A program made the position numbers and the translations under genes. The notes beneath the pieces were generated by a model. It was not told the DNA's origin and made no database searches. It saw only the letters and a list, made by a program, of their open reading frames with translations. Source: Candidatus Campbellbacteria bacterium (GTDB taxonomy: Bacteria; Patescibacteriota; Minisyncoccia; Phycocordibacterales; EsbW-18). Taken from it: a DNA stretch of 64,000 bases. Positions 1 through 64,000 of the stretch are shown here, in pieces. Within the stretch, counting starts at the first letter, position 1, and every line of letters begins with the position of its first letter. The DNA lies in the NCBI GenBank assembly GCA_016699465.1, contig CP064977.1, positions 478,503-542,502 of the forward strand. The letters run 5' to 3'.

Positions 1-135
1 GAGTGCCAGTGAGATTAACACCGCCAATCCAAGAACGCCGAACTCTTCCACTGGCATCATTGTTTGCATGTAAGCCATCACCGCAAAGACACTCCACAAT
101 CTCCAGAACAACACCCGACTCGTCGTAGTTTTCAT
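1..135 (-). CDS. Partial hydrophobic membrane protein. Only the N-terminal about 45 aa are present and the gene continues beyond the left window edge.
   Basis: Reverse-complement reading from ATG at about 133-135 gives MKTTTSRVLFWRLWSVFAVMAYMQTMMPVEEFGVLGLAVLISLAL. It is not in the ORF track because it is truncated by the window edge. Confidence 0.3.
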   Translation of the reverse strand, partial: MKTTTSRVLFWRLWSVFAVMAYMQTMMPVEEFGVLGLAVLISLAL

Positions 136-290
136 GGCTTTCCTTTCCCCGTTCACAGACGGGCGTTATGTTCTGGTTGTTTTATACAGCAAAGAGTGTT
201 GGGTGTCAATGACACCCAACACTCTTCCAAAATATGCTTCCTACTTTCTACATACTACCTCCTACTTCCTACATACTACTTTCTACCCTC

Positions 291-608
291 CTACTCTTCC
301 TTCTTCGCATCAAACCGATCAATCTTCAATCCTTTAAACACAAAATACACCACAGCGGCGATGATGCCGAAATCGATGAGCGCCGAAATGAAACTTCCCA
401 ACTTCACGACCCCAATGGACATATCGGCAAGTCCTGCGACATTTCCGAATATCAATCCAATAAGTGGGTTCACTACGTCTGTCACTAGTGATGTAACTAC
501 TTTTCCAACAGCTCCCCCAAGAATAAACCCGATAGCCAAACCAATAACTCCTTGCTCTCGAATGAATGTAATAAATCCAGTCATAGTATGCATAAGCTCA
601 AAATCCAA
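291..608 (-). CDS. mscL: Large-conductance mechanosensitive channel MscL
   Basis: The GFITFIREQGVIGLAIGFILGGAVGKVV...DFGIIAAVVYFVFKGL region has an MscL-like N-terminal helix and TM pattern. The true start is probably the internal Met at MTGF; the MDFEL extension is translated from an intergenic repeat. Confidence 0.85.
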   Translation of the reverse strand: MDFELMHTMTGFITFIREQGVIGLAIGFILGGAVGKVVTSLVTDVVNPLIGLIFGNVAGLADMSIGVVKLGSFISALIDFGIIAAVVYFVFKGLKIDRFDAKKEE

Positions 609-680
609 AGTACAAAATCCAAAAAATTTCTTTCTTTTTTGAGCTTTGTGCTTTGAGCTTCTAATTTAAATTTTTAATAA

Positions 681-1103
681 TTATTTAAAATTTTTATTAT
701 CCATCGCTTCATTTGCAAGTGCATCGGCTTCAGCATTCTGCGCACGTGGAATATGTTTGAATGTAACATTTGGAAACGGCAAAATAAGCGCGCCGACTTT
801 TGCAAATTGGAGCTTGAGACCCGCATCTTTCACTTTGTATTCGCGGCGAAGCTGTTTGATAACGAGTTCGCTGTCCATGCGAACCTCAACATGCACGTCT
901 CCCCGCTTCTGCTGTGGAACAATACATTCAAGCTCTTGAAACGCGCGAATGAGCGCCTCGTATTCAGCCTGATTGTTTGTTGTTTCTCCAATATACGCGT
1001 GGCCACGCTTTATTGTTTTTCCGTCCTCAACAATAACAAAACCGATTCCCGCAGGTCCTGGGTTGCCTCGCGCTCCGCCGTCTGTGTATACGATGTATTT
1101 CAT
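681..1103 (-). CDS. rnhA: Ribonuclease HI
   Basis: The YTDGGARGNPGPAGIGFVI motif and the type 1 RNase H catalytic residue pattern are present. Confidence 0.85.
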   Translation of the reverse strand: MKYIVYTDGGARGNPGPAGIGFVIVEDGKTIKRGHAYIGETTNNQAEYEALIRAFQELECIVPQQKRGDVHVEVRMDSELVIKQLRREYKVKDAGLKLQFAKVGALILPFPNVTFKHIPRAQNAEADALANEAMDNKNFK

Positions 1104-1211
1104 TTTTCTATTTTAGCATGCCCAAAAACGTGAAACCGCCCTGTACAGCGATGCGCAGGGCGGGAGGACTATGTCCTAAGATTTTGAGGCCCAGGACTTA
1201 GTGATTGAGTA

Positions 1212-1817
1212 CTACTTGCGATATCGAAGGACCCACTCGTCGTCGAGGTTGAGCTCTTTGCTCGGGCTGTACCAGGAGTCGACGTGCCCGAGCCCGTCCC
1301 CGACGAGCTCGACGATGTGCACGAACGAAGCGCCCATCGAGATAATAATGCTCTTCGTCGCGACTCGAATCGACTCGCCCTTGGGCTGATCGTCGTAGGC
1401 CAGACGAAGTGCCGAACCGACTTCGGTCGGACAAGGCTCTAATCCGAGCTTCAGGATACGCACGATGAACATGTCGAAGCGTGGCGACTTGGTAAAGCCG
1501 ACACTCCGCGGAGTAACCCTTACGAGGTGGATGTCCTCCGCTCCATCATAGACACTCCGATCAGCAACACCGAGTGCATCGAGGTATCCCTTCACACCTA
1601 AGTGGTCGCCGATCCGGATGGTCTTCCAGACGGTAAAAACCTTCACCGCCTTCACCCCACACAGTTCACCGCGGTTGAACTTCTTGAGCTCCTCTATGAC
1701 GCGCACTCCTTCGGAGCCCGCAAGTTTCTCCGCGAGAGTCATGAGCGTGCCGAGGTACTCCTTCGGGACTCTCATGATCCATTCGATGAGACGGCCGAGC
1801 ATGTCATGATACGACAC
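1212..1817 (-). CDS. Hypothetical protein, GC-rich, compositionally atypical
   Basis: A 201 aa ORF with a GTG start preceded by AAAAGGAG at 6 nt spacing. Local GC is clearly above that of its neighbours. Confidence 0.5.
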   Translation of the reverse strand: MSYHDMLGRLIEWIMRVPKEYLGTLMTLAEKLAGSEGVRVIEELKKFNRGELCGVKAVKVFTVWKTIRIGDHLGVKGYLDALGVADRSVYDGAEDIHLVRVTPRSVGFTKSPRFDMFIVRILKLGLEPCPTEVGSALRLAYDDQPKGESIRVATKSIIISMGASFVHIVELVGDGLGHVDSWYSPSKELNLDDEWVLRYRK

Positions 1818-1882
1818 GGTCTGCTCCTTTTCTCTATCCCGAGAGCGGAACGCCGTCGGGTACTTCTGCAGAAAATCTACAT

Positions 1883-3664
1883 TTATTCTTTGTGGATGTC
1901 AACAATCCTCAATCGGATGCCGTTCGTGTATCCAAATGTTTCTTTTTCCATAGAAGCAAGAAGTGTAATGGACTGCCCTGCCGACACACGTTCCAAGGTT
2001 TCGTTTCCCTTTGCAAAAAACTTCACAGCAGAAATCATTTTTCCTCCCGAGGTCTTAAAGAGTAATTTGAGATGTTGTTTTTCTTTTCCAAACATTTCAA
2101 TCCTATCAACAAGTATGTTTTCAAATGCAAACACAGGCTTTGGATTACCTGCCCCAAATGGCGCAAGGTGAGAAATACTTTCGTATACTTCTCGTGTCAC
2201 ATCATCGAGAGAAAGCACTGCATCAACGGTCATTTTTTCCTCAGATACTTCCTTAGACGCCAATTTTGTATGTGCATCTGAAAGTGCGGCCTCCAGAAGC
2301 ATAAGATTTTCAACTGTAATAGAAAACCCGCCCGAGTATTTGTGTCCTCCAAATTCAAGAAACAAGTGTCGCACCTCACTCATTAATTCCATCGCACCAA
2401 CACGACCATCAGATCGTACTGAACCTTTAATCACTGACGCATCGCCTCGCCCCCACACAAAGGCACTTTTTCCATACGCTTCCACTACGTGTGTTGCAGC
2501 AAGCCCAAGCAATCCCGGACGCCAGTGTGTATTCCCCACGACAATAACCGGAAGTTCATGCGGTGTTTCTTCAAACTTTTGTTTTATCTCTTTACTCATC
2601 TGCGCCACCGCGCCCTTTCGTTCGTTGTTAATAGAATCCAAGTGGCGCACGAGATTTTCTGCCTCAGTGAGGTTCGTTGTTGAGAGAAGTTGAAAGGCCG
2701 CCTCAGGTTCGTCCATACGCGATGCAGCGTTAATACGCGGGGTAATCATAAATACAACGTCATCCTCAGTCAGTGAATACTGTTTCATTCGGAGGTGCGA
2801 CAACAGTGTGCGAATACCAAGGCGTGGTGATTTTTTTAGCACTAAAAGTCCGTAGTGCGCAAAGACACGATTTTCTCCTGTCAGTGACACCATGTCAGAG
2901 AGCGTTGCAATACCCACCATGTCGAGTAACCATTTCTCCCAACCAATAGGAATGTCTTTTTTTGCCTTCAATAAGAGCGCTTGCGCAATTTTGAAAGCAA
3001 CACCTGCTCCACAAAGGTTTTTGTTTGGATACTCGTCTCCCTCTTGGTTTGGATTTACAATCGCATACGCTTTTGGCACGTCGTGATTTTGCATGTGGTG
3101 ATCGGTAATGATGACATCAATACCCGCATCCATCGCCCGAGCAACGTGCACCACATCTCCCATTCCACAATCAAGTGTGATAACGAGCCCAACCTTCTTG
3201 TCAATGAATGTTGAAATAGCATCTTCATTGAGTCCAAACCCTTCTGTGTTGCGGTGTGGGATGGTGACAGAGAAATTTTCATATCCTATTTTCTTCAAGA
3301 GGTCATGCATCACCACAGCAGACGGAATACCGTCGGCATCAAAATCAGAAAAGAGAGCGATATGTTCGTTACGCTCTACAGCCGACAGAATACGCTCAAT
3401 CGCTTTTTTCATGTCTCGCAACAAAAATGGATCATGCCCATCGTGGTCATATCGCGGTGAAAGAAAAGCATGGGCACCCTCTTTTGTCCTAATACCACGG
3501 TGAAATAGGAGTTTTTGAATAAGCTCGGAATACTCAGCAAGTTGCCCCCGTGTCTCCTTGTCTGGATTTTCAGCAACTATATACTTCTGTACCTGTTGGT
3601 TATTCATGGAATTGTTAGTATACCACCCCACCACTCTAGACTTTGTACCGATATATCGGTACAA
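1883..3664 (-). CDS. recJ: Single-stranded-DNA-specific exonuclease RecJ
   Basis: The DHH/DHHA1 pattern DFDADGIPSAVVMHDLL...ITDHHM is present. The likely real start is the internal Met (MNNQQVQK) near 3607, because the first 19 codons are translated from the upstream palindrome. Confidence 0.9.
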   Translation of the reverse strand: MYRYIGTKSRVVGWYTNNSMNNQQVQKYIVAENPDKETRGQLAEYSELIQKLLFHRGIRTKEGAHAFLSPRYDHDGHDPFLLRDMKKAIERILSAVERNEHIALFSDFDADGIPSAVVMHDLLKKIGYENFSVTIPHRNTEGFGLNEDAISTFIDKKVGLVITLDCGMGDVVHVARAMDAGIDVIITDHHMQNHDVPKAYAIVNPNQEGDEYPNKNLCGAGVAFKIAQALLLKAKKDIPIGWEKWLLDMVGIATLSDMVSLTGENRVFAHYGLLVLKKSPRLGIRTLLSHLRMKQYSLTEDDVVFMITPRINAASRMDEPEAAFQLLSTTNLTEAENLVRHLDSINNERKGAVAQMSKEIKQKFEETPHELPVIVVGNTHWRPGLLGLAATHVVEAYGKSAFVWGRGDASVIKGSVRSDGRVGAMELMSEVRHLFLEFGGHKYSGGFSITVENLMLLEAALSDAHTKLASKEVSEEKMTVDAVLSLDDVTREVYESISHLAPFGAGNPKPVFAFENILVDRIEMFGKEKQHLKLLFKTSGGKMISAVKFFAKGNETLERVSAGQSITLLASMEKETFGYTNGIRLRIVDIHKE

Positions 3665-3666
3665 AG
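3639..3666. promoter_or_regulatory. 28 bp perfect palindrome ACTTTGTACCGATATATCGGTACAAAGT, a candidate operator
   Basis: A perfect inverted repeat sits between the TrpR-like gene stop and the recJ start. Its 20 bp core TGTACCGATATATCGGTACA is repeated exactly at 4081-4100 and 49141-49160. Confidence 0.55.
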
Positions 3667-4074
3667 TTATTTTTCAGTTAACCGGTATATTCTATGCCAT
3701 CGACCCCGACCTTGCGGTGGAAGACCTGCACGTAACATATATTCAATATCTTTCCAAAAATGCAAATTTCTCTTTTCAAGAAAGCAAACAAGTTGAGCGA
3801 TTCTTTTAAATTCCGTTGCTGCAGAAAACCGTTGGGCCGTTGAAATACTCAGACCAAGAATCTCACTCACCCTTCTCACCGGAACACCTTTTGATAACAA
3901 GTGAATTGCGGCAAGACGTTTTGCAAGCATAATTCGTTCGGTTTTTGTAAGCAGTCCGTGCACTAATAAAAGCGCATCCTTTGTTTCATTGGCACGAGAT
4001 ACGTTATGCACCAAATCACGAAAAATCGTTTGAAGAACTTTCTCGGAAATCTTTTTTCTTGAAACGTGCGGCAT
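3667..4074 (-). CDS. TrpR/YerC-family helix-turn-helix regulator
   Basis: The C-terminal part of the 218 aa track ORF starts at MPHVSRKK. It contains LLTKTERIMLAKRLAAIHLLSKGVPVRRVSEILGLSISTAQRFS, which fits the Trp-repressor/YerC HTH pattern. The upstream part of the ORF is low-complexity read-through. Confidence 0.6.
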   Translation of the reverse strand: MPHVSRKKISEKVLQTIFRDLVHNVSRANETKDALLLVHGLLTKTERIMLAKRLAAIHLLSKGVPVRRVSEILGLSISTAQRFSAATEFKRIAQLVCFLEKRNLHFWKDIEYMLRAGLPPQGRGRWHRIYRLTEK

Positions 4075-4080
4075 ACATAA

Positions 4081-4100
4081 TGTACCGATATATCGGTACA
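4081..4100. promoter_or_regulatory. 20 bp perfect palindrome TGTACCGATATATCGGTACA, a candidate autoregulatory operator
   Basis: It begins 7 bp upstream of the ATG of the TrpR/YerC-like gene, in the region divergent from the HIT gene. Confidence 0.55.
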
Positions 4101-4185
4101 GACTAATATAAAGTAGTAAACTAAAGGAAATATAAAGAACGTGGTCTTGTATTGAACCATATAAAAAGACTATACTAATCGGTAT

Positions 4186-4590
4186 ATGACAGACTGTATT
4201 TTTTGCAAAATCGTTTCGGGAGAGATTCCTGCAGAAAAAGTGTATGAGGACGAACACACTCTCGCCTTTTTGGACCTTCACCCGAGCAATCCAGGTCACA
4301 CACTTGTTGTACCAAAAGAACATTCACGCAACGTGTTGGATAGTCACCCAGATACCCTTACACACATGATTCATACTGCACAAAAAATTGCCGTGGTCTT
4401 AAAAAATATTGGAGCTGAAGGAGTCAATATCATTTCAAATAATGAAACCGCTGCAGGCCAGGTAATCTTTCACACACACCTGCATATCATTCCCCGCTAC
4501 ACAGATGACGGACTCGCACTATGGCATGGAAAACCATATCCTGAAGGTGAAATAGAAAAGATGGGAGAAAAAATACGGAATGCTCTCTAG
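4186..4590 (+). CDS. HIT-family (histidine triad) nucleotide hydrolase
   Basis: CIFCKI...FHTHLHIIP carries the HxHxHxx histidine triad. Confidence 0.85.
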   Translation: MTDCIFCKIVSGEIPAEKVYEDEHTLAFLDLHPSNPGHTLVVPKEHSRNVLDSHPDTLTHMIHTAQKIAVVLKNIGAEGVNIISNNETAAGQVIFHTHLHIIPRYTDDGLALWHGKPYPEGEIEKMGEKIRNAL

Positions 4591-4603
4591 GTAGGTACAA
4601 ACA

Positions 4604-4642
4604 AGCCCCGTTCCGCACGAATGCGGAACGGGGCTTTGTATT
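4604..4642. terminator. Bidirectional intrinsic terminator
   Basis: AGCCCCGTTCCGCA-cgaa-TGCGGAACGGGGCT is a 14 bp perfect stem followed by TTTGTATT. It lies between convergent genes. Confidence 0.6.
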
Positions 4643-4683
4643 CAACAGGTCTGGAATCTCGAAGGCAGGTCACCCAGAACCAC

Positions 4684-4968
4684 CTAAGGTTCCTTGGACA
4701 ACTCCCTGTTCGGCGAACCCCCATCGGAAAAAATGGGAGACCTCTCCGGAACCTCGACGCCGCAAATGGTATCGAGAACACTCTCGCCTGTCACCGGCTG
4801 CTCAACCTTCCGAAGCAGTCCCGGCGCATCGGCAAGAAGGACGCCGAGCTCCTCGCGACTCAGGCGGACAGTTCCACCATTGTCGTCCGCGATCACGAAG
4901 AAGCCTTCGTCATACGCGAGTGTCGGACAACAATCCGACGAATGACACAGGGTAATCGCGAATTTCAT
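4684..4968 (-). CDS. Hypothetical small protein, GC-rich, with a strong RBS
   Basis: A 94 aa ORF starting MKFAITL, preceded by AGAAAGGGGGTGGA before the ATG. GC is high and the gene is not conserved-looking. Confidence 0.45.
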   Translation of the reverse strand: MKFAITLCHSSDCCPTLAYDEGFFVIADDNGGTVRLSREELGVLLADAPGLLRKVEQPVTGESVLDTICGVEVPERSPIFSDGGSPNRELSKEP

Positions 4969-5177
4969 TCCACCCCCTTTCTGCACACCGCACTGGTGTG
5001 CGCTGTTGTATACGACTCTTCTGTTGCGGAGAATACCTGAAAAATAAAATCCTGTCAAAGCGAAAGGCCCCGAAGGGCCTTGAAACGGACATCTTCACGG
5101 GGCATAGCATGCTCCTTTCGTCGTACTCCACACCTGCCCTTCTTCCATAAAAGATACTACGCTCTCCTTTTTGTAAG

Positions 5178-6302
5178 TCAATCTTTGAGTGCGTCAATTC
5201 CGGGAAGTGTTCCTTGTGCCAAGAATTCCAACATGGCCCCACCCGCAGATGATGTAAATGTAAACGTTCCCGAAATATGCCCCTCAGCAAGTACTGCATC
5301 TGTGTCGCCACCACCAACAATACTTTCGGCGCGCGATGACGCAATAGCACGAGCACACTCTTGTGTTCCAACAGAAAATCCTTTTTCATACAATCCAAGT
5401 GGGCCATTCCACAATACAAATGCAGCACTAGAAACCACCTGTGCGAGGTGTGCGAGTGTTTCTGGGCCAGCATCCACAATGGTGTCATCTGGGCCAAGTG
5501 CTTCCGGCGTAAGCACGTGCTCTTTCCCATCTACACCAAGTGTGAGGACATCTGTGTACGTCGACACGTGCGGCATTGCCACAATAGTTCGAAGTACTTC
5601 CTCATTCACGGACGCAACTCGAGATGTTCCCACAGAAAATCCTTTTGTTTTAAGTAGCGAGTTTCCCGACACACCAAACACAAAAACACTATCCATATGT
5701 GGAGCAAGAGCGGTAATAATCGGAAGTTTTGTTTCAGGTTTTGCACCTCCCACAATAAGAACAGCTGGGTGCTGTGGATGAAATGCTTCAGAGAGGTGCT
5801 CATACTCTTCTGCAAAACGTATACCCATATAGCTTGGAATGTAGTGTGGAACGCCAACGATTGATGCGTGCACGCGATGCGCAGAGGTAAAATCATCATT
5901 TACAAATATATCAGCAAGCCCAGCAAGTTTTTGTGCAAACGCTTCATCATTTTTTTCTTCTTCTGGAAATTGACGAATATTTTCAAGACACACAATATCT
6001 CCATCCTGCATATGCTCCAGCTTCTCTTTTCCCACCTCATCAAATGGCGATTCCAGAAACGAGACCGGCACGTGTTGTGCAAGAATATCTGCGACTGGTT
6101 TTAATGATTCACCTTCTACAGACACGTGTCCTACGAGAATTGTTTTAGCACCCTTTCCTTTTAAAAAACGGAGTGTTGGAAGATTTCCTAAAGCTCGCGA
6201 CGTGTCAGCAACACTTCCCCGCTCCATGGGAACATTTAAATTTGCACGAACCAACACACGCGTGCCCGGTAAAATTGTTGCTTCGGTAATAGATTTCAAC
6301 AT
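5178..6302 (-). CDS. pgk: Phosphoglycerate kinase
   Basis: Full-length PGK signature, including the RANLNVP N-terminal region and the GGGDT..A..EG C-terminal motifs. Confidence 0.95.
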   Translation of the reverse strand: MLKSITEATILPGTRVLVRANLNVPMERGSVADTSRALGNLPTLRFLKGKGAKTILVGHVSVEGESLKPVADILAQHVPVSFLESPFDEVGKEKLEHMQDGDIVCLENIRQFPEEEKNDEAFAQKLAGLADIFVNDDFTSAHRVHASIVGVPHYIPSYMGIRFAEEYEHLSEAFHPQHPAVLIVGGAKPETKLPIITALAPHMDSVFVFGVSGNSLLKTKGFSVGTSRVASVNEEVLRTIVAMPHVSTYTDVLTLGVDGKEHVLTPEALGPDDTIVDAGPETLAHLAQVVSSAAFVLWNGPLGLYEKGFSVGTQECARAIASSRAESIVGGGDTDAVLAEGHISGTFTFTSSAGGAMLEFLAQGTLPGIDALKD

Positions 6303-6311
6303 ATGAATACT

Positions 6312-7073
6312 CTACAGTTCTAACGCGGCAAGCATATCCGCAACATTACGTGCAACAAGACTTGCTCGCCCAACAAGAACACCTTGTACCGTTCCCTCAT
6401 GAACAATACGTGCAATATTATGTGGCTCAACTGAACCGCCATACAAAATGGGAACCGTCATCCCAGTCGCACGACCATACATGCGTGAAAGTATTTTTCG
6501 TATAAACAGTGTTGATTCATGCACATCACTTGGATTCATGGCATACAATGAAGCCTTACCAATTGCCCATACTGGCTCGTACGCAATAATCACTTTTGCT
6601 ATTTTTGCCTTTGAAATACCTTTCAAGGATTCTCGGAGTTGCTCTTCAATAACGGCAAGATGCTCTCCATGTTCTCCGCGCTCATGTTCTCCAACGCACA
6701 CAATAGGCGTCAGTCCCGCAGCAAGTACTTCACGCGTCTTATGAGCAACCTGTGTGGGTGTCTCACCACCCGCGCGTCGTTCTGAATGCCCTACAATGAC
6801 GTATCGCACACCAACACTCTTCAGCATTGCCGTTGAAACTTCTCCTGTGTGTGCCCCATCAGAAAAAACAGAAACATCTTGTGCTCCAAGAAAAACAAAA
6901 CCGTCACTTTTATTCGAGCAACTCACACAAAACGGTGTTGGTGGACAGACAACAACACTTGTCTTTTTTATTTTTCGAGCATATTTTTTTGTTGCACTCC
7001 ATAGTGCAACTGCCTCACGCGCTGACGAAGGATTCATCTTCCAATTTGCTACAAAAAGTAATTTCATAGGCAC
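6312..7073 (-). CDS. tpiA: Triosephosphate isomerase
   Basis: FVANWKMN, the catalytic region VIVGHSERR and the AYEPVWAIG motifs are present. Confidence 0.95.
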   Translation of the reverse strand: MPMKLLFVANWKMNPSSAREAVALWSATKKYARKIKKTSVVVCPPTPFCVSCSNKSDGFVFLGAQDVSVFSDGAHTGEVSTAMLKSVGVRYVIVGHSERRAGGETPTQVAHKTREVLAAGLTPIVCVGEHERGEHGEHLAVIEEQLRESLKGISKAKIAKVIIAYEPVWAIGKASLYAMNPSDVHESTLFIRKILSRMYGRATGMTVPILYGGSVEPHNIARIVHEGTVQGVLVGRASLVARNVADMLAALEL

Positions 7074-7097
7074 TTATTGTACCACGAAGCCCACATC

Positions 7098-8498
7098 CTA
7101 CTCGATTTCCTCCCACGAAATAGTCACATATTGGTCGGCCGTCAATGGGAACGATGGTGGTGGTGCATAGAGAAGGTTTGCATCATAAATATAATTACGA
7201 GTCGCATACCCGTCAGGGTCATACCAAAAGCCCGAACGTTGGTTTGTTCCCAACATACCATACGTGGTAAGAAGTGTACGCGCGTGGTTTGGAGAACACC
7301 CTGTAGAATAACTATATCTACCAATTCTCCCGTTTTGAGCAATAATCGCAGCATCTATACGCAAATCATCTTCACTTACCAAACCAACATTGAAGTCTCC
7401 TTGTGCAATCAAACCAATGACATCAGATCCATCATAGCGAGTATACCGAATATCATTGGTAACATTAATATTTTTTCTTGTTGACGGATTATCTGGAAAA
7501 CGAGCAGCGCCAATAGTTAAACGCGCGCCATCAATTGTTCCATTTATCCACACATGATCTTCAACAAAAATGAGACCATTCGTTGGAAATGCATAATTGG
7601 CGACAAAGGTTTCTCCACCACTCTTAATACTCAATGTTCCACACCCTGTCCCCGTACACGAACAACCATTCTTTGAGTACATGGTATTTACCTTATACAA
7701 ATCAAACGTGTCATTTGTCTTGAGAACAATGTGATATCCCAACACCCCCGATGCTGCAAAATATCGTCCCGCTGATTGCGCTGCACTTTTTATTAGAGAC
7801 AAATCAGAAACAATTCCCGTAAAATCAACTGCAGGTACCGGAAACTGTCGTCCCGCCTTAAATACATCTGAACGATTTGGAACCGCCGACGGAGGAAGTG
7901 GGTCTACAGGCGTACTGTGGGTATGTACCCCAAACTCTTTTGCTCCCGTATGATCAGGGTCATCAAACGTCGACGTCGCACTCGTTACTAAGTTGTACGC
8001 GACACCGTCAAAACGAAGTCCTGTGTTTGAATGAATCGGGCCGTACACATTTGCCGTTGATCCAAAGTTTACAAAGCTATTCAGCACCCACGCGTACTTT
8101 GCAAATGATGGAATTGCAAAAAGAACTTCAACAGTTCGAGAAATTGTTGGTTCTGCAAGTGTAGACCCTGTCGAGCGCACCCGCACAATCGTCGAACCAA
8201 CTGTCGGCGGTGTAATGGTAAGTGAAAAATGCCCAATAACATCACCTTCTTTGTTACGAAATTCGTGTATGTACGGTCCTGATGTTGCCGTTCCGTCTCG
8301 ATAATCAGTAGGCGCATGTGCTAAATGCCAACGATAATAATCAATACCAGCTTCCGCAATATGAAAAGAAAGTTCTCGAGACGTTGCCGTTCGCAATACA
8401 CGCGCATTTGTTCCAGCCCACGAAACAAGTCCTGTGAGCATTACAATACCAAGAGACGCAAGAACCAAAACAGTCACCAGCATTTCTCCTTTTGACAT
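7098..8498 (-). CDS. Secreted or membrane-anchored protein in the pilus cluster, possibly a pilus-associated adhesin or minor pilin
   Basis: A large protein with an N-terminal TM/signal segment (MSKGEMLVTVLVLASLGIV). It sits in an operon with the prepilin genes. There is no clear GFxxxE prepilin motif, so the role is inferred from context. Confidence 0.45.
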   Translation of the reverse strand: MSKGEMLVTVLVLASLGIVMLTGLVSWAGTNARVLRTATSRELSFHIAEAGIDYYRWHLAHAPTDYRDGTATSGPYIHEFRNKEGDVIGHFSLTITPPTVGSTIVRVRSTGSTLAEPTISRTVEVLFAIPSFAKYAWVLNSFVNFGSTANVYGPIHSNTGLRFDGVAYNLVTSATSTFDDPDHTGAKEFGVHTHSTPVDPLPPSAVPNRSDVFKAGRQFPVPAVDFTGIVSDLSLIKSAAQSAGRYFAASGVLGYHIVLKTNDTFDLYKVNTMYSKNGCSCTGTGCGTLSIKSGGETFVANYAFPTNGLIFVEDHVWINGTIDGARLTIGAARFPDNPSTRKNINVTNDIRYTRYDGSDVIGLIAQGDFNVGLVSEDDLRIDAAIIAQNGRIGRYSYSTGCSPNHARTLLTTYGMLGTNQRSGFWYDPDGYATRNYIYDANLLYAPPPSFPLTADQYVTISWEEIE

Positions 8499-8547
8499 GT
8501 GGTGTAGAGCGCGACCTTTGTGCTGTGTAGAAAAAAAGTGCATCGTA

Positions 8548-9189
8548 TTATAAGTTATCTTTAATGGTCCGAACAGAAACCTGTGTGGTACCAACAAGTG
8601 GTGGCAACGCATCGTTGATATCATCATCCACCACAACAGTTATCTTTACAAGACGAATACTTGAAGCAGATACTGGTTGTGTAAGTGGTGTTGTTGTTCC
8701 CGCATAGTTTGTATCATAGTACGAAAAGATCGGTGTGCTTGTCGCTCGTACATTTTTGACCATAGTCCGCACCGTTTCACTACCCGTATATCCAAGCGGG
8801 GTCCCCGACGGCTTGAGTATTCCCTTCTTTAAATCTGTTCCCTGAAGAAAGTATCGTATTTGCTCTTTGAGCCCGTCGTTATCTCTATCAACATAAAACG
8901 ACAATGTAGAATCAGTCGTTGTAGCAAGCACGTATGATCCAACACTACTTGCTGACGCAGAACGAAGCTCCGCACTCACGCGTCTCAGTATCACCTGCAA
9001 CTCTTGCTGAATTTGTAACCGACCCTGTGCCGTTCGTGACGAAGAAAAAATATCAATAAACAGCGTCCACACTGAAATACCAATCACCACGCTAATAGCA
9101 ATAACCACGAGTATCTCAGGAAGACTGAATCCGGTACTAAACGATCGTCTTTTTCTGTAATATTTTTTTATAATGAAAGAAAGTACCAT
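8548..9189 (-). CDS. Prepilin-type N-terminal cleavage/methylation domain protein (type IV pilin or pseudopilin)
   Basis: The FSTGFSLPEILVVIAISVVIG class III signal is present. Confidence 0.75.
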   Translation of the reverse strand: MVLSFIIKKYYRKRRSFSTGFSLPEILVVIAISVVIGISVWTLFIDIFSSSRTAQGRLQIQQELQVILRRVSAELRSASASSVGSYVLATTTDSTLSFYVDRDNDGLKEQIRYFLQGTDLKKGILKPSGTPLGYTGSETVRTMVKNVRATSTPIFSYYDTNYAGTTTPLTQPVSASSIRLVKITVVVDDDINDALPPLVGTTQVSVRTIKDNL

Positions 9190-9248
9190 AGAAACATATT
9201 GCTTAATGCTGGATAACTTCTTTTGCAGTACGTGTGCTCATAGTCATA

Positions 9249-11096
9249 TCATTCTGGAGTAAGTGTTGCTTCATACGATACAAAATCACTAGTTACTGAA
9301 AGTGGTGCACTCGTGTACGGCTGATATCCCGATTTTGAAACAGATACGGTGTACACGCCGTCTGAAAGACCAGAAAATGTCACCTGACCAGGAGGAACGC
9401 ACTCTGAAGTAAACGTGAACGAGATATCAGAAATAGTCGGCGTAACCGAAACATCATCGGTTGCCAAAAAAACTTTATACCTAAAATACCTGTTCATGTT
9501 GTGTATTGGATTAATATTCTGATCCGCAAGCGTGTAGTACGTACCTGTTGTTCCGTCGGGACCCAAAAAATTCCACGTTGTCGTCGCCGCATCATTACTA
9601 GTGGCAACTTGTAACCGAACAGCATTTTGCCCTGCAAGAGGCGGCTGATCTTCGGACTGCCATGCAATTCGATAAAAATTACTTGGTGAAGCAACGTCAA
9701 AAATTGATGATGTTAAGTTTCCTGACGGTGTATATGTTCCCGCAAAACGTACGAGCGTTAACACGCCCGCGGGCGCACTTGTTTCTATACCAGCGTCATG
9801 TGAACTATAATTTGAACCCCCGGACCACAACTCTTCACCAGAACCACCCGACCAATCCGTCTGTCGCAAAAATCCACGACCAGTTGTCTGTGTTTCTCCT
9901 CCAGAAATTTCAACATCAGCTTCAGAAATTGGTAATCCCGTACCGCTATCTTTTACTGTCACCAACAACGCATTGGGGTCAGCTGGACCAACAACAACAC
10001 GAACGTCAAGATTTGAATTTGGGGCAATAATAGGAGGAAGAAGCGGGATAAGTCCGAGAAGTTGGTGAGTCCCATCATTAACCGAGAGTGTGTACGTGTC
10101 CCACTCAAGATCATTAATAACTTTTTCCCCAACATAATTTGTTGTGTGTGTCTGGTAGTATTTGTTCACGTCTGGACTTGTTCCTATTAATTTACTTCCC
10201 CGCACACCAACACTCACACTTGGAACAACCGTGCATGTTTGCGTAACACTTTGTATACTCAGCGAACTCAAAAGATCGATTGAAAAACTAATCTGCGTTA
10301 CCTGCTGTTGTGCAACTGTTGCAAAAGGTTTTGTTGGGTTTGGATTACCTGTTGTTCCTTCGTACGTTTGGTCCGAAGAGTACCCTTCTTTGCTCACAAA
10401 CACCTGGTATGCACCCGCACCAGGAGGAATATCCACAAGTTGGAGCACCCCATTGGCGTCCGTCACATCATCAATACGAATGTGTGGAGTTACTTGATTA
10501 TTTTCAACGCGCACATCAGCAGCTTGTACGGGTACCCCGTTGGCATCAAATACTCGAATAAAGAGCGCCCCGTTTGTTGACGCCATCTCAAGATTTTTTG
10601 GACTCACACGAGTCGTAAATATTGCTGAAGAAAAATTTCTACATGCCGCACACGTGATCTTTGCTTCAACGAGCTTATAGTCTGCAGGAGAAATATCATT
10701 GGGAGTTCCGCCGAGCACTCCATCAAACGGATCGTCAATGTTTCGAACTGTTGTCGTCACGGTAAACGTAATACCGTCACGCACAAGTGTTTGTATGTGT
10801 GGAACCAATCCTGAGGGAATACTGTTCACCACACCGACTTTTGCATATGGCATATTTCGAATAATTTCAAACTGCTCAGTTGCAAGTGACGACGCAACGA
10901 GGTTGACCCGCGATGAATCAATAACATTAAACAGTGTTATGTATGCTTGGTATAACCCAACTGCAATAATCAAAAAAAGTGCCGACGCAATGAGCGTTTC
11001 AACAAGTGTAAATCCTTTTTTTGTGTACCCCACAACACGTAACACGCAATATGTATTCGTACCTTTTTTTATTTTGTTACATGCTTCAAGTTTCAT
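9249..11096 (-). CDS. Large prepilin-type protein (pseudopilin or pilus tip protein)
   Basis: KKGFTLVETLIASALFLIIAVGL is a prepilin N-terminus, followed by a long beta-rich extracellular region. Confidence 0.7.
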   Translation of the reverse strand: MKLEACNKIKKGTNTYCVLRVVGYTKKGFTLVETLIASALFLIIAVGLYQAYITLFNVIDSSRVNLVASSLATEQFEIIRNMPYAKVGVVNSIPSGLVPHIQTLVRDGITFTVTTTVRNIDDPFDGVLGGTPNDISPADYKLVEAKITCAACRNFSSAIFTTRVSPKNLEMASTNGALFIRVFDANGVPVQAADVRVENNQVTPHIRIDDVTDANGVLQLVDIPPGAGAYQVFVSKEGYSSDQTYEGTTGNPNPTKPFATVAQQQVTQISFSIDLLSSLSIQSVTQTCTVVPSVSVGVRGSKLIGTSPDVNKYYQTHTTNYVGEKVINDLEWDTYTLSVNDGTHQLLGLIPLLPPIIAPNSNLDVRVVVGPADPNALLVTVKDSGTGLPISEADVEISGGETQTTGRGFLRQTDWSGGSGEELWSGGSNYSSHDAGIETSAPAGVLTLVRFAGTYTPSGNLTSSIFDVASPSNFYRIAWQSEDQPPLAGQNAVRLQVATSNDAATTTWNFLGPDGTTGTYYTLADQNINPIHNMNRYFRYKVFLATDDVSVTPTISDISFTFTSECVPPGQVTFSGLSDGVYTVSVSKSGYQPYTSAPLSVTSDFVSYEATLTPE

Positions 11097-11106
11097 GTAC
11101 TATTCT

Positions 11107-12315
11107 TTAAATTCCTGATGAAAGTGAGTAGATTGGTGAAATCATTGATATTGCAAAAAATCCAACCGCCGCACCAATGATAACCATCAGCACCGGTTCG
11201 ATAATTGTGGACATATCTTTTGTTCGCTGGTCCACTTCTGTTTCAAAAAAGGTGGCAATCTGCAAAAACATGTCTGGCACCTTTCCTGTTTCTTCTCCAA
11301 CCGCAACCATTTCAGTCACCATAGGTGGATACAGGTGTGGGTAGCGTGCAAAAACAGCAGAAAGCTGGGTTCCTTTTTGAATTTCTGTTTCCGCTTCCAA
11401 AAGCACCGCTTTGTAATAGGAATTTTGAAGCACTTCAGTTGTGATAGTAATTGCAGACACAACATCCACACCAGAAGAAAGGAGTGATGCAAATGTTCGC
11501 GACATACGCGCAGAGTTTGTTTGTTGAACAAGTCCCTTAATCACCGGCATGTGCATAATGGCGGTTTCAAATAGTCGTTTCCCTTTTTTCGTACGAAATA
11601 CTTGCACACACACAAGAACAAACCCAATCATTCCACCTATGTACAGAAGTGGGTGCGCAGCGAGCCCGTCTGAAACAGTAACGATAAATTGCGTTGTCAT
11701 TGGCAAATCAACATTCATTTCTTTAAATGTTGAGGTAAGTGTCGGCACAACGTACATGAGCATGAGAATACCGATGATTACCATGAGCGTCATGATAATC
11801 GTTGGGTACATCATTGCCCCACGAATACGTCGACGCAGAGCAAAACTTCTATCCATCTGTTCTGCAGTAATGCGCAACGACTCTCCGAGTTTTCCCGATT
11901 CTTCTCCTGCGCGAACCATTGCAATAAAGAGTGTTGAAAACACATCTGGAAATTTTTCAAAGGCTGCAGAAAGAGGTGTTCCTTTCTGAACTTCCGAGCT
12001 AATAACTGAGAGTGTCTCGCGAAACTTACGACTCTCTGATTGCTTCTCCATAATTGAAATGCCACGCGACACAGTGAGACCTGCATCAACCATTGTTGCA
12101 AGATTTTTTGCAAAGGTAATCTTTTCAGTAAGCTTGATACGACTAAAATCCAAATTGAATTTTTGAAGCCACGACTTCTCTTTTATTTCATTTGCAGAAA
12201 TAAGTGTTTCTCCCTCACTAGAAAGTTGTTTGGCAAGTGCAAATGAATCTTCCGCTTCTCCGGTTTTTTCGTACACTTCACCTGTTGTAGAAACCGCCTT
12301 GTACTTTAAATGCAT
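11107..12315 (-). CDS. pilC: Type IV pilus assembly platform protein PilC (GspF family)
   Basis: Two GspF-type repeats and a polytopic membrane topology. The likely start is the internal Met (MHLKYKAV). Confidence 0.85.
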   Translation of the reverse strand: MHLKYKAVSTTGEVYEKTGEAEDSFALAKQLSSEGETLISANEIKEKSWLQKFNLDFSRIKLTEKITFAKNLATMVDAGLTVSRGISIMEKQSESRKFRETLSVISSEVQKGTPLSAAFEKFPDVFSTLFIAMVRAGEESGKLGESLRITAEQMDRSFALRRRIRGAMMYPTIIMTLMVIIGILMLMYVVPTLTSTFKEMNVDLPMTTQFIVTVSDGLAAHPLLYIGGMIGFVLVCVQVFRTKKGKRLFETAIMHMPVIKGLVQQTNSARMSRTFASLLSSGVDVVSAITITTEVLQNSYYKAVLLEAETEIQKGTQLSAVFARYPHLYPPMVTEMVAVGEETGKVPDMFLQIATFFETEVDQRTKDMSTIIEPVLMVIIGAAVGFFAISMISPIYSLSSGI

Positions 12316-12381
12316 GTTTCTATTATCGCACACGTTTGCATAAAAAAATTCCACATGAAGTGGATTTGTGTGCATTTTAGA

Positions 12382-12405
12382 GAATTTTTGTAACAACAAA
12401 AATTC
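12382..12405. promoter_or_regulatory. Palindromic operator GAATTTTTGT-aaca-ACAAAAATTC upstream of pilC
   Basis: 10 bp perfect inverted arms. A second copy with one mismatch lies upstream of pilB at 14401-14424, with about 35 nt of conserved context. Confidence 0.5.
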
Positions 12406-12466
12406 GTGATACAGAGCGAGTCTCTATTTTGTAGAAGCTCCTGCAGGCACGACGGTGCCGGAAGAA

Positions 12467-12492
12467 GAAAACCGCCAACGGGCGGTTTTTGT
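12467..12492 (-). terminator. Intrinsic terminator after pilB, nested inside a 17 bp long-range inverted repeat
   Basis: AAACCGCC-aacg-GGCGGTTTTT. The outer arms CTCTATTTTGTAGAAGC (12422-12438) and GCTTCTACAAAATAGAG (12493-12509) enclose it. Confidence 0.55.
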
Positions 12493-12521
12493 GCTTCTAC
12501 AAAATAGAGGCGAGCGTAGAG

Positions 12522-14270
12522 CTACTCCGTGACCACACGCAACACCTCCTCAAGGGTTGTAAGTCCTTGCACGGCCTTGTACACACCGTCTTCAATCATC
12601 GTCATCATCCCCTCTTTCTTTGCTTGCTCTTCCATTTCTTCCATCGACGCACGCTTAATCATGAGTTCGCGTAGTGCGCTTGAAACCTTGAGTACTTCAT
12701 GAATACCGATACGCCCCTTATACCCATCATCTGTGTCTGTAACATCTTTTGGTCTATAAAACGGGACATCTTTCCATGTCGCATTCTTTGCAACCAATCC
12801 TTCTGTCTTCAAAAAGCCCATCATTCGATCAAGATCAACCGATCTTCCTAGTGCTTTCAACTCATCAGCCGAAAGTGTGTACTTCTCTTTTCGTGCAAGC
12901 ACTCGCACCAAACGCTGTCCAACAATAACCTTGAGTGTTGATGCAATGAGAAATGGCTCTGCACCCATGTCCAACATTCGTGGCACGGCACCCGCAGCCG
13001 AGTTGGTGTGAATTGTTGAGAGCACAAGGTGACCAGTAAGCGCCGCGTTAATCGCGAGCCCAATTGTTTCACCGTCACGAATTTCTCCAACCATAATAAT
13101 GTCAGGATCTTGTCGAACAAGCGCACGTAGTCCATTACCAAACGTCATACCTATTTCTGGTTTTACCTGCGTCTGATTTATTCGTGGCATCTGATACTCA
13201 ATCGGATCTTCAATAGTAGAAATATTGACATCGGGCGTATTCAAAATATCGAGAACAGTATACAGCGTCGTGGTCTTTCCTGAACCCGTTGGACCAGTTG
13301 CGAGAATTAATCCTGTTGCTTGCTTTGTTGCCCAGTGGAGTGCCTCAAGTCCTCCTCCATGAAATCCGAGCGTCTCCAACGTAAAGCCTGATGCTCCTTC
13401 ATGCAAAATACGCATCACAATTTTTTCACCGTAGTAAATTGGAAGGGTTGAAACACGAAAACTCACACGCTCGCTCTCAATATTCATTTTGAATCGCCCA
13501 TCTTGCGGAAGTCGTTTTTCGTCCAGTTTCAAATTTGAAAGCACTTTAATACGCGCAACGATTCCGGCCGTTACTTGTTTCGGAAGCGTCATCGCATCAT
13601 GTAGTAAGCCGTCAATGCGATACCGAATCAACAAATCTTTTTCCATTGGTTCAATGTGAATATCTGAAGCGTTTTCAACAACGGCGTGACGAATAAGTGT
13701 TTCAACAATACGAATCACCGGAAGATCTTCGGCCAATTTTTTGAGTGCTTCTCCAGACGCGTTCTCTCCCACATTTTCAGATGATACGGAAAGCGCAGTG
13801 GCTTCATTTTTGAGAATATCGCCAAATTCCAACTTCAAACTTCGCTGGTATTGAATGAGCGCATGCTTAATCGAGTCAACATCCGTTAATCGTGGAAGAA
13901 TGGTTAGCCCTGTTTTCTTTTTGACAAAATCAATTGCCTTCAAGTCCTGCACGTCAAGCATGGCAACTTCCAGATCTTTTTCTGTTACCCGAAACGCAAT
14001 AATATTATTTGAACGAGCAATCGGTTCGGGAATAAGTGAGAGTGTTTTAAAATCTATCGTTTCATTTTTTAAATCAATAAACGGAATGCCAATAACGTGC
14101 GCCTTCGCACGACGCAAATCGTCTTCGGGAATAATTCCTTCTGACACAATCAAATCCTCAAACGAGATTTTTTTCTTTGTCGCCTCAGCTTCAAGCTCTT
14201 GGGCTTTTCCAAGAGAGAGCATTTTGGTATCAACCAGAAACTGAATGAGTTGTTGTATGTCAAATTGCAT
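12522..14270 (-). CDS. pilB: Type IV pilus assembly ATPase PilB (GspE family)
   Basis: Walker A GPTGSGKTTTLY, the Asp box and the His box of GspE/PilB ATPases are present. Confidence 0.9.
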   Translation of the reverse strand: MQFDIQQLIQFLVDTKMLSLGKAQELEAEATKKKISFEDLIVSEGIIPEDDLRRAKAHVIGIPFIDLKNETIDFKTLSLIPEPIARSNNIIAFRVTEKDLEVAMLDVQDLKAIDFVKKKTGLTILPRLTDVDSIKHALIQYQRSLKLEFGDILKNEATALSVSSENVGENASGEALKKLAEDLPVIRIVETLIRHAVVENASDIHIEPMEKDLLIRYRIDGLLHDAMTLPKQVTAGIVARIKVLSNLKLDEKRLPQDGRFKMNIESERVSFRVSTLPIYYGEKIVMRILHEGASGFTLETLGFHGGGLEALHWATKQATGLILATGPTGSGKTTTLYTVLDILNTPDVNISTIEDPIEYQMPRINQTQVKPEIGMTFGNGLRALVRQDPDIIMVGEIRDGETIGLAINAALTGHLVLSTIHTNSAAGAVPRMLDMGAEPFLIASTLKVIVGQRLVRVLARKEKYTLSADELKALGRSVDLDRMMGFLKTEGLVAKNATWKDVPFYRPKDVTDTDDGYKGRIGIHEVLKVSSALRELMIKRASMEEMEEQAKKEGMMTMIEDGVYKAVQGLTTLEEVLRVVTE

Positions 14271-14400
14271 GTAACGTGGGAATTTGAAATTAGAAGTGAG
14301 ATGTTGGAAACGTGAGGAGTTGGTGATTAGAAAAGATGCAATACTTTAGATTCTATTGTAGCATTTTTTGTTCGCAAAAAAGTCATTTCTATATTTTACA

Positions 14401-14424
14401 GAATTTTTGTAACAACAAAAGTTC
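14401..14424. promoter_or_regulatory. Second copy of the pilus operator (GAATTTTTGTAACAACAAAAGTTC) upstream of pilB
   Basis: 23 of 24 nt match the 12382-12405 site, and the flanks are also conserved. Confidence 0.5.
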
Positions 14425-14451
14425 GGGTACGAAGCACACATACATACAAAA

Positions 14452-14484
14452 ACACCCAGCATGTTTGCTGGGTGTTTTCTTTTC
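14452..14484. terminator. Bidirectional hairpin ACACCCAGCA-tgtt-TGCTGGGTGT plus T tract
   Basis: Stem-loop followed by TTTCTTTTCC, downstream of the SIMPL gene and upstream of pilB. A related ACCCAGCA-armed hairpin lies upstream of the second pilB at 54155-54192. Confidence 0.5.
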
Positions 14485-14520
14485 CGCATAATTTTGCGTA
14501 TAGCCTGCGTCTGTCCGCGT

Positions 14521-15375
14521 CTAGCGAATTTCGTACGTAATAGACACATTCGCCGTAATAGTATTTTGTCCGACAGGGATTTGTGGAGAAACTGATGCGC
14601 TATCACTTGAAACAGTTGCTTCCATACCCTTGTACATGACCGGATAGTACCCACCACCATTTTCTGAGAAGCTCACAATGCGTACCAACTTCACGCCGAG
14701 ATCTTTTGCAAGTTGTTGTGCTTTTGTTTTTGCATCATCAATTGCTTTCTGTCGTGCCTCTCGTTGGAGTGCGACTTCGTCATCAATAGTAAACGTTGGC
14801 CCGTACATGTTTGTTGCACCCTTTGCGCCAATACCTGTAACCAATGCGCCTACTTTTTCTGTATCACGAACTTTTACCGTAATGGTCTGACTTACTTCAT
14901 ACCCAACAAGTACTTGATTCTGTGGAGGATAGTACACAGGCATCATTTCAATACCAGCAGAAGAACCCGCCGACATTCCTGAGGCTGCTGCTGGGACCGA
15001 TGTACCAGACGCGCGATATTCGTATTTTGGATTTGCACTGTAGTTTGCCGTTTGAATATCCTTCTCAGCAACCCCCTGTTCTTTGAGGTATGTCATGATT
15101 GCATTAATTTTTTCTGCCGATGCTGTTTGTGCTTCAGTCAATGTTTTTTTCTCAGCAACAACTGAAAAACCAATTTCCGCAATATCGGGAACAGCAAATA
15201 CTTTTCCTTCTCCGCTCACCGCGATAACGTTCGAGGCAGAAACACCGCCACCAATATATCGATTTTCTTTTAATGCATTAATCGCCAAAACAGCGACAAA
15301 AAGTATGAGAACGATGCAGAGCCATCCTACATACTGTATTGTTTTTTGTGTTACGTTTGTTTCCATAGAGTACAA
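14521..15375 (-). CDS. SIMPL-domain (DUF541 / YggE-like) periplasmic protein
   Basis: N-terminal TM segment plus the SIMPL-type repeat architecture (QQLAKDLGVKLVRIVSFSE). Confidence 0.7.
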   Translation of the reverse strand: MYSMETNVTQKTIQYVGWLCIVLILFVAVLAINALKENRYIGGGVSASNVIAVSGEGKVFAVPDIAEIGFSVVAEKKTLTEAQTASAEKINAIMTYLKEQGVAEKDIQTANYSANPKYEYRASGTSVPAAASGMSAGSSAGIEMMPVYYPPQNQVLVGYEVSQTITVKVRDTEKVGALVTGIGAKGATNMYGPTFTIDDEVALQREARQKAIDDAKTKAQQLAKDLGVKLVRIVSFSENGGGYYPVMYKGMEATVSSDSASVSPQIPVGQNTITANVSITYEIR

Positions 15376-15451
15376 TTATATTTGTAATACGAGGTACTAC
15401 TCCAGTATACGCCACCTACTAGAAAACGTTACACCGCAGCGAGTCAACGCA

Positions 15452-16048
15452 CTATGCTACGAACACTGACATGTTAGATACTTTTTTTGACCACGCCACT
15501 ATAAGGAGGAACACGAGCAGAGTTACTGACATAACAGGGATTGTTATGTACCCGAGCCCTTCAACATACTTTTCTAAACACGACGAAGCCGCACTACCCG
15601 GTTCACAAAATGCTGATGCTGTATTGAATGTTTGAATAAAGACGTTATACAGCGCAACGCTGAGTCCGAAAAAAGAAAGTGTACTTGTGTACAAAAATAC
15701 ATCACGACGATCATACCACCGTGCAAGGCCAAATATAATCACCTGAGGATAAATGAACACTCGCTGAACCCAACACAGCGAACACGCTGCAAACCCGGCA
15801 ACTTCAGAGTAATAGAGACTCCCCACAACTGACGCGAACAACACCAGAAAAGATATCGGAATCGCTTGACGACCAACAAATGGAATAAGTTTTGAAAAGG
15901 GAGAAACACGCACTATACCAAGAAGGAGTACCACACACGCAATCTGCAAGGCAAGAACGCTCCATATAATAAGCGGATTCATGAGCCAATAGAGTGGGAT
16001 TGTTTCCATAGGTAGGGAGAGTATATCACCAACACTCACCATCGTCAC
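15452..16048 (-). CDS. Disulfide bond formation protein (DsbB/BdbC family)
   Basis: Four TM segments with a CSLC redox pair in the first periplasmic loop and a second Cys pair (C..C) later. Confidence 0.65.
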   Translation of the reverse strand: MTMVSVGDILSLPMETIPLYWLMNPLIIWSVLALQIACVVLLLGIVRVSPFSKLIPFVGRQAIPISFLVLFASVVGSLYYSEVAGFAACSLCWVQRVFIYPQVIIFGLARWYDRRDVFLYTSTLSFFGLSVALYNVFIQTFNTASAFCEPGSAASSCLEKYVEGLGYITIPVMSVTLLVFLLIVAWSKKVSNMSVFVA

Positions 16049-16117
16049 TTACAAACGTAAAACACCCGACACACTGTCGGATGTTTTATTTTTACATAAT
16101 TAATTCTGCACGTTGCA

Positions 16118-16630
16118 CTACATTCCCATTTCCTGTTGTAATGGCTGCCCCTCAACAGGTGCTTGATACCCAAGAATTGTCGGATTTAGCATACCAAAGA
16201 TCATCGCGATGTGTGCAACAATCAAAAATACCCCAACCCACAGTGCGTGCCACTTCATTCTCGTTTCTTCATCATACTTCGCACCAACAACCCCAAGTTC
16301 AAGAAGTGTAATTGCTCCAAGAGGTACGACACCAAGAAGGTACGAACCTACCGCCACAACATCTGCAATTCCCCGCCATCCTCTAGATGTAGTGAGTGGA
16401 ATTACTGCGACCTGTAACAGATAGAGAGTTACCCCAAGAAAGTAAACACCAGCAATACCACCTGCGATGCGAGACAGTGTTTTTACCCACGTGTGCACAT
16501 TTCTAGTAAATAAGAGATACAGCTCAGTAATTGCAATTGTTTCCGCTAAGATAACCGGAACGGCCATAAAGATAAGAAGGTTCCATGGCTGATTAGTAGC
16601 CAGAAGTTCCATGTAATGAGTCATCAACAT
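16118..16630 (-). CDS. Polytopic membrane protein of unknown function
   Basis: A 170 aa ORF with 5-6 hydrophobic helices. Confidence 0.5.
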   Translation of the reverse strand: MLMTHYMELLATNQPWNLLIFMAVPVILAETIAITELYLLFTRNVHTWVKTLSRIAGGIAGVYFLGVTLYLLQVAVIPLTTSRGWRGIADVVAVGSYLLGVVPLGAITLLELGVVGAKYDEETRMKWHALWVGVFLIVAHIAMIFGMLNPTILGYQAPVEGQPLQQEMGM

Positions 16631-16658
16631 ATCAATAGTTTTTTAGTTACGAATAAAA

Positions 16659-17015
16659 CTAATGACGTTGATATGGAGGAGCGTGAAAAATATGCGACAA
16701 CCACACAAGTACAAAAGGCGGCGGCTGATCAAATACTTCTTCTAGAATTTGATAACTTAGTTTTTTCTGCAAAAGAAATACTCCGTGATACGCCCAAAGA
16801 AAAAAGAGTGCAACGAAGGTGTACACCAAAAAGAAAAAAATGGCCGAAGACAATTCAAAAACATTTTGTGTATGCAATGCAGCAGCGTCAAAACGATCGT
16901 GCATATGTTCCGTGTGAATCATCACCACAGGACACAAGAGAAGCACAAAAAGAAAAATACCTAGAAGAAACGGGGCTATTTTTTGCATACATTTGAAGTA
17001 TACCCCGAGCACCAT
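16659..17015 (-). CDS. Small membrane protein of unknown function
   Basis: A 118 aa hydrophobic ORF. Confidence 0.4.
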   Translation of the reverse strand: MVLGVYFKCMQKIAPFLLGIFLFVLLLCPVVMIHTEHMHDRFDAAALHTQNVFELSSAIFFFLVYTFVALFFLWAYHGVFLLQKKLSYQILEEVFDQPPPFVLVWLSHIFHAPPYQRH

Positions 17016-17094
17016 TTTTTCAAAAGCGTACTCACGTCATACTACAAACCCACCTCGTACGAAGTGGGCTTGTAGTGCCATACAATGAATGAAT

Positions 17095-17631
17095 TTATTG
17101 TACGTTTGTGGTGGCGTCTTTAAATACAACGAGCTTGAGGACGTCATCGTACGACAATGTGGTATCAATATTTTTCTTAACGTACATCAACACAGGGGTG
17201 ATGTTTGAACGTTCCTGAAGAACAACTGAAAAGTTTCGTAGTGTTGTTGCTCCGGCGAGTACTTCTACATCAGTTGTTAGATCTGGGTGTCGAGAAACAA
17301 CAATCTTTGTAATTCCTTGAGAAACTCCTGTGATCGTGCCAGTTACCACTTCAGCAGGTGATGTTTCTATATCCGCGCCAATTTTTTCTGTTGTCTCAAC
17401 GGTTGTCGTTGCTTCCGCACCGGTAGAGGATGGTGTGCTTCTACTGCGTTGAACAAACACAACAAGAGCAAGTACCACAACAATAACGACGGCCCATAGC
17501 ACAATATTCTTTTTATCCCCCTGATTTGCCGGAGATGCGCCAAACGGAGGAGTTGTTCCACCAAAATTCTGTGTGCCTGTTGAAGGATTGTTAGTAAAAC
17601 CCTTTTGGTTGTTTGCGTAAAAAGTATTCAT
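17095..17631 (-). CDS. Single-pass membrane protein with a Thr-rich extracellular domain
   Basis: A 178 aa ORF with one TM segment (IVLWAVVIVVVLALVVFV). Confidence 0.45.
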   Translation of the reverse strand: MNTFYANNQKGFTNNPSTGTQNFGGTTPPFGASPANQGDKKNIVLWAVVIVVVLALVVFVQRSRSTPSSTGAEATTTVETTEKIGADIETSPAEVVTGTITGVSQGITKIVVSRHPDLTTDVEVLAGATTLRNFSVVLQERSNITPVLMYVKKNIDTTLSYDDVLKLVVFKDATTNVQ

Positions 17632-17721
17632 AAAAACGAGCTACTATTAAATAACAATATCAAGAGTATATCACACTCAAAATACTGTAAAATGTCTCAA
17701 AAAAAGGGGCACAAAAGAGCC

Positions 17722-18294
17722 CTATTGTGCGTATCGCCGAATAACCGAACGAACAACTGCACCAATAGAAAGGTCTTCTTGAGGATAAATATTTTGATAT
17801 TTCTTATTTCCCGGCTGGAGGTAATATCCTTGTGCATTTTGACGAAGATATTTGAGCGTCCAGAGTCCATCGACATCGGCAACAACAATGTCCCCCGCCT
17901 TCCATTTGTTGGTACGTTCAACAAGTACAAAATCGCCTTCAAAAATTCCAGCATCAACCATAGAGTCGCCCTTCACCTTGAGAATAAATGTTGCATTGTG
18001 ATCGTTAATGAGCCACTCATCGAGAGTTAGTGAATCAAACTCGTGTTCTTCTGTTGGTGATGGGATACCCGCTTCAATAAACCCGAGCATCTTTACTTCA
18101 CCAAAGAGCGTTGTGGGGGTGAGGCGCCCGAGATGATCTTTTGTAATAGTACCCGCTTCAACAAGTTTTTCGACAACCTTAAATACTGCATTTTTTGATT
18201 TAAACCCAAAGAGTCCGGCCATCTCCGCGTATGTTGGCATGCGGTGATGACGTTCGTAAAACGTGTGCAGTTTTTGTGTGTAGGAAGTCAACAT
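17722..18294 (-). CDS. lexA: LexA repressor (S24 peptidase)
   Basis: Winged HTH (PTYAEMAGLFGFKSKNAVFKVVEKL) plus the S24 catalytic region VKGDSMVDAGIFEGDFVLV...K. The start could alternatively be the upstream Met at 18360. Confidence 0.85.
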   Translation of the reverse strand: MLTSYTQKLHTFYERHHRMPTYAEMAGLFGFKSKNAVFKVVEKLVEAGTITKDHLGRLTPTTLFGEVKMLGFIEAGIPSPTEEHEFDSLTLDEWLINDHNATFILKVKGDSMVDAGIFEGDFVLVERTNKWKAGDIVVADVDGLWTLKYLRQNAQGYYLQPGNKKYQNIYPQEDLSIGAVVRSVIRRYAQ

Positions 18295-18488
18295 TAGAAG
18301 AGTGCCATAACCGACCCCAACCTTTTGAAAAGTGACGGTCGTCGATTCCGTCGTGCCCATTGTATCAGCTCTTTGTGTCGCTTTGCTTCAGCGCGATATG
18401 AAATTCCTTGCATTATTTTTTCATCAATAACCCAGTTGAGATGATCAATCTCCTTGTCGATGTATTGTATGTACTCTTGGTACTTCAT
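18294..18488 (-). CDS. Possible small ORF (64 aa) forming the first gene of the lexA transcription unit
   Basis: The ORF ends where lexA begins. The LexA box lies 50 bp upstream of its ATG. There is no homology support. Confidence 0.25.
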   Translation of the reverse strand: MKYQEYIQYIDKEIDHLNWVIDEKIMQGISYRAEAKRHKELIQWARRNRRPSLFKRLGSVMALF

Positions 18489-18537
18489 ATAAATAGTTGT
18501 TAAAACGTATAACCCTTTTGATGGATATAAGTATAAG

Positions 18538-18551
18538 TGAACGACCGTTCA
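18538..18551. promoter_or_regulatory. LexA box (Cheo-type GAAC-N4-GTTC): TGAACGACCGTTCA
   Basis: A perfect GAAC/GTTC palindrome in the divergent region between the lexA unit and a DUF457-like membrane hydrolase gene. Confidence 0.5.
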
Positions 18552-18602
18552 CCTGTCAAACTATGTATGTGGAAAACTCACTTTTTGCTATACTCTACCT
18601 CA

Positions 18603-19085
18603 ATGAAAAGTCTCTTTGGACCATATAATCCGTACATAGATCTTGTGGGGCATCTCACAACAACAGCACTTCTCCTCTCCCCTATTATCTCAAAACTCAA
18701 CCTCACGGAAATTTTTTTGTGTGTCGTTATAACATACGCAGTTGACGTTGATCACCTACTCAACACATTTATCTGCAAGAGGATTCTAAAAGTGCCTGGA
18801 TACAACGGGACTATCACGAGAGCTGATAAAGGATACACACCAAAAATTCTCCACGGAATTGATGTTGCACTGCTCGTGGGTATTCTTGTAGCACTCTACA
18901 GCACCAACACAGTAGGACTTGCACTTGCTCTGACACTCATCGGACACACCTTGTGGGATTTCATTGTGTATCCACACAATGCATCCGAAATGTTTTTGGT
19001 AACACGTGTTTGGAAACGATTTAAGCCCGGAGAGCGGACGTACCTCACTGGACTTATTTTTGATACAAAGACACTGAAATATTAA
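18603..19085 (+). CDS. Membrane-bound metal-dependent hydrolase-like protein (YdjM/DUF457-like), probably SOS-regulated
   Basis: Polytopic membrane protein with conserved His/Asp residues (YAVDVDH, GHTLWD). It is divergent from lexA and shares the LexA box. The start was chosen at MKSLFGPY. Confidence 0.5.
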   Translation: MKSLFGPYNPYIDLVGHLTTTALLLSPIISKLNLTEIFLCVVITYAVDVDHLLNTFICKRILKVPGYNGTITRADKGYTPKILHGIDVALLVGILVALYSTNTVGLALALTLIGHTLWDFIVYPHNASEMFLVTRVWKRFKPGERTYLTGLIFDTKTLKY

Positions 19086-19144
19086 GTGAGTTTTAAGTAT
19101 ACACTCACTCTCTCGTTAAGCTTTTGTAGAAAAAATTTTGTGTT

Positions 19145-19492
19145 TTACAAAAAAAGAGTGCGAACAAAAAGACCAAGTCGTGTGATGACTACAAAACCAA
19201 TTCCCCACGCAAACGGCAACCAATATGGAATGCCTAGTAGAGATGCGCGTGACCATTTCTGTTGAGATCCAAGTTTTCGTAATCCAATTTCAATAATAAG
19301 ACCAAACGCAAGACCGAGTAGAAAAAGTGCCGTCTCCCCAGCGTTGTAATGCAATACAAAAATACCTCCACTGAGAAGTAGTATGGTAAGCGTCAGTGCT
19401 TTTTCACTTGTGCGGCCAGTCGCTTGTACAATAAAGAAGAGAACAAACCCAATAAAGGGCACCACAATATCTGAAGAAATAATTGTATTCAT
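19145..19492 (-). CDS. Small polytopic membrane protein of unknown function
   Basis: A 115 aa ORF with three hydrophobic helices. Confidence 0.45.
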   Translation of the reverse strand: MNTIISSDIVVPFIGFVLFFIVQATGRTSEKALTLTILLLSGGIFVLHYNAGETALFLLGLAFGLIIEIGLRKLGSQQKWSRASLLGIPYWLPFAWGIGFVVITRLGLFVRTLFL

Positions 19493-19521
19493 ACCTATAA
19501 TGAGTTTTTAAAAAATAATCC

Positions 19522-20193
19522 CTACCAAGGAAGTTGTTCCCCTTTAAACCAAAATTGCCCGGTCTCAGGCCGAGAGAGAGTAAAAGTATAAATTCCTTCC
19601 GCCGCTTGTTCTGGAGTAAGATCCGCCTCTTGTCCGCCCATGTCTGTTTTGACCCACCCAGGATGAACCGACGACACAACCACACTTCCCTCCAATCTTC
19701 GTGCAAGCGTTCGTGTGTACATATTGAGGGCAGCTTTTGAAATTTTGTATGCCGGATACTTTCCTGGAAAATGATCCCCATGGGCCGTCCCCTGAATAGA
19801 TCCAGCGGTTGAAGAAATATTGATGATATGTCCTCGGGTATTCACCAATGAAATCATGTGTTCTGTAAAATTGGCCGTTCCAATAAGATTAACCTCCAGA
19901 GTGTCTCGCAACTTACGCGGCACAACAACGCTTTCGTCTTCATCAAGAAGCACTCCGGCATTGTTGATGAGAATATCAATGGTATTTTCTGTTTTTTTAA
20001 TTTCTTCAACGCAGTGTTCAATGCTGTCTGCATCACGGAGATCGAGTTTGAACACAAAAAGATTTTGATGAGAAAAATCAACATTACCTGTAGTCGATGT
20101 GCCTATGACACGAAACCCCTCCGCAAGAAACTTCTGTGCGAGCGCCTTACCAATTCCTTTTCCTATTCCTGTAATGAGGGTCGTCTTTGACAT
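19522..20193 (-). CDS. Short-chain dehydrogenase/reductase (SDR) family oxidoreductase
   Basis: TGIGKGIG Rossmann motif, NNAG, and the catalytic Y..xK (YKISK). Confidence 0.85.
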   Translation of the reverse strand: MSKTTLITGIGKGIGKALAQKFLAEGFRVIGTSTTGNVDFSHQNLFVFKLDLRDADSIEHCVEEIKKTENTIDILINNAGVLLDEDESVVVPRKLRDTLEVNLIGTANFTEHMISLVNTRGHIINISSTAGSIQGTAHGDHFPGKYPAYKISKAALNMYTRTLARRLEGSVVVSSVHPGWVKTDMGGQEADLTPEQAAEGIYTFTLSRPETGQFWFKGEQLPW

Positions 20194-20194
20194 A

Positions 20195-20611
20195 TCAATA
20201 GATAAAAGATGTTTTATTCAAAAAAGCAGGAATGACCCGCCTGTGTCCAATAAAAATATTCTCCGGTAATACATCGAGTAAAAACCATTTCCATTCGTAG
20301 CATTTCTCAGGTTCCCTGACTTCCGGCTCACCCGATACATCGTGTGCCAAAAAATTTATGTGAACATAGTGTGTTCCATCTCCCACAGAATAGTCGTTTA
20401 CCATGTTTTCAAACATCGCCCGCGCCGTTAGTCCAGTTTCTTCCTCAAGCTCTCTCTTCGCCCCAACTACCAAAGACTCACCAAATTCCAAATGGCCCCC
20501 TAGCAGAGCCCAGAAACCATTTCCGGCTCCTTTCTTCCTTTTTCCAAGAAGGAGCATGCCATCTTTTATGACAAATACATTAACTGCGACTTTCGGCATT
20601 TGTTTTTCCAT
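20195..20611 (-). CDS. NUDIX hydrolase
   Basis: Nudix box GHLEFGESLVVGAKRELEEETG. Confidence 0.8.
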   Translation of the reverse strand: MEKQMPKVAVNVFVIKDGMLLLGKRKKGAGNGFWALLGGHLEFGESLVVGAKRELEEETGLTARAMFENMVNDYSVGDGTHYVHINFLAHDVSGEPEVREPEKCYEWKWFLLDVLPENIFIGHRRVIPAFLNKTSFIY

Positions 20612-20875
20612 ACCAAAAGTATACATGACTAAAACTATTTTTATAATCAACAAAAGAACGCTACCTGGCGTATGTTTTGTATATTCAATATACAAACTAC
20701 ACTCCAGAAAAAACATTTCTCTATCTTTTTTGAACAAAAATTCAGATATGTGATAAATGGTGTACGTGATGAGAAATACCACAAACCTTTATTTAAAAAC
20801 AATAGTAACTAGTCGCTATGCGCACTTTTAAATATGCTCTAACGTGTCGAACCTTGTCCACACAAACCTCCGCAC

Positions 20876-21397
20876 TTACAAATGAATTCCAAAAAGATTG
20901 AGGAGGATGAGTGCAAATGGGTCTTTTGATGTTCCATAAACAAGTACACCACCTAAAATGCCCGTCACTGAAATCGCAATGAGCCCTACGCCGGAAAGTA
21001 TGAACGCAACGCCACGCCTTTCGAGAAGCGCACCAATACGAAACAAGACTCGCTTGAGCGGATTCCAGCGGATATACCGTTCAATATATCTACGTCCAAC
21101 AGCAATACACTCGCCCAACAGCAACACTCCGTATATCCATGTTGCAGCACCGGCAAAGAGTGAATGCATTTCAACAAGTGCATGATTTGGTCGCATCAGG
21201 TGTTCAGCAGTTTCTCCTGTTCCACTCGCAACAACTGCACCAGCAAACCCAACAAGGAGCAGTGCTCGTTCAATATGTTTCCACGAAATATTTGGCATCC
21301 ACTTTTGAAACGGGAGTAGTGTCATGAGCGAATACAAAATAAGCATCGCTATAGGAAAGTGCACAACAATGGGATGAATGTCGTATGTCATATACAA
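20876..21397 (-). CDS. DUF2231-like membrane protein
   Basis: N-terminal HPIVVHFPIA motif and four TM segments. Confidence 0.45.
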   Translation of the reverse strand: MYMTYDIHPIVVHFPIAMLILYSLMTLLPFQKWMPNISWKHIERALLLVGFAGAVVASGTGETAEHLMRPNHALVEMHSLFAGAATWIYGVLLLGECIAVGRRYIERYIRWNPLKRVLFRIGALLERRGVAFILSGVGLIAISVTGILGGVLVYGTSKDPFALILLNLFGIHL

Positions 21398-21430
21398 ATA
21401 TATTTTCTAATACCAAGCCACCTTATTCTA

Positions 21431-23347
21431 CTATACAACCTTCCCTCGTCGATGACGCATAAACAACCCCGCAACTCGTGATGCGTTTCCAAGAGGAAGG
21501 AAGTCTGTCAAAAAGTTATACGCCGCTGCGCCGGTCGGAGCAAGTATGCCACCAAACACAAGTACAAGACCGATACAATTTACTATTCCCCATATCACAA
21601 AATTTTGGCGTGAGATTTTATTCACGTATCGCGCAATACGAATAAGTTCAGGAATTTTACTAAAATCATCTTTCATAAGCACCACATCCGCGGCCTCAAT
21701 TGCCGCATCATACCCAATTGCACCCATCGCAATTCCAACATCTGCAAGAGACAACGCCGCGGCGTCATTCACACCATCCCCCACCATAATTGTTTTGTAC
21801 TTTGGAGAAAGATACGCACGAAGTCGATCTAGTTTTTGTTCCGGCAACAGGTTGGCGTGAAATTCATCAACTCCCGTCATACGGGCAATACGACGCGCGA
21901 CGCGTTCATTATCTCCCGTAAGCATAACTACTTTTGTAATACCGAGTGATTTCAATTCAGCAATATCTTCTGCAATGTGTGACTTCAGCGCATCAGCAAG
22001 ACTAAAAATACCTTGCACTGTGCCACCAACGGCAATAACGTTATTACTCATTCCCTCGTCTTCTTCATGTACAATTCGTGCCATTATTTCTGTATCAATA
22101 GGAATCTGTAATTCATGGAAAAATGCCACCTTCCCCATAACAACTTCTACTCCGTTGTGCTGAGCGGTAACACCCTTTCCACTCCACGCCCTAAAGTTTT
22201 CAACTTGAACATGTGGTGCTTTTTTTTCTTCGGCATACGCCACAATTGCTTTTGACACAGGATGGTCTGACAGTGCTGATGTTGCCGCCGCAAGAGATAT
22301 GAGTTCTGTTTCGCGCATATCACCAAACAACGCAACATGCTCAATACGCAAATGTCCTTTTGTAAGCGTTCCCGTCTTATCAACAAGAACAATCTTTACG
22401 TGTTCCATCGCTTCTAAAAAATCGGCACCCTTAACGATAATACCTCGCTTCGCAGCATACCCAACACCTGTGATAAACGTAAGTGGTATCGCGATGGCAA
22501 TGTCATCAGCACACACGACAAGCGTTACCGCAAGAACGAGCGCCACGTCTCTTGAAAACCAATACACAAGTGCAACCCCGACAAACATGAGAATGATGTA
22601 CCACTGTGCAAATCGTTGAGCTGTTGTATTTATTTCTGCTTTATTAAGCTGTGCGTCTTCAACGAGTGCAATAATTTTTTCAAGTGTTGTCTCAGTACCG
22701 ATTCTCTCTGTTCGTATAACCACACCACCTGAAACAACGACGGTTGAGCAAAACGCCTGATCGCCACTCTTTTTTTCTACAGGGAGCGACTCACCGGTAA
22801 GCGACGACTGATCCAGACTACCCTCTCCTTCAACAATCATTCCATCTACGGGCACCATTTGTCCAAGCTCTACCACAACGAGATCTCCTCGCGCCACTTC
22901 GGAGAGTGGCACTTGCACAATATCGCTCCCACGACGCACGTGCGCATGCATTGGGCGCATTTTGAGTAAACTTGTAATGTTTCGTCGCGCTCGCGCATCA
23001 GCATGTGCAGAAATAATACGCGCAGAGGTGAGCATGAGATTGATAAAAAGTGCAGACGCCCACTGTCCACTTAGTAAAGAAAATACGAGCGCAAAACTTG
23101 CCAACAAATCAACAGATGCTTCTTTGTGTAGTAGTGCGTGCACCGCACTCACTACAACGGGAATCGTTGCGAGAATAGAAATAATCACCGAAAACGCAAT
23201 ACCTGCTTCTGATGAAAGGAGTCCTACGTAATACAATACGAGTGAAATAACCAAAACAGTAAGAAACCCGTAATCCATGTAGGGTAGCACGTTCGTCTTC
23301 ATTGCTTTAACCATCGATGATACGCCTATTGTTTTCATTACACACAA
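21431..23347 (-). CDS. P-type cation-transporting ATPase (P1B-like, no N-terminal metal-binding domain)
   Basis: DKTGTLT phosphorylation site, TGDN, and the GDGVNDAAAL hinge. The TM6 motif reads VVCADDIAI instead of the canonical CPC. Confidence 0.8.
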   Translation of the reverse strand: MCVMKTIGVSSMVKAMKTNVLPYMDYGFLTVLVISLVLYYVGLLSSEAGIAFSVIISILATIPVVVSAVHALLHKEASVDLLASFALVFSLLSGQWASALFINLMLTSARIISAHADARARRNITSLLKMRPMHAHVRRGSDIVQVPLSEVARGDLVVVELGQMVPVDGMIVEGEGSLDQSSLTGESLPVEKKSGDQAFCSTVVVSGGVVIRTERIGTETTLEKIIALVEDAQLNKAEINTTAQRFAQWYIILMFVGVALVYWFSRDVALVLAVTLVVCADDIAIAIPLTFITGVGYAAKRGIIVKGADFLEAMEHVKIVLVDKTGTLTKGHLRIEHVALFGDMRETELISLAAATSALSDHPVSKAIVAYAEEKKAPHVQVENFRAWSGKGVTAQHNGVEVVMGKVAFFHELQIPIDTEIMARIVHEEDEGMSNNVIAVGGTVQGIFSLADALKSHIAEDIAELKSLGITKVVMLTGDNERVARRIARMTGVDEFHANLLPEQKLDRLRAYLSPKYKTIMVGDGVNDAAALSLADVGIAMGAIGYDAAIEAADVVLMKDDFSKIPELIRIARYVNKISRQNFVIWGIVNCIGLVLVFGGILAPTGAAAYNFLTDFLPLGNASRVAGLFMRHRRGKVV

Positions 23348-23417
23348 TATACCCTATCTTCTAGAAATTTCGCTTGTCGGTACCTTAATATTTCACCCAC
23401 AACAGACACAATTTTTA

Positions 23418-24494
23418 TTATAAAGAGCCTGTAAAAAATTGCTTGATGAGTGCCGCGTGCGTTTTGTAATCAGGCGAACAGTGCATCTCACCATTGGTAT
23501 CATGGAAGTAGTAGTAACAATCTGTTTTTACAGGATTAAGGGCAGCGATCACTGCTGCAACAGACGGATTTGCAATTGGTGTTGGTGGCAACCCTTGGTA
23601 CTTGTATGTGTTGTACGGAGATTCGATAAATTTATCTTTTGAAAGAACTTTTGGCCACCACTGACCGTTCTGTACCTTTGATGCCTTGGCATATTGTAAT
23701 GTCGCATCCAGTTGTAATTTCTGTCCCGCAAAAATACGATTCCAAATGATACCTGACACAAGTCGCATATCCCGAGTGCCCACCGTCTCTTTCTGAATAA
23801 GTGACGCGATCGTGAGGGCGGTCGTGAGCGGTACAATCTCTTCAATTGTTGTACTGTACCGAGATGCAATATTTTCATTAAATTTTGTATCTACCACACC
23901 TCTCACCTCACTCGGTGACGCGTTTGCATTCACAATATACATTCCTGGAAATAAAAACCCTTCGTCTGCATTCAAAAATTCTTTTTTTTCTTCAGCACTC
24001 CACGAAAGCACTCGCGCAAAGGCGGCAGCAATTTCTTCCTTTCGAGCGCCGGGGGCAACCGTTATAATTTTTTCCTGCCCCGCAAGTGCCAAACTGTGCT
24101 CCATCGCAAAATTTGAGAATGATGCAACCGTCGAGGCGCCCAGTTCGCTCAATTTTGAAAACGCCACAAGAACACTCGCCTGCAGTGGTGATGTCTTACT
24201 TCGCAGATATGCCTCTACCCTCTTGTCATCAATGATTGTCTTCGTGCGCGGATTAACGGTCACCGGAAATTCTACAGCAAACGCAGGTCTGTGAGTTTGC
24301 TGAAATCGCACGTACCCCACAAACACGTACGGCATAATGAGTACGACTAGCGCACAGGAAAGAACTATTGTCCGCACCTGCCGATATGTGTTGTTACGTT
24401 CTGTGAGCGCCATTACTAGATAGTATATCGGAAATAGACTGTATGGCCAAAAAAGGCACATCACACTCATACTTCTTCCCTTTCTCATTACCAC
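23418..24494 (-). CDS. mltG: Endolytic murein transglycosylase MltG (YceG family)
   Basis: N-terminal TM segment and the YceG-like domain with the LQLDATLQY...YNTYKYQGLPPTPIANP signature. Confidence 0.8.
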   Translation of the reverse strand: MVMRKGRSMSVMCLFWPYSLFPIYYLVMALTERNNTYRQVRTIVLSCALVVLIMPYVFVGYVRFQQTHRPAFAVEFPVTVNPRTKTIIDDKRVEAYLRSKTSPLQASVLVAFSKLSELGASTVASFSNFAMEHSLALAGQEKIITVAPGARKEEIAAAFARVLSWSAEEKKEFLNADEGFLFPGMYIVNANASPSEVRGVVDTKFNENIASRYSTTIEEIVPLTTALTIASLIQKETVGTRDMRLVSGIIWNRIFAGQKLQLDATLQYAKASKVQNGQWWPKVLSKDKFIESPYNTYKYQGLPPTPIANPSVAAVIAALNPVKTDCYYYFHDTNGEMHCSPDYKTHAALIKQFFTGSL

Positions 24495-25019
24495 TCAAGA
24501 TATTCTTTGTATTAAAGCATTTATATACTCATCTTTGTATTTTCTATACGATGCATAATCATCAACATACTTTACATATAGCTCATTTTTTATAGCCGAA
24601 TATTTATGTACTTCATCAGGGTGGGACCGCAAGTAATCTCTCATGCGAATCATTTCCCTACCGTGTGAGTGTTCCTTAGGGAAAAAATGTATGTTAGCTA
24701 ACAGTGTATTATCTTTTACAACCCGAAAAAGTCGCGAATCATCCATAACAAATTGACCAGCATATTCAAAACCAACGTCCAACATTTCACGCATGTGGTC
24801 TTCAACAGTTTTTAAGCTGTCAACAAGAACGAGTATGTCTATGCAAGATTTGCCCGACATTCCAGGCACCGCGGTACTGCCTATGTGTTCTATTTGTACA
24901 CCCTCTCCGAATATTTTTCTTACCCTACCAGCGTATATCTCAAACTGAGTTGGCCATTTTGGGTCATATGAAACTACATCATATTTTCTATCTTTATACG
25001 GATATTTGTTTTCACTCAT
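24495..25019 (-). CDS. GrpB-family protein (UPF0157)
   Basis: IEHIGSTAVPGMSGKSCIDILV nucleotidyltransferase-like motif. The start was chosen at MSENKYPY. Confidence 0.65.
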   Translation of the reverse strand: MSENKYPYKDRKYDVVSYDPKWPTQFEIYAGRVRKIFGEGVQIEHIGSTAVPGMSGKSCIDILVLVDSLKTVEDHMREMLDVGFEYAGQFVMDDSRLFRVVKDNTLLANIHFFPKEHSHGREMIRMRDYLRSHPDEVHKYSAIKNELYVKYVDDYASYRKYKDEYINALIQRIS

Positions 25020-25292
25020 ACAAAAAGTATACCAGTTTAATAAAGCCGTGTCTGATTCCAAACAACGTACCTATATACATATTATTGACAAAATCCAGGT
25101 CTGATATATTGTGGGGATATGCAAAAACAGCATGCCACAACCGCAAACTATTATCGCTACAACACCTCTTTTTTCGTGGGGCTTGTTTAAGGCGCTGAAT
25201 CTTTTCTTCAACTTCTCAAAACCGACCCCATACAGGTCGGTTTTGTTCTTTACAACTACATCTACAACCTCTTACCAGAAAGGAGCTGTCTC

Positions 25293-25841
25293 ATGCAAAA
25301 ACAGTTAATACTCTTCTGTGGTCTGCCTGGAAGTGGAAAGACTACAATCTCGAGGGAGCTTTGTAGAATCACAGGGGGAAAACTCATCGATCTAGACGAG
25401 TTCAAGAAAACGGACGTGGACCCACTACTCGTGAAAAGCGAGATAGATCCGCCGGAGGTTCGATGGACCTACTACCAGAAGGGTCTGCGTGCGGCTCTTG
25501 CATTGTTTGCCACCGGCACACACACCATCATCATTGATGAAGTATTTCATCTGGCGGAACTACGGCGGAAGATAGCCAACTTCTGTCGCGAACAACACAT
25601 CACAATCACTTGGGTTGAAGTACGCTGCCCGTACGATGTTGTTGCACAGCGGTTGTCATCCAAGCCTCGTATCGGGCACATCCTGTCGACCGAAGAAGCA
25701 CTCGCGATGAATCGTCTGTTTGAAAACATCTTCGAACCATTTCCAACGCTCAGCGACGGACATATAGTGGTTGAGAACACAGGGTCTGGGAGGATTGAAG
25801 AAGTAGTTGTTTGTATCTTGGAAAAGATGCATCGGGGGTAA
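25293..25841 (+). CDS. P-loop NTPase / AAA-domain kinase-like protein
   Basis: Walker A GLPGSGKTT and a DEVF Walker B-like segment. Confidence 0.6.
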   Translation: MQKQLILFCGLPGSGKTTISRELCRITGGKLIDLDEFKKTDVDPLLVKSEIDPPEVRWTYYQKGLRAALALFATGTHTIIIDEVFHLAELRRKIANFCREQHITITWVEVRCPYDVVAQRLSSKPRIGHILSTEEALAMNRLFENIFEPFPTLSDGHIVVENTGSGRIEEVVVCILEKMHRG

Positions 25842-25846
25842 CTCTC

Positions 25847-25888
25847 CAAAAACTTCGGTGCCGGGCGGCACCGAAGTTTCCTTATTAT
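25847..25888 (+). terminator. Intrinsic terminator
   Basis: AAAAACTTCGGTGCC-gggc-GGCACCGAAGTTT followed by CCTTATTATC. Confidence 0.55.
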
Positions 25889-25906
25889 CGGTATAATTAT
25901 ATACAT

Positions 25907-26329
25907 ATGAGAATTTTATTTATCTGCAAAAACAACCAATTTCGAAGCCAGATGGCTGCGGCTCTTTACAACATACTGACCAACACCAACGATGCATCAT
26001 CTGCAGGTACCTACGTTGGTGCCCCTGACGCGCTTGAAAATGTTCCTATTGAAAAGTTTTTTCAAAGCGCAGACTTCTTTGAATTGATGGAGCACCACGG
26101 CATGTACATACGCGACATGCGCACAAAAAAACTCTTACCAGAAATGCTCAGTAAGGCAGACATTGCTGTCTCCATGGCCGAAGAACCATTTGTCCCCGAA
26201 TTCCTACGTACTGCAAAAAATGTTATTTGGTGGACAGTAGAAAATCCCCCAGTCGCGACAAAAGAAGTTTCGCAAAAAACATTCGACCAGATACTTCCTC
26301 TCATCCAAAATCTTATTGTTTCGTTATAA
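25907..26329 (+). CDS. Low-molecular-weight protein tyrosine phosphatase / ArsC-like
   Basis: CX5R P-loop ICKNNQFRS. A TATAAT sits about 10 nt upstream of the ATG. Confidence 0.75.
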   Translation: MRILFICKNNQFRSQMAAALYNILTNTNDASSAGTYVGAPDALENVPIEKFFQSADFFELMEHHGMYIRDMRTKKLLPEMLSKADIAVSMAEEPFVPEFLRTAKNVIWWTVENPPVATKEVSQKTFDQILPLIQNLIVSL

Positions 26330-26372
26330 GTGACAAGAAGGTATCTGGCTTTGTTTTTCTACACATCTACTT

Positions 26373-26693
26373 TCACGACGCCTCTATCTCATTCATCTTC
26401 CTCACAATCTGATCATAGAGATCGAGGAAATTCTCTTGTTGAGCTTGTAGCCGAGCATCGTCAAGACATTCAAGAGCTCCTTCAATGTCACTAATCGCAA
26501 CATATAAATCAGCACGTTCTATTTCAAAAAGTATGTGCCCTCTACTTGTTCCATCTTGTACAGCAAGTGCCTCCTGTTGTTGTGTCCATTGAAAAACGGC
26601 TTCCATTGTTTCAGAATCTTGAGGTCCTCTATCACGGAGCATTTCGAGAACCTTCTTCTTTTCTACCTTTTCGTTTTTTGGAGGTCCTTCCAT
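26373..26693 (-). CDS. Hypothetical protein
   Basis: A 106 aa acidic ORF. It shares a conserved 22 nt 5' motif with the GrpB gene. Confidence 0.4.
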   Translation of the reverse strand: MEGPPKNEKVEKKKVLEMLRDRGPQDSETMEAVFQWTQQQEALAVQDGTSRGHILFEIERADLYVAISDIEGALECLDDARLQAQQENFLDLYDQIVRKMNEIEAS

Positions 26694-26741
26694 GTCAAAA
26701 GTATGCCAGTTTAATAAAAAGGTATCTGACCTTGCTTTCTC

Positions 26742-27140
26742 TTAACGAAATCTAACAGGAATCTCTATTGTTTGGGTGGTTTCTCCATTTTTTGCACCCT
26801 TACTTGTGATTCGTATCACTCCTGTATCAGTTTGTATGTACGACATCATTTGTCTATCTCCCACAACAGCACTGAATTGTGTTGGTAATACAAGCCAATC
26901 AGTTGTTGCCTTAAGAATCTCTTTATTACTTAGTGATTTTCCATTTGCATCAGACACCTCAACAATTCCCGCCTCACTTTCATTTGCAAACCATCCATTT
27001 CCACTTCCAAGCTCAAGAACCTTTTTGCCCTTCACGGTCCCCAACAACTTCAAAAAGGCCGGCTCACCAACATATTTCTTCCCGTAGTTGATGACACTCG
27101 CGCTCTGTGTTTGTTTCTTTGTCCAGGTATGTTTTTTCAT
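26742..27140 (-). CDS. Hypothetical protein
   Basis: A 132 aa ORF with no clear family assignment. Confidence 0.4.
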   Translation of the reverse strand: MKKHTWTKKQTQSASVINYGKKYVGEPAFLKLLGTVKGKKVLELGSGNGWFANESEAGIVEVSDANGKSLSNKEILKATTDWLVLPTQFSAVVGDRQMMSYIQTDTGVIRITSKGAKNGETTQTIEIPVRFR

Positions 27141-27170
27141 TTTACTTCCTCCATTTACGCTTCCTGCTTT

Positions 27171-27962
27171 TTAAGATTTATTAATGATCGACAGCAATTC
27201 CTTGTGTAATTTTTCCGTAGTCACAAGAATCTTTTTTGAATCAAGTGTCCAGGGTTCCCCTTTTTCATTTGTAACTACACCACCAGCCTCACGCACAATA
27301 CACACCCCCGCCACCACGTCGTGCGGAACATTATCCAAAAAATAGATTTCAGCATCCCCCATGGCAATTTGCGCCAATTCATAGCTACTCGCGTCAATAA
27401 TTTTTATGATTCCAGATGTAGCAGCAAGGCCTGAGTGTATCTGATTAAAATGGTCCGATTTATATTTTCCACCCGAATAATAAAGGGCCTGTGAGAGACT
27501 CCTCTCCGAAACTGTAATCTGCTTGTTGTTTGCATATGCACCCTCCCCCAAAGACGCCTCGACGAGTAAATTGAGAGCAGGAAAATAGAGCACCCCACAC
27601 ACTGGGCTACCATCTTTTGTCACACCAATCGACACACCAAAAAGGGGAATGTTTCTGAGAAAATTAGAAGTACCATCGAGTGGGTCTATGTACCACACAT
27701 ACTCAGCAGACATATTCTCGTTGGTCCCTTCCTCTCCAAAAATTCCATGACCAGGAAAATTGGCATTGATGATTTTTACAATCACATCTTCGGATTCCCG
27801 GTCTGCCCTACTCACCATTGAAGCAGCGTCAAACCCTTGACCTTTAAATTCTGTGTCTACATTCCCGTAATAACGCATCAAAACATCACCTCCTGCTTTT
27901 ACTGCCATACTGGCGATATTCTTTATTTCTTTTTGCATCTCATTTTTCATTATCAAACACAT
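27171..27962 (-). CDS. Inositol monophosphatase family protein
   Basis: WYIDPLDGTSNF and the downstream GEEG/metal-binding motifs. Confidence 0.85.
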   Translation of the reverse strand: MCLIMKNEMQKEIKNIASMAVKAGGDVLMRYYGNVDTEFKGQGFDAASMVSRADRESEDVIVKIINANFPGHGIFGEEGTNENMSAEYVWYIDPLDGTSNFLRNIPLFGVSIGVTKDGSPVCGVLYFPALNLLVEASLGEGAYANNKQITVSERSLSQALYYSGGKYKSDHFNQIHSGLAATSGIIKIIDASSYELAQIAMGDAEIYFLDNVPHDVVAGVCIVREAGGVVTNEKGEPWTLDSKKILVTTEKLHKELLSIINKS

Positions 27963-28075
27963 GTTCCGACCCTTCTCGCGCTAAAACCTATCTCTCATTA
28001 GGGTGACGTAGTAAAGGATGTTAGAACTGTCTTCCAACACCTGAACGATACAAGCATCCATATTCCGACATTCTA

Positions 28076-28525
28076 CTAGCGATTTTCAACTAGCTTCCTC
28101 AATTCATCTACAACTGCCTTTTCCCAGAATTTCATTGAATACCATTTAATCAACGGTGTTGCAACAATACGCAACCACTTTTTATGAATTGTGACTTGGT
28201 ACGTGTAATCAATCAAAGTCCCCTCGGAATGTTCAGACAACATTAGTTCCTCGTGCCCAGAAGTTCCAAATTGATAGCTATCATTATCAGAAATAAATCC
28301 TTTTCCAGGCAATATCTGAGTTTTCATACGAACCTGGAAATTTCTACCGAAAGATTTTACCGTTGCTTCCATTTCCAAATTATTTCCATCCCGTTTATTA
28401 ACCACTACTTTTTCAGCAACCTTTGGAAAATACTTTGGTAACTTTTCAAAATCAGTCATTATTTCAGCAACATCCTTAACAGGTGCTTTAATGAGCCAGC
28501 TATTGTGAAGTGTGATTTCTTTCAT
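28076..28525 (-). CDS. SRPBCC (START/Bet v1-like) superfamily protein
   Basis: 149 aa with a polyketide-cyclase-like fold pattern. This is a weak call. Confidence 0.5.
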   Translation of the reverse strand: MKEITLHNSWLIKAPVKDVAEIMTDFEKLPKYFPKVAEKVVVNKRDGNNLEMEATVKSFGRNFQVRMKTQILPGKGFISDNDSYQFGTSGHEELMLSEHSEGTLIDYTYQVTIHKKWLRIVATPLIKWYSMKFWEKAVVDELRKLVENR

Positions 28526-28613
28526 ACAGCAAGTATATCAGTTCCAAATTCTCACTAGGGTACCACCTGGCTAGAACCAAAACATCGCCTGTTTAGAGGA
28601 TGTTTTGGTTCTT

Positions 28614-28685
28614 TTCTCGTTTGGGTGCCCATCGGGGATCGAACCCGAGATGACAGCTCCACAAGCTGCAGTGTTACCGCTACAC
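28614..28685 (-). tRNA. tRNA-His (GTG) with encoded G-1
   Basis: A cloverleaf was built by hand. The anticodon loop is TTGTGGA, with an extra 5' G that pairs with C73. Confidence 0.8.
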
Positions 28686-28743
28686 CATGGGCACCATGCG
28701 GAGATACTGTACCAAAAAAGTCCGAGTAAAGCGACAGAAGCAC

Positions 28744-29826
28744 TTACTTTTCAATAAGCGTCTGTGCTTCGGTTGTTCCAACATCAACAATATCAAAACG
28801 TACACGACCAATGACTTGGCCACGTGCAGTTTCAACCGACACACGCCAACTACCCGCTTGAAGATTTTCCTTCATGGAATATCCTCGATAGCCACCATCA
28901 CTTCCACCAGTAATCGGGAACGAGACACTGCTCATTGTTTTCCACGTGTTTCCTTCTTTGTATTGCCAGTTGTGAACGATTGCCGTGGAAAGCTTTGTGG
29001 GAGCAAATACCGACGTCCATACATACACAGGTTCTGCAGGTGTACGGTGGTATATTTCAGATAATCGAATGTAGTCAGAAAGAGTGTGTGGTTCAACGGA
29101 AAGTCTGTACCCGTCGTCAACACGAACCACACTATGTGCTACGGAAAAATCTTTCAATGCGAGTGGTACGGGAGGAATGATATTAGTAGCGTATGCAATC
29201 ATATACACAATCGTGACCATACCAATGCTCTGCATGAGCACATGGCGAACTTCATACACATGTTCTCGTGAAAAAAACGTGAGTAGTATGATGAAACAGT
29301 AGACAAGAATAATACTGATACACACACTCACCAAAAATTGAAACACTCCAATTGAGTGCAGAATAACAGGCACAAGAAGCACACTAAACGAAAGGAGTGC
29401 AATGAAGAAGATACTCACACGAAACACCATCCGCTCATATCGTGCGCGGAATGTTTCATTTCCGATAAGCATTCCTACAAGAAATAACATGAATGGCCAA
29501 CTTGCAGAAAACGAGGCACTGCGGAAGTAGAACACGACCAGTGCGCTAAACAAACCACCGAATACCACCTGCATTGTGAGCGGTGCAACTGTAACGGCCC
29601 ACTGCAATACCTTGTGCTGAGCAACCCGTGCTTCTTGTAGTGCGAGAACGATGATACAAAAACCAACAATACAGAGATACACAAAGAGAACAAGTTGGTT
29701 TGATAAGAGATCTATACGACTGAGCGTGAGTGAGTCCATAATAAAACCAAACACAAGCGCAACGGCCGACAGAGGTCGCTCATGCTGTTCAAGGTAGTTT
29801 TTTACTTTATGAAACGTTTCGCGCAT
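28744..29826 (-). CDS. Polytopic membrane protein with a C-terminal extracytoplasmic beta-rich domain
   Basis: 360 aa, about 8 TM segments, then a soluble domain. Confidence 0.5.
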   Translation of the reverse strand: MRETFHKVKNYLEQHERPLSAVALVFGFIMDSLTLSRIDLLSNQLVLFVYLCIVGFCIIVLALQEARVAQHKVLQWAVTVAPLTMQVVFGGLFSALVVFYFRSASFSASWPFMLFLVGMLIGNETFRARYERMVFRVSIFFIALLSFSVLLVPVILHSIGVFQFLVSVCISIILVYCFIILLTFFSREHVYEVRHVLMQSIGMVTIVYMIAYATNIIPPVPLALKDFSVAHSVVRVDDGYRLSVEPHTLSDYIRLSEIYHRTPAEPVYVWTSVFAPTKLSTAIVHNWQYKEGNTWKTMSSVSFPITGGSDGGYRGYSMKENLQAGSWRVSVETARGQVIGRVRFDIVDVGTTEAQTLIEK

Positions 29827-29917
29827 ATATGTAGAATAACACCAGAACTATGAACTACGCGACTTCGTTGCATTGTGTAAACGTAAGGTATAGAGTTGCC
29901 TTAGAAAGGAGGCGGCC

Positions 29918-30106
29918 ATGAAGCGCAAACTCTGTTGGGCAATCCTCAAGAACTTTGGACGCCTCCTCTCCTGGGATTTCTGGGAGAAGACTGTTCGAAA
30001 CCCGGACTTTCCGGCTTGGCTATTCGTCAAAATGACCGTGCTGTCGGCTCTCTACGACATCGTGCTCATGGCCACCAAGCCCGGGTACCCGTCTTCGACG
30101 GATTAG
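29918..30106 (+). CDS. Hypothetical small protein, GC-rich micro-gene
   Basis: 62 aa. AGAAAGGAGG precedes the ATG, and a TTGCAT-17-TAGAGT promoter-like sequence lies upstream. A GGTCCTA...TAGGACC hairpin follows at 30106-30132. Confidence 0.4.
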   Translation: MKRKLCWAILKNFGRLLSWDFWEKTVRNPDFPAWLFVKMTVLSALYDIVLMATKPGYPSSTD

Positions 30107-30232
30107 GTCCTATGCCGCAGTGGTGTAGGACCTTCTTCTTGTCTAACTTTACTCAGTAAGAGAGGATTTGGTCACGTGTAATTTTCTGCTGAAAATTCAC
30201 GCGACCCCGGCTCGGCCCGTCGGCCTCCGCCT

Positions 30233-30249
30233 TTCAAATCCTCTCCTGC
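30233..30249. repeat. 17 nt inverted copy of the tRNA-Leu 3' end (TTCAAATCCTCTCCTGC)
   Basis: It is the exact reverse complement of the T-loop-to-acceptor segment of the tRNA-Leu gene 56 bp away. Confidence 0.7.
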
Positions 30250-30304
30250 TCGTTACATACTGAATACAAAAAAGAATGGCATAGGCCATTCTTTTTTGAT
30301 TCTG

Positions 30305-30388
30305 TGCGCAGGAGAGGATTTGAACCTCCAAGCCCTTGCGGGCGCTACCACCTCAAGGTAGTGCGTCTACCAATTTCGCCACCTGCGC
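30305..30388 (-). tRNA. tRNA-Leu (GAG)
   Basis: Cloverleaf built by hand with a long variable arm. Anticodon loop CTTGAGGT/ TTGAGGT, with GAG in the centre. Confidence 0.85.
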
Positions 30389-30478
30389 GTGAGGGCAGTA
30401 TAAACCAAAGTTGTCATATAGAAAAGAGAATGGCACCCCCGCTTGCGCAGGAGTGCCATCGCACCGTGGGCGACGCCG

Positions 30479-30718
30479 TTAGAAGACGTTGCGGAGGCTC
30501 CACGAAGCGTTGTCGGCGCAGTCCAGACGAATGCCGACAGTAAAGGGGGTACCGGGACTGAGTCCCCTCTTGTTCCACTTCGCCTGGATAATCGGAGAGA
30601 GGTCATAGAAGACCATCCCACCGTGCTCCCTGCGGTCGATCACGACGCAGACGGCTTCGGTCCCAACCTCCTCGAAGATGGCCCAATCACCCCGTATGAA
30701 TCCGATTCCAACTTTCAT
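30479..30718 (-). CDS. Hypothetical small protein, GC-rich micro-gene
   Basis: 79 aa. CAGAAAGGAGCTGTAC precedes the ATG. GC is high. Confidence 0.4.
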   Translation of the reverse strand: MKVGIGFIRGDWAIFEEVGTEAVCVVIDRREHGGMVFYDLSPIIQAKWNKRGLSPGTPFTVGIRLDCADNASWSLRNVF

Positions 30719-30938
30719 GTACAGCTCCTTTCTGAACGGTTGGGTGGGTCGCGTTGTTTGCTACTCTGGGGTCATATTGCTCCAAAAAACATCTGTGGTC
30801 AACCACGTTAGAGAATCAGATTTTATCTGCCACAAAAGTGTATATCTTGAGATTAAATTATAAAAACATAACTATTTTGCAAAAACACACCATCTCTAAC
30901 GTGGTCAATGACTTCCCTAGCGAACGAAAAACAGCGGC

Positions 30939-31382
30939 TTATGCCGCTGTTTCTTGAGTTGTTGTTTCTTCTGCAACCACTTCGTCTGCGATTTCTTCCT
31001 TTGCATTTCCTGTTGAAATATTGACGGTGTGCATTTTACGCATCTGTCGGCGAATCTCACGTGCTGCCTTGTCACGGATGTGATAGAGCTTTGCACGACG
31101 TGTTTTTACACGACGAGTAATCTCAATTTTATCAATTGCAGGAGAGTAAAGTGGAAAAATTTTCTCAACACCGTATCCGCCAGATACTCGGCGAACAGTA
31201 AATGTTGCTCCTGGTGTTGTGCCACCTTTTCGGCCAAGAATAGTACCCTCAAATGCCTGAAGACGTACTTTTCCCTTTTCCTCAACCTTAACCCACACAC
31301 GAACAGTATCACCCGCCCGGAGAGGGAGTGCCTTTCGTTCGTCCATGTTTACCGGTGATATTTTTGTTGCTTTTTGTGCCAT
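30939..31382 (-). CDS. rplS: 50S ribosomal protein L19
   Basis: [26 protein letters not shown]19 signature. The start is at MAQKATK; the ORF may extend 6 codons further. Confidence 0.9.
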
Positions 31383-31471
31383 ATTTTGTGAAGAGACCAT
31401 ACTCTAGCACGATAAAATCGTATACGCAAACGGCCCGTCGGAGTGCCACCACTCCGACGGGCCTTGTTGTT

Positions 31472-31924
31472 CTACTGAGGAGAAACCCACTCCACAGACA
31501 GTTCCTTCTCGCCCACCTGAAACGAGATGAGTGTCGAGTGAGGATGTGGACCAATGCCCGTCTCGAAGATCTTGATCCCCTCTATGGTCGCAACTTCATG
31601 AACGTAGCGCCAAAAGCCTGGCCCGCCGATATGCGGCGAAAACATACCCGCCGCCTCGTCTAGAATCCTACAGACAAGTTTCTGCTCAGGTTCCATCGGT
31701 ATCTTCTCCTTTTTTTGGTTACCCGCATGAGACACCGCGTAGAGATACGCTTCCTCGAATGCGTCACCCTTTGGAGTCCGGTTTTTGTACCCGAGCTCCT
31801 TAGCCCGCTCACGAAGTGAAAGTCCGAGCGCGCCGGCAATAGCACCATTGAGCGCAGCATTCCAAATGCGAATATTTTCTGGATCTGCATCAAGCCACTC
31901 GAGTACTTGATCCGGAAGCGGCAT
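31472..31924 (-). CDS. Hypothetical protein, GC-rich, with a strong RBS
   Basis: 150 aa. TTAAGGAGGTCGTTT precedes the ATG. Confidence 0.45.
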   Translation of the reverse strand: MPLPDQVLEWLDADPENIRIWNAALNGAIAGALGLSLRERAKELGYKNRTPKGDAFEEAYLYAVSHAGNQKKEKIPMEPEQKLVCRILDEAAGMFSPHIGGPGFWRYVHEVATIEGIKIFETGIGPHPHSTLISFQVGEKELSVEWVSPQ

Positions 31925-32057
31925 AAACGACCTCCTTAAGAACTACCCCTGGTGCGAAAGATACCAAGCTCCTAAAACTTTGCAAGTATTTTAAAAGACA
32001 GGCCCCAATGTGACAGTCAACAATTGTCACACTGGGGCCTGTTACGTCGCTGAGTCT

Positions 32058-32192
32058 TCACTTGCCGCGCTGGAGAAAGTTGCCCTTGACCCAGGGCTTG
32101 ACCACAGTTTCGCCCGCGCACCTCATGAACACCCAGAGCGCAATGATGAGAAGAACGACAACTAACGCGAGACCGGCGATTACCCATTTCAC
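32058..32192 (-). CDS. Possible 44 aa membrane micro-protein (GTG start)
   Basis: AGGGAGAAACCTAAA precedes a GTG start. The product is VKWVIAGLALVVVLLIIALWVFMRC.... GC-rich, and below the ORF-track length cutoff. Confidence 0.3.
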   Translation of the reverse strand: MKWVIAGLALVVVLLIIALWVFMRCAGETVVKPWVKGNFLQRGK

Positions 32193-32278
32193 TTTAGGTT
32201 TCTCCCTTGTGGTTGGTCCGCGAAATTGCAACTACCAACGAGAATATTAAAGTAATACTTTGTATTTATCAATACCTC

Positions 32279-33004
32279 CTACTTTTCCTCTTTTTTGAGA
32301 AGTTTCTCCGCTTGGACAAAATCAGGTGGCAACGGAGCCTCCACAGTTATCTGTTTACCTGAAGGAAGGATGAGTGAGAGCGAACATGCGTGCAGCGCAA
32401 GACGCTCAAAGCCGAGTGCCCTTTCTTGTTTTGGTGCATAGAGACGATCACAGAGCACGGGATGATTAATTGCCTTGAGGTGTACACGAATTTGGTGTGT
32501 ACGTCCTGTTTTTGGACGTAATTCAAGATAGGTATGTTGCGCCCCACGTTCCAGTACGTTGTATTGTGTTATTGCGTCACGCATAACACCGCGCGCACCT
32601 CGTTGTGCAGACCACAAACGTGGATCAGTTCTACTTTTTCCAATCGGACGATTAATGACATCTGTTTCTTTTTTTACAATACCGTACACAAACGCACGGT
32701 AGATTTTTGTTGCCTCTCGTTCTTGAAAAACACACTTAAGATGCACGAATGCATCCTCTGTTTTTGCAATCACAAGTACACCAGATGTATCGGTATCAAG
32801 ACGGTGCACAATACCAGGTCTATCCACCATCATGCCGTTTGAAAGCATTTGTGGTTCACCTACCGTTGCACTTTCTGGATACTGTTCAATCACCCAATCG
32901 GTAAGTGTTTGCCCTTTTGTATACCCATCTTCATGCACCATGACACCACTCGGTTTGTTGACGAATACAACATCGTCGTCTTCGTATAGAATTTTTATGT
33001 TCAT
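32279..33004 (-). CDS. RluA-family pseudouridine synthase
   Basis: HRLDTDTSGVLVIAKT catalytic Asp motif. The start was chosen at MNIKILYEDDD, because the MDFELYTIIV extension is repeat-derived. Confidence 0.85.
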   Translation of the reverse strand: MNIKILYEDDDVVFVNKPSGVMVHEDGYTKGQTLTDWVIEQYPESATVGEPQMLSNGMMVDRPGIVHRLDTDTSGVLVIAKTEDAFVHLKCVFQEREATKIYRAFVYGIVKKETDVINRPIGKSRTDPRLWSAQRGARGVMRDAITQYNVLERGAQHTYLELRPKTGRTHQIRVHLKAINHPVLCDRLYAPKQERALGFERLALHACSLSLILPSGKQITVEAPLPPDFVQAEKLLKKEEK

Positions 33005-33108
33005 AACAATGATAGTGTAAAGCTCAAAGTCCAAAGCTTAAAAAATAAACTGGGTGTTCTGACTTTTTTGGATTTTGTGCTTTAGATTTTGGATTTTTTA
33101 CAGAGTTT

Positions 33109-33378
33109 TTACTGTATAGAAAACTCTGTAAGTTTTTCTGTTGCTTCTCTCCATTCTACCTGTACATCTCGAACATGCGCAAGAAATGGACCTTTGTGCA
33201 GGTGCTCAACGAGTCGTTTGAGCTTGTCTTCTGGTCCCTGTGCCACAACCTTTAATTCTCCAACACCTTGATTCTGTACAAAGCCTTGAAGCCAGAGGGC
33301 ACTTGCGTGCCTTTTAACAAATTCTCGGAATCCAACATTCTGGACCTTCCCTAACACCAATACCTCTATTTCATGCAT
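33109..33378 (-). CDS. acyP: Acylphosphatase
   Basis: VQNVGFREFV and GFVQNQGVGELKVVAQG acylphosphatase signatures. Start at MHEIEVLV. Confidence 0.8.
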   Translation of the reverse strand: MHEIEVLVLGKVQNVGFREFVKRHASALWLQGFVQNQGVGELKVVAQGPEDKLKRLVEHLHKGPFLAHVRDVQVEWREATEKLTEFSIQ

Positions 33379-33519
33379 ACCTCTATTGTGACTGTTGAAT
33401 ATGAAATGTAAATAAGGTATCGTGTACGGACACAGCAAGCATGTTGTGTCGTTGGACGCTTGGCCCCGCTTGCGCTAAAGCTTCGGCTGGGCACGTCAGT
33501 TGATAGAACAAGTATATTT

Positions 33520-33592
33520 GGGCGCTTAGCTCAGTTGGTAGAGCAACTCTTTTACACAGAGAAGGTCGGGGGTTCGAATCCCTCAGCGCCCA
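33520..33592 (+). tRNA. tRNA-Val (TAC)
   Basis: Cloverleaf built by hand. Anticodon loop TTTACAC. One A-A mismatch at the base of the anticodon stem. Confidence 0.7.
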
Positions 33593-33596
33593 CAGT

Positions 33597-33640
33597 GATA
33601 AAATCTGGTCGAGTTTACTCGGCCAGATTTTATTATTTTC
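33597..33640 (+). terminator. Intrinsic terminator after tRNA-Val
   Basis: AAAATCTGGTCGAG-tttact-CGGCCAGATTTT followed by ATTATTTT. Confidence 0.55.
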
Positions 33641-33898
33641 GTGCTAAGGGATTCAAAAGGCGCAGACACACCTCCTGTGAAAGATGAAATGCCGAGCCAT
33701 GGTCGCGAACACTTTACATTTTGGCGCGCATGCGACAAAAAGCTTAGTGATTCATAACCGAATCCCCCACACAAACAAAGAAACGAGGCATGCAGTGTTC
33801 TGCAACTATTGGTTTGTGTAGCGCTGAGGGATTCGACAAAGAAAATTTCTTTGAAACGAACAAAAAATATTGACCAGAAGCAGGTTTTTTGTTTTTTG

Positions 33899-33970
33899 TC
33901 CTCCCGGCAGGAATCGAACCTACATCAAGAGCTTAGAAGTCTCCTGTTTTATCCATTAAACTACGGGAGG
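33899..33970 (-). tRNA. tRNA-Arg (TCT)
   Basis: Cloverleaf built by hand. Anticodon loop CTTCTAA. Confidence 0.7.
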
Positions 33971-34273
33971 AATGCTTTTGCCAAAAAATTTAAACTCTTT
34001 GTACGTTTTTCTTCGATGACAATTTGCACAACGCACAGTGCACTTCTTTATTTCTTTCAAAACCGACTCCCAAGAATAGTGTCCTGAAAGCATTTTTGAT
34101 ACCGATTTAAACTTCTCTGCACGGTTTTTATGATCAAAATCCAATACTATAGGATCTTGTTCACCGCAGTCAACACACGACTTTGTAGACAAAAACTCAA
34201 ATAATTTTCTTCGCACACCAATTCGGTGACGTTTTTGTGCTTTATAGAGGTCTTCTCGATGCTTGTAAGGCAT
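33956..34273 (-). CDS. HNH endonuclease
   Basis: CVDCGEQDPIVLDFDHK...N...CANCHRRKT beta-beta-alpha-Me/zinc motif. The last 5 codons overlap the 5' end of tRNA-Arg. Confidence 0.65.
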   Translation of the reverse strand: MPYKHREDLYKAQKRHRIGVRRKLFEFLSTKSCVDCGEQDPIVLDFDHKNRAEKFKSVSKMLSGHYSWESVLKEIKKCTVRCANCHRRKTYKEFKFFGKSIPPVV

Positions 34274-34315
34274 ATGGAGGATTATACTACAAAGTTCTAA
34301 CCCTACCACTAGCGT

Positions 34316-34633
34316 CTATCTTGGTTCTGGAATGGCGACGCCATGTATTTTTCTGTATTCAAATTCAACCGCTCGACGAGAAAATACTTCGAGTGTTGTT
34401 CGAATGTTTGTTCTATCAACTTCTTCTGTCCTTGGAACATCCACGGGAGGTGTAATCGTTTTGTTCATATTTTTTACTTGGAGAAAAAATACTAACGAGA
34501 GTGCAATTCCTACGCTATCAACAAGTATCACACAACACAGAACACGCACCCACACGCTATCTGATGATTGCGTTGTAAAAAAGGTACGCGCCTTTTTTTC
34601 TATATGTTGTTCTAAGTCGTGAAGAGATGCCAT
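34316..34633 (-). CDS. Small membrane protein in the pilMNO cluster (possibly a PilP-like component)
   Basis: One TM segment plus a short periplasmic tail. The role is inferred from operon context only. Confidence 0.35.
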   Translation of the reverse strand: MASLHDLEQHIEKKARTFFTTQSSDSVWVRVLCCVILVDSVGIALSLVFFLQVKNMNKTITPPVDVPRTEEVDRTNIRTTLEVFSRRAVEFEYRKIHGVAIPEPR

Positions 34634-34635
34634 GA

Positions 34636-35190
34636 TTATTTCTTTAATGCTATTGAGAGTGCTGCACGCACAACCCACAACGGAGCACCTTTCGCTCCAT
34701 CTACACGCTCCACTGTTTCAAGTGTTGCCTGAGTCACCCGTGCATGAAACGGAAGCGAATCAAGAAGTCCAAGAAGTTGTGTCATTTGTTTCCACGATCC
34801 CTCAGAAAGAATGCTTGCCACAAACGTCCCCTCACGTGTGAGCGGGTCTTCCCCTTCTACTTGAACTTGTAGCACGGAAACGGGAGTTCCAACCACACGA
34901 CGAAGTCCTTCAATATCTTCAATAATTGAAATGATATCATTCGGCGTTTTAAAAAATGTATTTACCAACGCCCGCTCTTCTTTTAAACTCGAAAGAACTC
35001 CTGCGGTATCTCGTACGTTTCGTTCGCGCTCAACTTGCACTAACAGTTCTTCTTGGGTGAGAAGAATTTCAGCATGATACTGATTCGTACGAATAAGTAC
35101 CCACACGTACATACCGACACACACAACCGCCACAAGAGCTGCTGCATACACCGCGTAGTATCGTTTTATTTTTTGAACTACTGTTGTCAT
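34636..35190 (-). CDS. pilO: Type IV pilus assembly protein PilO-like
   Basis: N-terminal TM segment, a coiled-coil and a C-terminal domain, in the operon position after pilN. Confidence 0.55.
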   Translation of the reverse strand: MTTVVQKIKRYYAVYAAALVAVVCVGMYVWVLIRTNQYHAEILLTQEELLVQVERERNVRDTAGVLSSLKEERALVNTFFKTPNDIISIIEDIEGLRRVVGTPVSVLQVQVEGEDPLTREGTFVASILSEGSWKQMTQLLGLLDSLPFHARVTQATLETVERVDGAKGAPLWVVRAALSIALKK

Positions 35191-35885
35191 GGTGTTATAC
35201 GCTGCACCTCAGGGGACGTCGTACCACCCAGAGTCCCTTGTGTTGTCGACGACGTAAGAGTGCTCACTGTGCGCACCGACGAGGATGTTGCCGTTGTTGT
35301 AGATGATTCAAGATATTCAATAGGATTTCCTATTGCAGTAAGTACAAGTGTTATCACAAAATCAATATCTGCACTTCGTGCCAAACTTGAAACCGGAACA
35401 TCTACTCGAGAAAAAAGTGGTGATGAGCGAAGTGAATCACCAAGCGCAATGAGCGCCGTGCGAGTTTGGGCACGCCCCGTAAGTGTTACTGCGACTTCTG
35501 CCCCCTTGGCACCATACGATATATTGTGCACAGAAACGCCTGTAGGAATACGGGGCATAACATCTTGTAAAATAGATGTGAGAGACCTCTGAGAAAGCAC
35601 GCCTTGCAATAAGTCGGAGCGATCCTGTAAATCAGTAAGTACCTCTGTGCCACTCTGCTTACGCTGTAAATCAACAAGTGTTTTTGTCGCAGCAAGCTGG
35701 TCTTTTAAACCACCAATAGCTGATGTGGTGACTATCCACGAAGGAACCAAAAAAAGACCCAGAAGCACAAGTGAACAAATACCAAACACTAACACCACCA
35801 AAAGAATTCTTCTCCGGTGTTCCCATGCAACAGTGCGTTGATTTTTTATTGGGAGCAAATTAATCACATGTGTATTGTAACGCAT
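35187..35885 (-). CDS. pilN: Type IV pilus assembly protein PilN-like
   Basis: INLLP motif at the N-terminus, a TM segment, and a periplasmic domain with a Ser/Thr-rich tail. Confidence 0.6.
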   Translation of the reverse strand: MRYNTHVINLLPIKNQRTVAWEHRRRILLVVLVFGICSLVLLGLFLVPSWIVTTSAIGGLKDQLAATKTLVDLQRKQSGTEVLTDLQDRSDLLQGVLSQRSLTSILQDVMPRIPTGVSVHNISYGAKGAEVAVTLTGRAQTRTALIALGDSLRSSPLFSRVDVPVSSLARSADIDFVITLVLTAIGNPIEYLESSTTTATSSSVRTVSTLTSSTTQGTLGGTTSPEVQRITP

Positions 35886-35938
35886 CGCACACTTTCTGAA
35901 ATACCCCGCGCACGTGGAATACTTTTTTGTAACAAACG

Positions 35939-37033
35939 CTATTCGTGAAGTGCGAGACCTATTGCGGACGCATATCCCAACGATTCAGCAAACGACATTT
36001 CCGGAACATACCCCTCCAAAGAAAAAGCATTCACCCACACATTTCCAACTTCAACAGGAATGTGCAACTGAGCAGAGAGATAATCCGCAAGACCGTGCAT
36101 ATTTGCATTCCCCCCAGAAAGAAATACTCGCTCAATAGGAATACGCGGGGCACTGGCATCTTTACTATCTTTGTGCGTCTGCCAATAGACGATGTACCGA
36201 TCTAATTCCGTGGTTATATTTTTTACGAACGTATCAAGTCCTCCACGAATGGCCGCATCTCCTGCAAAACGCATTCCTTCTTCATTTTTTATTCGCACTA
36301 TTTCTTCTTCTGTCATTTCTGGACGCGCCATACGCATCGCATCATCAACACTGTCTCCTCCAATTGCAACGGTCGCGGTAAAACGCACAGATTGTCCACG
36401 AACAACCGAGATACCAGAACGCGTTTTACCAATATCAACAACCATACATGCTCCCATAAAAGATTTTGGGACAATGGCACGTGCAATTGCTTGTGCCTCT
36501 ATTTCAAGGGACAGTGGTTCAAGACCTGCTGACATAAGAAGATCTGTGTACTCCTGTGAAGCGGTTTGTGGATACGCAGATACAGATACCAAACGCTGAT
36601 CTCCAACAGGTGGCGTATTTTGCACTACATCAAAATCAAATACCGCCTCTGCTGGAGCGAGTGGCACATTTTCTGCCAACTTAAACTCGAGAACATCTCG
36701 CACCTCTTTGTCGGAAATGTTTGCCGGAACGTACGCAGGAAAAATGTACCCCTCTTCCTCAGGAAGTGATGCTCGCACAAAGTGAAGCACGTGCTCTTCT
36801 CGAAAACGTGATAATACCTCAATGAGTTTTAGTGCATCAACCACCCTTCCATTAACAACAACTCCCTTTGGAATAGTTGCCGCTCCATAGCCACTCACTC
36901 GTCTGCCGTGCGTATGACTTTTTGAAAATGTTAAAAATTTTACAGAGTGATCAGATACATCAATACCAGCAGCTGGCGTTGTGAGATACGCTGGTGTTGG
37001 AAAAAGAGAAAGAACTCGTGACGAAAAGGTCAT
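35939..37033 (-). CDS. pilM: Type IV pilus assembly ATPase-like protein PilM (actin-like fold)
   Basis: FtsA/PilM-like architecture with ATP-binding motifs (GIDVSDHSVKF, DIGKTRSGISV). Confidence 0.75.
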   Translation of the reverse strand: MTFSSRVLSLFPTPAYLTTPAAGIDVSDHSVKFLTFSKSHTHGRRVSGYGAATIPKGVVVNGRVVDALKLIEVLSRFREEHVLHFVRASLPEEEGYIFPAYVPANISDKEVRDVLEFKLAENVPLAPAEAVFDFDVVQNTPPVGDQRLVSVSAYPQTASQEYTDLLMSAGLEPLSLEIEAQAIARAIVPKSFMGACMVVDIGKTRSGISVVRGQSVRFTATVAIGGDSVDDAMRMARPEMTEEEIVRIKNEEGMRFAGDAAIRGGLDTFVKNITTELDRYIVYWQTHKDSKDASAPRIPIERVFLSGGNANMHGLADYLSAQLHIPVEVGNVWVNAFSLEGYVPEMSFAESLGYASAIGLALHE

Positions 37034-37119
37034 GCCTCTATTCTACTCACGACAGAGAACAAGCGCAATAAAAAATGTGTTATTGTCGAACAAAAAGAGA
37101 AAGGTTTCGAAACACAGAC

Positions 37120-37458
37120 TTATCCTAAACGGGCTCCTGGCGGTATGTCTGTATCAGGAATAATGAAAGAAAACTTTCGTTCTTCACCCTCGCCCATAGA
37201 CGCGGCAAATAACATACCATTACTCTCAAGTCCTTTAATGATGCGCGGTTCAAGGTTTACTACAAACGCCGTTTTCTTTCCGACGAGTGTCTGAATATCA
37301 GAAACGTACTGTTTAATTCCAGAAACAATTTGTCGTGGTGAACCCTCTCCAAAATCAACAGACAATTTTAGAAGCTTGTCTGTTTCAGGAACTTCCTCAA
37401 CAGAAAGAATCTGCCCGATACGAATGTCTGCTTCGTGTAGTTGGTCGATAGTAATCAT
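37120..37458 (-). CDS. tRNA-binding domain protein (CsaA/Trbp111-like)
   Basis: LDIRIGQILSVEEVP..DKLLKLSVDFG OB-fold tRNA-binding signature. The MDFELILIY extension is repeat-derived. Confidence 0.75.
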   Translation of the reverse strand: MITIDQLHEADIRIGQILSVEEVPETDKLLKLSVDFGEGSPRQIVSGIKQYVSDIQTLVGKKTAFVVNLEPRIIKGLESNGMLFAASMGEGEERKFSFIIPDTDIPPGARLG

Positions 37459-37522
37459 ATATATAAGTATAAGTTCAAAATCCAAATATCAAAATCCAAA
37501 AAATTATTTTTCTTTCTACTTT

Positions 37523-37909
37523 CTACTTGCTCGCTCGTTTTCTATCTAAAAATCTCTGTAAAATAATTGCAGCTGCAGATGCGTCTATCATACTATTTGC
37601 TCCCGTAAATCGTGTTGCTTCCTGTGAGGAAAACCACTCGTGTTCAAACACCACTGGCACAGTAGTTTCTTTTTCAAGATTTTTTTTAAAATTCTGAATT
37701 TCAGGCATAATCACATTATCGTTTCCTTTCGTATCTGCTGAATATCCAAGCACAATAATATTCACATGCTCTTTTTGCGCAATCGCAACAATATCCGACA
37801 CAAGCGTGTGTGTGTTTTGCAAAACCTCCCGTGGAAACGCGAGCGTTTCACTGGTGTCCGACAGCGCGATACCTACGCGTTTTGTTCCATAATCAATGCC
37901 GAGGATCAT
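37523..37909 (-). CDS. ruvX: Putative pre-16S rRNA nuclease / Holliday junction resolvase-like RuvX (YqgF)
   Basis: MILGIDYGTKRVGIALSD N-terminal motif. Confidence 0.85.
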   Translation of the reverse strand: MILGIDYGTKRVGIALSDTSETLAFPREVLQNTHTLVSDIVAIAQKEHVNIIVLGYSADTKGNDNVIMPEIQNFKKNLEKETTVPVVFEHEWFSSQEATRFTGANSMIDASAAAIILQRFLDRKRASK

Positions 37910-38010
37910 GACAATATAACTATAATATACGACCACACATTCTAATAATTCACCTTTATAAAAACTTAGAGGGGTCGCGCATAGCGACCCCTTTCAAAAC
38001 CCATCTCTCA

Positions 38011-38532
38011 CTAATAACACTGAACGACAAAACCGACGATTTCGTAGTTCGAATCACCATCCACATCGTCTGTGAGCCAACGTGTTTGTGGTCCAACATA
38101 GTTGCACTTCAGACCAGGAGGACTCTTGGAAAGAAATGCGACCAACGAATCTCGATACCTGCAACCCGCCACACCGTCATACCAAGTGCATTCCTCTTTC
38201 GGGAGATAGTTCGGAACTGCTTGGATTCCACGGTCCTCACACTGGAGTGTATTTCCTTCAATGTCTCGTGGCGGAACCCCATCACTCTCTATCCATTCAC
38301 TACCAAGATTGATGAAGTTGCACAGCAGCTTGGGATTCTGTCTGCTGAAGGCAACAAACGAGGAGAAGAAGTCCCCATCAGCTGTTGGAAAAAAGTACAG
38401 ACTGTTTCCGTAGCTGATTGGAGCCTTCTCCTGTCGTACCAAATGGTTTCTGTGAATACTCTTCCCTTGTAATCCAACAAGAAGCATTAGAGCCATAAGG
38501 ATACTGGCAGCTAGAGCTGTTTTTTTTAACAC
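38011..38532 (-). CDS. Secreted cysteine-rich protein of unknown function
   Basis: Signal peptide MLKKTALAASILMALMLLVGLQG plus at least 8 Cys. It lies inside a segment flanked by a 96 bp duplication of the ruvX 5' end. Confidence 0.45.
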   Translation of the reverse strand: MLKKTALAASILMALMLLVGLQGKSIHRNHLVRQEKAPISYGNSLYFFPTADGDFFSSFVAFSRQNPKLLCNFINLGSEWIESDGVPPRDIEGNTLQCEDRGIQAVPNYLPKEECTWYDGVAGCRYRDSLVAFLSKSPPGLKCNYVGPQTRWLTDDVDGDSNYEIVGFVVQCY

Positions 38533-38573
38533 GACCTATTCCCCCTTGAGGTTTATGAAACGATCCAAAAGAA

Positions 38574-38729
38574 CTATACAATAAAAAAATACTGTTGCAA
38601 GTTAACCACCGGACCAAAAACACACCGGCCAATGTTTTGCAAAACCTCCCGTGGAAACGCGAGCGTTTCACTGGTGTCCGACAGCGCGATACCTACGCGT
38701 TTTGTTCCATAATCAATACCAAGAATCAT
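38574..38729 (-). pseudogene. Duplicated 5' fragment of ruvX, a truncated 51-codon reading frame
   Basis: 38634-38729 matches 37814-37909 at 92 of 96 nt and encodes MILGIDYGTKRVGIALSDTSETLAFPREVLQN before diverging. Its ATG overlaps the stop of the upstream gene as ATGA. Confidence 0.6.
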
Positions 38730-39034
38730 GTACGTGGAGGTTCCTCAACAGGTATATGGAGTAGTGCAATGACTTCAGCGGCAACTTCTTCGTAGTCACC
38801 TTTTCGGGCGCGTTCACGAATATCTTCACGTTCGGGAGAGTCGAGGGCTTCACTTATACGCCCTAAGTAATTTTGTCCCCATTCGTAGACAGCATTTGAG
38901 TTTGATGCAGCTGCACCAAGCGAGCGTTGAATGATACACCGCCGAAGCATGTTGCGATGAACAAGCTCGAGACGTCTCTCGGGTAATTCTGGTGTCACTG
39001 GCACCTCTGATGCATGATGTTCAAAACCTTCCAT
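38726..39034 (-). CDS. Hypothetical protein, GC-rich
   Basis: 102 aa. Translationally coupled (ATGA) to the ruvX 5' fragment. No RBS. Confidence 0.4.
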   Translation of the reverse strand: MEGFEHHASEVPVTPELPERRLELVHRNMLRRCIIQRSLGAAASNSNAVYEWGQNYLGRISEALDSPEREDIRERARKGDYEEVAAEVIALLHIPVEEPPRT

Positions 39035-39040
39035 ATATAT

Positions 39041-39502
39041 TTAGAGTGAAAAAGACTTATACATACCTAACCCAACTCCTATCGAACCAAACTTTTGATC
39101 CTCTGAAACTTTCCAATGTTGAAGTTCTCCATCAACACTTACAAATACATCGTATCCAGGATATACCCCACCCACACACGAAGACGGCATTGTTTCCGTC
39201 CAAAAAGTGAGGCAGTCGTTCGGCCATACAATTTTTTCCGAGCTTACAAGCTGAACACTTCTAATATATGAACCTGGACCAATTCTTCCTTCGTTTTCAT
39301 TATCTTTACGAACGGTTTCTTGAATACCTTTCACAGCATCGGGTTCATTTTCAAAACCAGAAAAAAGTATTTCTCCTGGTTCGTTAGTATCCACAGAAGA
39401 AGAGATTTCTTCGTTTTTTACTAAACCACCCAACACATAATAACCAAAAACCCCAATGAGTATTCCAACAACCAAACCTATACTAAGAGACTTTGTATCC
39501 AT
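39041..39502 (-). CDS. Membrane-anchored hypothetical protein
   Basis: N-terminal TM segment (LSIGLVVGILIGVFGYYVLGG) and a 130 aa extracytoplasmic domain. Confidence 0.45.
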   Translation of the reverse strand: MDTKSLSIGLVVGILIGVFGYYVLGGLVKNEEISSSVDTNEPGEILFSGFENEPDAVKGIQETVRKDNENEGRIGPGSYIRSVQLVSSEKIVWPNDCLTFWTETMPSSCVGGVYPGYDVFVSVDGELQHWKVSEDQKFGSIGVGLGMYKSFSL

Positions 39503-39508
39503 ACAGTG

Positions 39509-39580
39509 TGCCCTCGGTAGGAATCGAACCTACATCAGCAGCTCCGCAAGCTGCCGTCCTATCCGTTGAACGACGAGAGC
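39509..39580 (-). tRNA. tRNA-Arg (GCG)
   Basis: Cloverleaf built by hand. Anticodon loop TTGCGGA. The GCG anticodon is uncommon in bacteria. Confidence 0.65.
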
Positions 39581-39722
39581 ATAAAAAGGGTTGTACGCGG
39601 GCGCGAGAATGAAGTCGTTGAGACGGAAATTCGAGCGGCCATGTTCCCCGACTGAGCTTTTATATGATACCCCATACGAAACTCAACAGGCACACTCTAG
39701 CAAACTTGCGTGTTCTGCGCCA

Positions 39723-40181
39723 CTAAAAACCAGCAAGTTCTACAATTCGATCAGAGAATGTTTCGTGCACCTCCTCTTCATCAAGGTAGTCCAACAAAAT
39801 ATCACGAACATCGTCTGCCGAGACATCGGCAAGAGGCACAATAATGTGCGGCATAAACATCTTTTGTGATTTAAGAAGAAGTCGATTTGGCAACACGCGT
39901 TCATCTACCCAAAAAGATTCCAAGGTACGATAGGGAAAAAGAGTATCATCAATACGCACTCCCCTTTCTTGAATTTCATACTGAATTATTTTTGGATGAC
40001 GTAGGGCATGAAGACCAAGTGCCACAGCACCAATACCAATCACAAGCCCGAACAAAAAATTTCCTAGAAACGTCGCAAGAATAACTCCAGCGATTGCAAT
40101 AATACCAAGCCCCCAAAACCAATCGGAGCTTCGTGCTTTGTGTTCGTATTCGTACGTCTCCCACGTAAGGTGTGTTTGCAT
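39723..40181 (-). CDS. Membrane protein of unknown function
   Basis: 152 aa with two TM helices near the N-terminus. Confidence 0.5.
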   Translation of the reverse strand: MQTHLTWETYEYEHKARSSDWFWGLGIIAIAGVILATFLGNFLFGLVIGIGAVALGLHALRHPKIIQYEIQERGVRIDDTLFPYRTLESFWVDERVLPNRLLLKSQKMFMPHIIVPLADVSADDVRDILLDYLDEEEVHETFSDRIVELAGF

Positions 40182-40361
40182 AGTAATAGAAGTTGGAAGT
40201 TAGTGGTGAAAGTTAGAGATTAGTTTGGAACTTGGTCAGGGGAAATACAAAAAGTGTACACATATACGATAGCACATTTACTCCTTGCTCAAAGTCCACT
40301 TTGTTAGTATCTTCTTGGTACCAGTGGAGCAAAAGACCCATTATTGCTACACTAGGTTTAC

Positions 40362-40447
40362 GGAGGAGTCGGATAGTGGTTTATTCCAGCGCACTTGAAA
40401 TGCGCCGTGCCCACAAGGCACCGTGAGTTCGAATCTCACCTCCTCCG
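40362..40447 (+). tRNA. tRNA-Ser (TGA)
   Basis: Cloverleaf built by hand. Anticodon loop CTTGAAA and a long variable arm. Confidence 0.85.
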
Positions 40448-40449
40448 CA

Positions 40450-40491
40450 ACGATTCACAAGAAGTGCCCTTCGGCACTTCTTGTGAATCGT
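40450..40491. repeat. Perfect 19 bp stem hairpin with a CTTC loop immediately 3' of tRNA-Ser
   Basis: ACGATTCACAAGAAGTGCC-cttc-GGCACTTCTTGTGAATCGT. No U tract follows. Confidence 0.7.
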
Positions 40492-40502
40492 CTACTAGGG
40501 CG

Positions 40503-40518
40503 AGGTGAGATTCGAACG
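40503..40518. repeat. Inverted copy of the tRNA-Ser T-arm/acceptor segment (GAGGTGAGATTCGAAC)
   Basis: It is the exact reverse complement of GTTCGAATCTCACCTC from the tRNA-Ser gene. Confidence 0.65.
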
Positions 40519-40617
40519 ACGGAGCGATATTTTGTCAGTAGACAAAATCGCGAGTCGGTGCCCAGACAAATTTTTTTGACGACAAAATTTAGTCGCGGGA
40601 GAAAAACGTACTCGTGG

Positions 40618-40633
40618 TCTCACCTCCTCCGCA
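40618..40633 (+). repeat. Direct 16 nt copy of the tRNA-Ser 3' end (TCTCACCTCCTCCGCA), a candidate att-site scar
   Basis: It is identical to the last 16 nt of tRNA-Ser, 171 bp downstream. An intrinsic terminator follows at 40648-40668. Confidence 0.65.
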
Positions 40634-40765
40634 CCTGATGCAAAAATGCCCCGCAAGGGGTATTTTTTGTGTCAGGAGGACGAGATTCGAAAGTCGGACC
40701 GAGCAAAGCGAGGGAGACGGGGTCGAGAACACTTAGGATTTTTGATTCCAATGGAAGCAAAAATA

Positions 40766-40802
40766 CTTAGTGATTCGTGACCGAATCTCACCCCTACCGC
40801 CA
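40766..40802 (+). repeat. Degenerate second copy of the tRNA-Ser 3' end with a conserved CTTAGTGATTC arm
   Basis: CTTAGTGATTCGTGACCGAATCTCACCCCTACCGCCA. A homologous unit follows tRNA-Val at 33746-33775 (CTTAGTGATTCATAACCGAATCCCCCAC). Confidence 0.5.
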
Positions 40803-40807
40803 AAATT

Positions 40808-41125
40808 ATGAAGTGGCTCATACCCATCAGTATCCTCGTATTGTTTGAACTCATTGCAGATGTTCTTGCAAAAAACTGGTCCCTACGAGGAGGTTGGCTA
40901 CTTGCCGGAGGAGCGCTAATCGCATATTTTCTTGCAAACACCTTTTGGCTTTTTGCCCTTCAGAACGGCGCCGGTCTTGCTCGGGGTGCCGTAATTTTTT
41001 CTGTAGCTTCTGCCATTCTTGCCGTCGCACTCGGACTTTTTGTATATCACGAACCACTTACGTACTACGAGATAGCCGGCGTCCTGCTTGGTCTCCTTGC
41101 CATAACCCTCATTTTTTGGAAATGA
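40808..41125 (+). CDS. Small 4-TM transporter of the DMT/SMR superfamily (EamA-like half)
   Basis: 105 aa with four hydrophobic helices. Confidence 0.55.
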   Translation: MKWLIPISILVLFELIADVLAKNWSLRGGWLLAGGALIAYFLANTFWLFALQNGAGLARGAVIFSVASAILAVALGLFVYHEPLTYYEIAGVLLGLLAITLIFWK

Positions 41126-41155
41126 GCTTATAATAAAAAGGCCTGAACACTTACC

Positions 41156-41731
41156 ATGCACGCTTTATTTTTTCAGTATCTTGAAACCTACCGCCTATTT
41201 GCGTACGCAGTTATTTTTATTGGTCTTCTTCTCGAGGGAGAAGTCACCCTCTTTCTTGCGGCGTTGTTGGTGCACCAAGGTTTTTTAAATTTATATGACA
41301 CCCTTGCTCTGACATTGCTTGGGGTTTTTCTCGGGGATCTTCTGTGGTTTACCTTGGGAGAGCACCTCTCGTTATATAAAAAAATCAGTGCATGGGTTGA
41401 AAGAGAGGCGGGACGATTTGATCACATCTTCCAAGCACACACATTCAAATCACTTTTGGTTACGCGTTTTTTGTACGGGCTCAGTCGACCAACACTCATT
41501 CGTATGGGCATGCTTCGCATCCCAATTAAAAAATTTCTTGAAGCAAATATAGTCACAACGCTCGTATGGTCCTCTCTTGTGTGGATTATTGCCTACGCAT
41601 TGAGCGCCTCTATCCTTTCAACACGACATTTCATACCACGCCTCGAAGCAGGTATTGCGCTCATCATTATTGCCATCATTGTTCTCAACAAACTCGCCCG
41701 ACGGTTTATTGAAAAAGGACTTCTTGAATAA
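41156..41731 (+). CDS. DedA-family (SNARE-associated / TVP38) membrane protein
   Basis: YAVIFIGLLLEGEVTLFLAALLV DedA signature. Confidence 0.8.
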   Translation: MHALFFQYLETYRLFAYAVIFIGLLLEGEVTLFLAALLVHQGFLNLYDTLALTLLGVFLGDLLWFTLGEHLSLYKKISAWVEREAGRFDHIFQAHTFKSLLVTRFLYGLSRPTLIRMGMLRIPIKKFLEANIVTTLVWSSLVWIIAYALSASILSTRHFIPRLEAGIALIIIAIIVLNKLARRFIEKGLLE

Positions 41732-41742
41732 GAAGCGACCGC

Positions 41743-42069
41743 TCATTTCTGAGCGGCCTTGCGCGCCTTCTGCTTGGCGAGCCACGTACGTGCCTGAGCC
41801 TTGGGGAGCTCGGATCCGGCGAACACCTTTCGCGGATTGAAAGGGGTTGGGAGACTGGTTCCACGCTGTCTCCAGACATCGAAGTGAAGATGGATGTTCT
41901 CTGCCGAACCCATGGCGGTCTCGAGAACCCCCCACACACAGCGGTAGAGGTTCCTTCTCTTCCCGTCCGAGCACTTCACTTCGTAACACAGATCCTCGTC
42001 GGCGGTCACCCTCCCGATCACTTCCGAAGTGTGTCCGGGCTTCGCTCTGATGTACCACACAGTACTCAT
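41743..42069 (-). CDS. Hypothetical basic protein, GC-rich micro-gene
   Basis: 108 aa. GAAAGGAGGAAGGAC precedes the ATG. Lys/Arg-rich C-terminus. Confidence 0.45.
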   Translation of the reverse strand: MSTVWYIRAKPGHTSEVIGRVTADEDLCYEVKCSDGKRRNLYRCVWGVLETAMGSAENIHLHFDVWRQRGTSLPTPFNPRKVFAGSELPKAQARTWLAKQKARKAAQK

Positions 42070-42152
42070 GTCCTTCCTCCTTTCACGATCGAATCTGGCG
42101 AGACAATACCACCGCACAAACAAAAACACCAGCGTGACGCTGGTGCCTTTTG

Positions 42153-42419
42153 TTATTTTGCTGTTTTTTTAAGAAGTTGCGCGAGACGTGACTTCTTTCG
42201 GGAAGCGGCATTTTTTTTGATAATACCGAGCTTTGCAGCCTTGTCGATAGCCTGGTAGGCATTCGCAAGTTTTGCTTGTGCATCCTTGGCACTACCTTTT
42301 CCTGTAAGATCTCGAATATCCTTAACCACTTCTTTCATTGCACGTGTGCGGCGCAAGTTAACCACACGTTTTCGTGCTGAACTGCGAAGTGCTTTTTTTG
42401 CTGCTTTAATTATTGGCAT
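42153..42419 (-). CDS. rpsT: 30S ribosomal protein S20
   Basis: MPIIKAAKKALRSSARKRVVNLRRTRAMK S20 N-terminus. Confidence 0.85.
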   Translation of the reverse strand: MPIIKAAKKALRSSARKRVVNLRRTRAMKEVVKDIRDLTGKGSAKDAQAKLANAYQAIDKAAKLGIIKKNAASRKKSRLAQLLKKTAK

Positions 42420-42476
42420 ATGTGAGGACAGAATAGCAGATTTTTTATGCACGTCAACGTGCGGTATACTGACACC

Positions 42477-43049
42477 ATGATTTCACAGCTCACAGGAACT
42501 ATCAGCTATACAGAACCTGGACTCATTATTCTACAGGTTGGCGGTGTCGGATACGCAGTAAATATAGCGAAAGATACGGGTGCAGGGCTCCATACAAGCG
42601 ATACACTCACCCTCTGGACACACTTAGCGGTCCGAGAAACGTCTATGGAACTTTTTGGATTCACCACCAAAGATGAACTTTCTCTTTTTGAAATGCTTTT
42701 AGCGGTTCCTGGAATTGGCCCTCGGTCAGCACTCGCTGTGCTTTCTCTTGCAAGTGCCGATACACTTAGAAAAGCAATCTCTGAAGAAAATATCACATAT
42801 CTTACGAAAGTCTCCGGGATTGGAAAGAAAACCGCAGAGCGCATTGTTATTACACTCAAAGATAAACTTGGAAGTAAGGGTGAACTTAGTGGAGAACTTA
42901 AAGAAGACGCTGATGTTGTTGAAGTACTTGTCTCACTTGGATATTCACAAACAGAGGCGCGAGATACCGTCAAAAAAATTGACCCAACAAAAAACGGCAC
43001 CAACGAACGCACCAAAGAAGCATTGAAAATTCTTGGATCCCGATTGTAG
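42477..43049 (+). CDS. ruvA: Holliday junction DNA helicase RuvA
   Basis: MISQLTGTI...VPGIGPRSALAVL HhH motifs and the C-terminal domain III. Confidence 0.9.
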   Translation: MISQLTGTISYTEPGLIILQVGGVGYAVNIAKDTGAGLHTSDTLTLWTHLAVRETSMELFGFTTKDELSLFEMLLAVPGIGPRSALAVLSLASADTLRKAISEENITYLTKVSGIGKKTAERIVITLKDKLGSKGELSGELKEDADVVEVLVSLGYSQTEARDTVKKIDPTKNGTNERTKEALKILGSRL

Positions 43050-43058
43050 ATACAATAA

Positions 43059-43086
43059 GGCCCGCGCGAAGTACTTCGCGCGGGCC
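43059..43086. terminator. GC-rich palindromic hairpin GGCCCGCGCGAAGTACTTCGCGCGGGCC
   Basis: A 13-14 bp perfect stem between convergent ruvA and the GC-rich ORF. A T-rich flank is present on the minus strand. Confidence 0.5.
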
Positions 43087-43092
43087 AAAATC

Positions 43093-43416
43093 TCAGGCCA
43101 GCCACTGCTTGTGGCGACGAGTGTGGAGTTCCCACTCCCTGTAAATTCCGGGGAGTTTTTCTTTCACCGTTGCAACGAACGCTCCCCGCAGAAAAATTCG
43201 CGGATAGCGCTCCACCACCTTTTTCCACAGACCGTTCGCGCCGTCGAGGGGGTCGAGAAACTGCGCTTCCGACGCGCCTGAAATCGCCCCTTCTTCAAGA
43301 GAGAGGACCACACTCCCCCAAATCTCTTGGAAAATTTTCATTCCCTCCTTTGCGATTGCCACTTCATCCGGCCCAACACGTTCGAGCCGGTCCAAACACT
43401 CTTTAGGTGTCAGCAC
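43093..43416 (-). CDS. Hypothetical protein, GC-rich micro-gene
   Basis: 107 aa with a GTG start. CAAAGGAGGAACATC precedes it, and a TTGACT-16-TACAAT promoter lies at 43458-43485 on the minus strand. Confidence 0.45.
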   Translation of the reverse strand: MLTPKECLDRLERVGPDEVAIAKEGMKIFQEIWGSVVLSLEEGAISGASEAQFLDPLDGANGLWKKVVERYPRIFLRGAFVATVKEKLPGIYREWELHTRRHKQWLA

Positions 43417-43528
43417 GATGTTCCTCCTTTGGCTTTACTGAGATTATTCTGAGAGAAATTGTACCAATAAAAAATAAGAAGTCAATATGACCGTTTTTCT
43501 TGGATTGTGCCTCTAAACGAAGGAGATA

Positions 43529-44401
43529 TTACCAGCTTCCAGATGAACCTCCCCCACCAGAACTTCCTCCACCAAATCCTCCGAAGCCCCCTCCACTACT
43601 CCCACCACTTCCAGAACCGCCAATCCACCACGGAATAGTAGAACCTGTTGCTTTATGTTGTGTGTATTTTTTTGATACAAGAAAATCAAACAGGAGACCG
43701 AACGGTACTAAGAGTACGAAGGCGATGAGACCTGCAAACATAAAACCAAAGAAAAGCCAGATAATGCTTGCGATAACCCCGCCGATGATTCCACCCGCCC
43801 ACCACGACTTTGAGCGCGCGAGAACACTCGCAATATACACAAGGATAAAATAAAAAAAGAAAGACAAATCAACTGAAAACCCACCATTTGTTTCAGGGGA
43901 AGCTTCAGGTAGTGCCTCTCCTCCGGAAAGTGCTCCTATAATTGCATCCACCGCACCGTTAATACCACCAGCATAGTCGCCGTTCTTGAATGCAGGCGTC
44001 ATCACGTCATTAATAATCCAAGAACTTTGCGCATCGGTAATGTCTCCCTCAAGCCCATACCCAACCTCAATCCGCATTTTTCGTTCTGTTGGTGCAACAA
44101 GAATAAGGAGTCCGTTGTCTTTTCCCTTCTTTCCGATTCCCCACTCAGCAAAAAGTTCTACAGCATAGTTTTCAATAGTATCTTCTCCAAGTGAGGAAAT
44201 GGTAACAACCGCAATTTCATTTGTTGTTGCTTTTTGGAATGCATCGAGTTTTGTTTCGAGTTCCGTCTTTTGATCCACGGTAAGAATCCCTGCAAAATCA
44301 TTTACAAATCCTGACGGAGCGCCTGGACTTGTATATGCATACGCACATATAGCGCTCGTTAGAAACAAGACACTAAAACAAAATGAGGCAAATCGACGCA
44401 T
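43529..44401 (-). CDS. TPM-domain protein (TLP18.3/Psb32/MOLO-1 family) with a Gly/Ser-rich C-terminal tail
   Basis: Signal peptide, the GFVNDFAGILTVDQKTELETKLDAFQKATTNEIAVVTI TPM motif, a TM region and a GS-rich tail. Confidence 0.7.
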   Translation of the reverse strand: MRRFASFCFSVLFLTSAICAYAYTSPGAPSGFVNDFAGILTVDQKTELETKLDAFQKATTNEIAVVTISSLGEDTIENYAVELFAEWGIGKKGKDNGLLILVAPTERKMRIEVGYGLEGDITDAQSSWIINDVMTPAFKNGDYAGGINGAVDAIIGALSGGEALPEASPETNGGFSVDLSFFFYFILVYIASVLARSKSWWAGGIIGGVIASIIWLFFGFMFAGLIAFVLLVPFGLLFDFLVSKKYTQHKATGSTIPWWIGGSGSGGSSGGGFGGFGGGSSGGGGSSGSW

Positions 44402-44404
44402 GGA

Positions 44405-44959
44405 TTAAAGTTGTACTTCTGGTGCTTGTGCCGCTGCATCTACCGACTCAAAGTACGCTCGTTCAGAAAATCCAAACAAGCCAGCAATGAAGTTTCCTGG
44501 AAAACGTTTTACACGGAGATTAAATTCTTTGAGAATATCGTTAAACCTCTTTCGCTCAACACTAATTCTATTTTCAGATCCCTCTAATTGAGACATGAGT
44601 GTTTGTACCGTATCTGCAGATTTAAGTTGTGGGTAGTTCTCCATAACAACAAGGAGGCGTCCGAGCGCGCCTTCAACCTGTGTTGCTGCGGCTGCTTTTT
44701 CATCAGGTGTTAGCGCACCAGAATACTTTGTACGCGCATCCGCAAGATCACCGAACACTTTTTGCTCTTGTGCCATAACCCCCTTCACTGAATTAACAAG
44801 GTTTGGAATAAGATCAAAACGACGTTGGTATTGTGTTTCAACTTGCGCCCATTGGCCATCCGCCTGCTCATTGAGTGTTACAAGTGAGTTGTATGTTGAC
44901 CACAAAAAACCGCCGAGAATAACGACAACCGCAAGAATAATAAGCCATGTTTTTTTCAT
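44405..44959 (-). CDS. LemA-family protein
   Basis: N-terminal TM segment plus the LemA signature LVTLNEQADGQWAQVETQYQRRFDLIPNLV. Confidence 0.8.
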   Translation of the reverse strand: MKKTWLIILAVVVILGGFLWSTYNSLVTLNEQADGQWAQVETQYQRRFDLIPNLVNSVKGVMAQEQKVFGDLADARTKYSGALTPDEKAAAATQVEGALGRLLVVMENYPQLKSADTVQTLMSQLEGSENRISVERKRFNDILKEFNLRVKRFPGNFIAGLFGFSERAYFESVDAAAQAPEVQL

Positions 44960-45054
44960 ATGTGTAGTACCTAAGAGGTTTGTAATACCTTGTAGTATAT
45001 CGCCGACACCTCACAAAATCAAAATAATGTTTTTTAACACAAATACGGTATGAT

Positions 45055-46374
45055 TTGGGTATGCTCAATACAATACTTCGTTTCATTAAGCAATTCATCC
45101 CTTCTCAGCTCTTCCAGAAGCTTCAACCTACGTACCACTACCTTCTCTCACTTGTAGGGGCTGTTATATATCGATTTCCTTCACGCCACATACACGTCGT
45201 GGGCATTACCGGCACGAAAGGTAAATCATCAACCGCAGAACTTGTAAACGCGGTTCTCGAAGCAAGCGGACACAAAACCGCCGTACTCGGCACCATTCGA
45301 TTTAAAATTGCCGACACCGAAACACGCAACCTCTACAAAATGACCATGCCCGGACGATTCTTTGTTCAAAAATTTCTCCGAGATGCCGTCAACGCACAGT
45401 GTGATTGGGCAATTATAGAAATGACCAGTGAGGGCGCAAAACAATTTCGCCAAAAGTGGATCGACATGGACGCTCTCATTTTTACCAATCTTGCACCAGA
45501 ACACCTTGAATCACACGGTTCATTTGAAAAATATAAAGACGCAAAACTTTCTATTGCGCGCCAACTTGCACGGTCACACAAAAAAAATACTGCGATTATC
45601 GCTAATGCAGACGACCTTGAGGGGCACCTCTTTTTGGAATGTGGTGCTGACCGCGCAATTCCGTTTCGACTTACTGACGCAAAACCATACACCCAAACAA
45701 CCAGCGGATACGAGTTTGGGTTCGAGGGCACGCGTATTCACCTTTCTATACCAGGACTTTTTAATGTATACAATGCACTCGCAGCTGCCGCATTTGCGCG
45801 TAGTCAAAACATTCTAGCTCGACACATCAAAGAAGGACTCGAGCACGTAACGCGCATTCCCGGACGTGCAGAATTTATTCGCGAAGGTCAAGCGTTTGAT
45901 GTTGTCGTCGATTACGCCCACACACCTGATTCACTCAAGAGTGTGTACGAAGCATTTTCTCTTGCACGAGTTATTGGCGTTCTTGGAAACACCGGTGGTG
46001 GACGTGATACATGGAAACGTCCCGAGATGGCACGTATAGCCGAACGTTCCTGTGAACATATCATTCTCACCAATGAAGATCCGTATGACGAGGATCCTGA
46101 AAAAATTCTTGAAGAAATGTCGGCAGGTATTCAAGACAAAACAAAACTCTCTATAATTCTTGATAGACGACAGGCGCTCCGCGAGGCACTCAACATGGCT
46201 CAAACAATGTCATCTGCAAACACCCGCCAACGCGTTGTTGTTCTTATTACCGGAAAAGGCACCGACCCATTTATTATGGGACCAAACGGAAGTAAGCAGG
46301 CTTGGGACGATGCCACAGTTGTCCGCGAAGAATTACAAAACTCACTAAACCAACCACCAAACTCCAACCCCTAA
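45055..46374 (+). CDS. Mur ligase family protein (MurE/MurF-like UDP-N-acetylmuramoyl-peptide ligase)
   Basis: VVGITGTKGKSST P-loop and Mur ligase middle and C-terminal domains. The C-terminal 11 codons are encoded by a low-complexity repeat inserted before a duplicated, displaced original 3' end. Confidence 0.75.
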   Translation: MGMLNTILRFIKQFIPSQLFQKLQPTYHYLLSLVGAVIYRFPSRHIHVVGITGTKGKSSTAELVNAVLEASGHKTAVLGTIRFKIADTETRNLYKMTMPGRFFVQKFLRDAVNAQCDWAIIEMTSEGAKQFRQKWIDMDALIFTNLAPEHLESHGSFEKYKDAKLSIARQLARSHKKNTAIIANADDLEGHLFLECGADRAIPFRLTDAKPYTQTTSGYEFGFEGTRIHLSIPGLFNVYNALAAAAFARSQNILARHIKEGLEHVTRIPGRAEFIREGQAFDVVVDYAHTPDSLKSVYEAFSLARVIGVLGNTGGGRDTWKRPEMARIAERSCEHIILTNEDPYDEDPEKILEEMSAGIQDKTKLSIILDRRQALREALNMAQTMSSANTRQRVVVLITGKGTDPFIMGPNGSKQAWDDATVVREELQNSLNQPPNSNP

Positions 46375-46639
46375 CCCTATTACTTTGGGATGATGCCACT
46401 ATTGTGAGAGAGGAACTGAAGAATATGCTGAAATAGGCATATTAAAAAATCCGAATATCGAAACCCGAAACAATATCAAATAGCCAAACCAAAACTAATC
46501 ACTAACTCCCAACTTCCAACCTCCAACCCTCCATTATTTATGAATCCCGTTAGAGATTCTTCGATTATGCGTTCCACTTCTTTTTTGGGTAAAAAGAGCT
46601 ACTATACATGTATTATTTCAATAGCAATGAAAACACGTT

Positions 46640-47629
46640 GTGTTTTCTATCTCTAACGGGATGAACGACTTCATTAAATTTATTTTCTTCATCGTCGCGG
46701 CAATCTTTTTTGTTTCCTATGTTCAAGACAGTGGCCCTCTCCTTGGAAACCCTGGATCATTTAGTCTTCTCGGCGGCACAAATCAAGGTCCTGCAGCATA
46801 CACACGATCATACGATAGCAATAATGACGGCACTATTAGCGACGCCGAATACAAACAAGGTGAACTCGATCGCATTGCGCAAGAACTCTTAAGTATTTCA
46901 CAAGCCACACAAAAAGCACTCGACGAAAAAAATCGTTCACCTTATTACGGCATGGTGAATCTTGAGTACGGCAACACCTATACCGACAGTTCGCGCGAAG
47001 AATACGTCGTTGTCGCAGCATCGAGCAACAACCCAGCGCCTATTGTTATTTCTGGATGGAAACTTGAAAGTATCATTTCAGGAACACGTGTTTCAATTCC
47101 ACAAGGTGTTGCCCTTCTTGAGGGTGCCTATCCACAGCGACACGAACAAAATGTATTTCTTGCGCCAGGAGAGCGCGCCATCATCAACTCACGATACGCC
47201 GTTGGTATCAACACAGGATTTTTGGAAAATAAATGCACGGGCTACATTGATCCGAGATACACCATTTCACCACCACTTACCCGCTCATGCCCCTCTCTTA
47301 AAAACGAGAATCTTTCCACTTTTGGTATTACGCCGAGTGCCTTTCACAATACCGATGCGTACGACACATGTATGGACGGAATAGAAAGCGCTCGCTCATG
47401 TGAACGTGGATCATACGCAAGTACAACACCAAGTATCTGTAAAGCATTCATAAAAAAATATTCCACATACGACGGATGTCTCGAACTCCATAAAACAGAT
47501 AGTGATTTTTTTGGAGACACGTGGCGTTTGTTCTTAGGATCAAATAAAGACGTGTGGAGAAATGAGCGCGAAGCAATTGCCCTCATCGATGACTCCGGAA
47601 AAGTGGTAGACATACTCAAACTCTACTAA
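46640..47629 (+). CDS. Secreted lamin-tail-domain (LTD) protein
   Basis: N-terminal TM/signal segment. The EYVVVAASSNNPAPIVISGWKLES...SGTRVSIPQGVALLEG region is LTD-like. The probable start is at MNDFIKF (46661). Confidence 0.55.
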   Translation: MFSISNGMNDFIKFIFFIVAAIFFVSYVQDSGPLLGNPGSFSLLGGTNQGPAAYTRSYDSNNDGTISDAEYKQGELDRIAQELLSISQATQKALDEKNRSPYYGMVNLEYGNTYTDSSREEYVVVAASSNNPAPIVISGWKLESIISGTRVSIPQGVALLEGAYPQRHEQNVFLAPGERAIINSRYAVGINTGFLENKCTGYIDPRYTISPPLTRSCPSLKNENLSTFGITPSAFHNTDAYDTCMDGIESARSCERGSYASTTPSICKAFIKKYSTYDGCLELHKTDSDFFGDTWRLFLGSNKDVWRNEREAIALIDDSGKVVDILKLY

Positions 47630-47713
47630 TCTTCCCCCAAAAGCTATCTACTGACAAAACTATATTTGCGTGGTATCGTGCCACCAGACACACCCAAACA
47701 ACAGGAGGGGCTC

Positions 47714-48112
47714 ATGCCCACCACGTCTGAAAAGTGCTTTGATGGACAGTTTATCGGAGAAATCCGCAGTGGAAGTTCGCTACTGATAACTGTCAATAGG
47801 AACCCGGCCTTTTACGGTGTGATCAAGAGTGTCACTCCGGGGACGCGGGTCACAGGACTACCCTCTCATGCGACCTTTGAATTTTTCTGGGGAGCACGCA
47901 TGGGAAACGGAACCAACTCTGAATCATGGCGATCGGTTGGTAAGATCGTTCGCCAAAAAGCGATCCGCTTTGAACTCCCGATGAAGCACGGGAGGAGTCA
48001 TCTCGGGGCATACGTTATAATCGAGGACGGAAACACTACATATACAGTGTTCCTTGGCTACAGCCACCTCAACCCACGAGACGTGCTTGGGCTCCCCGAA
48101 TGGTTCATGTAG
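47714..48112 (+). CDS. Hypothetical protein, GC-rich micro-gene
   Basis: 133 aa. ACAGGAGGGGCTC precedes the ATG. A terminator follows at 48128-48158. Confidence 0.45.
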   Translation: MPTTSEKCFDGQFIGEIRSGSSLLITVNRNPAFYGVIKSVTPGTRVTGLPSHATFEFFWGARMGNGTNSESWRSVGKIVRQKAIRFELPMKHGRSHLGAYVIIEDGNTTYTVFLGYSHLNPRDVLGLPEWFM

Positions 48113-48159
48113 GACGCAGCATTGCACAAGAAGAGGGTCCGCCCTCTTCTTTTCTATTA

Positions 48160-48188
48160 TTGACAAGAGCGCCACTTTCAAGTATTAA
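48160..48188 (+). promoter_or_regulatory. Sigma70-type promoter TTGACA-17-TATTAA
   Basis: Near-consensus hexamers with 17 nt spacing, 40 nt upstream of the 48228 ORF. Confidence 0.45.
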
Positions 48189-48227
48189 TGACGTCGGACG
48201 TGCAACAAACCAACCAAAGGAGGCACC

Positions 48228-48506
48228 ATGAAAATCGAAGCGCTCAAGGGACTGCCACTGAAACTCAAACTGGTTTCCTACGAAGTTCTGACGGACATGC
48301 TTGAGGGAGAGGTCGCCACCCTCAAAGCAAATCTGGAAGAGGCCCACAGAGAGCTGGTTCGACTCAAAGAAGCCAGCAATAACTCTGAGTCAGCCCTCAA
48401 GATGCAACACGACACGGCACTGGAGCAAGCCCGAACGGCAGAGGCGCGACTCGAAGAATCGCGTCGGTCGTTTGACACACTCATCGGCAAGATGTTCTCA
48501 GAATGA
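48228..48506 (+). CDS. Hypothetical coiled-coil protein, GC-rich micro-gene
   Basis: 92 aa with a heptad-rich sequence. CAAAGGAGGCACC precedes the ATG. A terminator follows at 48513-48545. Confidence 0.5.
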   Translation: MKIEALKGLPLKLKLVSYEVLTDMLEGEVATLKANLEEAHRELVRLKEASNNSESALKMQHDTALEQARTAEARLEESRRSFDTLIGKMFSE

Positions 48507-48512
48507 CATCCC

Positions 48513-48545
48513 AGGCCGCCCCACAAAGGCGGCCTTTTCTTTATA
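48513..48545 (+). terminator. Intrinsic terminator
   Basis: AGGCCGCC-ccacaaa-GGCGGCCT followed by TTTCTTTAT. Confidence 0.6.
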
Positions 48546-48619
48546 AAAATTGACGATGGAAAAATAACGTTCTACATGATACGCTCGTTCCAGATGCACT
48601 ATCACCAAAAGGAGTTCGT

Positions 48620-48877
48620 ATGAAAATACCACGTGTCTCTTTGGAAAATGGTGACTTAGGGAGAATCATGACTGCCGAAGAAATCCTAGCGCTCCAGACA
48701 GATCTTCCCGCCCTCCACCTCAACGAAGGAGGTAACCGGCCACCGAGGGGAGAAGGCTACGCCGATCTACGCTTGAGGTTAAAGCCTCACAACCAACTCG
48801 TTCCTCCACCTGCCCTGACGCCGGAAGAGGAGGTTGCGCTGGAGAAGCAGATCGGCGAACTCTTCGGAGGCGAATAG
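48620..48877 (+). CDS. Hypothetical protein, GC-rich micro-gene
   Basis: 85 aa. CAAAAGGAGTTCGT precedes the ATG. The CGGCCCGC-acgcaac-GCGGGCCG terminator lies at 48902-48932. Confidence 0.5.
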   Translation: MKIPRVSLENGDLGRIMTAEEILALQTDLPALHLNEGGNRPPRGEGYADLRLRLKPHNQLVPPPALTPEEEVALEKQIGELFGGE

Positions 48878-48989
48878 AAAGATTCGTCCAACAAGCCACA
48901 AGCGGCCCGCACGCAACGCGGGCCGTATTCTTACCTGACAAAAAATAAGCACCGCACACGATACTCACGATCGTAAGTATCGTGGACAG

Positions 48990-49445
48990 TTACCGAAACA
49001 AAATAATTCCCACGGCTACCGATACATTGAGTGATTCCTTTTTTCCTTTCATTGGAATTTCAATCACTTCGTCACATTCTGCAAGAACGTCATGGGATAC
49101 TCCGCCAACCTCATTACCAAACACAAACGCAACAGGCCCTTGTACCGATATATCGGTACAAGGTTTTGAACGCGGGTCTTGCTCAACGGCAATAACCCGC
49201 ACACCGTCTTTTGTAAGTTTTTGTATGACGTCATTTGTTTCCTCGGCATATTCCCACGCTACACAATCTTGCGCACCAAGAGCAACTTTTGCTAGGTCTT
49301 TTCGATTGCGCCCGAAACGGTCAACGGGTGTTGGTGTCACGCCACACAGATACAACTTTGAAACACCCGCAGCGTCACACGTACGAAAAATAGATCCCAC
49401 ATTGTGCACGCTTCGGATGTTATCGAGAATGACGTACGTATTCAT
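48990..49445 (-). CDS. TrmH/SpoU-family tRNA/rRNA 2'-O-methyltransferase
   Basis: SpoU motifs NVGSIFRTCDAAG and VAFVFGNEVGGVS...IPMKG...SLNVSVAVGI. It contains the 20-26 bp perfect palindrome at 49135-49166 in frame (KPCTDISVQG). Confidence 0.8.
   Translation of the reverse strand: MNTYVILDNIRSVHNVGSIFRTCDAAGVSKLYLCGVTPTPVDRFGRNRKDLAKVALGAQDCVAWEYAEETNDVIQKLTKDGVRVIAVEQDPRSKPCTDISVQGPVAFVFGNEVGGVSHDVLAECDEVIEIPMKGKKESLNVSVAVGIILFR
49141..49160. promoter_or_regulatory. Third copy of the palindrome TGTACCGATATATCGGTACA, extended to 26 bp (CCTTGTACC...GGTACAAGG), inside the trmH CDS
   Basis: An exact match to the operator-like sites at 3639-3666 and 4081-4100. Confidence 0.45.
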
Positions 49446-49574
49446 GTAGCGTGTAGCATACAACACGAAACACAAAACATGTAGGATGTAGCAAAAAACA
49501 TGCGGCAATAAAACATATCCTACTATTGATACAGAAACCGTTCCCTAATTAATGACAGTGATCTACCGCATAGC

Positions 49575-49603
49575 TTGACTATTTATATTATATCTTATAT
49601 AAT
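49575..49603 (+). promoter_or_regulatory. Consensus sigma70 promoter TTGACT-17-TATAAT
   Basis: A perfect -10 and a 5 of 6 -35 with 17 nt spacing, 30 nt upstream of the 49633 ORF. Confidence 0.5.
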
Positions 49604-49632
49604 GTAAAATAGAAAACAACAAAGGGGGTCCT

Positions 49633-49863
49633 ATGGACCATAGAATTACCGCCGACGATGGACAGGGTGGCGTCACTCACGTCATCATGTCGCGAGAACT
49701 GCTTTCCAAGATGGTTGGAAACGCCATTCTTGAATCTGTTCTTGCGTCAATGCAGATCGAGGGTGAAGAATTTCCCCCAGGAGTTCACGTCGAACTCCAA
49801 GAACCCGTCATCCTGCCGGAAGCGCTACTGAACACCGACAAGTCAGCTCCGCGGAAGCGTTAG
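49633..49863 (+). CDS. Hypothetical protein, GC-rich micro-gene
   Basis: 76 aa. ACAAAGGGGGTCCT precedes the ATG. A hairpin terminator with a T tract lies at about 49880-49915. Confidence 0.5.
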   Translation: MDHRITADDGQGGVTHVIMSRELLSKMVGNAILESVLASMQIEGEEFPPGVHVELQEPVILPEALLNTDKSAPRKR

Positions 49864-50005
49864 CAACACCGCGGTTCACGTATTATCCACCCCGTCACTC
49901 GAAAGTGTGATGGGGTGTTATCTTTTTACCCAAACAGTAAAAAACGTTTGTCTGAAAACGCATTTTGTTGTACAGTGTCTCTGTTTCCACTAGTAATAGA
50001 TATAT

Positions 50006-50082
50006 CCGCCCGTAGCTCAGCCTGGTAGAGCACCTCCCTTTTAAGGAGTGGGTCGTTGGTCCGAATCCAACCGGGCGGACCA
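50006..50082 (+). tRNA. tRNA-Lys (TTT), CCA encoded
   Basis: Cloverleaf built by hand. Anticodon loop CTTTTAA. Followed by the bidirectional terminator AAAAACAGCAC-acag-GTGCTGTTTTT. Confidence 0.85.
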
Positions 50083-50111
50083 TTCGTAAAAACAGCACAC
50101 AGGTGCTGTTT

Positions 50112-50816
50112 TTACAAAGCTAAAATCCATTTCTCCAGAGCAATTTCAAGTGGGGGGCCGTCACGTCGTGCCTCGTGGTAGAGTGTCACAAGTTCGTGTG
50201 TAAGCTTATGCAATTCTTCGTGAGAAAAACGAGTAAGCGCACTTCGTGCCTTGGTAATTGAAAATGATTTCATTCCTTCAGTGTCCCCCATTTCCACAAG
50301 AGCAAGTGTTTTGAATTGCCACCATATAATTCCGTGAATTTCTTCAGAGGCCTTGCCTTCACGAAATGCCTGCTGTAATAGCACCCACGCATTTTTTTTA
50401 TCACGACGCGCACATGCATCTGCTATAGCAAATGCATTAAACTTTTTTTCTTCTTCTTTTGGCACATCAAATACCTGTACTTTTGTTGCGTGCTCCTCAA
50501 GTGCTTTGCGAAGTGGTGTAGAAAGTTTTTCCTCGAGAATAACAAATATGTGCTCAGATTCTGCGAGTGCTTGCGCTAGTTTTACAACAGCGTCGCTAAA
50601 CGCCTCGATGCCGAGAGCAAACTCTACAATGACAATATATTTTTCTTCAAAAAGCCCTTTACTTTCTACAAGCTCCCGGAGGCGATCTGGTGTTGCTCCT
50701 TCATCCACAAGCCGAAACACCTGCGCGTGTGGGCGCTTAAGAGCAAGAGCGCTGAGAATCTCATGCGACCTCTCTCTCACTTTTTTTCTATCTGTTCCGT
50801 GAAGGACGTATAACAT
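50112..50816 (-). CDS. holA: DNA polymerase III delta subunit-like (HolA-like, short form)
   Basis: MLYVLHGTD N-terminus and the clamp-loader delta architecture. This is a weak, length-atypical call. Confidence 0.45.
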   Translation of the reverse strand: MLYVLHGTDRKKVRERSHEILSALALKRPHAQVFRLVDEGATPDRLRELVESKGLFEEKYIVIVEFALGIEAFSDAVVKLAQALAESEHIFVILEEKLSTPLRKALEEHATKVQVFDVPKEEEKKFNAFAIADACARRDKKNAWVLLQQAFREGKASEEIHGIIWWQFKTLALVEMGDTEGMKSFSITKARSALTRFSHEELHKLTHELVTLYHEARRDGPPLEIALEKWILAL

Positions 50817-50887
50817 AAATAATAGGTGTTGGAAGTTAGGAGTGAGAAGTTGGTGATTGGTTTGGAACGTTGGTTATTTTTTGAGCT

Positions 50888-53293
50888 TTATACTTTGAGC
50901 TTTGTGCTTACTCTCTTCATCTCACTCCAACGTTTTCCTGACGATGCTTCTGTGAGAACAGGAACGCCTCCTGCCTTCTCTGGTGAAAGTGCCGTCTCCA
51001 TAATCTCTTTCATCACAGGAACAATTGTTGAGACACTGTCTTCACGTACTTCAAAAATAAGTTCATCATGAATTTGCAACACTAACCGCACATCTGGTGA
51101 GAGATTATTTTTTGTAATGTACTCGTCTGCGCGAATCATCGCAACTTTAATAATATCTGCGGACGTTCCCTGAATTGGTGCGTTCACCGCCTGACGCTCT
51201 GCTTCGGCCTGCATAAATGGCAACGGTGAACGAATGGCGGAGAGTTGCCGTCGGCGCCCAAAAAGTGTTTCTGTATAACCTTTTTTACGCACCTCGCCCT
51301 TTGCTCGAGAAATGTATTCCCGCAACCCAACAAATGTTTTTTCATATTCCGCGAGATATTTTTGTGCGTCACTGCGCGACATCTTTGCTGTGGCGGCGAG
51401 TGCGTTTGCACCCATGCCATAAATAATACCGAAGTTAATCACCTTTGCTGTCCGTCGCATATCCACGGTGACATCTTCTGGGGCAACACCAAAAATTTCT
51501 GCCGCAACCGTTGTGTGAATGTCTCCACCTTCGTGAAACGTCTTCACCAATTTTTCATCGCGCGACATGATTGCGGCAATGCGCAATTCAATCTGCGAGT
51601 AATCAAATGCCACGAGTGCATATCCTTTTTCAGCGACAAATGCTCCACGCACTGCGCGACCGAGTTCTGTTCGTATTGGAATATTTTGTAAATTTGGATT
51701 TTGCGAAGAGAGTCGTCCTGTTGTTGTTCCCATCTGCATGAACGTTGTATGTAAGCGCCCATCTTCACCAATTAGAGACGGGAACGCATCAATGTATGTT
51801 GAAAGTAGTTTTTGCAATTCTCGATACTCTAAAATTTCGTTGATAATCGGATGTGCATCAACAAGCTTCTGTAACTCCGACTCTCGCGTAGAGCGTTGTC
51901 CTGTTGATGTTTTTTTGCCACCCTTCAATCCCATTTTTTCAAACAAGACATCCCCGAGTTGTCGAGGTGAGTTTATGTTAAATTCACCCCCCGCATGCTG
52001 GTAAATTCTACGAGCAAGCGCGTCCAATTCACTGTGATAATCTCGCGACAACTCCTTGAGATACTCAACGTCGAGACGAATACCCACATCGGTCATTTTT
52101 GTGAGTACGGGCGTCAGCGGTTTTTCAATTGTTTCCAAAAGGGGTGTGAGTCCCTCCTTGTGAAGATCTGCGACAATTTTTGTGTGTGCAACCTTAAGTG
52201 ATTCTGTTTTTGCATACGCGAGAATATCTTCTTCAGAGGGCGATGTCATATCTGAATTGAGCAACCACAACCCGAGGCGTGCTTCTTCAAGATCGCGTGC
52301 TGAAATTATTTCTTTTACTGGCTCTGGTGCATCTTCAAAAAGTTTTTCACTACGACCAAAATGCTCCTTGAGACGCGCTGTGAGCGACCGAAACCCGAGT
52401 TCGGTAAAAAGTGTCGTAACCACAGATGTGTCCACACTCTCGCTCCATGTTTTTTCTGGCAACACAAACGAAATCGGCACATCACGACGAATCGTTGCAA
52501 GCATTTTTGAAAATTCAGCATCTTCTTTCCCTTCTTGTAGGAGTTTTACTGTGCGTGCAGTAACTCCAGATGCAATAACTTTTTGCTCATCTTTTTTGAG
52601 TGCGGTGTATATATCCTTAAGCGAACCGAATGTGGTGACAAGTGTTGTTGCTGTTTTTTCACCAATACCTGCAATGCCTGGAATATTATCGGATGGATCC
52701 CCGCGAAGACCTTTGTAATCTGGGAGCAATTTTGGACCAAATCCAAAACGAGCCTGCACATCTTTTTCTCCGTATAAAATAGTGTCATGCATTCCTTTGC
52801 GAAGCGTAAACACACGAACCCGATTTCCATCCACGAGCTGAAGCGTATCCATATCACCCGAGGTGATAACAATTTCAATATCATCCCGTTTTTTCATTTG
52901 CTCAACAATCGTGCCCAACACATCGTCCGCCTCAAATCCTTCACACTCATACAGTGGTATTGAAAGTGCCTTGAGCACATCACGGCTACGTTCAATTTGT
53001 CGTACCAAATCATCTTCAATTTTTGCGCGCGTTCCTTTGTATCCAACAAACGCTTCGTGCCGATACGTTGGTTTTGGTAAATCGTACGCAGCAACAATGT
53101 AATCCGGCTTGAGTTCTGCCACCATTTTTAACAACATTGCCGAGAGACCATAGAGCGCACCTGTTGGCTCTCCTGTAGGAGATGCAAAATCAGGAAGTGC
53201 GTGATATGCACGGTGAATAATGGCATGCGTATCAAGAAGCACAAGACGTTTTGTTTCTTTTTTTACAGTTTTTTTTGTTGGAACTTTTGCCAT
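50888..53293 (-). CDS. polA: DNA polymerase I
   Basis: N-terminal 5'-3' exonuclease (LLDTHAIIHRAYHA) and C-terminal family A polymerase motifs (DYSQIELR, QIHDELIFE). 801 aa. Confidence 0.9.
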   Translation of the reverse strand: MAKVPTKKTVKKETKRLVLLDTHAIIHRAYHALPDFASPTGEPTGALYGLSAMLLKMVAELKPDYIVAAYDLPKPTYRHEAFVGYKGTRAKIEDDLVRQIERSRDVLKALSIPLYECEGFEADDVLGTIVEQMKKRDDIEIVITSGDMDTLQLVDGNRVRVFTLRKGMHDTILYGEKDVQARFGFGPKLLPDYKGLRGDPSDNIPGIAGIGEKTATTLVTTFGSLKDIYTALKKDEQKVIASGVTARTVKLLQEGKEDAEFSKMLATIRRDVPISFVLPEKTWSESVDTSVVTTLFTELGFRSLTARLKEHFGRSEKLFEDAPEPVKEIISARDLEEARLGLWLLNSDMTSPSEEDILAYAKTESLKVAHTKIVADLHKEGLTPLLETIEKPLTPVLTKMTDVGIRLDVEYLKELSRDYHSELDALARRIYQHAGGEFNINSPRQLGDVLFEKMGLKGGKKTSTGQRSTRESELQKLVDAHPIINEILEYRELQKLLSTYIDAFPSLIGEDGRLHTTFMQMGTTTGRLSSQNPNLQNIPIRTELGRAVRGAFVAEKGYALVAFDYSQIELRIAAIMSRDEKLVKTFHEGGDIHTTVAAEIFGVAPEDVTVDMRRTAKVINFGIIYGMGANALAATAKMSRSDAQKYLAEYEKTFVGLREYISRAKGEVRKKGYTETLFGRRRQLSAIRSPLPFMQAEAERQAVNAPIQGTSADIIKVAMIRADEYITKNNLSPDVRLVLQIHDELIFEVREDSVSTIVPVMKEIMETALSPEKAGGVPVLTEASSGKRWSEMKRVSTKLKV

Positions 53294-53295
53294 AC

Positions 53296-53748
53296 TTACA
53301 GTGTAAACGCGCGCGTTGTTTCATCTACAAACTCGCACACAACAACGCGCGCTCCCTCAGGAATACTTTCTGCAACTCGTTCAGGCCACTCGACCATCAC
53401 TAATGTTTTTCCTTCACGAAGGAGCTCCTGCCACCCCAACACTTCAAGCTCATGTGCGCTTTCCATTCTATACGCATCAATGTGAACGAGCGATTTGAAA
53501 TTTGATATTTGATATTGGTCATTGGAATTAAGTCCATATCGTTTTTCAATGACAAACGTTGGACTCGTTACGTGTTCAGTTACACCAAGCACCCGCGCGA
53601 CCTCTTTTACAAATGCCGTCTTCCCTGCGCCAAGATCACCCTTCAAAACAACGAGTGTCGCACCACCGTCCAGACATTCGAGCGTCTCTACAAAAGCCCG
53701 CGCAAGCGTACTCACCTCTTCAAGTGACCGACATTCTACCCTTTTCAT
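53296..53748 (-). CDS. tsaE: tRNA threonylcarbamoyladenosine biosynthesis ATPase TsaE
   Basis: VLKGDLGAGKTAFVKEVAR...SPTF motif. Start at MKRVECRSL. The upstream part of the track ORF is read-through. Confidence 0.75.
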   Translation of the reverse strand: MKRVECRSLEEVSTLARAFVETLECLDGGATLVVLKGDLGAGKTAFVKEVARVLGVTEHVTSPTFVIEKRYGLNSNDQYQISNFKSLVHIDAYRMESAHELEVLGWQELLREGKTLVMVEWPERVAESIPEGARVVVCEFVDETTRAFTL

Positions 53749-53773
53749 ATGGACATTGTAGCACCTCATTGGT

Positions 53774-54118
53774 GTGTCGTTTATTGATGAAATGGTGGCA
53801 TGTGGTATGCTCACACGTAGACAAGAACTAATCTGGAGGAACCTACTTGTGGAACGGATACCCGGCGACAAAGACCCCATCCACGTCGCGTTTGGACTAC
53901 GCACCCTTGGGTGGAACCGCGAGATTCTCATCTGCATGTCCCAGAAAGAGCCTGTGTTCGAGAAACTCATGCTCCTCAAAGAGGTTGCCGTAGCCGGTCG
54001 ATGGAAGTCCGCTATCGCCAAGATGCGCAGTGCAGCACTTCGAGGCAAGCGGCCTCCGTCGCACACACACGTTGCCCTCGAGATTTTTTCGAGGATTTCT
54101 CACAAGGTCGCCCCGTAG
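53774..54118 (+). CDS. Hypothetical protein, GC-rich
   Basis: About 100-114 aa. No RBS. The GGTCGCC-ccgta-GGCGACC terminator with a T tract lies at 54106-54137. Confidence 0.35.
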   Translation: MSFIDEMVACGMLTRRQELIWRNLLVERIPGDKDPIHVAFGLRTLGWNREILICMSQKEPVFEKLMLLKEVAVAGRWKSAIAKMRSAALRGKRPPSHTHVALEIFSRISHKVAP

Positions 54119-54203
54119 GCGACCTTCTTCTTTTTTCTTCACTTTATTTGCTACACCCAGCACGTAGCTTTCAAAAAAGCTAAGTGCTGGGTACACTATA
54201 GGT

Positions 54204-55928
54204 ATGGTTATTTTTGACGAAGACAAACAAAATAAAAAATTTCAACAACTACGCGAACAAGAAGAAGAGGAGTTAATGCAGGTGCTTTCGCAAAAATATA
54301 CTCTTCCCTACGTTGACCTCTCGGCAACCCCCATTAACCCAGACGCACTCATTCTTGTTCCTGAAGCATTAGCTCGTGAGGGCATGCTTGCTGCTTTTGG
54401 AATAACTGGAAAAGTTGTCTCTGTTGCTGTACACGCACCAGAAAATACAGCCACAAAGTCCGCTCTTGCCGAGCTGGAAAATCGCGGATACAAAACAACT
54501 CTCTTTCTCACTTCAACAAAAAGTTTGGAATTTATTTGGGATAGATACAAAGACCTCTCCTACAGTGCCGGAAGCAAAAAAGGAATGCTTGATGTGGGTA
54601 GCGAAGACATGACTGAGCTCGTTTCCAAAGTTCGCCACCTTGAAGATATTAAAAAACTCTTTGAAGAGGCGCTTGGCATGCAAAAAACGCACCGCATTTC
54701 TCGTATCATTGAGGTGCTCCTTTCCAGTGCCCTTGCCACCAAAGCATCCGACATTCACATAGAACCCGAAGAAACCAGCGTGCGTATTCGTATGCGTCTG
54801 GACGGTGTGCTTGCTGACGTTGCAAATATTGACGCAGAAACATATCATCTCGTACTCTCTCGTTTCAAATTACTTTCTGCACTTAAACTCAACGTACAAA
54901 GTGAGGCGCAGGACGGACGATTCAGTATCAACTTCAAAGATGTCAGCATTGAAATTCGTACCTCTATTCTCCCAGGACAGTACGGCGAGTCTATTGTGAT
55001 GCGTATTCTCAACCCTGATTCTATTTCTGTGTCCATCGAAAAACTCGGCATGCGCGATGATTTGTTTGCGGTAGTAAATCAAGCGATTGCAAAACCAAAC
55101 GGACTCATTCTCACCACGGGTCCAACCGGTTCAGGAAAAACGACGACACTCTACGCGTTTCTCAAAAAAGTGCACACGCCCGACATTAAAATCATCACCA
55201 TCGAAGATCCAATTGAGTACCACTTGAAAGGTGTCGTACAAACACAAGTGGACAGCAATCACGACTACACATTCCAAAGCGGATTGCGCGCCGCACTTCG
55301 ACAAGACCCTGACATCATCATGGTGGGTGAAATTCGAGACAATGAAACGGCCGAAATTGCGATTCACGCCGCACTCACTGGTCACCTTGTGTTCTCAACA
55401 CTCCACACCAACTCCGCAGCGGGTGCATTCACTCGACTCATCGACGTTGGTATTAATCCCCGCATCCTTGGCTCTGCGCTCTCACTCGCACTTGCACAAC
55501 GACTTGTACGAAAACTATGCGAAACCTGCAAACAAGAAGTACCACTTGAGGGCGATGAGAAAGAAAAAATCGAACGCGTACTTGGTACGGTTGTGGATAC
55601 AACAAAAATTGCAGGACTTCAGCGAGAACGGGTGTGGCACGCAAGCGAAAAAGGATGTGAAGCCTGCAATGGTCTTGGCTACAAGGGACGCATGGGGTTG
55701 TATGAAGGAATTGTGGTGAACTCAGCAATCGAAGAAATTGTTGAATCATCACCGAGCGAGCGCGAGATTAGAAAAGTTGCCGACGCACAGGGATTGCTCA
55801 CTATGACCCAAGACGCAGTGATCAAAGTACTCGAAGGAAAAACAACCACGGACGAAATTATGCGCGTGGTTGATTTGAGCGTTGAAACAACAACCCCAGA
55901 AACTCCAACACCACTTCCTGAAATCTAA
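54204..55928 (+). CDS. Second type IV pilus / type II secretion ATPase paralog (GspE/PilB family)
   Basis: Walker A GPTGSGKTTTLY and GspE Asp/His boxes. The C-terminal zinc-finger-like CETC...CEAC motif is present. Confidence 0.85.
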   Translation: MVIFDEDKQNKKFQQLREQEEEELMQVLSQKYTLPYVDLSATPINPDALILVPEALAREGMLAAFGITGKVVSVAVHAPENTATKSALAELENRGYKTTLFLTSTKSLEFIWDRYKDLSYSAGSKKGMLDVGSEDMTELVSKVRHLEDIKKLFEEALGMQKTHRISRIIEVLLSSALATKASDIHIEPEETSVRIRMRLDGVLADVANIDAETYHLVLSRFKLLSALKLNVQSEAQDGRFSINFKDVSIEIRTSILPGQYGESIVMRILNPDSISVSIEKLGMRDDLFAVVNQAIAKPNGLILTTGPTGSGKTTTLYAFLKKVHTPDIKIITIEDPIEYHLKGVVQTQVDSNHDYTFQSGLRAALRQDPDIIMVGEIRDNETAEIAIHAALTGHLVFSTLHTNSAAGAFTRLIDVGINPRILGSALSLALAQRLVRKLCETCKQEVPLEGDEKEKIERVLGTVVDTTKIAGLQRERVWHASEKGCEACNGLGYKGRMGLYEGIVVNSAIEEIVESSPSEREIRKVADAQGLLTMTQDAVIKVLEGKTTTDEIMRVVDLSVETTTPETPTPLPEI

Positions 55929-56021
55929 AATACGTAGACAAAACGCAAAAGAAGCGTTCTAACGTACTAGAAGTTAGTGGTTAGTAGTTAAAAATTGGAA
56001 GTTAAAAAAACAAAAACTTTA

Positions 56022-56058
56022 CAAAACAAGAAAGCCACACTCCAGTGCATAGTGTGGC
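56022..56058 (+). terminator. Intrinsic terminator after the pilB paralog
   Basis: AAAGCCACAC-tccagtgcatag-TGTGGCTTT followed by CTTTATT. Confidence 0.55.
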
Positions 56059-56374
56059 TTTCTTTATTCATTAAAACGGGTACTATTGAGTGTAGGTAAA
56101 TTCAACAGAAGAGAAATCTCTAAGCAAAACCACATTGTTTGTTAAGGAGACTGTTCGCTATCTCGATGCGAGATCGAGACAACCAACGGATCCTCACCCA
56201 CTATGTGCATGTGACCATGACGTTTGCTTAGAGGTTTCTCGCCTGTTTGCTGTGTTAGCAAACAAAATTCTTTCAGCGAAACAAAAATCCCTCGTACGAG
56301 GACTTTTTGTGCGCCTACCCCTACCACATCTATTTCTTAAAAGAACAACAGTATCCTAGCATACCCACTCTGAT

Positions 56375-57400
56375 ATGTCAAGCCCCTCTCAAAAACCCGC
56401 CCGAGAGACTACGCCAGAGGTTCATGATGTCTTTTTGGATGCGTCATTACGCCCAACTCGTTGGGATGATTACGTGGGACAGGCGCAAACAAAAAATAAT
56501 TTGCATATTTTACTTTCAGCGGCAAAAGAGCGCGGACACGCACCTGAACACATCCTTTTTTATGGCCCCGCAGGTCTTGGAAAGACAACATTGGCACACC
56601 TTATTTCACACGAACTCGATGCTGCAATAAAAATTACGTCAGGACCTGCAATTGAACGCGTTGGTGACCTTGCTTCCCTACTCACCAACCTCTCCGCAAA
56701 TGATATTTTATTTATTGATGAAATTCACCGGCTCAATCCTGCAATTGAAGAAGTGCTATACCCTGCGATGGAGTCCGGACGTCTTGATATCATCATTGGA
56801 AAAGGTCCTTCCGCGCGCACAGTGCAACTAGATCTTCCTCCGTTCACACTTATTGCAGCAACGACACGCATTGCGCTTCTTTCCGCGCCGCTTCGTTCAC
56901 GTTTTTCTGGCGGGATGTTTCGACTCGAGTTTTATACTGACGAAGAAATTTTTACTATCCTCACACGTTCAGCACACTTACTTGGCGTTGAGGCTGATGC
57001 CGATGCACTCCATGAAATTGCACAACGAAGTCGCAGTACACCACGCACAGCAAACTATTTACTCAAACGTGCTCGTGATTATGCTCAGGTACACAAGAAA
57101 AAACTGTCCCTCCCCATTGTGCACGACGCACTCACACTCCTCGGCATCGATGATAAGGGACTGACACCCACTGATCAAAAACTCTTAGAACTCATTGTGA
57201 CGACGTTCAATGGTGGACCAGTTGGACTCTCAACACTCGCTGCTTCCCTTTCAGAAGACCCTGCAACCATTGAAGAGGTGTACGAACCCTACCTCATGCA
57301 ACTTGGCTTTATTGAACGCTCACCTCGCGGACGACTCATTACAAGCAAAGGTCGTGCCCACATTGATAAAGACAATTCATCTCAAGATTCGTTACTGTAA
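56375..57400 (+). CDS. ruvB: Holliday junction DNA helicase RuvB
   Basis: AAA+ motifs GPAGLGKTTLA and DEIHRL plus the RuvB C-terminal winged helix. Confidence 0.95.
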   Translation: MSSPSQKPARETTPEVHDVFLDASLRPTRWDDYVGQAQTKNNLHILLSAAKERGHAPEHILFYGPAGLGKTTLAHLISHELDAAIKITSGPAIERVGDLASLLTNLSANDILFIDEIHRLNPAIEEVLYPAMESGRLDIIIGKGPSARTVQLDLPPFTLIAATTRIALLSAPLRSRFSGGMFRLEFYTDEEIFTILTRSAHLLGVEADADALHEIAQRSRSTPRTANYLLKRARDYAQVHKKKLSLPIVHDALTLLGIDDKGLTPTDQKLLELIVTTFNGGPVGLSTLAASLSEDPATIEEVYEPYLMQLGFIERSPRGRLITSKGRAHIDKDNSSQDSLL

Positions 57401-57633
57401 CAGTGTGGGCGAGGTTAAATCTCGCCGCTACAGTTATCCACCGTAGAGATTGACCTAAAGAAACATCGCCTTTATCATAACCAATGGAAGTTCTTTGGGG
57501 AATGCCATCCTTAATTCCTAGGGGGATATGAAGCGTGCGCGAACGCAAGTTTGCGGTCATTGACCTGTTCGATGACACACAGGAAACACGCGGAAGCTGT
57601 CCCATGCGCCCGACGGACCAAAGGATTTCCACC

Positions 57634-57660
57634 AGCCGGACCACGTCCGGCTTTTTCTTA
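57634..57660 (+). terminator. Intrinsic terminator
   Basis: AGCCGGAC-cac-GTCCGGCT followed by TTTTCTTATC. Confidence 0.6.
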
Positions 57661-57674
57661 TCTAGCGATAACTA

Positions 57675-57703
57675 TTGACATACTCAAAAAAGTTAAGTAT
57701 TAT
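57675..57703 (+). promoter_or_regulatory. Consensus sigma70 promoter TTGACA-17-TATTAT
   Basis: A perfect -35 and a 5 of 6 -10 with 17 nt spacing, about 95 nt upstream of the 57800 ORF. Confidence 0.5.
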
Positions 57704-57799
57704 CCTACCAGAAGCTCTTCAGTGGACGCAATCTGTTTCTGTCATCACCCCTCGCGTCGTTCTAGTCAAAATGCAGGTCTACCGAGCAAGGAGCCCGCC

Positions 57800-58030
57800 A
57801 TGACCGCACCACCCAGCGCATCTGCTTCCGTCAACCACGCAGTCAACTGCACACTCACCGTGCTCCGTGGCAACATGAACCCAATCGCCACTTCGAACGT
57901 TGTCATCACACTCACGATGTACATGCGCGACCGAACAATGACGCCGTCTGAACAGCAAGAAGCATGGGGTCTCCTCCTCGCCCGCGTCCAGGAGGAAGGA
58001 CGGGAATACGAGAAGCAGCTCCATCCGTAA
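57800..58030 (+). CDS. Hypothetical protein, GC-rich micro-gene
   Basis: 76 aa. GAGCAAGGAGCCCGCC precedes the ATG. The CCCCGCC...GGCGGGG terminator with T7 lies at 58053-58088. Confidence 0.5.
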   Translation: MTAPPSASASVNHAVNCTLTVLRGNMNPIATSNVVITLTMYMRDRTMTPSEQQEAWGLLLARVQEEGREYEKQLHP

Positions 58031-58137
58031 AAATAGTCGCCTCTTCCCCAGGCCCCGCCCGGCTTACGCCGCGGCGGGGATTTTTTTGGTATACTCTCTA
58101 TGTCCCAACCACATTCTATATTCAATATTCTATTCAT

Positions 58138-58662
58138 ATGTCCGGCCACAATAAATGGAGTCAAATAAAAGAAAAAAAAGGAGCTACTGACGCAAAGCGC
58201 GGTAAGTTGTTTACCAAATTAGTAAAATTAATTAAGACTGAGGCCCGCATCACAAAGGGTGACCTCAATGCGCCAACGCTTAAAGCGGCAATAGAAAAAG
58301 CACGTACGGCGAATATGCCAAAAGATAACATCGACCGCGCAATACAAAGTGCGCAAAATACAGCCGCTGATGAAAAAGTTGTGTACGAAGCATTTGGTCC
58401 AGGTGGATGTGCGCTCATTATTGAAGGACTTACCGATAGTAAAAACCGGACTTCCCAGGAAATGAAACATCTTCTTTCAGAACACGATCTTGCACTCGCA
58501 GCCCCAGGTTCTGCAAGTTGGGCATTTACAAAAACACATGAGGGTTGGACACCAACAACCACCGTTCCCCTTTCAGAAGAAGATGGCGCAAAACTTTCTG
58601 CACTTATTGAAGAACTTGAAAACAACGACGATGTGCAGGAGGTGTATACAAATGCAGAATGA
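58138..58662 (+). CDS. yebC: YebC/PmpR-family transcriptional regulatory protein
   Basis: MSGHNKWSQIKEKKGATDAKRGKLFTKL N-terminus with full-length conservation. Confidence 0.9.
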   Translation: MSGHNKWSQIKEKKGATDAKRGKLFTKLVKLIKTEARITKGDLNAPTLKAAIEKARTANMPKDNIDRAIQSAQNTAADEKVVYEAFGPGGCALIIEGLTDSKNRTSQEMKHLLSEHDLALAAPGSASWAFTKTHEGWTPTTTVPLSEEDGAKLSALIEELENNDDVQEVYTNAE

Positions 58663-58761
58663 TGCAAAAACTCAAAATCCAAAATTTAAAGCTCAAAAAA
58701 TTATGAAATTATTACACTTTGAAACATTTTTTGGATTTTGTGCTTTGAACTTTGTGCTTTT

Positions 58762-59232
58762 ATGATTACTCTTGGTATTGATCCCGGCTACGACCGACTT
58801 GGTATTGCACTCCTTGAAGGCGACCGACAAAAACAAGTGATTATTTTTTCTGAGTGTTTTGAAACATGTTCAGCAGACGATTTTGAAACTCGCCTCCACG
58901 CCGCCGTGTCTCATGTGCGAGATATTTTACACACCTATACACCTGACAACGTTGCACTTGAAACACTTTTTTTTAGTAACAATCAAAAAACAGCTATGCA
59001 CGTGGCCGAAACACGTGGAGCACTTTTGTTTGCGATAACCGATGCTCACATTTCCGCCCATCAGTATGCACCACAGGCAATAAAGGTTGCTGTTGCAGGA
59101 AGCGGTCGTGGAAGTAAAGATGATATTGCCCGTATGCTCCACAAACTTCTTTCAATTCCAAATAAAAAAATACGCGATGATGAATACGATGCTATTGCTG
59201 TAGCCCTTACACACATGGTGAGTTGCAAGTAG
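58762..59232 (+). CDS. ruvC: Crossover junction endodeoxyribonuclease RuvC
   Basis: MITLGIDPGYDRLGIALLEG and the downstream acidic catalytic residues. The MCFELCAF extension is repeat-derived. Confidence 0.85.
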   Translation: MITLGIDPGYDRLGIALLEGDRQKQVIIFSECFETCSADDFETRLHAAVSHVRDILHTYTPDNVALETLFFSNNQKTAMHVAETRGALLFAITDAHISAHQYAPQAIKVAVAGSGRGSKDDIARMLHKLLSIPNKKIRDDEYDAIAVALTHMVSCK

Positions 59233-59270
59233 TATGTGGTAGCTAGTATGTGGTATGTGGTGTGTGGGTT
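59222..59270. repeat. Left flank: GTAGTATGTGG-unit low-complexity repeat, the inverted partner of 59683-59760
   Basis: (GTATGTGGT)n-like units, with the reverse complement present downstream of the four-helix-bundle gene. Confidence 0.6.
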
Positions 59271-59307
59271 TAGAAAAATTTTATGTACATGATGTATAGC
59301 GTTTGTT

Positions 59308-59682
59308 ATGAACACCATAAAAGATTTTACCGATCTCCGTGTCTGGCAATCGGCACACCAACTTGCCATTTTGTTATATAAAACAAGAGCACCTTTTCCA
59401 AAAGAAGAGGTGTTTGGTTTGGCCGGTCAACTACGACGAGCAGGAGTTTCTGTTTCATCAAATATTACTGAAGGTTTCGGGAGAAATTTTTCAAAAGAAA
59501 AGGTCCTGTTTTACCACATTGCACAATCTTCATTACGTGAAGTTTATTCACAAGTGTTGCTCGCAAAAGATATTGGATATGTACCCGAGCAAAATACCCA
59601 GCTCATTTTTGAACAAATTGTTTCAATAGGAAAAATGCTAACGGCACTCATCAAAACCGTTTCTTCCCGTCCGATTTCATAA
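59308..59682 (+). CDS. Four-helix-bundle protein (23S rRNA intervening-sequence protein family, TIGR02436-like)
   Basis: FDLRVWQSAHQLAILLYKTRAPFPKEEVFGLAGQLRRAGVSVSSNITEG signature. Flanked by imperfect inverted repeats of about 45-75 bp. Confidence 0.8.
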   Translation: MNTIKDFTDLRVWQSAHQLAILLYKTRAPFPKEEVFGLAGQLRRAGVSVSSNITEGFGRNFSKEKVLFYHIAQSSLREVYSQVLLAKDIGYVPEQNTQLIFEQIVSIGKMLTALIKTVSSRPIS

Positions 59683-59760
59683 CCCACATGCCACCCCCAC
59701 ATACCAACTACCACATACCACCCCTTGCATACCAACTACTACATACTTCCCCATATCGTT
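59683..59760. repeat. Right flank: CCACATACC-unit repeat, the inverted partner of 59222-59270
   Basis: Reverse complement of the GTATGTGG units. Related units occur at 240-300. Confidence 0.6.
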
Positions 59761-59882
59761 GTCCCCATATTATCCACGGTGGCCACATTGACCACTTGAA
59801 CTCTTGCGCATGATTTGATACAACAGTACTCACTTCTGCACTCACACTATTTTTGCAGGAGATTATCACATAACAGCAACCT

Positions 59883-60110
59883 ATGTTTGATGCAGACACA
59901 ACCTTGTCACCAACCATTACGGATGATGACGACCTGCTCTCTCCGTGGGACGACACCGACGATACCGCTCTTCCTGTAGAACCAGACGAAGAGGGGGGCG
60001 ACCTTGTCCCACCAAAACCACTCGATCCACTCAGTGAAGAGGACGAGGATGATGAGGAGGCCGATGAATTTGGCCTTTCTTCAGATGATTTTGGGGACGA
60101 AGAACTATAG
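59883..60110 (+). CDS. Possible highly acidic small protein (Asp/Glu about 40%)
   Basis: 75 aa. No RBS. GC-rich. It shares the bidirectional terminator AAAAACCACCC-ctca-GGGTGGTTTTT (60122-60150) with tyrS. The antisense strand has a Ser-rich ORF, so the coding strand is uncertain. Confidence 0.3.
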   Translation: MFDADTTLSPTITDDDDLLSPWDDTDDTALPVEPDEEGGDLVPPKPLDPLSEEDEDDEEADEFGLSSDDFGDEEL

Positions 60111-60148
60111 CGTTCTCTACCAAAAACCACCCCTCAGGGTGGTTTTTG

Positions 60149-61402
60149 TTATTCCTTCTTTTTTAGAACGCGTTTGACAGTAATTTTGAGAAATTTTTTC
60201 TTTCCTATACGAAGAATGACTGACTTAGCTATCGGCATTTTTACTTCCTGAATTTTTTCTCCCGTTTCTGCATCACGCAACCCTCCCCCTTCAACAAGGC
60301 GTCGTATTTCTGACTTTGAAGGAACAACACCTTCTTGTACAAGAACATCTTCTAGTGATGTTGAATCGCCAACAGATGCTTCTGGTATTGTTGTAGGAAG
60401 TTCTCTATTACTAAACACCTTTACAAACTCCTCTTCGGCTTTCTGTGCAGCATCAGGAGAGTGGTACATCGTTACAATTTCTCGAGCAAGACGCATTTTT
60501 AATTCTCGTGGACGAGATACGAATTCCTTTTGGAGGCATGCAACATCTTCTCCTGGTACGCGAGTACAAATTTCAAAATACTTCATCATCAAATCATCGT
60601 GCACACGCATTGTGTTCGCATACATGGTATTTGGTGTATCAAAAATATTGATAGTATTTCCCAAACTTTTACTCATTTTTCGCCCGTCTGTTCCAGGGAG
60701 AAGCTCCATAATCATGATGTCTTGTGGTTCTTGTTTGTAGTGTTGTTGTAACACTCGTCCTGAAAGCATATTAAACCGCTGGTCGGTCCCTCCAAGTTCT
60801 ACGTCGGCCTTAATTGCGACACTATCGTATCCTTGCATTAGTGGGTAGAGTGTTTCGCGTAGTGAAACGCGTCTTCCTGCAACTAATCGACGCTTAATAA
60901 TGTCTCGGGCAATAAAATCAGAAATTGAAAACTGGTCTGCTTGTTCACCAATCTCTGCAAACGATAATGTATTAAGCCATTTTGAGTTGTGATGCACTTC
61001 TGCTCGCGAGAGATCAATAATTTTTCCAATTTGCTTAAGATATGTTTTTTCATTTGCCTTCACTTCTTTTTGGGAAAGCATGGGGCGCTCCGACTCTTTA
61101 TCTGACGTGTCACCAATAACACCCGTCGCGTCCCCAATAATAAGTACTGGAATATGTCCAAGTTGTTGAAAATCACGTAATTTTAAGAGATTGTTAGCAT
61201 GACCAATGTGGAGATTTGAGCCTGTGGGATCAATACCGAGCTTTATACGAAGACGTTTCCCCGATTCGAGCTTCTTTTTAAGATTGTCTGCTGAAATTAT
61301 TTCAACAACACCTCGCAACAACACCTCTTGAATTCGTTGAGGGTCAGTTATAACAGCCGTGTGTGCTTTTTTTACTGCCATACATGTAGTAGTGTACCCC
61401 AA
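60149..61402 (-). CDS. tyrS: Tyrosine--tRNA ligase with a C-terminal S4 domain
   Basis: HIGH-like HIGHANN and KMSKS motifs. The start may be the internal Met (MAVKK, about 61381). Confidence 0.9.
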   Translation of the reverse strand: MGYTTTCMAVKKAHTAVITDPQRIQEVLLRGVVEIISADNLKKKLESGKRLRIKLGIDPTGSNLHIGHANNLLKLRDFQQLGHIPVLIIGDATGVIGDTSDKESERPMLSQKEVKANEKTYLKQIGKIIDLSRAEVHHNSKWLNTLSFAEIGEQADQFSISDFIARDIIKRRLVAGRRVSLRETLYPLMQGYDSVAIKADVELGGTDQRFNMLSGRVLQQHYKQEPQDIMIMELLPGTDGRKMSKSLGNTINIFDTPNTMYANTMRVHDDLMMKYFEICTRVPGEDVACLQKEFVSRPRELKMRLAREIVTMYHSPDAAQKAEEEFVKVFSNRELPTTIPEASVGDSTSLEDVLVQEGVVPSKSEIRRLVEGGGLRDAETGEKIQEVKMPIAKSVILRIGKKKFLKITVKRVLKKKE

Positions 61403-61513
61403 ATACTGGCGGGTTGGAAGTTTAGAGGTAAGAAACTTGAGGTAAGAAGCTATTGAACAAATTATAATGACTCCCTATACAAATAGAGCTATACTTGGTG
61501 TTATACATCACAT

Positions 61514-63994
61514 ATGAAACATACAAAACATAACCCTTATTACACAGCAACACTTTTTATTCTTGGCCTTGGTGCGTTTATCGGCGGAATTGTATTACTA
61601 TGGGCAGCAACACTCCGTCTTCCCAATTTTGATGTGTTTGAGGAACGAAAAGTAGAACAATCAACAAAGATTTACGACCGAACAGGTGAAGTGCTCCTCT
61701 ACGACTTGCATGAAAACGCACAACGAACAGTGATTCCCTTTGATTCAATTTCTCGACATATAAAAAATGCGACAGTTGCTATTGAAGACGCCGAATTCTA
61801 TCAGCACCACGGTATTAAATGGAGTTCGTTTTTCCGAGCAGTTCTCGTTAACATTCTTTCATTGCAATACAGTCAAGGTGGTTCAACTATCACCCAACAA
61901 GTGGTAAAAAACTCTCTTCTTACTCAGGAAAAAACAATCTCGCGAAAAATAAAAGAGTGGGTACTCGCACTTAAGCTAGAAAAAAATCTTTCGAAAGATG
62001 AAATTCTTAACCTATATCTCAATGAAGCGCCCTACGGAGGAAGTTTGTACGGTGTTGAAGAAGCAAGTCAGGGCTTTTTTCATAAAAGTGCCAAGGATGT
62101 GACTCTCGCTGAAGCTGCCTATATTGCTGCACTACCACAAGCGCCGACATTCTATTCTCCATACGGCAACAATGTAGACAAACTCGAGAGCCGAAAAAAT
62201 CTTGTGTTGAGTCGTATGCTCGAAGACAAATTTATTACTCAAGAAGAGTACGACGCGGCAAAAAAAGAGGTTGTTGCGTTCAAACCTCGACCAGAAAAAG
62301 GACTTCTTGCTCCTCACTTTGTATTTTATGTTCGCCAATACTTGGAACAAAAATATGGACAGACTGCACTTGAAGAAGATGGTCTACGTGTCATCACAAC
62401 TCTTGATTACGAACTACAAGAACAAGCTGAAAAAATTGTAAAGGAAGGCGCGTTTGAAAACGAAGCAAAATTTAAAGCAGAAAATGCTGGACTTGTAGCA
62501 ACTGACCCAAAAACAGGACAAATTCTTGTAATGGTTGGTTCGCGTGATTACTTTGACACAAAAATTGACGGTAATGTAAATATTGCAACCGCAAAACGAC
62601 AGCCTGGTTCTGCGTTTAAACCGTTTGTGTATGCAACCGCATTTAAAAAGGGACTTACACCCGCAACGGTTCTCTTTGATCTTCCTACACAATTCTCAAC
62701 ATCGTGTTCTGTACAAAGCACTCAAAGTGCCTCTCCGTGTTATTACCCAGAAAACTACGATGGAAAGTATCGTGGACCAATGAGTATTCGTGACGCACTC
62801 GCACAATCGGTAAACATTCCAGCAGTTAAAGCTCTCTATATTGCCGGAATTTCTAATTCTATTAAAACCGCGCGCGATATGGGTATTTCAACTCTTACAG
62901 ATGCATCGCGTTATGGACTTACCCTCGTTCTTGGAGGAGGAGAAGTTACACTCCTCGATCTCACAAGTGCCTACGGTGTTTTTGCAAACGAAGGCGTGCG
63001 CAACGAAACAACGGCTATTCTTAAAGTAGAAAAATCTGATGGAACTATCTTGGAAGAATTTACCGCACACCCTTCTCGTGTCCTTGATCAAAATATTGCA
63101 CTGCAACTATCAGATGTCTTGTCTGACAACGTTGCTCGTACTCCCGCATTTGGTTCTGCGTCTGGGTTATATTTTCCAAGTACTGATGTTGCGGTAAAAA
63201 CAGGAACAACGAACGATTATCGCGACGTGTGGATTATTGGATATACACCCAATATCTCTGTTGGTGCGTGGGGAGGAAATAATGACAACACCTCTATCGA
63301 CAAAAAAGTTGCTGGTTTTGTTATTGCGCCACTCTGGCATCGTTTTATGGAAGTTGCTCTACAAAAATATCCTGATACCTCATTCCCTACTCCTACAGTA
63401 TCAAAAACAACAAAACCAATTCTCAATGGAATTTGGCAAGGGGGTGTCGCTCATGAAATTGATTCACGAACCGGTGCAACCGCAACACAAAGCACACCTG
63501 ACGTATTTCGTAAAACAGAAGTAGTACAAAATGTTCACTCTATTTTGTATTGGATAGACAAAGATGATCCAACAGGTCCTGTTCCAAGTAACCCTGGTTC
63601 TGACCCTCAATACGCATACTGGGAATATCCCATTCGATCATGGGCCGCACAACATGGATATGTATCTGGCGCAAAAACTATTGTTACTAGCCCCCTATCT
63701 TCTTCACAAACAAGCACTAATTCAACCTCTATAGGTATTTCAGGGCTCGCATCGTCGTATGAAAAAAATGACACTATTTCTCTTAAACTTACACTACCCG
63801 CTGACTACACAAATACAACCACCGACGTATTTATAGATTCTACTCAGTTGTCTGATGTTACTCGAGGGTCATATTCTCTTTCATTTCCTATTCAATTTCT
63901 TTCACCATCTGAAACAGTACACGCACTATATCTCGTCTTCTACAAAAAAGACGGTTCAAAAGTAGGTATCTCAAAAACATTTACCGTTAAGTAG
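61514..63994 (+). CDS. Penicillin-binding protein 1A (bifunctional glycosyltransferase/transpeptidase)
   Basis: N-terminal TM segment, GT51 motifs (EDAEFYQHHG, GGSTITQQ) and the transpeptidase SxxK/SxN/KTG pattern. Confidence 0.9.
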   Translation: MKHTKHNPYYTATLFILGLGAFIGGIVLLWAATLRLPNFDVFEERKVEQSTKIYDRTGEVLLYDLHENAQRTVIPFDSISRHIKNATVAIEDAEFYQHHGIKWSSFFRAVLVNILSLQYSQGGSTITQQVVKNSLLTQEKTISRKIKEWVLALKLEKNLSKDEILNLYLNEAPYGGSLYGVEEASQGFFHKSAKDVTLAEAAYIAALPQAPTFYSPYGNNVDKLESRKNLVLSRMLEDKFITQEEYDAAKKEVVAFKPRPEKGLLAPHFVFYVRQYLEQKYGQTALEEDGLRVITTLDYELQEQAEKIVKEGAFENEAKFKAENAGLVATDPKTGQILVMVGSRDYFDTKIDGNVNIATAKRQPGSAFKPFVYATAFKKGLTPATVLFDLPTQFSTSCSVQSTQSASPCYYPENYDGKYRGPMSIRDALAQSVNIPAVKALYIAGISNSIKTARDMGISTLTDASRYGLTLVLGGGEVTLLDLTSAYGVFANEGVRNETTAILKVEKSDGTILEEFTAHPSRVLDQNIALQLSDVLSDNVARTPAFGSASGLYFPSTDVAVKTGTTNDYRDVWIIGYTPNISVGAWGGNNDNTSIDKKVAGFVIAPLWHRFMEVALQKYPDTSFPTPTVSKTTKPILNGIWQGGVAHEIDSRTGATATQSTPDVFRKTEVVQNVHSILYWIDKDDPTGPVPSNPGSDPQYAYWEYPIRSWAAQHGYVSGAKTIVTSPLSSSQTSTNSTSIGISGLASSYEKNDTISLKLTLPADYTNTTTDVFIDSTQLSDVTRGSYSLSFPIQFLSPSETVHALYLVFYKKDGSKVGISKTFTVK

Positions 63995-64000
63995 TACTAT

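Follow-up and report, generated by a model that had tools for sequence, protein, structure and literature searches.

Small genes of the window and their composition

The stretch of DNA analysed here (the window, 64 kb) is part of the closed, 811 kb genome of a very small, symbiotic-type "Candidatus Campbellbacteria" bacterium. It contains 13 firm small genes, about 15 if weaker members are counted (Table 1), with a GC content of 0.52-0.58 and GC3 of 0.56-0.75, versus 0.44 and 0.30-0.42 in the core genes of the window. An earlier note had described them as GC-rich small ORFs standing out from the background, and its coordinates hold. Two of its weaker cases, 38726-39034 and 59883-60110, fall outside the class, as they possess no Shine-Dalgarno sequence (SD) and have GC3 of 0.33 and 0.46; the third, 53849-54118, is of uncertain membership.

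Table 1. Small genes of the window, with coordinates of their expression signals (SD, promoter and 3' hairpin columns as read from the sequence)
Feature	Coordinates	Strand	Product	SD	Promoter or promoter-like site	Terminator or 3' hairpin	GC3 and remarks
m1212	1212-1817	-	201 aa	AAGGAG at 1824-1829	promoter-like TTGACA-17-TAGATT, 1902-1874		
m4684	4684-4968	-	94 aa, ORFan	AAGGGGG	promoter-like TTGACA-17-TATTCT, 5058-5030		
m25293	25293-25841	+	182 aa, P-loop kinase	AAGGAG		terminator 25850-25879	0.53; weaker class member; leader ~180 nt, hairpin 25217-25245
m29918	29918-30106	+	62 aa	AAAGGAGG		terminator 30105-30133	0.75
m30479	30479-30718	-	79 aa	AAAGGAG		terminator 30460-30429	0.72
m31472	31472-31924	-	150 aa	AAGGAGGT		terminator hairpin 31432-31463	0.56
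m32058	32058-32192	-	44 aa, predicted membrane peptide	SD-like AAGGGAG	promoter-like, 32272-32244	strong hairpin immediately 3'	
m38011	38011-38532	-	173 aa, signal peptide	AAGGGGG	promoter-like, 38600-38573	terminator 37992-37970	0.46; weaker class member
m41743	41743-42069	-	108 aa	AAGGAGG		terminator 41758-41737	0.71
m43093	43093-43416	-	107 aa	AAGGAGG	TTGACT-16-TACAAT, 43485-43458	terminator 43086-43059	
m47714	47714-48112	+	132 aa	AGGAGG	promoter-like, 47651-47679	terminator 48128-48151	
m48228	48228-48506	+	92 aa, coiled-coil-like	AAAGGAGG	TTGACA-17-TATTAA, 48162-48190	terminator 48513-48535	
m48620	48620-48877	+	85 aa	AAAGGAG		terminator hairpin ~48904-48926	
m49633 cassette	49498-49939	+		AAGGGGG	TTGACT-17-TATAAT, 49575-49603	terminator 49888-49917	upstream of tRNA-Lys
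m49633 CDS	49633-49863	+	76 aa				
m57800 unit	57675-58030	+		AAGGAG	TTGACA-17-TATTAT, 57675-57703		leader ~89 nt
m57800 CDS	57800-58030	+	76 aa			GC-rich hairpin 3'	0.68
Candidate	53849-54118	+	89 aa, GTG start	GGAGG		terminator 54104-54126	class membership uncertain

The small ORFs are real coding genes, because they exhibit a GC3>GC1>GC2 periodicity (GC1 0.60, GC2 0.42, GC3 0.65), because dN/dS is low in two of them, and because AF2 models are confident for two of the families. Their GC excess resides in third codon positions and terminator stems, and the 80 nt 5' of the genes have the genome average of 0.44. Codons ending in C and in G are both enriched, as a compositional shift would produce just as well as selection. 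Several genes of this kind occur likewise in L087, L174, sister strain B and L056, and in weaker form in L001.

The public gene caller took antisense frames in three GC-rich islands, among them 4621-5040 at m4684 and 53897-54196 at the candidate 53849-54118, and fused the m57800 CDS into a 152-aa ORF. An assembly artefact is ruled out: cassette borders are 100% identical to independent short-read contigs where aligned, and further contigs cover the other cassettes (exact-protein look-ups).

Expression signals of small and core genes

A strong SD, in the form AAGGAG(G), AGGAGG, AAGGGGG or AAGGGAG, is present 4-10 nt before the start of all 13 firm genes, within predicted A/C-rich leaders of 22-94 nt. 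The promoters that the earlier note had quoted at 57675, 49575, 43485 and 48160 are found in the sequence, the last of them at 48162. Seven of the 13 best sigma70-like sites of the window (score 10/12 or better) lie within 220 nt upstream of small genes (binomial p=2e-8), and eight of the 13 strongest terminators, GC-rich as described before, lie directly 3' of them (p=1e-13). Across 78 curated genes, an SD of at least 5 nt coincides with GC3 of at least 0.52 (counts 11/4/3/60, Fisher p=5e-8), in a list partly chosen by SD and not fully independent. The small genes look like self-contained transcription units, as had been claimed, and differ from the core in predicted leader, SD and codon usage.

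Core genes, according to gene-caller starts, carry an SD of at least 5 nt in one case out of 30, and 19 of 30 possess a TANNNT box whose end lies 3-10 nt ahead of the start, versus 10% at random positions. Their promoters comprise a -10 box, often TG-extended, in a position that looks leaderless, in line with the earlier description of the core. The accompanying statement that the genome otherwise lacks E. coli-like signals is half right: the core does use -10 promoters, placed for leaderless mRNAs. Since SD-led, leadered small genes stand alongside this leaderless-like, SD-less core, two initiation modes appear to coexist in the genome, one on 5'-terminal start codons in the core and one SD-dependent in the variable class. 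Promoters, transcription starts and the use of SDs are deduced here from sequence, and the 16S anti-SD lies outside the window. A literature search returned no description of leaderless organisation in Parcubacteria.

Strain variation, relatives and persistence

The presence/absence polymorphism proposed as a check is found in strain B. Missing there are m29918, the m48228 and m48620 pair and the m49633 cassette. The last is absent exactly, with a junction bounded by A6-7 microhomology; at the m48228 deletion, promoter and leader are retained up to CAAACCAACC. Two small genes have alleles 44-49% identical beside core proteins of 92-94% identity; one is the hypervariable m30479 allele (44% identical, dN 0.48), adjacent to rplS at 93%. 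Strain B holds different genes at other slots: that of m32058 is occupied by another SD-led gene (207 aa), and the m38011 region is replaced. m43093 is conserved (93% aa identity), and m31472 and m47714, with dN/dS of 0.08 and 0.09, are under purifying selection. Because of these indels, slot replacements and diverged alleles beside a conserved core, the small genes are accessory and strain-variable. Identity between the strains is distributed in mosaic tracts, and the genome encodes a type IV pilus and competence-like machinery. Several small genes adjoin tRNA genes, as noted before; m29918 adjoins tRNA-Leu (30304-30388). The duplicated gene ends concern one cassette, m38011, which lies between 98-nt direct repeats (37813-37910 and 38633-38730) of the ruvX 5' end.

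All named relatives of the small genes are Patescibacteria, and the homologues found have Patescibacterial gene contexts on Patescibacteria-like contigs, except for one weak match in a high-GC 'viral' contig. m29918 belongs to a small family (~48% identity), m47714 has one homologue (50% identical) and m48620 homologues reach 64-67% identity. The C-terminal half of m31472 has homologues of ~80 aa, one of them with GC3 of 0.76 versus ~0.5 in its flanks. An exhaustive homologue search yielded nothing outside the species for m4684 (self match only), m43093, m49633 and m57800. PHROG, PADLOC, Pfam and NCBIfam searches of the small genes gave no family matches, of four families or proteins queried, three had no relatives on viral contigs, and no integrase, transposase, shared end repeats or attC-like sites were seen at the cassettes. 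These relatives and searches do not bear out the earlier proposal of a foreign, phage- or host-derived origin. A V-I/V-D-x-x-GG motif had been taken as a hint of paralogy; the small proteins nevertheless appear mutually unrelated, all-against-all BLASTP giving nothing below E=0.05 and hhalign a probability of 0.8% between the 41743 and 30479 families.

m41743, predicted to adopt an alpha/beta fold that ends in a basic C-terminal helix, is syntenic after rpsT in four genomes among which core dS is saturated, and is SD-led and GC3-rich in all four. L174 and L087 carry it with GC3 of 0.61-0.74, strain B with ~0.54, and its 5'UTR is conserved despite the saturated synonymous divergence. The gene evolves fast though syntenic: orthologues (L085, L174, L087) are 42-49% identical versus 59-94% for neighbouring core proteins, with dN/dS of 0.46 versus 0.04-0.05 for the flanking rpsT and ruvA. 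Recent acquisition is thereby contradicted for this gene by the kind of conservation that the earlier note itself had named as speaking against it.

m1212 is a member of a family of DGR variable proteins in Patescibacteria and is predicted to combine an N-terminal helical part with a C-type-lectin-like domain. The family is the DGR target in 13 of 31 relatives; in these, the last ~130 nt form the VR, the downstream TR differs by adenine-only mismatches, and bAvd and an RVT_1 reverse transcriptase (RT) adjoin. The window copy adjoins RNase H; the whole 64 kb contains no TR, and no RT lies close to the gene. GC3 exceeds that of the flanks in 33 of 35 family loci (mean delta-GC3 +0.24, Wilcoxon p=6e-10) across background GC of 0.35-0.57, which argues against foreign origin of this family, and a strict SD precedes 21 of 35 members versus 5% of flanking genes. 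In complete DGR cassettes the target gene alone is GC-rich and SD-led, and the RT and Avd genes, at a distance of a few hundred bp, are host-like; multi-domain relatives (350-625 aa) have no GC3 offset. Mean family GC is 0.57 irrespective of the host and follows host GC in part (slope 0.39, rho 0.54), as transfer and incomplete amelioration would predict. Other SD-led small ORFs beside m1212 relatives outside the Campbellbacteria-like lineage show no significant GC3 enrichment (n=10, p=0.1), so phylum-wide generality is shown for this one family only.

Explanations and comparison with known systems

We favour, with a probability of roughly 0.55 for the explanation as a whole, a native, leadered accessory class in a genome with two initiation modes, whose composition is kept in place. 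Its descriptive parts, that the small genes are real, leadered, accessory and endemic, native to Patescibacteria and not host-borrowed, are jointly very probable. They would be accessory genes without kinship to one another, part of the flexible genome of Campbellbacteria-like Patescibacteria, each probably monocistronic with -35/-10 promoter, leader, strong SD and intrinsic terminator, set in intergenic slots between AT-rich core genes with putatively leaderless, SD-less mRNAs. Recombination would drive the turnover: cassettes may be gained or deleted and diverged alleles swapped at fixed slots, leaving mosaic strains. Small-gene proteins change 4-10 times faster than the core proteins next to them, as conflict or recognition functions would predict. 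The GC3-rich codon usage is probably a long-lived attribute of gene families inside Patescibacteria; recent import from a donor like E. coli is rejected as its source, since the signature persists in the m41743 and m1212 families. Active maintenance of composition at synonymous sites is tentative, at slightly under even odds; its cause would be either selection linked to SD-dependent expression from leadered mRNAs or constant exchange in a phylum-internal gene pool.

A less likely source is continuous lateral flux out of a reservoir of mobile DNA in the phylum (phages, plasmids or other elements) that is unseen and GC-richer. Every copy would then be recent, equipped like a moron with a promoter, SD and terminator of its own, and the GC excess would be the composition of the reservoir instead of a trait maintained at the locus. 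Such flux would account for the cassette-exact indels and slot replacements, for m1212 relatives sitting in different slots in different genomes, for the family's mean GC of 0.57 and shallow host-GC slope, and for the joint rise of G- and C-ending codons. Two tandem m1212-family copies lie on one IMG/VR 'viral' contig, but this contig resembles a DGR locus of a Patescibacterial cell (AbiV, Avd). Searches revealed no reservoir, with neither PHROG matches nor viral relatives of three further queries. The m41743 locus and 5'UTR were moreover kept through saturated divergence, and DGR RT and Avd have host composition beside a GC-rich target. Recent, unameliorated import of genes with donor-type signals from SD-using, GC-richer bacterial hosts or their phages is improbable. 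The atypical GC3 and codon usage, consensus sigma70 promoters, strong SDs, tRNA adjacency, strain-specific presence and four ORFans agree with it, but every family with homologues occurs in Patescibacteria-like contigs, phage, defence and Pfam matches are lacking, synteny and signature persist in three families, and neither integrase, transposase nor shared end repeats were seen.

A shade less probable again is GC-biased gene conversion, by which repeated tracts at recombination hot spots would raise GC. The genomes are strongly mosaic, with uptake-type machinery encoded, and variable slots recombine by definition; the excess is nevertheless restricted to coding third positions and terminator stems, with promoters and leaders at the genome average, and strongly recombined core tracts such as 44967-47600 (~100% identity) are not GC-rich. 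The delta-GC3 of ~0.25 also exceeds the shifts that biased gene conversion is reported to cause in bacteria. An artefact, whether through chance ORFs in non-coding islands of high GC or through a chimeric assembly, is effectively refuted: GC-rich DNA does give long ORFs on both strands, and antisense frames were called in three islands, but purifying selection, homologous families, correct SD spacing at every gene and identical sequence in both an independent short-read assembly and the sister strain contradict this.

Phage 'morons', reportedly described by Hendrix and colleagues, are autonomous promoter-gene-terminator units of deviant composition between conserved lambdoid genes. The small-gene units resemble them in their own sigma70-type promoters and intrinsic terminators, position between conserved genes, deviant composition and presence or absence between close relatives. 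Unlike morons, they lie in a cellular chromosome of housekeeping genes and not in a prophage, have no PHROG matches, differ from the backbone in predicted translation-initiation mode, and include at least one unit stably syntenic across species. m1212 resembles DGR variable proteins (Mtd, TvpA) in predicted fold and in the VR/TR, bAvd and RVT_1 of its homologues, differing from DGR targets in the surroundings of the window copy; the other 12-14 small genes are unrelated to this family. A Patescibacteria-restricted DGR clade 2 has been described (Roux et al. 2021, PMC8144416), in which a search for the term 'GC content' found no mention of a GC offset of targets.

Mixed leaderless and leadered genomes are documented in Mycobacterium (PMC3898074, PMC4633059) and Deinococcus (PMC4007540), and GeneMarkS-2 distinguishes leaderless genome classes (PMC6028130). 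As in these, most first genes have a -10 box suited to a 5'-terminal start codon and a minority carry SD leaders; unlike in these, the predicted leadered SD class is a separate codon-usage class and an accessory, fast-evolving genome fraction. Genomic islets and integron cassettes share the small, variable, slot-like insertions, some beside tRNA genes. In contrast to integron cassettes, which usually lack a promoter, the small-gene units carry their own, and neither an integrase nor attC-like or other common end repeats accompany them. Whereas acquired DNA tends to be AT-richer than its host, the small genes are GC-richer.

Genome setting and anatomy of the small genes

The public record holds a closed genome of 811,376 bp, in which the proteins of the window lie within QQR82193-QQR82222 (locus tags IPJ70_028xx-029xx) and those of the small genes are annotated as hypothetical. 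The window carries seven tRNAs, and its housekeeping content comprises recJ, pgk, tpiA, type IV pilus genes, a P-type ATPase, rplS, rpsT, ruvABC, a murein ligase, polA and PBP1. No species representative has a PolA more than 65% identical to that of the window, the top matches being MAGs of Parcubacteria/Paceibacteria type. Positions 1616-16302 are 100% identical to a short-read contig from run SRR11674038 with an expected reach to ~30361, and exact-protein look-ups place two more short-read contigs over ~30332-37500 and from ~50883 onwards. Because these independent contigs reproduce the arrangement, an assembly artefact was dismissed as its cause. Contigs of the same strain break at ~1616 inside the small gene m1212, which might reflect population variation in this gene, and at 30332-30361 inside tRNA-Leu, probably due to repeated tRNA k-mers. 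In three GC-rich islands the gene caller of the public short-read assemblies took antisense or over-long ORFs, so protein databases lack some of the small proteins or list them wrongly.

Overall GC of the window is 0.443. Core (housekeeping) genes have a GC content of ~0.44 and a third-position GC (GC3) of 0.30-0.42, against 0.52-0.58 and 0.56-0.75 in the 13 small ORFs singled out in the earlier note, all of which carry a Shine-Dalgarno (SD) motif, AAGGAG(G), AGGAGG, AAGGGGG or AAGGGAG, 4-10 nt 5' of the start codon. Among 78 listed genes, an SD match of at least 5 nt goes with a GC3 of at least 0.52 (counts 11/4/3/60, Fisher p=5e-8), a test that is only partly independent because small genes were partly selected on their SD. 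Of the 13 best promoter-like sites in 60 kb, seven belong to small genes (p=2e-8), as do eight of the 13 strongest terminators (p=1e-13); their predicted leaders, rich in A and C, measure 22-94 nt. The description of GC-rich, SD-led genes with promoters and terminators of their own is thus borne out, except for two of its weak cases (39034 and 59883), which lack an SD, have low GC3 and fall outside the class; the weak case at 54118 is undecided. A P-loop kinase gene and m38011, encoding a signal-peptide protein, fit the class less well. The leader of the kinase gene (~180 nt) starts at TTGACA-16-TATTGT and contains a terminator-like hairpin that may be an attenuator; it has no Rfam match at gathering thresholds.

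An SD-like 5-mer precedes only 1 of 30 core genes, with starts taken from an independent gene caller. A TANNNT hexamer ends 3-10 nt 5' of the start in 19 of the 30, compared with 10% of random positions, and in several cases is preceded by TG, e.g. TGGTATACT and GTGGTACAAT. Core genes accordingly combine a placed -10 element with the lack of an SD, the sequence pattern of leaderless organisation. On these counts of SD, leader and TANNNT placement the core looks leaderless and SD-less and the small genes leadered and SD-dependent; we infer that core mRNAs would be leaderless and that small genes would be translated via their SD. Mean GC1/GC2/GC3 of the small genes is 0.60/0.42/0.65, the 80 nt 5' of them have the average GC of the genome, and both C- and G-ending codons are favoured (AAG 0.70 vs 0.28, ATC 0.60 vs 0.17). 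The compositional difference sits at the codon level.

Several repeated motifs were also noted. The perfect 18-nt palindrome GTACCGATATATCGGTAC, with 0 copies expected in shuffles, is present three times, once within a SpoU-type methylase gene, and might serve protein binding or represent a small repeat element. Intergenic regions contain AT-rich repeats resembling TTTTTTGGATTTTGTGCTTTG and CTAACTTCCAAC, and related short tandem motifs (AGCTAAAAAGCTAA) are found in two relatives (L087 and L001). A distant Patescibacterial contig (L132, 5795-10268) has five copies of a 55-nt unit, ~1.1 kb apart, consisting of a terminator hairpin, TGGTAGAAT and ATG; the genes of this stretch seem to form separate leaderless units.

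Positions of features in the window
Feature	Position	Remark
AT-rich motifs, TTTTTTGGATTTTGTGCTTTG-like and CTAACTTCCAAC-like	587-669, 33064-33098, 37464-37515, 50870-50904, 58661-58761	5' of several core genes
AT-rich motifs, further sites	upstream of 12522-14270, 39723-40181, 50112-50816, 60149-61402	
RNase H gene	681-1103	neighbour of m1212
m1212	1212-1817(-)	
Palindrome GTACCGATATATCGGTAC	3645-3662, 4082-4099, 49142-49159	
Antisense or over-long ORF calls in GC-rich islands	4621-5040(+), 53897-54196(-), 57572-58030(+)	
m4684	4684-4968(-)	
Leader of P-loop kinase gene	25085-25292	
Terminator-like hairpin	25217-25245	in the kinase leader
P-loop kinase gene	25293-25841	
98-nt direct repeat	37813-37910, 38633-38730	97% identical
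m38011	38011-38532	
ruvX stub ORF	38574-38729	51 aa
Segment compared with L085 (strain B)	42477-48215	
~100% identity tract	44967-47600	vs L085
50-85% identity tracts	42477-42800, 43650-43930, 46360-46500	vs L085
m49633 cassette	49498-49939	
23S_rRNA_IVP / Avd-like gene	59308-59682	four-helix bundle, E=2e-32

Strain variation and persistence

Core genes of the sister strain B (run SRR11673994; loci L084 and L085) are 85-98% identical to the window at the nucleotide level. The small genes m31472 and m47714 are present in strain B with dN/dS of 0.08 and 0.09, values that mark their products as real and under purifying selection; strain B also has m43093, at 93% amino-acid identity. The m49633 cassette is exactly absent, its junction bounded by A6-7 microhomology. 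Strain B also lacks m48228 and m48620, yet retains the promoter and leader of m48228, so that their absence is a deletion in strain B, and m29918 is missing as well. The presence/absence polymorphism envisaged among relatives is therefore real for these four genes; m41743 is instead syntenic in four genomes. In the slot of m32058 strain B has another SD-led gene, of 207 aa, and the regions near 38-39 kb and 40.5-42 kb are replaced. Same-slot alleles of m30479 and m41743 are 44% (dN 0.48) and 49% (dN 0.42) identical, compared with 93-94% (dN ~0.04-0.05) for the adjoining rplS and rpsT proteins. Judged from the sequences, the small units have an anatomy of their own, encode proteins and are accessory or hypervariable.

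Identity between the window and strain B is sharply mosaic, with ~100% tracts beside tracts of ~65-85%, which indicates frequent homologous recombination. Cassette-specific recent sweeps were rejected, the low dS of m31472 and m43093 belonging to these general mosaic tracts and not being cassette-bounded. The m38011 cassette lies between the two copies of the 98-nt direct repeat, which duplicates the 5' end of ruvX and has left a ruvX stub ORF; the repeat is a footprint of the arrival of this cassette.

The gene m41743 lies directly 3' of rpsT in the window, strain B, L174 (core proteins 81-93% identical) and L087 (59-69%). Its leader is recognisably conserved among the four genomes and it is SD-led in all of them, with GC3 of 0.71 in the window, ~0.54 in strain B, 0.74 in L174 and 0.61 in L087, compared with 0.31-0.54 in its flanks; the core genes on either side are saturated for synonymous divergence. 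L087 possesses five such genes in 12 kb, the distant genome L056 (GC 0.38) an SD-led gene of 119 aa with GC3 0.69, and the closest species representative (L001) many SD-led small genes (GC 0.54-0.56 vs 0.46-0.50 in the core). In 33 of the 35 metagenomic loci with enough flanking sequence, the gene of the m1212 family exceeds the large genes beside it in GC3 (mean +0.24, Wilcoxon p=6e-10), and 21 of the 35 have a strict SD, as against 5% of flanking genes. The 29 stand-alone copies have a mean GC of 0.567, their flanks one of 0.427, and the dependence of the copies on host GC is partial (slope 0.39, rho 0.54). At these diverse loci only few other small ORFs near the m1212 relatives are SD-led, and their GC3 is not significantly raised (n=10, p=0.1), so that the signature persists lineage-wide for the class and phylum-wide for one family. 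Three families keep the GC3-rich state elsewhere, two of them together with a clear SD. The codon usage of the small genes may be maintained and not residual.

The m1212 family and diversity-generating retroelements

The m1212 protein has a predicted C-type lectin (CLec) fold with a C-terminal variable region and matches a target family of diversity-generating retroelements (DGRs), with non-self matches down to E=1e-29. In its relatives the last ~130 nt of the gene, the variable repeat (VR), recur 280-420 nt downstream as a template repeat (TR), and VR/TR mismatches fall on adenines of the downstream copy in 17/17, 27/27 and 21/23 cases. A bAvd gene and an RVT_1 reverse transcriptase follow 3' of the repeat. 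The m1212 family is therefore a DGR variable-protein family, new and Pfam-less, of ~200 aa and with a defined VR. The arrangement with a downstream TR is present in 13 of 31 family loci with at least 1 kb of downstream sequence, and fits the Patescibacteria-restricted cellular DGR clade (Roux et al., PMC8144416). Only the target gene of complete DGRs is GC-rich and SD-led; the reverse transcriptase and Avd genes a few hundred bases away are host-like, with GC of 0.30-0.41 and no SD.

A DGR within the window itself was rejected for want of a TR. When the last 149 nt of m1212 were scanned against the 64 kb on both strands, with tolerance at adenines, only the gene itself was returned, and positions 1-2000 contain no direct repeat. 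The neighbouring gene encodes an RNase H, and RVT_1 is absent among the genes with precomputed Pfam matches at ~1.6-16.3, 30.3-37.5 and 50.9-63.3 kb and in the covered part of 16.3-30.3 kb. The Avd-like gene of the window lies 58 kb from m1212, with no reverse transcriptase nearby; stand-alone copies of this type also occur in L087 and L090. The m1212 copy of the window is an orphan unless another part of the genome serves it. The speed of their evolution, their hypervariable alleles and the tie to DGRs suggest that the small genes as a class may serve conflict or recognition functions.

Origin and comparison with known systems

Apart from the kinase, no small protein has a match in Pfam, NCBIfam, PHROGs or PADLOC, and membership in a defence system was rejected on the negative PADLOC result. 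Paralogy among the micro-proteins, at which the earlier note hinted, was rejected, having left no sign in all-against-all BLASTP or profile-profile comparison. Exhaustive phmmer searches of 1.84 billion representatives yielded a large family for m1212, one of ~110 aa for m41743, and small families for m29918, m30479, m47714, m48620 and the C-terminal half of m31472; m4684, m43093, m49633 and m57800 had self or sister-strain matches only. Three of the four queries scanned against viral contigs had no relatives there. The fourth, m1212, matched two contigs, of which one has high GC and is a distant match (25%). The other (L092, 4867-6918; IMGVR_UViG_3300042876_001093) carries two tandem m1212-family genes with one common TR, a bAvd gene and an AbiV (HEPN) gene; though classed as viral, it looks like a cellular Patescibacterial DGR locus and not a phage. 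A long (AG)n run is found at ~7281-7310 of L092. Phage origin was rejected, since PHROGs, a BFVD fold search and the viral-contig scans were negative or marginal.

The small genes had been explained as foreign, derived from hosts or phages, and this is largely unsupported. Homologues do not fall nearest to a donor lineage: family members with a named source are Patescibacteria without exception, and all retrieved gene contexts are Patescibacterial. Nor do long-resident copies lack the atypical composition, the m41743 orthologues in four genomes and 33 of the 35 m1212-family loci retaining their GC3 excess. Simple recent import from hosts or phages, with host-like RT/Avd genes beside a GC-rich target and a syntenic m41743 against it, is improbable. 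Regional GC-biased gene conversion is very improbable, as the GC excess is restricted to third codon positions. A GC-rich mobile reservoir internal to the phylum, to which the families with homologues are endemic, is conceivable, if doubtful.

The boldest reading, tentative and with a probability of about 0.25, is that Patescibacteria of this lineage, and at least the DGR targets phylum-wide, hold a second compartment of variable conflict- or recognition-type genes, with GC3 raised by ~0.25 and leadered, SD-dependent initiation, which would be actively kept apart from a leaderless, SD-less, AT-rich core and would not be residual foreignness. Such a compartment could imply a switchable translational regime, e.g. 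ribosomes with exposed anti-SD or expression only at host contact. If the two-tier organisation holds at the RNA and protein level, leader, SD and GC3-richness form a simple signature for fast-evolving, strain-variable genes of Patescibacteria, most of which are 'hypothetical' and likely to act in host interaction or conflict. Atypical composition then need not imply recent foreign origin, and reduced genomes pose the question of why DGR targets and similar genes have SD-dependent initiation and separate codon usage, unlike the adjoining RT/Avd.

Literature searches found no account of leaderless or SD organisation in Parcubacteria/Patescibacteria, and none of leadered SD-dependent initiation, persistent GC3-rich codon usage and accessory or hypervariable status in one gene class of a mostly SD-less phylum. 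Leaderless genomes, morons, flexible-genome islets and CPR DGR targets are already known; the combined gene class would be relevant to CPR genomics, translation initiation and DGRs. Features of integron cassettes were not found, there being no repeat family common to the cassette ends and no integrase among annotated neighbours. The small genes differ from phage morons in lying outside phages or prophages, flanked by recJ, pgk, tpiA, rplS, rpsT, ruvA, polA, pil genes and tRNAs, and in having no PHROG matches, and resemble them, as far as sequence alone reveals, in possessing their own promoter and terminator and a composition unlike that of their neighbours.

What the first reader, a model, noticed from the sequence alone, without database searches (positions are those of the whole stretch)
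3639..4100. Perfect 20-28 bp palindrome bracketing a TrpR/YerC-like regulator gene, a candidate autoregulatory operator pair
TGTACCGATATATCGGTACA occurs exactly at 4081-4100, 7 bp upstream of the regulator ATG. It occurs again, extended to a 28 bp perfect palindrome, at 3639-3666 between the regulator stop and recJ. A 20 bp perfect palindrome repeated exactly cannot be chance in 64 kb. Dimeric HTH repressors of the TrpR/YerC type bind such sites. Because of this palindrome, the ORF track's recJ N-terminus (YRYIGTK) is an artefact. Together the two sites could repress both the regulator and recJ.
Basis: partly seen in the sequence, partly recalled or inferred. Interest (0 to 1): 0.65.

Follow-up and report, generated by a model that had tools for sequence, protein, structure and literature searches.

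The report
Palindromic operators bracketing TrpR-like regulator
A small TrpR-family DNA-binding protein of an uncultivated Campbellbacteria genome has the same perfect 20-bp palindrome immediately before and after its gene. The same layout recurs in ten related loci with lineage-specific palindromes, so these are most likely the protein's own binding sites and not chance or junk repeats.

Summary
TGTACCGATATATCGGTACA occurs exactly at 4081-4100 and 3644-3663. The 28-bp palindrome is 3640-3667, not 3639-3666.

The gene between the first two copies (3670-4074, minus strand) encodes a TrpR-fold protein of a 135-aa subfamily seen so far only in Patescibacteria. In 10 loci from 9 lineages, family genes are bracketed 5' and 3' by matching perfect palindromes. 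Two paralogs in one locus each carry their own palindrome.

The palindromes differ between lineages. They co-vary with the recognition-helix residue equivalent to TrpR Ile79. The window's site fits the TrpR operator plan (TGTAC...GTACA; GNACN-N8-NGTNC).

The most likely reading is a cognate operator pair. The 5' site sits on the regulator's own promoter or start. The 3' site is an auxiliary operator that here also abuts the recJ -35 position.

The 3' site does not exist for recJ: in 5 of 10 loci the next gene is convergent.

Unexplained:
- The trmH copy is conserved within its clade.
- Flanks are variable but self-complementary.
- One other MAG carries 8 dispersed, REP-like copies.

Verdict: a new variant of a known kind, of moderate interest.

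The parts
4081..4100 (.). 5' copy of the 20-bp perfect palindrome TGTACCGATATATCGGTACA, 6 nt upstream of the regulator ATG. Proposed primary, autoregulatory operator.
   Evidence: Exact match. The same position is kept in the 90%-identical ortholog L033. Cognate palindromes lie 2-81 nt before the start codon in all 10 loci.
3640..3667 (.). 3' copy: the 20-mer at 3644-3663 inside a 28-bp perfect palindrome. It abuts the regulator stop codon and lies 33-60 nt upstream of the recJ ATG. Proposed auxiliary operator. As RNA it is also a stable hairpin.
   Evidence: An identical 28-mer is present in L033. A 3' cognate palindrome is present in the 10 loci. The sense-strand RNA hairpin has dG -16.7 kcal/mol with no U-tract after it.
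3670..4074 (-). 135-aa TrpR-family (YerC/HisR-like) HTH protein. Stop codon at 3667-3669. NCBI protein QQR82161.1.
   Evidence: Pfam PF01371 at 28.3 bits against a cutoff of 27. AF2 model pLDDT 76, with top Foldseek hits to E. coli TrpR, 3kor and 3frw. Profile against PDB gives 3kor at E = 4e-9. Family alignment. Source identity.
4105..4110 (-). TATATT, a -10-like hexamer 4 nt upstream of the 5' palindrome. Candidate promoter of the regulator; this is inference.
   Evidence: Read from sequence. L033 has TACACT at the same offset. The consensus scan found no full sigma-70 match on this strand.
3617..3622 (-). TATACT, a -10-like box 10-15 nt upstream of the recJ ATG. With a 17-nt spacer the -35 position falls on the last 6 bases of the 28-mer (3640-3645).
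   Evidence: Ten of 51 window genes have such a box 11-15 nt before the ATG and no Shine-Dalgarno sequence.
1886..3607 (-). recJ (DHH, DHHA1 and RecJ_OB domains). True start is the ATG at 3607. The TTG-extended N-terminus reaching 3664 is an artefact.
   Evidence: Pfam. Ortholog start in L033.
4186..4587 (+). HIT-family gene, divergent from the regulator. The 5' palindrome lies 86 nt upstream of its ATG.
   Evidence: Pfam PF01230. The synteny HIT<-, regulator->, recJ-> is kept in L033 and L034.
49138..49163 (.). Third copy: the 20-mer at 49141-49160 inside a 26-bp perfect palindrome, within the trmH/SpoU coding sequence, where it encodes PCTDISVQG. Function unknown.
   Evidence: It is not an insertion. 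It is conserved exactly in orthologs of 80% and 78% protein identity at the DNA level.
48993..49445 (-). trmH/SpoU-family RNA 2'-O-methyltransferase gene (QQR82221.1) that hosts the third copy.
   Evidence: PDB hits to TrmH. A 100%-identical protein, P0121, is from Ca. Campbellbacteria.

Best explanation
The palindromes are the cognate DNA-binding sites (operators) of the TrpR-family protein encoded between them.

Shown here:
1. The protein has the TrpR fold and the conserved recognition helix.
2. Genes of this subfamily are flanked 5' and 3' by two copies of one perfect palindrome in 10 loci from 9 lineages.
3. The palindrome differs between lineages and between two paralogs in one genome, but the two copies around each gene match each other.
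4. The arm sequence co-varies with the recognition-helix residue equivalent to TrpR Ile79.
5. The window's site has the TrpR operator plan, GTACC-N8-GGTAC with TGTAC...GTACA ends.

Inferred:
- A dimer binds each 20-mer.
- The 5' site, which abuts the start codon of a gene without a Shine-Dalgarno sequence and probably with a short or no leader, overlaps the regulator's own promoter or transcription start and gives negative autoregulation.
- The 3' site, 436-543 bp away centre to centre, acts as an auxiliary operator, as lac O2 does 401 bp from O1. It would raise local occupancy by looping and/or act as a roadblock or insulator at the gene's end. The extra C-terminal helices (residues about 86-133) and the conserved LPPxGRGRW motif are candidates for oligomerisation or minor-groove contact with the invariant ATATAT centre.
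- In this lineage the 3' site also covers the -35 position of recJ and so probably couples recJ to the regulator.
- Further copies (trmH here, 8 in another MAG) would be additional binding sites. Their role is unknown.
For: - Exact triplicate 20-mer, far beyond chance.
- TrpR family and fold.
- Bracketing is conserved. The longest word shared between the 120 nt upstream and the 120 nt downstream of the gene is 16-30 nt in 8 of 10 loci, against a maximum of 10-13 in 200 shuffles each.
- The cognate core occurs exactly twice per 6-kb locus, at the two gene ends only.
- Two paralogs in L048 each have their own pair of palindromes.
- Neighbouring genes differ, so the palindromes travel with the regulator.
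- Protein-DNA covariation (HTH motifs, DNA):
  - S-I-S-T with TACCG arms: window and L013, only 36% identical overall.
  - S-P-S-T with [C/A]TACG: L046 and L048a.
  - S-Y-S-T with TATCA: L040 and L043.
  - S-D-S-T with GGGCG: L034.
  - S-S-S-T with CCTCG: L049.
- Literature (PMC9413887): TrpR-family operators are 20-bp palindromes; the TrpR motif is TGTAcTnGTnnACnAgTACA; the half-site is GNACT with an 8-bp spacer; Ile79, Ala80, Thr81 and Arg84 contact DNA; autoregulation is common.
- lac O2 lies 401 bp from O1 (PMC1762422).
- The site positions are evolutionarily stable. All three are kept in the relative represented by L033 and L038, and the trmH site is kept in L039. There the 20-mer is the longest three-way identical run in a gene with 65% three-way identity.
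Against: - No binding data exist.
- No convincing sigma-70 promoter was found on the regulator strand.
- TrpR-family proteins are not known to loop DNA or to have operators 3' of their genes.
- The sites are 20/20 identical with no degenerate variants, which is atypical of a regulon.
- Flanks beyond the core are variable but mutually complementary. Seven of 12 independent copies have 2 or more extra pairs (P = 2e-6). A dimeric HTH does not require this; it points to hairpin or cruciform function, or to template-switch mutation.
- One copy lies in a coding region with no promoter nearby.
- In the LejiaA_42_15 MAG the 8 copies lie roughly 130-490 nt from the nearest starts or between convergent genes. 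They are mixed with two other repeated palindrome families, and no family gene lies within about 58 kb of sampled loci.
Confidence: 0.6

Rival explanations
1. REP/REPIN-like system. The palindromes are a family of dispersing (or formerly dispersing) hairpin repeats. The single-copy TrpR-like gene they flank is their cognate partner, analogous to a RAYT flanked by its own REPs. The protein would bind hairpin or cruciform DNA and promote or police their spread, or would have been domesticated together with them.
For: - The architecture parallels RAYTs: a short single-copy gene flanked by its specific palindromes, each paralog with its own family, and co-evolution (PMC3337134).
- Eight dispersed intergenic copies in LejiaA_42_15 sit in mosaics with two other repeated perfect palindromes.
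- All copies are exact, with no degenerate ones.
- Palindromic flanks are variable.
- One intragenic copy replaced an equal length of a variable loop.
Against: - The protein is an all-helical TrpR fold with no HUH/Y1 or other catalytic domain.
- Copy number is low: 3 in 64 kb, two of them at the gene itself.
- Positions are stable across about 25% DNA divergence, with no gain or loss seen among the window, L033/L038 and L039.
- No GTAG or CGTC tag.
- In the other lineages' 6-kb loci the only copies are the two at the gene.
Confidence: 0.15
2. RNA-level elements without a protein partner. The palindromes would be a 5'-UTR hairpin and a 3' terminator or stabiliser hairpin of the regulator mRNA. 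Their identity would be maintained by gene conversion between the two copies.
For: - The hairpins are stable: -16.7 kcal/mol for the 3' copy (z = -4.8) and -21.4 for the trmH copy.
- The stem extensions are variable but complementary, as expected for selection on pairing.
- The one mismatch in L043's 3' palindrome is T.G on the sense strand, which would be a wobble pair in RNA.
- The 3' position just after the stop codon is where terminators lie.
Against: - No U-tract follows the hairpin on the sense strand. The only terminator-like call is on the antisense strand.
- The 5' copy's hairpin is not exceptional against shuffles (z = -1.7).
- This reading does not explain why the 5' and 3' copies share one sequence.
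- It does not explain why that sequence tracks the recognition-helix residue.
- It does not explain why the site matches the TrpR operator plan.
- The palindromes are perfect with no asymmetric loop, unlike the genome's other terminator-like hairpins, which have 4-nt loops.
- No Rfam family matched.
Confidence: 0.1
3. Recombination sites. The two identical palindromes (10-bp arms around an 8-bp spacer) would be core sites for a site-specific recombinase that can excise or invert the regulator cassette.
For: - The arm-spacer-arm geometry of the 28-mer resembles tyrosine-recombinase core sites.
- The same site flanks a discrete 0.4-kb gene in all loci.
- A serine recombinase gene lies next to one Lejia copy.
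Against: - No recombinase gene lies in the regulator loci.
- The spacer is symmetric, so the site would have no polarity.
- The synteny HIT-regulator-recJ is stable from 100% down to 53% regulator identity.
- Covariation with the HTH residue points to the TrpR-like protein as the binder.
Confidence: 0.03

Closest known systems
E. coli TrpR and its trp, aroH and trpR operators
   Same: - Same fold: the top Foldseek hits include 1tro and 6fal.
- The operator is a 20-bp palindrome with identical outer arms TGTAC...GTACA and GNACN half-sites 8 bp apart.
- The regulator's own gene carries an operator (PMC9413887).
   Different: - The protein is 135 aa, not about 108. It has an invariant MPHVS N-terminus and about 45 extra C-terminal residues ending in LPPxGRGRW.
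- It scores far below the TrpR equivalog cutoff: 26 bits against 67.
- The inner operator bases are CGATATATCG, not CTAGTTAACTAG.
- A second operator lies 3' of the gene.
- The host is a Patescibacteria genome. No trp or his biosynthesis gene lies next to any site sampled here, so the effector and the regulon are unknown.
HisR (B. subtilis YerC) histidine repressors
   Same: - This is the closest solved relatives by sequence profile: 3kor, 3frw, 3g1c.
- Operators are 20-bp palindromes with lineage-specific consensus sequences that track protein phylogeny. Autoregulatory sites often lie upstream of hisR.
   Different: - The HisR consensus cacTTTAnnnnnnTAAAgtg is unrelated.
- The YerC/YecD NCBIfam model is not reached: no hit for the window protein, and 25.7 bits against 42.2 for P0051.
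- No his genes lie near any site.
- Bracketing by a 3' operator has not been described for HisR.
lac O1/O2 (and gal OE/OI) auxiliary-operator looping
   Same: A primary operator at the promoter is paired with an identical-type auxiliary operator about 400 bp downstream. Here the spacing is 437 bp; for lac it is 401 bp (PMC1762422).
   Different: - Looping needs a protein that bridges two sites. Oligomerisation of this protein is untested.
- Here the auxiliary site lies beyond the regulator's own stop codon, not inside a regulated structural gene.
REP/REPIN elements with their RAYT transposase
   Same: A short single-copy gene is flanked by its own specific palindromic repeats. Each paralog has its own repeat family. 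Further copies are dispersed in the genome. The system is vertically inherited and co-evolving (PMC3337134).
   Different: - There is no HUH/tyrosine transposase domain.
- The palindromes are perfect, without the GTAG tag.
- Copy number is very low and positions are stable.
- One copy is intragenic.
ParB/parS- or KorB/OB-type sparse, highly conserved palindromic sites
   Same: From general knowledge: an HTH protein with a few near-identical palindromic sites per replicon, some inside genes and some at its own gene.
   Different: - The fold is unrelated.
- No partition ATPase lies nearby.
- Clustering near an origin was not examined.
- This is only a functional analogy offered for the trmH copy.

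Membership tests
TrpR family (Pfam PF01371, TrpR-like fold) | Sequence match to the family model at or above the curated cutoff | tested here: met
   PF01371 at 28.3 bits against a cutoff of 27, E = 1.9e-6, so only just over. Most homologs carry precomputed PF01371.
TrpR family (Pfam PF01371, TrpR-like fold) | All-helical TrpR fold with an HTH (helices D and E) | tested here: met
   AF2 model with pLDDT 76 and 8 helices. Foldseek ranks 1-33 are all TrpR or TrpR-like chains, with probability up to 1.0 and TM (target) 0.6-0.69. E-values are only about 0.1.
TrpR family (Pfam PF01371, TrpR-like fold) | Conserved DNA-contact positions of the recognition helix (TrpR Ala80, Thr81, Arg84) | tested here: met
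   S76 is nearly invariant (at least 90% of sequences) and T79 is invariant. R82 is present in most members: S-x-S-T-x-x-R in alignments A2 and A3. The mapping to the HisR 'STATISRV' helix comes from the profile alignment. The contact residue list is from PMC9413887.
TrpR proper (NCBIfam TIGR01321 equivalog) | Score at or above the equivalog cutoff | tested here: not met
   26.1 bits against a cutoff of 67.25. It is therefore not an ortholog of the tryptophan repressor.
YerC/YecD = HisR (NCBIfam TIGR02531) | Score at or above the cutoff; protein length about 100 aa | tested here: not met
   No hit for the window protein. P0051 scores 25.7 bits against 42.2. Family members are 130-145 aa with a C-terminal extension.
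TrpR-family operator | 20-bp palindrome; half-sites GNACT separated by 8 bp | tested here: met
   TGTACCGATATATCGGTACA reads as GTACC-N8-GGTAC, with 4 of 5 half-site positions matching and outer arms identical to the TrpR motif TGTAcTnGTnnACnAgTACA.
TrpR-family operator | Site located in the regulator's own promoter region and conserved in orthologs | tested here: met
   The cognate palindrome lies 2-81 nt upstream of the start codon in 10 of 10 loci. The promoter itself is not mapped.
TrpR-family operator | Specific binding by the protein, dependent on a co-repressor | not testable with these tools
   The only indirect evidence is the covariation of residue 77 with the arm bases.
REP/RAYT (REPIN) system | The flanked gene encodes an IS200/IS605-like HUH-Y1 transposase | tested here: not met
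   The Pfam hits are Trp_repressor and generic HTH domains (HTH_23; HTH_Tnp_ISL3 below its cutoff), with no catalytic domain. The fold is TrpR.
REP/RAYT (REPIN) system | Tens to hundreds of extragenic copies, usually as inverted doublets | tested here: inconclusive
   Three copies in the 64-kb window, one of them intragenic. Eight single copies in the LejiaA_42_15 MAG. The complete 811-kb source genome could not be scanned.
Intrinsic (Rho-independent) terminator | G+C-rich hairpin followed by a U-tract on the transcribed strand | tested here: not met
   The hairpin is present, but the sense strand continues CUAGAGUGG. The T-run lies on the opposite strand.
Loop-forming repressor with auxiliary operator (lac-type) | Two or more operators on one DNA, plus a protein that bridges them | tested here: inconclusive
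   Two identical operators lie 436-543 bp apart in all loci. Bridging or oligomerisation could not be tested.

The most novel reading that the evidence does not exclude
Patescibacteria would carry a previously undescribed 'self-bracketed' module. In it, a TrpR-fold protein and a family of perfect palindromes co-evolve as a unit. The palindromes flank the protein's gene and are seeded at a few other places in the chromosome, including inside conserved genes. The protein would recognise them as extruded hairpin or cruciform DNA, or would keep them perfectly symmetric. On this reading they act as protein-bound punctuation (insulators, roadblock terminators or chromosome landmarks) and not as classical promoter operators. 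It would be a non-transposase analogue of the REPIN-RAYT partnership.
Probability: 0.18. Interest if true: 0.8.

Novelty: new variant of a known kind. Interest (0 to 1): 0.55.

Why it matters
Transcription factors of the Candidate Phyla Radiation are essentially uncharacterised, because the organisms are uncultivated.

This work gives a defined protein subfamily: about 220 clusters at 50% identity with E <= 1e-30. The predicted binding sites can be read directly from each genome. A one-residue-to-arm specificity correlation is already visible, and all of this can be tested in vitro without culturing the organism.

The double bracketing of the regulator gene has not, to my knowledge, been described for TrpR, YerC or HisR proteins. 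If it reflects looping or insulation, it would extend what this minimal fold can do.

The possible link to recJ, and to repair genes near other sites (ruvA in L039; UDG, MGMT and a PD-(D/E)XK nuclease in L048), hints at a regulon unrelated to amino-acid biosynthesis.

On the practical side, the palindromes create recurrent ORF-calling artefacts. Examples are the extended recJ N-terminus, the 218-aa regulator ORF, and the annotated 153-aa P0002.

Tried and rejected
1. **Chance.** Rejected.

2. **Insertion of a mobile palindrome into trmH.** Rejected as a simple insertion. The region aligns without gaps to TrmH structures and to 13 more distant orthologs. Those have DYKKLSTKK-type sequence of the same length where the clade has PCTDISVQG.

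3. **A longer MITE around the 20-mer.** All-against-all BLAST of +/-400 nt around every copy found nothing shared beyond 20-28 nt. The exceptions are true orthology and separate repeat families in the Lejia MAG.

4. **Known RNA family.** None found in 3000-5000.

5. **Canonical sigma-70 promoter for the regulator.** None was found by the consensus scan. Only -10-like hexamers were read by eye.

6. **Finding the source genome in genome contigs or metagenome contigs.** It is not there. Neither scan returned a locus with two copies 437 bp apart.
   - Most other 18-mer hits look like chance palindromes. One is phage-ori iterons (L022).
   - Three hits are identical palindromes at Megasphaera hutchinsoni scaffold ends (L001, L014, L017) and remain unexplained.

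7. **Extending the window.** Look-ups of edge proteins failed, as did the look-up of P0122. The complete 811-kb genome therefore could not be scanned.

8. **Reading upstream palindromes from over-extended N-termini of database proteins.** Uninformative apart from P0002 and P0382.

9. **A family member near the 8 Lejia copies.** None was found by profile search of six-frame translations.

10. **Covariation at the flanking pair in trmH.** The pair is T-A in the window and L038 and C-G in L039, both at synonymous sites. This is a single event and is not significant on its own.


Full report
**Observation**

The 20-mer TGTACCGATATATCGGTACA occurs three times in the window, not two: at 3644-3663, 4081-4100 and 49141-49160. 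All three copies are exact. No variants with 1-3 mismatches exist, and 0 matches are expected in shuffles.

The copy at 3644 is the centre of a 28-bp perfect palindrome at 3640-3667. The copy at 49141 is the centre of a 26-bp palindrome at 49138-49163.

The core CGATATATCG is found nowhere else in the 64 kb. Three of the window's four perfect palindromes of 16 bp or more are these copies.

The gene between the first two copies runs on the minus strand from the ATG at 4074 to the TAA at 3669-3667. The 5' palindrome ends 6 nt before the ATG. The 3' palindrome shares its last base with the stop codon. recJ starts at the ATG at 3607, and its 'MYRYIGTK' extension is an artefact of an in-frame TTG inside the palindrome.

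**Source**

The regulator and trmH proteins are 100% identical to QQR82161.1 and QQR82221.1 of a Candidatus Campbellbacteria genome with an 811,376-bp contig. That genome is not in the two scannable contig collections.

**The protein**

- Pfam gives Trp_repressor just over its cutoff, at 28.3 bits against 27.
- The TrpR equivalog and YerC/YecD NCBIfam models are not reached.
- An AlphaFold2 model built on 53 homologs (pLDDT 76) is all-helical. Its best 33 PDB matches are E. coli TrpR and TrpR-like or YerC-like structures.
- A family profile best matches 3kor, 3frw and 3g1c, the YerC/HisR branch.
- The family has an invariant MPHVS N-terminus, LTKTERIMLAKRLA, a recognition helix S-x-S-T-x-x-R, and a roughly 45-residue C-terminal extension ending in LPPxGRGRW.
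- It is a sizeable group of 130-145-aa proteins: 222 clusters at 50% identity with E <= 1e-30. Where sources name the organism, it is Paceibacterota or Patescibacteria.

**Comparative anatomy, the main result**

I recovered DNA for 10 family genes in 9 lineages. In every one the gene is bracketed by palindromes of the same kind.

| Locus | Regulator identity to window | 5' palindrome | 3' palindrome |
|---|---|---|---|
| Window | 100% | 20-mer | 28-mer |
| L033 | 90% | same 20-mer | same 28-mer |
| L034 | 53% | TTTGGGCGATATATCGCCCAAA plus TAGGCGATATATCGCCTA | ACCCCGATATATCGCCCAAAATTGGGCGATATATCGGGGT |
| L013 (Zambryskibacteria) | 36% | TATACCGATATATCGGTATA | TGTACCGATATATCGGTACA |
| L046 (Niyogibacteria CP066691) | 37% | TTTCAACTACGATATATCGTAGTTGAAA | AACTACGATATATCGTAGTT |
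| L048a | 36% | TAAACTATACGATATATCGTATAGTTTA | same |
| L048b (divergent paralog 1.5 kb away) | paralog | TTTATCTTATAAGATAAA, its own sequence | same |
| L049 | 34% | TATTTACCTCGATTAATCGAGGTAAAT | same |
| L040 | 40% | weaker TATCATATAT-type element | same type |
| L043 | 42% | weaker TATCATATAT-type element | same type |

- The longest word shared between the 120 nt upstream and downstream is 16-30 nt in 8 of 10 loci. The maximum in 200 shuffles per locus is 10-13.
- Centre-to-centre spacing is 436-543 bp.
- Within each roughly 6-kb locus the cognate core occurs only at these two places.
- The neighbours differ: HIT and recJ; gapdh and rpiB; tgt; SMC-like; UDG; TraG. In 5 of 10 loci the downstream gene is convergent. 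Both palindromes therefore belong to the regulator gene, not to recJ.

**Evidence that the protein reads the palindrome**

1. TrpR-family operators are 20-bp palindromes. The TrpR motif is TGTAcTnGTnnACnAgTACA, with GNACT half-sites 8 bp apart (PMC9413887). The window's site is TGTAC-CGATATATCG-GTACA, that is GTACC-N8-GGTAC.
2. The residue between the two serines of the recognition helix is position 77, equivalent to DNA-contacting Ile79 of TrpR. It sorts perfectly with the bases flanking the centre:
   - Ile with TACCG: window, L033 and the only 36%-identical L013.
   - Pro with [C/A]TACG: L046 and L048a.
   - Tyr with TATCA: L040 and L043.
   - Asp with GGGCG: L034.
   - Ser with CCTCG: L049.

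   This covers five classes in nine genes. It is suggestive but not yet phylogenetically controlled.
3. The ATATAT, TTAA or TATA centre is the most conserved part of the DNA, and the GRGRW tail is among the most conserved parts of the protein. A minor-groove contact between them is my inference only.

**Likely mechanism**

Few genes in this window have a Shine-Dalgarno sequence. Ten of 51 have a TAYAMT box 11-15 nt before the ATG, which suggests short-leader or leaderless mRNAs.

The 5' palindrome abuts the start codon. A -10-like TATATT (TACACT in L033) lies 4 nt upstream of it. In L013, L040, L043 and L048a a good -10 (TATAAT, TATACT or TATAGT) overlaps the 3' edge of the palindrome. A bound dimer would therefore occlude the promoter or start site, giving negative autoregulation, which is common in this family.

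The 3' site is best explained as an auxiliary operator that raises occupancy by looping, as lac O2 does 401 bp from O1 (PMC1762422), and/or as a roadblock or insulator. This step is inferred, and oligomerisation is untested.

For recJ, the TATACT box at 3617-3622 puts the -35 position on the last six bases of the 28-mer. The same geometry holds in L033 and L034. Co-regulation of recJ is therefore plausible in this clade. It is a local add-on and not the reason the 3' site exists.

**What this explanation does not cover**

(a) *The trmH copy.* It is not an insertion. The segment aligns without gaps to TrmH structures and to distant orthologs.
- Orthologs of 93, 80 and 78% identity all encode CTDISVQ. 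Those at 73% or less have DYKKLSTKK-like sequence of the same length.
- At the DNA level the 20-mer is the longest three-way identical run (20 nt) in a gene with 65% three-way identity. Its boundaries coincide exactly with the palindrome.
- The site is therefore under selection as DNA, yet there is no promoter context.

(b) *Self-complementary flanks.* Beyond the conserved core the flanks are different in sequence but complementary to each other. Seven of 12 independent copies have 2 or more extra pairs, up to a 40-bp perfect palindrome (P = 2e-6). A dimeric HTH does not need this. It suggests hairpin or cruciform function, RNA hairpins (dG -16.7 to -21.4 kcal/mol), or template-switch 'palindrome perfecting' during replication (general knowledge, untested).

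(c) *The LejiaA_42_15 Paceibacterota MAG.* It has 8 copies (GTGTACC...GGTACAC).
- All are intergenic. By a rough ORF call they lie about 130-490 nt from the nearest starts or between convergent genes.
- They are interleaved with two other repeated perfect palindromes.
- No family gene lies in the roughly 58 kb sampled.
- This is REP/BIME-like and keeps a REPIN-RAYT-type reading alive (PMC3337134). Against it, the protein has no catalytic domain, and site positions in Campbellbacteria are stable.

**Other rivals**

- *Intrinsic terminator.* Not supported on the sense strand: no U-tract follows the hairpin.
- *Known RNA family.* None matches.
- *Recombination-site reading.* There is no recombinase in the regulator loci, and synteny is stable.

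**Verdict**

The recJ co-repression idea is a lineage-specific possibility.

The module is a new variant of a known kind. It is a TrpR/HisR-type repressor-operator pair with a conserved double-bracket layout, perfectly symmetric extended sites, and a few dispersed copies, one of them conserved inside a gene.

Interest is moderate (0.55). It is a directly testable entry point into CPR gene regulation, with a minority chance (about 0.18) that it is a non-transposase analogue of REPIN-RAYT systems.

Noticed in passing
L002 5689-5722 and 5943-5970; L007 3477-3506; L011 1525-1560; L012 4437-4464; L016 2881-2922: The LejiaA_42_15 Paceibacterota MAG carries two further families of repeated perfect palindromes: a core TTCAACACGCCACCCGGGTGGCGTGTTGAA, and TAAATGCGCACGCCGGCGTGCGCATTTA. 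Each has variable palindromic extensions. They sit within tens of bases of the 22-mer copies, giving BIME-like mosaics of hairpin repeats in a CPR genome.
   Followed up: partly
L039 13261-13300: A 40-bp perfect palindrome, ATCAAGGTTAAACCTCGATATATCGAGGTTTAACCTTGAT, has the same CGATATATCG centre but different arms. It lies between ruvA and a Mur ligase gene in a related Campbellbacteria genome (GCA_024653945.1). It may be the site of another paralog. Similar GGTTTAACC units occur near Lejia copies (L011, L016).
   Followed up: no
L048 3001-6417: Two TrpR-like genes, each self-bracketed, sit among DNA-repair genes: UDG, a methylated-DNA methyltransferase DNA-binding domain protein, a PD-(D/E)XK nuclease, and an ATP-cone/Mrr-like protein. 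Together with recJ here and ruvA in L039, this hints at a link to DNA repair.
   Followed up: no
window: for example 3617-3622, and upstream of the genes at 6312-7067, 14521-15366, 20876-21391, 21431-23338, 24495-25019, 32279-33004, 50888-53293, 54204-55928 and 60149-61381: Ten of 51 long ORFs have a TAYAMT -10-like box starting 11-15 nt before the ATG, and almost none has a Shine-Dalgarno motif. This suggests widespread leaderless or very short-leader mRNAs in this genome.
   Followed up: partly
window 594-660, 33020-33035, 50887-50909, 58737-58759: A repeated TTTGTGCTTTGAGCTT-like motif, often as overlapping 7-nt-offset tandems, gives 10 matches with up to 3 mismatches against about 1 expected. 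Most of the matches lie just upstream of gene starts. It may be another regulatory or UP-like element.
   Followed up: partly
window 40192-40203, 46502-46520, 50828-50839: CTAACTTCCAAC occurs 4 times with up to 1 mismatch (0.28 expected), about 10-25 nt upstream of the start codons of the genes at 39723-40181 and 50112-50816. It is an unexplained upstream motif.
   Followed up: partly
L034 1410-1466 (protein P0002): The database protein P0002 (153 aa) has an 18-residue N-terminal extension (…IYRPKIGDISPNAT) that is a read-through of the two upstream palindromes. The conserved start is MPHVS. The same artefact produces the 218-aa ORF at 3667-4323 and the TTG-extended recJ in the window.
   Followed up: yes
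L022 3060-3230: An unrelated phage-like metagenome contig (with SSB and a replication-protein gene) carries the 18-mer plus at least five direct repeats of CTATCGGTACATTT inside the putative replication-initiator ORF, where they give KCTDS peptide repeats. These look like origin iterons, so the same half-site serves a different system.
   Followed up: partly
L001 1-23, L014 1-23, L017 1577-1601: In Megasphaera hutchinsoni KA00182, three scaffolds end in AAAGAGTACCGATATATCGGTACTCTTTTTTT. This is a repeated terminator-like palindrome with the same 18-bp centre that apparently breaks the assembly.
   Followed up: no
window 49138-49163 compared with L038 4634-4657 and L039 10290-10311: The base pair flanking the intragenic 20-mer is T-A in two genomes and C-G in the third. 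Both changes are synonymous (Leu CTT/CTC, Gln CAA/CAG), so palindromy is kept by a double change. This is a single event only.
   Followed up: partly

Follow-up and report, generated by a model that had tools for sequence, protein, structure and literature searches.

Two near-identical palindromes ahead of the type IV pilus genes pilB and pilC are best explained as one part, the hairpin or inverted-repeat module, of a composite element that one Campbellbacteria clade carries in several intergenic copies. We put the explanation as a whole, namely a composite element that acts in single-stranded form, has paralogous copies and lies beside pilus genes with promoters of their own, at a probability of about 55%. 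On the plus strand the element runs from an ATTTTA box through the palindrome and a conserved linker, GGUACGGAGYGAG, into a three-way junction of ~120 nt. A long closing helix (P1), lengthened by tandem G·A pairs, hairpins B (loop GACG) and A, and a tail, CGAGYGnAGAGYUA, make up this junction. We think it most likely that the unit as a whole works as a single-stranded nucleic acid, and its likeliest form would be a small structured plus-strand RNA, antisense to and convergent with pilB or SIMPL, with the palindrome as its 5'-proximal stem-loop. The make-up of the element, its covariation, its strand asymmetry, its copies away from pilus genes, its lack at the pil promoters of relatives and the paralogy of its copies are seen in the sequences; its transcription, the start and end of the transcript and its function we infer. 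The stretch of DNA analysed, here called the window, is 64 kb long and comes from a Candidatus Campbellbacteria (CPR), and the related DNA with which it was compared comes to ~300 kb in all, taken from parts of genomes.

The genes concerned lie in the order SIMPL, pilB, pilC, all on the minus strand. The two pilus genes, the palindromes and the boxes beside them are as follows.

12522-14270, minus strand: pilB, the T2SSE (PilB) ATPase
11107-12315, minus strand: pilC, the T2SSF (PilC) platform protein, with its ATG at 12315
12382-12405, no strand assigned: palindrome copy 1, GAATTTTTGT-AACA-ACAAAAATTC, in the pilB-pilC spacer, a perfect 10+4+10 palindrome
14401-14424, no strand assigned: palindrome copy 2, GAATTTTTGTAACAACAAAAGTTC, that is GAATTTTTGT AACA ACAAAAGTTC, in the SIMPL-pilB spacer
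12374-12379, no strand assigned: ATTTTA box by copy 1, which reads TAAAAT (minus strand) or (C/T)ATTTT (plus strand)
14393-14398, no strand assigned: ATTTTA box by copy 2, counterpart of the box at 12374-12379

An earlier note on this DNA described the 24-bp palindromes with the same sequence and coordinates, and it identified both pilus genes correctly without mentioning their strand. The conserved surroundings, which it put at about 35 nt, form a 33-nt block (12374-12406 and 14393-14425) with 31 of 33 positions identical (94%), past which a weaker likeness runs for ~17 nt inside the linker (TTCGnG(a)TACrrAGC). Its range of 70-130 bp to the gene starts agrees with the measured distances from palindrome edge to ATG, 67 nt for pilC and 131 nt for pilB (ATG at 14270). 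With up to three mismatches allowed, the 24-nt palindrome has two copies in the window against 0.00 expected from 100 dinucleotide shuffles.

The single difference between the copies gives copy 2 a T·G opposition, and this makes a wobble pair only on the plus strand. Each copy forms a plus-strand hairpin of -8.6 to -9 kcal/mol; the minus-strand hairpin of copy 2 reaches only -5.1 kcal/mol. Covariation within the palindrome itself is limited to one position (4/21), which is C-G in L017, L006 and L030, U·G in window copy 2 (on the plus strand only) and U-A in window copy 1. The strand signal of the palindrome is mixed: copy 2 favours the plus strand, and the single mismatch in L030 is a wobble on the opposite strand. 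In these changes the palindrome behaves as a stem does, and its loops vary in sequence and length (AACA, AAC, ACA, GGAA, CAGAA). As a Rho-independent terminator the palindrome has little to offer, with G-C pairs at two of the ten stem positions, no T-run on either strand and no entry in the terminator scan. The ATTTTA box resembles a -10 box in either direction; it has no -35 or TG partner, and the promoter scan listed nothing there.

What lies beside the palindrome is a much larger structure. A constant linker of 13-16 nt (GGTACGGAG) ties the palindrome to a three-way junction of ~120 nt, and the distance between the two stays constant among the five full copies, independent of which genes flank them and how these are oriented. 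In the first window copy the parts are the following.

12406-12421, plus strand: linker of copy 1, GUGAUACAGAGCGAG, corresponding to GGUACGGAGYGAG in relatives
12404-12524, plus strand: three-way junction copy 1, scoring 119 bits with model R1
12422-12438 paired with 12493-12509, plus strand: P1 of copy 1
12446-12459, plus strand: hairpin B of copy 1, with a GACG loop
12468-12489, plus strand: hairpin A of copy 1

The tail of this copy, CGAGCGTAGAGCTA, finishes on the complement of the pilB stop codon, and on the plus strand its fold has an energy of -67.3 kcal/mol and a z of -9.7, compared with -57.9 kcal/mol for the minus strand. Across nine copies of the junction, 28 of the 35 pairs change on both sides in a compensatory way. 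Paired cells amount to 93.9%, as against 67% in shuffled alignments and 42-52% with the partners slid, and none of 500 shuffles reached the observed pairing values.

Several features distinguish the two strands of the junction. The minimum free energy is lower on the window-plus (model) strand in all nine copies, by 5-17 kcal/mol, and the copies, which are related and not independent, hold 21 G·U pairs on the model strand, on which the structure was predicted, against five on the opposite one. Tandem G·A pairs (CGAG/CGAG) close P1 on the model strand only, with Watson-Crick pairs in their place in L017b. The model strand is also G-rich, contrary to the local skew. The G·U pairs and the folding energies thus point to the plus strand, antisense to pilB and pilC. 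A search at the element for signals of a plus-strand RNA gave no convincing promoter and no terminal terminator; in the third window copy and L029 a real terminator hairpin stands immediately 5' of the junction, so that a promoter has no room there, which counts against the RNA reading. In addition, inspection of the junction strands by eye revealed no hammerhead-type ribozyme core.

In six of the nine copies the start of the element falls exactly on the stop codon native to the opposite-strand gene (SIMPL or pilB), leaving the protein C-termini unchanged. Such abutment would be most natural for a 3'-UTR element in the gene direction, and it speaks against the RNA reading. One could accordingly see a 3'-UTR or intercistronic element that belongs to the pilB or SIMPL transcript, in which the palindrome would be a stabiliser, a processing hairpin or a weak terminator setting the pilB:pilC ratio. 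The hairpin that follows the junction in the gene direction is a canonical terminator in L029 and in the third window copy, and hairpin A carries a U-tract in that direction in the SIMPL-pilB-type copies, though not in the copies native to the pilB-pilC site. We nevertheless consider this very unlikely: each of the nine copies has its more stable fold on the opposite strand, in the gene direction the G·U and G·A pairs turn into mismatches (A·C and pyrimidine), and the copies at a lexA-like operon lie inverted with respect to the genes that flank them. The palindrome stem is, moreover, AU-rich and has no U-tract.

Two further stretches of the window are related to the element.

14425-14520, plus strand: decayed remainder of the element by palindrome copy 2, with a partial nhmmer match at 14395-14455
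30144-30265, minus strand: third, diverged copy of the three-way junction, 21.5 bits

The remainder keeps the linker GGGTACGAAGC, one hairpin (14449-14478) and a tail-like GCGTATAGCC, and has lost P1 and hairpin B. The third copy adjoins a tRNA-Leu, just downstream on the same strand. It has the GACG and AGCA loops and the CGUG junction in common with the element, and its energy is lower on the model strand (-55.7 vs -45.0 kcal/mol). A canonical terminator hairpin, 30266-30295, occupies the place of the palindrome there. By eye this hairpin and that at 14449-14478 look like bidirectional terminators, with a G+C-rich stem, an A-run before it and a T-run after it; the terminator scan did not list 14449-14478. 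Another model match, at 40422-40519, was rejected as a member and is a long hairpin after tRNA-Ser with copies of the tRNA 3' end. Related-looking pieces adjoin tRNA genes, together with duplicated tRNA 3' ends.

The first window copy, in the pilB-pilC spacer, is 84% identical to the SIMPL-pilB copy of a relative (L017a) and only 50-51% identical to its positional orthologues at the pilB-pilC site (L017b and L027). Because it is closer to a SIMPL-pilB-type copy than to these orthologues, we attribute the twin palindromes of the window to duplication or conversion. The pilB-pilC unit would have descended from the SIMPL-pilB type by duplication or gene conversion over 2 kb, and the junction would later have been lost from the SIMPL-pilB copy. 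In some relatives the pilB-pilC spacer is only 6-7 nt long, and the comparison shows a formerly tight pilB-pilC operon that has been split in the window lineage by a structured insert of ~150 nt.

Presence and absence of the element are patchy on a PilB+PilC tree at both sites, and similarity is greater between copies from different sites than between positional orthologues. This pattern would also suit a small non-autonomous mobile element (of the MITE, REP or PATE-like kind) with P1 as its inverted repeats, a palindrome recognised by a transposase and an accidental proximity to pilus genes. Short direct repeats (CTCG...CTCR) do flank the 17-bp inverted arms of P1, and the pieces by tRNA genes can be counted on the same side. 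Yet these flanking 'repeats' are conserved and read as the tandem G·A motif, and base-by-base covariation in three helices is unneeded for inverted repeats bound by a transposase. There are few copies (2-3 in each 40-64 kb of examined sequence, all in a single neighbourhood), no transposase was seen in the DNA examined, and the family appeared neither outside the clade in two large scans nor in viral or phage collections. Both clades have the element at the same two sites, as would be expected of ancient vertical inheritance accompanied by losses, and we hold mobility to be very improbable.

The element also occurs away from pilus genes. In two relatives (L006/L031 and L030) the palindrome and junction lie at a non-pilus site, between an ORF of 115-128 aa and a lexA-like operon and on the strand of those genes. 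These non-pilus copies are just upstream of the lexA-like operon. One of these relatives (contig CAZVYH010000001) has no palindrome at pilB or pilC and keeps both promoters. Upstream of both pilB and pilC the palindrome is found in two species, those of the window and of L017. At pilB and pilC it is absent from L018/L019, L020, L022 and L028 and degenerate in L027, and the promoters persist. In more distant copies other hairpins replace the palindrome; in L029, L022 and window copy 3 its position is held by one of unrelated sequence. Neither the window nor 242 kb of related DNA yielded further copies of the palindrome.

The probable promoters, and a small hairpin between one of them and its palindrome, lie as follows.

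14345-14353, minus strand: extended -10 box TGCTACAAT, the probable pilB promoter
12322-12330, minus strand: extended -10 box TGCGATAAT, 6 nt ahead of the pilC ATG
12343-12364, minus strand: small hairpin TCCACnnnnnGTGGA with T7 after it, separating the palindrome from the pilC promoter, kept in L017 and L018

The pilB box is kept in the window, L017, L018, L020, L027 and L028, whether or not the palindrome is present, and it is overlapped by a TTGCGA-16-TAGAAT match from the promoter scan. The pilC box is kept in the window, L017, L018, L027 and L029, and the pilC mRNA is probably leaderless. Because these extended -10 boxes are conserved across relatives, pilB and pilC very probably have separate promoters, and that part of the earlier interpretation stands. 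Its other part, a pilus operator shared by the two promoters, is not supported, given the variable distances and the non-pilus copies.

The earlier note had one dimeric factor co-regulating the two promoters from the palindrome as a double-stranded operator, and there is something to be said for it. The half-sites hardly vary among six copies whose adjoining junctions are only 50-84% identical, the palindrome stands ahead of both genes in the window and L017, and the spacer between half-sites is uniform within a genome (6 nt in the window, 5 nt in the L017/L030 genome). Additionally, some palindrome-promoter spacings differ by roughly whole helical turns. Against this, the palindrome is tied to the junction and not to the promoters: with respect to the predicted, unmapped starts of the extended -10 promoters its centre falls at -64.5, -44, -78.5 and -76, and it never overlaps these promoters. 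A terminator-like hairpin stands between it and the pilC promoter, the pil promoters of relatives do without it, and at the non-pilus site there is no promoter in reach. Half-site spacing varies between genomes, and duplication explains the identity of the window copies. The note had also proposed a search for the 24-mer upstream of other pilus genes, and in the window this gave no palindrome upstream of pilM/pilN, a second PilB-like ATPase gene or pilin-like genes. Co-regulation of this kind therefore seems distinctly unlikely. Because the palindromes are a module of a larger folded repeat that is also found away from pilus genes, they are probably not a pilus-specific operator. In the composite-element explanation, transcription of the pilus genes would start from extended -10 promoters of their own, situated downstream of the element, and the element would be a neighbour of these genes and not an operator for them.

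The conservation of the arms deserves separate attention. The inverted half-sites, GAAYTTTTG and CAAAARTTC, are almost invariant in six copies, and the gap between these 9-nt arms is 6 nt in the window (two copies) and L006 and 5 nt in each of the three copies that the L017/L030 genome carries, constant inside each genome and different between genomes. Near-invariant arms beside junction helices that drift to 50% identity suggest sequence-specific recognition, possibly of double-stranded DNA, an observation that weighs against the RNA reading. Because the arms are far better conserved than the neighbouring helices, it is possible that a protein recognises the palindrome. Such a protein might bind the double-stranded palindrome and so control not the pilus genes but the adjacent junction, as a gene for an RNA, or else both divergent units, in the manner of the palindromic box upstream of multi-copy small RNAs such as RsmX/Y/Z. 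The fixed distance from palindrome to junction in full copies regardless of neighbours, the conserved arm sequence with its genome-specific spacing, and the survival of palindrome and linker after loss of the junction in window copy 2 would all agree with this. On the other hand, no recognisable -10 element lies between palindrome and junction, and our analysis yielded no candidate regulator. In clade B and window copy 3, unrelated hairpins or terminators substitute for the palindrome, and the junction therefore does not need it as a site. We regard this reading as unlikely, and prefer the palindrome as a hairpin module of the composite element.

Searches of databases gave no known family, and look-ups of the exact PilB and PilC products of the window returned no match. 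Rfam 15 found only tRNAs over the whole window, and permissive Rfam searches with three element copies gave ~20 bits at most, nothing consistent and no family at its gathering threshold. The best Rfam alignment, to TD-2 RNA (RF03162, a repeated motif of Treponema denticola), is insignificant, at 20.4 bits against a gathering score of 48.7 and with an E-value of 0.67. It covers two successive hairpins, the second of the GAGUUUU...AAAACUC kind over the palindrome, and leaves the junction uncovered. Membership was rejected since the score is below gathering and the match was not reproduced with other copies. A scan of a genome collection for GAAYTTTTGT-N4-ACAAAARTTC gave 16 matches, among which that in L006 is the only homologous one; 14 of the 16 come from unrelated phyla with unrelated flanks and are at chance level, and L004, weakly element-like at 13.6 bits, was left out of the analysis. 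A junction-pattern scan of metagenomes gave three matches, all due to chance. Neither of these large scans found family members outside the Campbellbacteria clade, scans of viral contigs and phage BLAST found no element, and a literature search returned nothing relevant to it.

Several known kinds of site were also considered and set aside. A DNA-uptake sequence was rejected with only five half-sites in 64 kb, and a Csr/Rsm-like sponge was dropped because GGA motifs are inconsistent (1-5 per copy, with one in the window copy). The LexA (Cheo-type) box of the same genomes, GTGAAC-N4-GTTCAC, has an outer (C)GAAC...GTTC(G) that resembles the palindrome ends. That box lies between the -35 and -10 of the lexA-like promoter with a fixed 4-nt spacer, unlike the palindrome, which has 15-16 nt between GAAC and GTTC (GAAT...ATTC in window copy 1) and no promoter overlap, and a LexA site was rejected on these grounds. 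Resemblance was all that spoke for an ECF-sigma-like site (GAAC-N16-GTTC) or for the ATTTTA box as a sigma-70 element.

Two groups of known elements invite comparison. Like REP/BIME, Correia, ERIC and RUP repeats, the element is short, multi-copy, hairpin-forming and intergenic or right after stop codons; terminator-like or promoter-like pieces are possible, and copies can be exchanged between sites. Unlike them, it was seen in few copies, its three-way junction covaries and has conserved single-stranded joints, and its strand bias is clear; neither a transposase nor a clear duplication of a target site was found, and the likeness is one of description. The second group is that of multi-copy small RNA families with a common palindromic upstream site, such as RsmX/Y/Z (with the GacA box), Qrr and PrrF. 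Here the likeness lies in several paralogous folded units of ~120-150 nt per genome, a palindrome at a fixed distance ahead, and purine-rich (GGA/GAG) single-stranded junctions. The differences are an inconsistent GGA count, a palindrome that may itself be in the RNA and can be replaced by other hairpins, an element known from sequence alone, and a promoter and terminator that were not found. That palindrome and junction form a new family of multi-copy small regulatory RNAs in Campbellbacteria, with a conserved palindrome, recognised by a clade-specific protein, at the head of each gene, and with copies that are convergent to the SIMPL and pilB stop codons, abut them and have antisense or interference effects on the type IV pilus and DNA-uptake genes needed by these reduced cells, is a doubtful proposition.

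CPR/Patescibacteria cannot be grown alone, and type IV pili are thought to be central to their attachment and DNA uptake. To our knowledge, almost nothing is known of gene regulation and non-coding RNAs in this group. On an ordinary reading, the present analysis removes a false operator call and locates the probable real promoters, both extended -10 boxes, of pilB and of an apparently leaderless pilC. If the element is transcribed, it would be among the first lineage-specific structured RNAs defined in CPR/Patescibacteria, lying directly against the genes for the pilus ATPase and platform protein.

The two near-identical palindromes of this locus, which the earlier note had read as a shared operator of one dimeric factor at pilB and pilC, are real, and their likeness is far beyond chance. 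The 33-nt blocks around them (12374-12406 and 14393-14425) agree at 31/33 positions. No further copy occurs in the window when up to three mismatches are allowed, and chance expectation is likewise none. All genes of the locus lie on the minus strand.

12382-12405: palindrome copy 1, GAATTTTTGT-AACA-ACAAAAATTC, perfect
14401-14424: palindrome copy 2, GAATTTTTGTAACAACAAAAGTTC, with one T·G opposition
15375-14521, minus strand: SIMPL/DUF541 gene, first of the locus
14270-12522, minus strand: pilB (T2SSE), after SIMPL
12315-11107, minus strand: pilC (T2SSF), after pilB
Next after pilC, minus strand: large pilin-like gene

In gene direction, each palindrome stands 3' of the preceding gene and 5' of pilB or pilC, with 131 nt to the pilB ATG and 67 nt to that of pilC. 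Other repeats are also present in the window. A 22-bp perfect palindrome, TTGTACCGATATATCGGTACAA, has three copies (3643-3668, 4080-4105 and 49140-49165) and could be an operator or other recognition site. A long palindrome, ACCCAGCAC...GTGCTGGGT (54152-54192), lies immediately upstream of a second T2SSE ATPase gene (54204-55928). Its stem words have similar counterparts in the SIMPL terminator (14449-14478) and, in the relative's locus L028, in a palindrome (8110-8140) that borders the pilB promoter. A 98-nt direct repeat with 97% identity (37813-37910 and 38633-38730) has its copies 820 nt apart.

PilC matches a Candidatus Campbellbacteria MAG protein at 100% identity and homologues in related MAGs at 80-70%. 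We compared syntenic SIMPL-pilB-pilC loci from seven relatives (L-numbers denote relatives' loci; L017 and L030 belong to one genome). The PilB+PilC tree has two clades: A, with the window, L018/L019, L017 and L027, and B, with L029, L022, L020 and L028. Four pilB-pilC spacers are long (window 206 nt, L017 204 nt, L027 221 nt, L029 187 nt); that of L018 has 82 nt, and those of L020 and L022 have just 6-7 nt.

When the long spacers are aligned, the palindrome turns out to form one end of a larger conserved unit. On the window plus strand, this runs from an ATTTTA box through the palindrome, a linker (GGUACGGAGYGAG) and a ~120-nt three-way junction to a tail (CGAGYGnAGAGYUA). The junction comprises a 17-bp closing stem, P1, a hairpin B whose loop reads GACG, and hairpin A. 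The palindrome keeps a constant distance to the junction, unlike its distance to the promoters. A covariance model of the junction, built from seven copies, recovers all seven (99-119 bits), together with an extra copy in L030 (86.6 bits) and a diverged window copy 3 (30144-30265, minus strand, 21.5 bits) that shares the loops GACG and AGCA and the CGUG junction. Across nine copies, standard pairs fill 93.9% of pair cells, against 67% in shuffles and 42-52% with partners slid, and both sides have changed at 28 of the 35 pairs. No element copy matches Rfam; with the patterns used, no related sequence appeared beyond L006 in 185,579 species genomes, or at all in metagenome, viral and phage collections. 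The palindrome belongs, as one module, to a structured element that is undescribed and confined to this clade; the element is a new family, though of a generally known kind.

Other hairpins can occupy the palindrome position: a canonical terminator in L029 and window copy 3 (bidirectional in the latter) and another inverted repeat in L022, with a degenerate remnant in L027. The patchy presence on the tree fits either repeated loss or the mobility of a MITE/REP-like element; we consider such an element very improbable. Directly after its junction copy, L022 carries a diversity-generating retroelement (bAvd and reverse transcriptase, 5820-8337) between SIMPL and pilB.

Window copy 3 lies directly downstream of a tRNA-Leu on the same strand (30304-30388), the region 30144-30295 including a hairpin. 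L032 has a similar element after tRNA-Leu (~9860-9960), and L031 a weak junction-like match (6637-6790, 15.7 bits) downstream of tRNA-Arg, flanked by direct repeats of the tRNA-Arg 3' end (GTCCTCCCGGAGGGAATCG). At 40449-40640 of the window, a tRNA-Ser is followed by a hairpin with a 19-bp stem, beyond which the tRNA 3' end recurs once inverted and once direct (3'-end copies 40438-40448 versus 40620-40634). Two TTTTGT...ACAAAA-type palindromes in this region (40528-40549 and 40570-40592) are flanked by ACGGAGCGA and CGTAC words resembling the element's linker; the region may represent a scar of integration or else a degraded relative of the element.

The palindrome is not tied to pilus genes, on five grounds, one being the other hairpins found in its place, described above. 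In the relative with contig CAZVYH010000001, the palindrome (GAACTTTTGT-GGAA-ACAAAAGTTC) and junction lie between a 128-aa ORF and a lexA-like operon, ~12 kb from pilB and on the strand of their neighbours, and this relative's pilB and pilC spacers contain no palindrome; the orthologous non-pilus site is occupied in L030 too. In 242 kb of Campbellbacteria DNA, palindromes occur only where joined to this linker (the L030 copy being additional), and in the window none lies upstream of pilM, pilN, the gene for the second PilB-like ATPase or the pilin-like genes. The earlier note was right to infer separate pilB and pilC promoters: extended -10 boxes are conserved at pilB (TGCTACAAT in the window, L017, L020, L027 and L028; TGTTACAAT in L018) and at pilC (TGCGATAAT, 6 nt before the ATG, in the window, L017, L018, L027 and L029). 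Both boxes are kept with or without the palindrome, whose centre lies at -64.5 and -78.5 from the inferred starts in the window and at -44 and -76 in L017, and a hairpin followed by T7 separates the palindrome from the pilC promoter. The earlier note's shared-operator proposal finds no support in these data, and we regard a role as pilus operator as unlikely.

A -10 box 6 nt before the ATG, without a Shine-Dalgarno sequence, is found at pilC (12322-12330), pilM (~37036-37046) and the second pilB-like gene (54189-54203), which suggests that several pilus genes have leaderless mRNAs. The lexA-like (S24 peptidase) operon, with a 64-aa ORF in front, has a clade-wide conserved Cheo-type LexA box, GTGAAC-N4-GTTCAC, between TTGACA and TATACT (window 18520-18556, minus strand; L006 5745-5790; L030 ~14960-15000; L032 ~12340-12380).

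The window pilB-pilC junction is 84% and 69% identical to the SIMPL-pilB-site copies of L017 and L022, and just 50-51% identical to the same-site copies of L017 and L027. The window SIMPL-pilB spacer retains only the palindrome, linker, a tail-like word and one hairpin, which now resembles a bidirectional terminator. The simplest history is that the pilB-pilC spacer received its unit, by copying or conversion, from a SIMPL-pilB-type unit 2 kb away and that the donor site decayed later. On this history the twins' near-identity reflects mainly common descent rather than independent selection at two promoters. Upstream of copy 2, 14364-14400 (TTTTTTGTTCGC...CTATATTTT) resembles L006 5557-5593 (TTTTTGTTCGCG...CTATTTTT), the 3' coding end of the ORF preceding the non-pilus copy in relatives, a hint that the duplicated segment once contained this gene end.

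Four observations favour the window plus strand, antisense to pilB and pilC, as the folding strand, with the caveat that the structure was predicted on that same strand and that the copies are related to each other. Its folding is more stable in nine of nine copies (for example, -58.7 versus -48.9, -47.9 versus -30.9 and -55.7 versus -45.0 kcal/mol), and the complete unit reaches -67.3 kcal/mol (z -9.7) against -57.9 on the other strand. Counted on this plus strand, the consensus helices hold 21 G·U pairs; on the opposite strand the count would be 5. A CGAG/CGAG tandem G·A closes P1 on the model strand only (Watson-Crick pairs replace it in L017b, the copy at the pilB-pilC site of L017), and the model strand is G-rich, opposite to the local skew. 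The palindrome alone gives no clear strand signal.

The tail's final three bases are the complement of the pilB or SIMPL stop codon, and the PilB and SIMPL C-termini are unchanged with or without the element. Such exact abutment would be natural for a gene-sense 3'-UTR or processing element, read in the opposite direction, which we judge quite improbable. Palindrome and junction would instead form one functional unit that works in folded, single-stranded form. The likeliest form is a small RNA transcribed from the plus strand, in which the palindrome would be the 5'-proximal stem-loop. Besides the abutment to stop codons, two points weaken the small-RNA reading: a promoter/terminator scan gave no credible promoter or terminator for the unit, and in two copies a terminator hairpin immediately adjoins the junction on its 5' side.

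In six copies, the palindrome arms are nearly invariant while their junctions have diverged to ~50%. The sole varying arm position, 4/21, runs from C-G through U·G to U-A, and in L030 the top pair is open. The 9-nt arms are 6 nt apart in the window and L006 and 5 nt apart in each of the three copies from the L017/L030 genome, despite differing spacer sequences among those three. These near-invariant arms and the genome-constant spacer suggest recognition by a putative trans-acting factor, whose target could be the hairpin or duplex DNA; that the palindrome acts as operator of the junction RNA gene seems rather unlikely. The element would gain interest if transcription of the antisense strand proves true.
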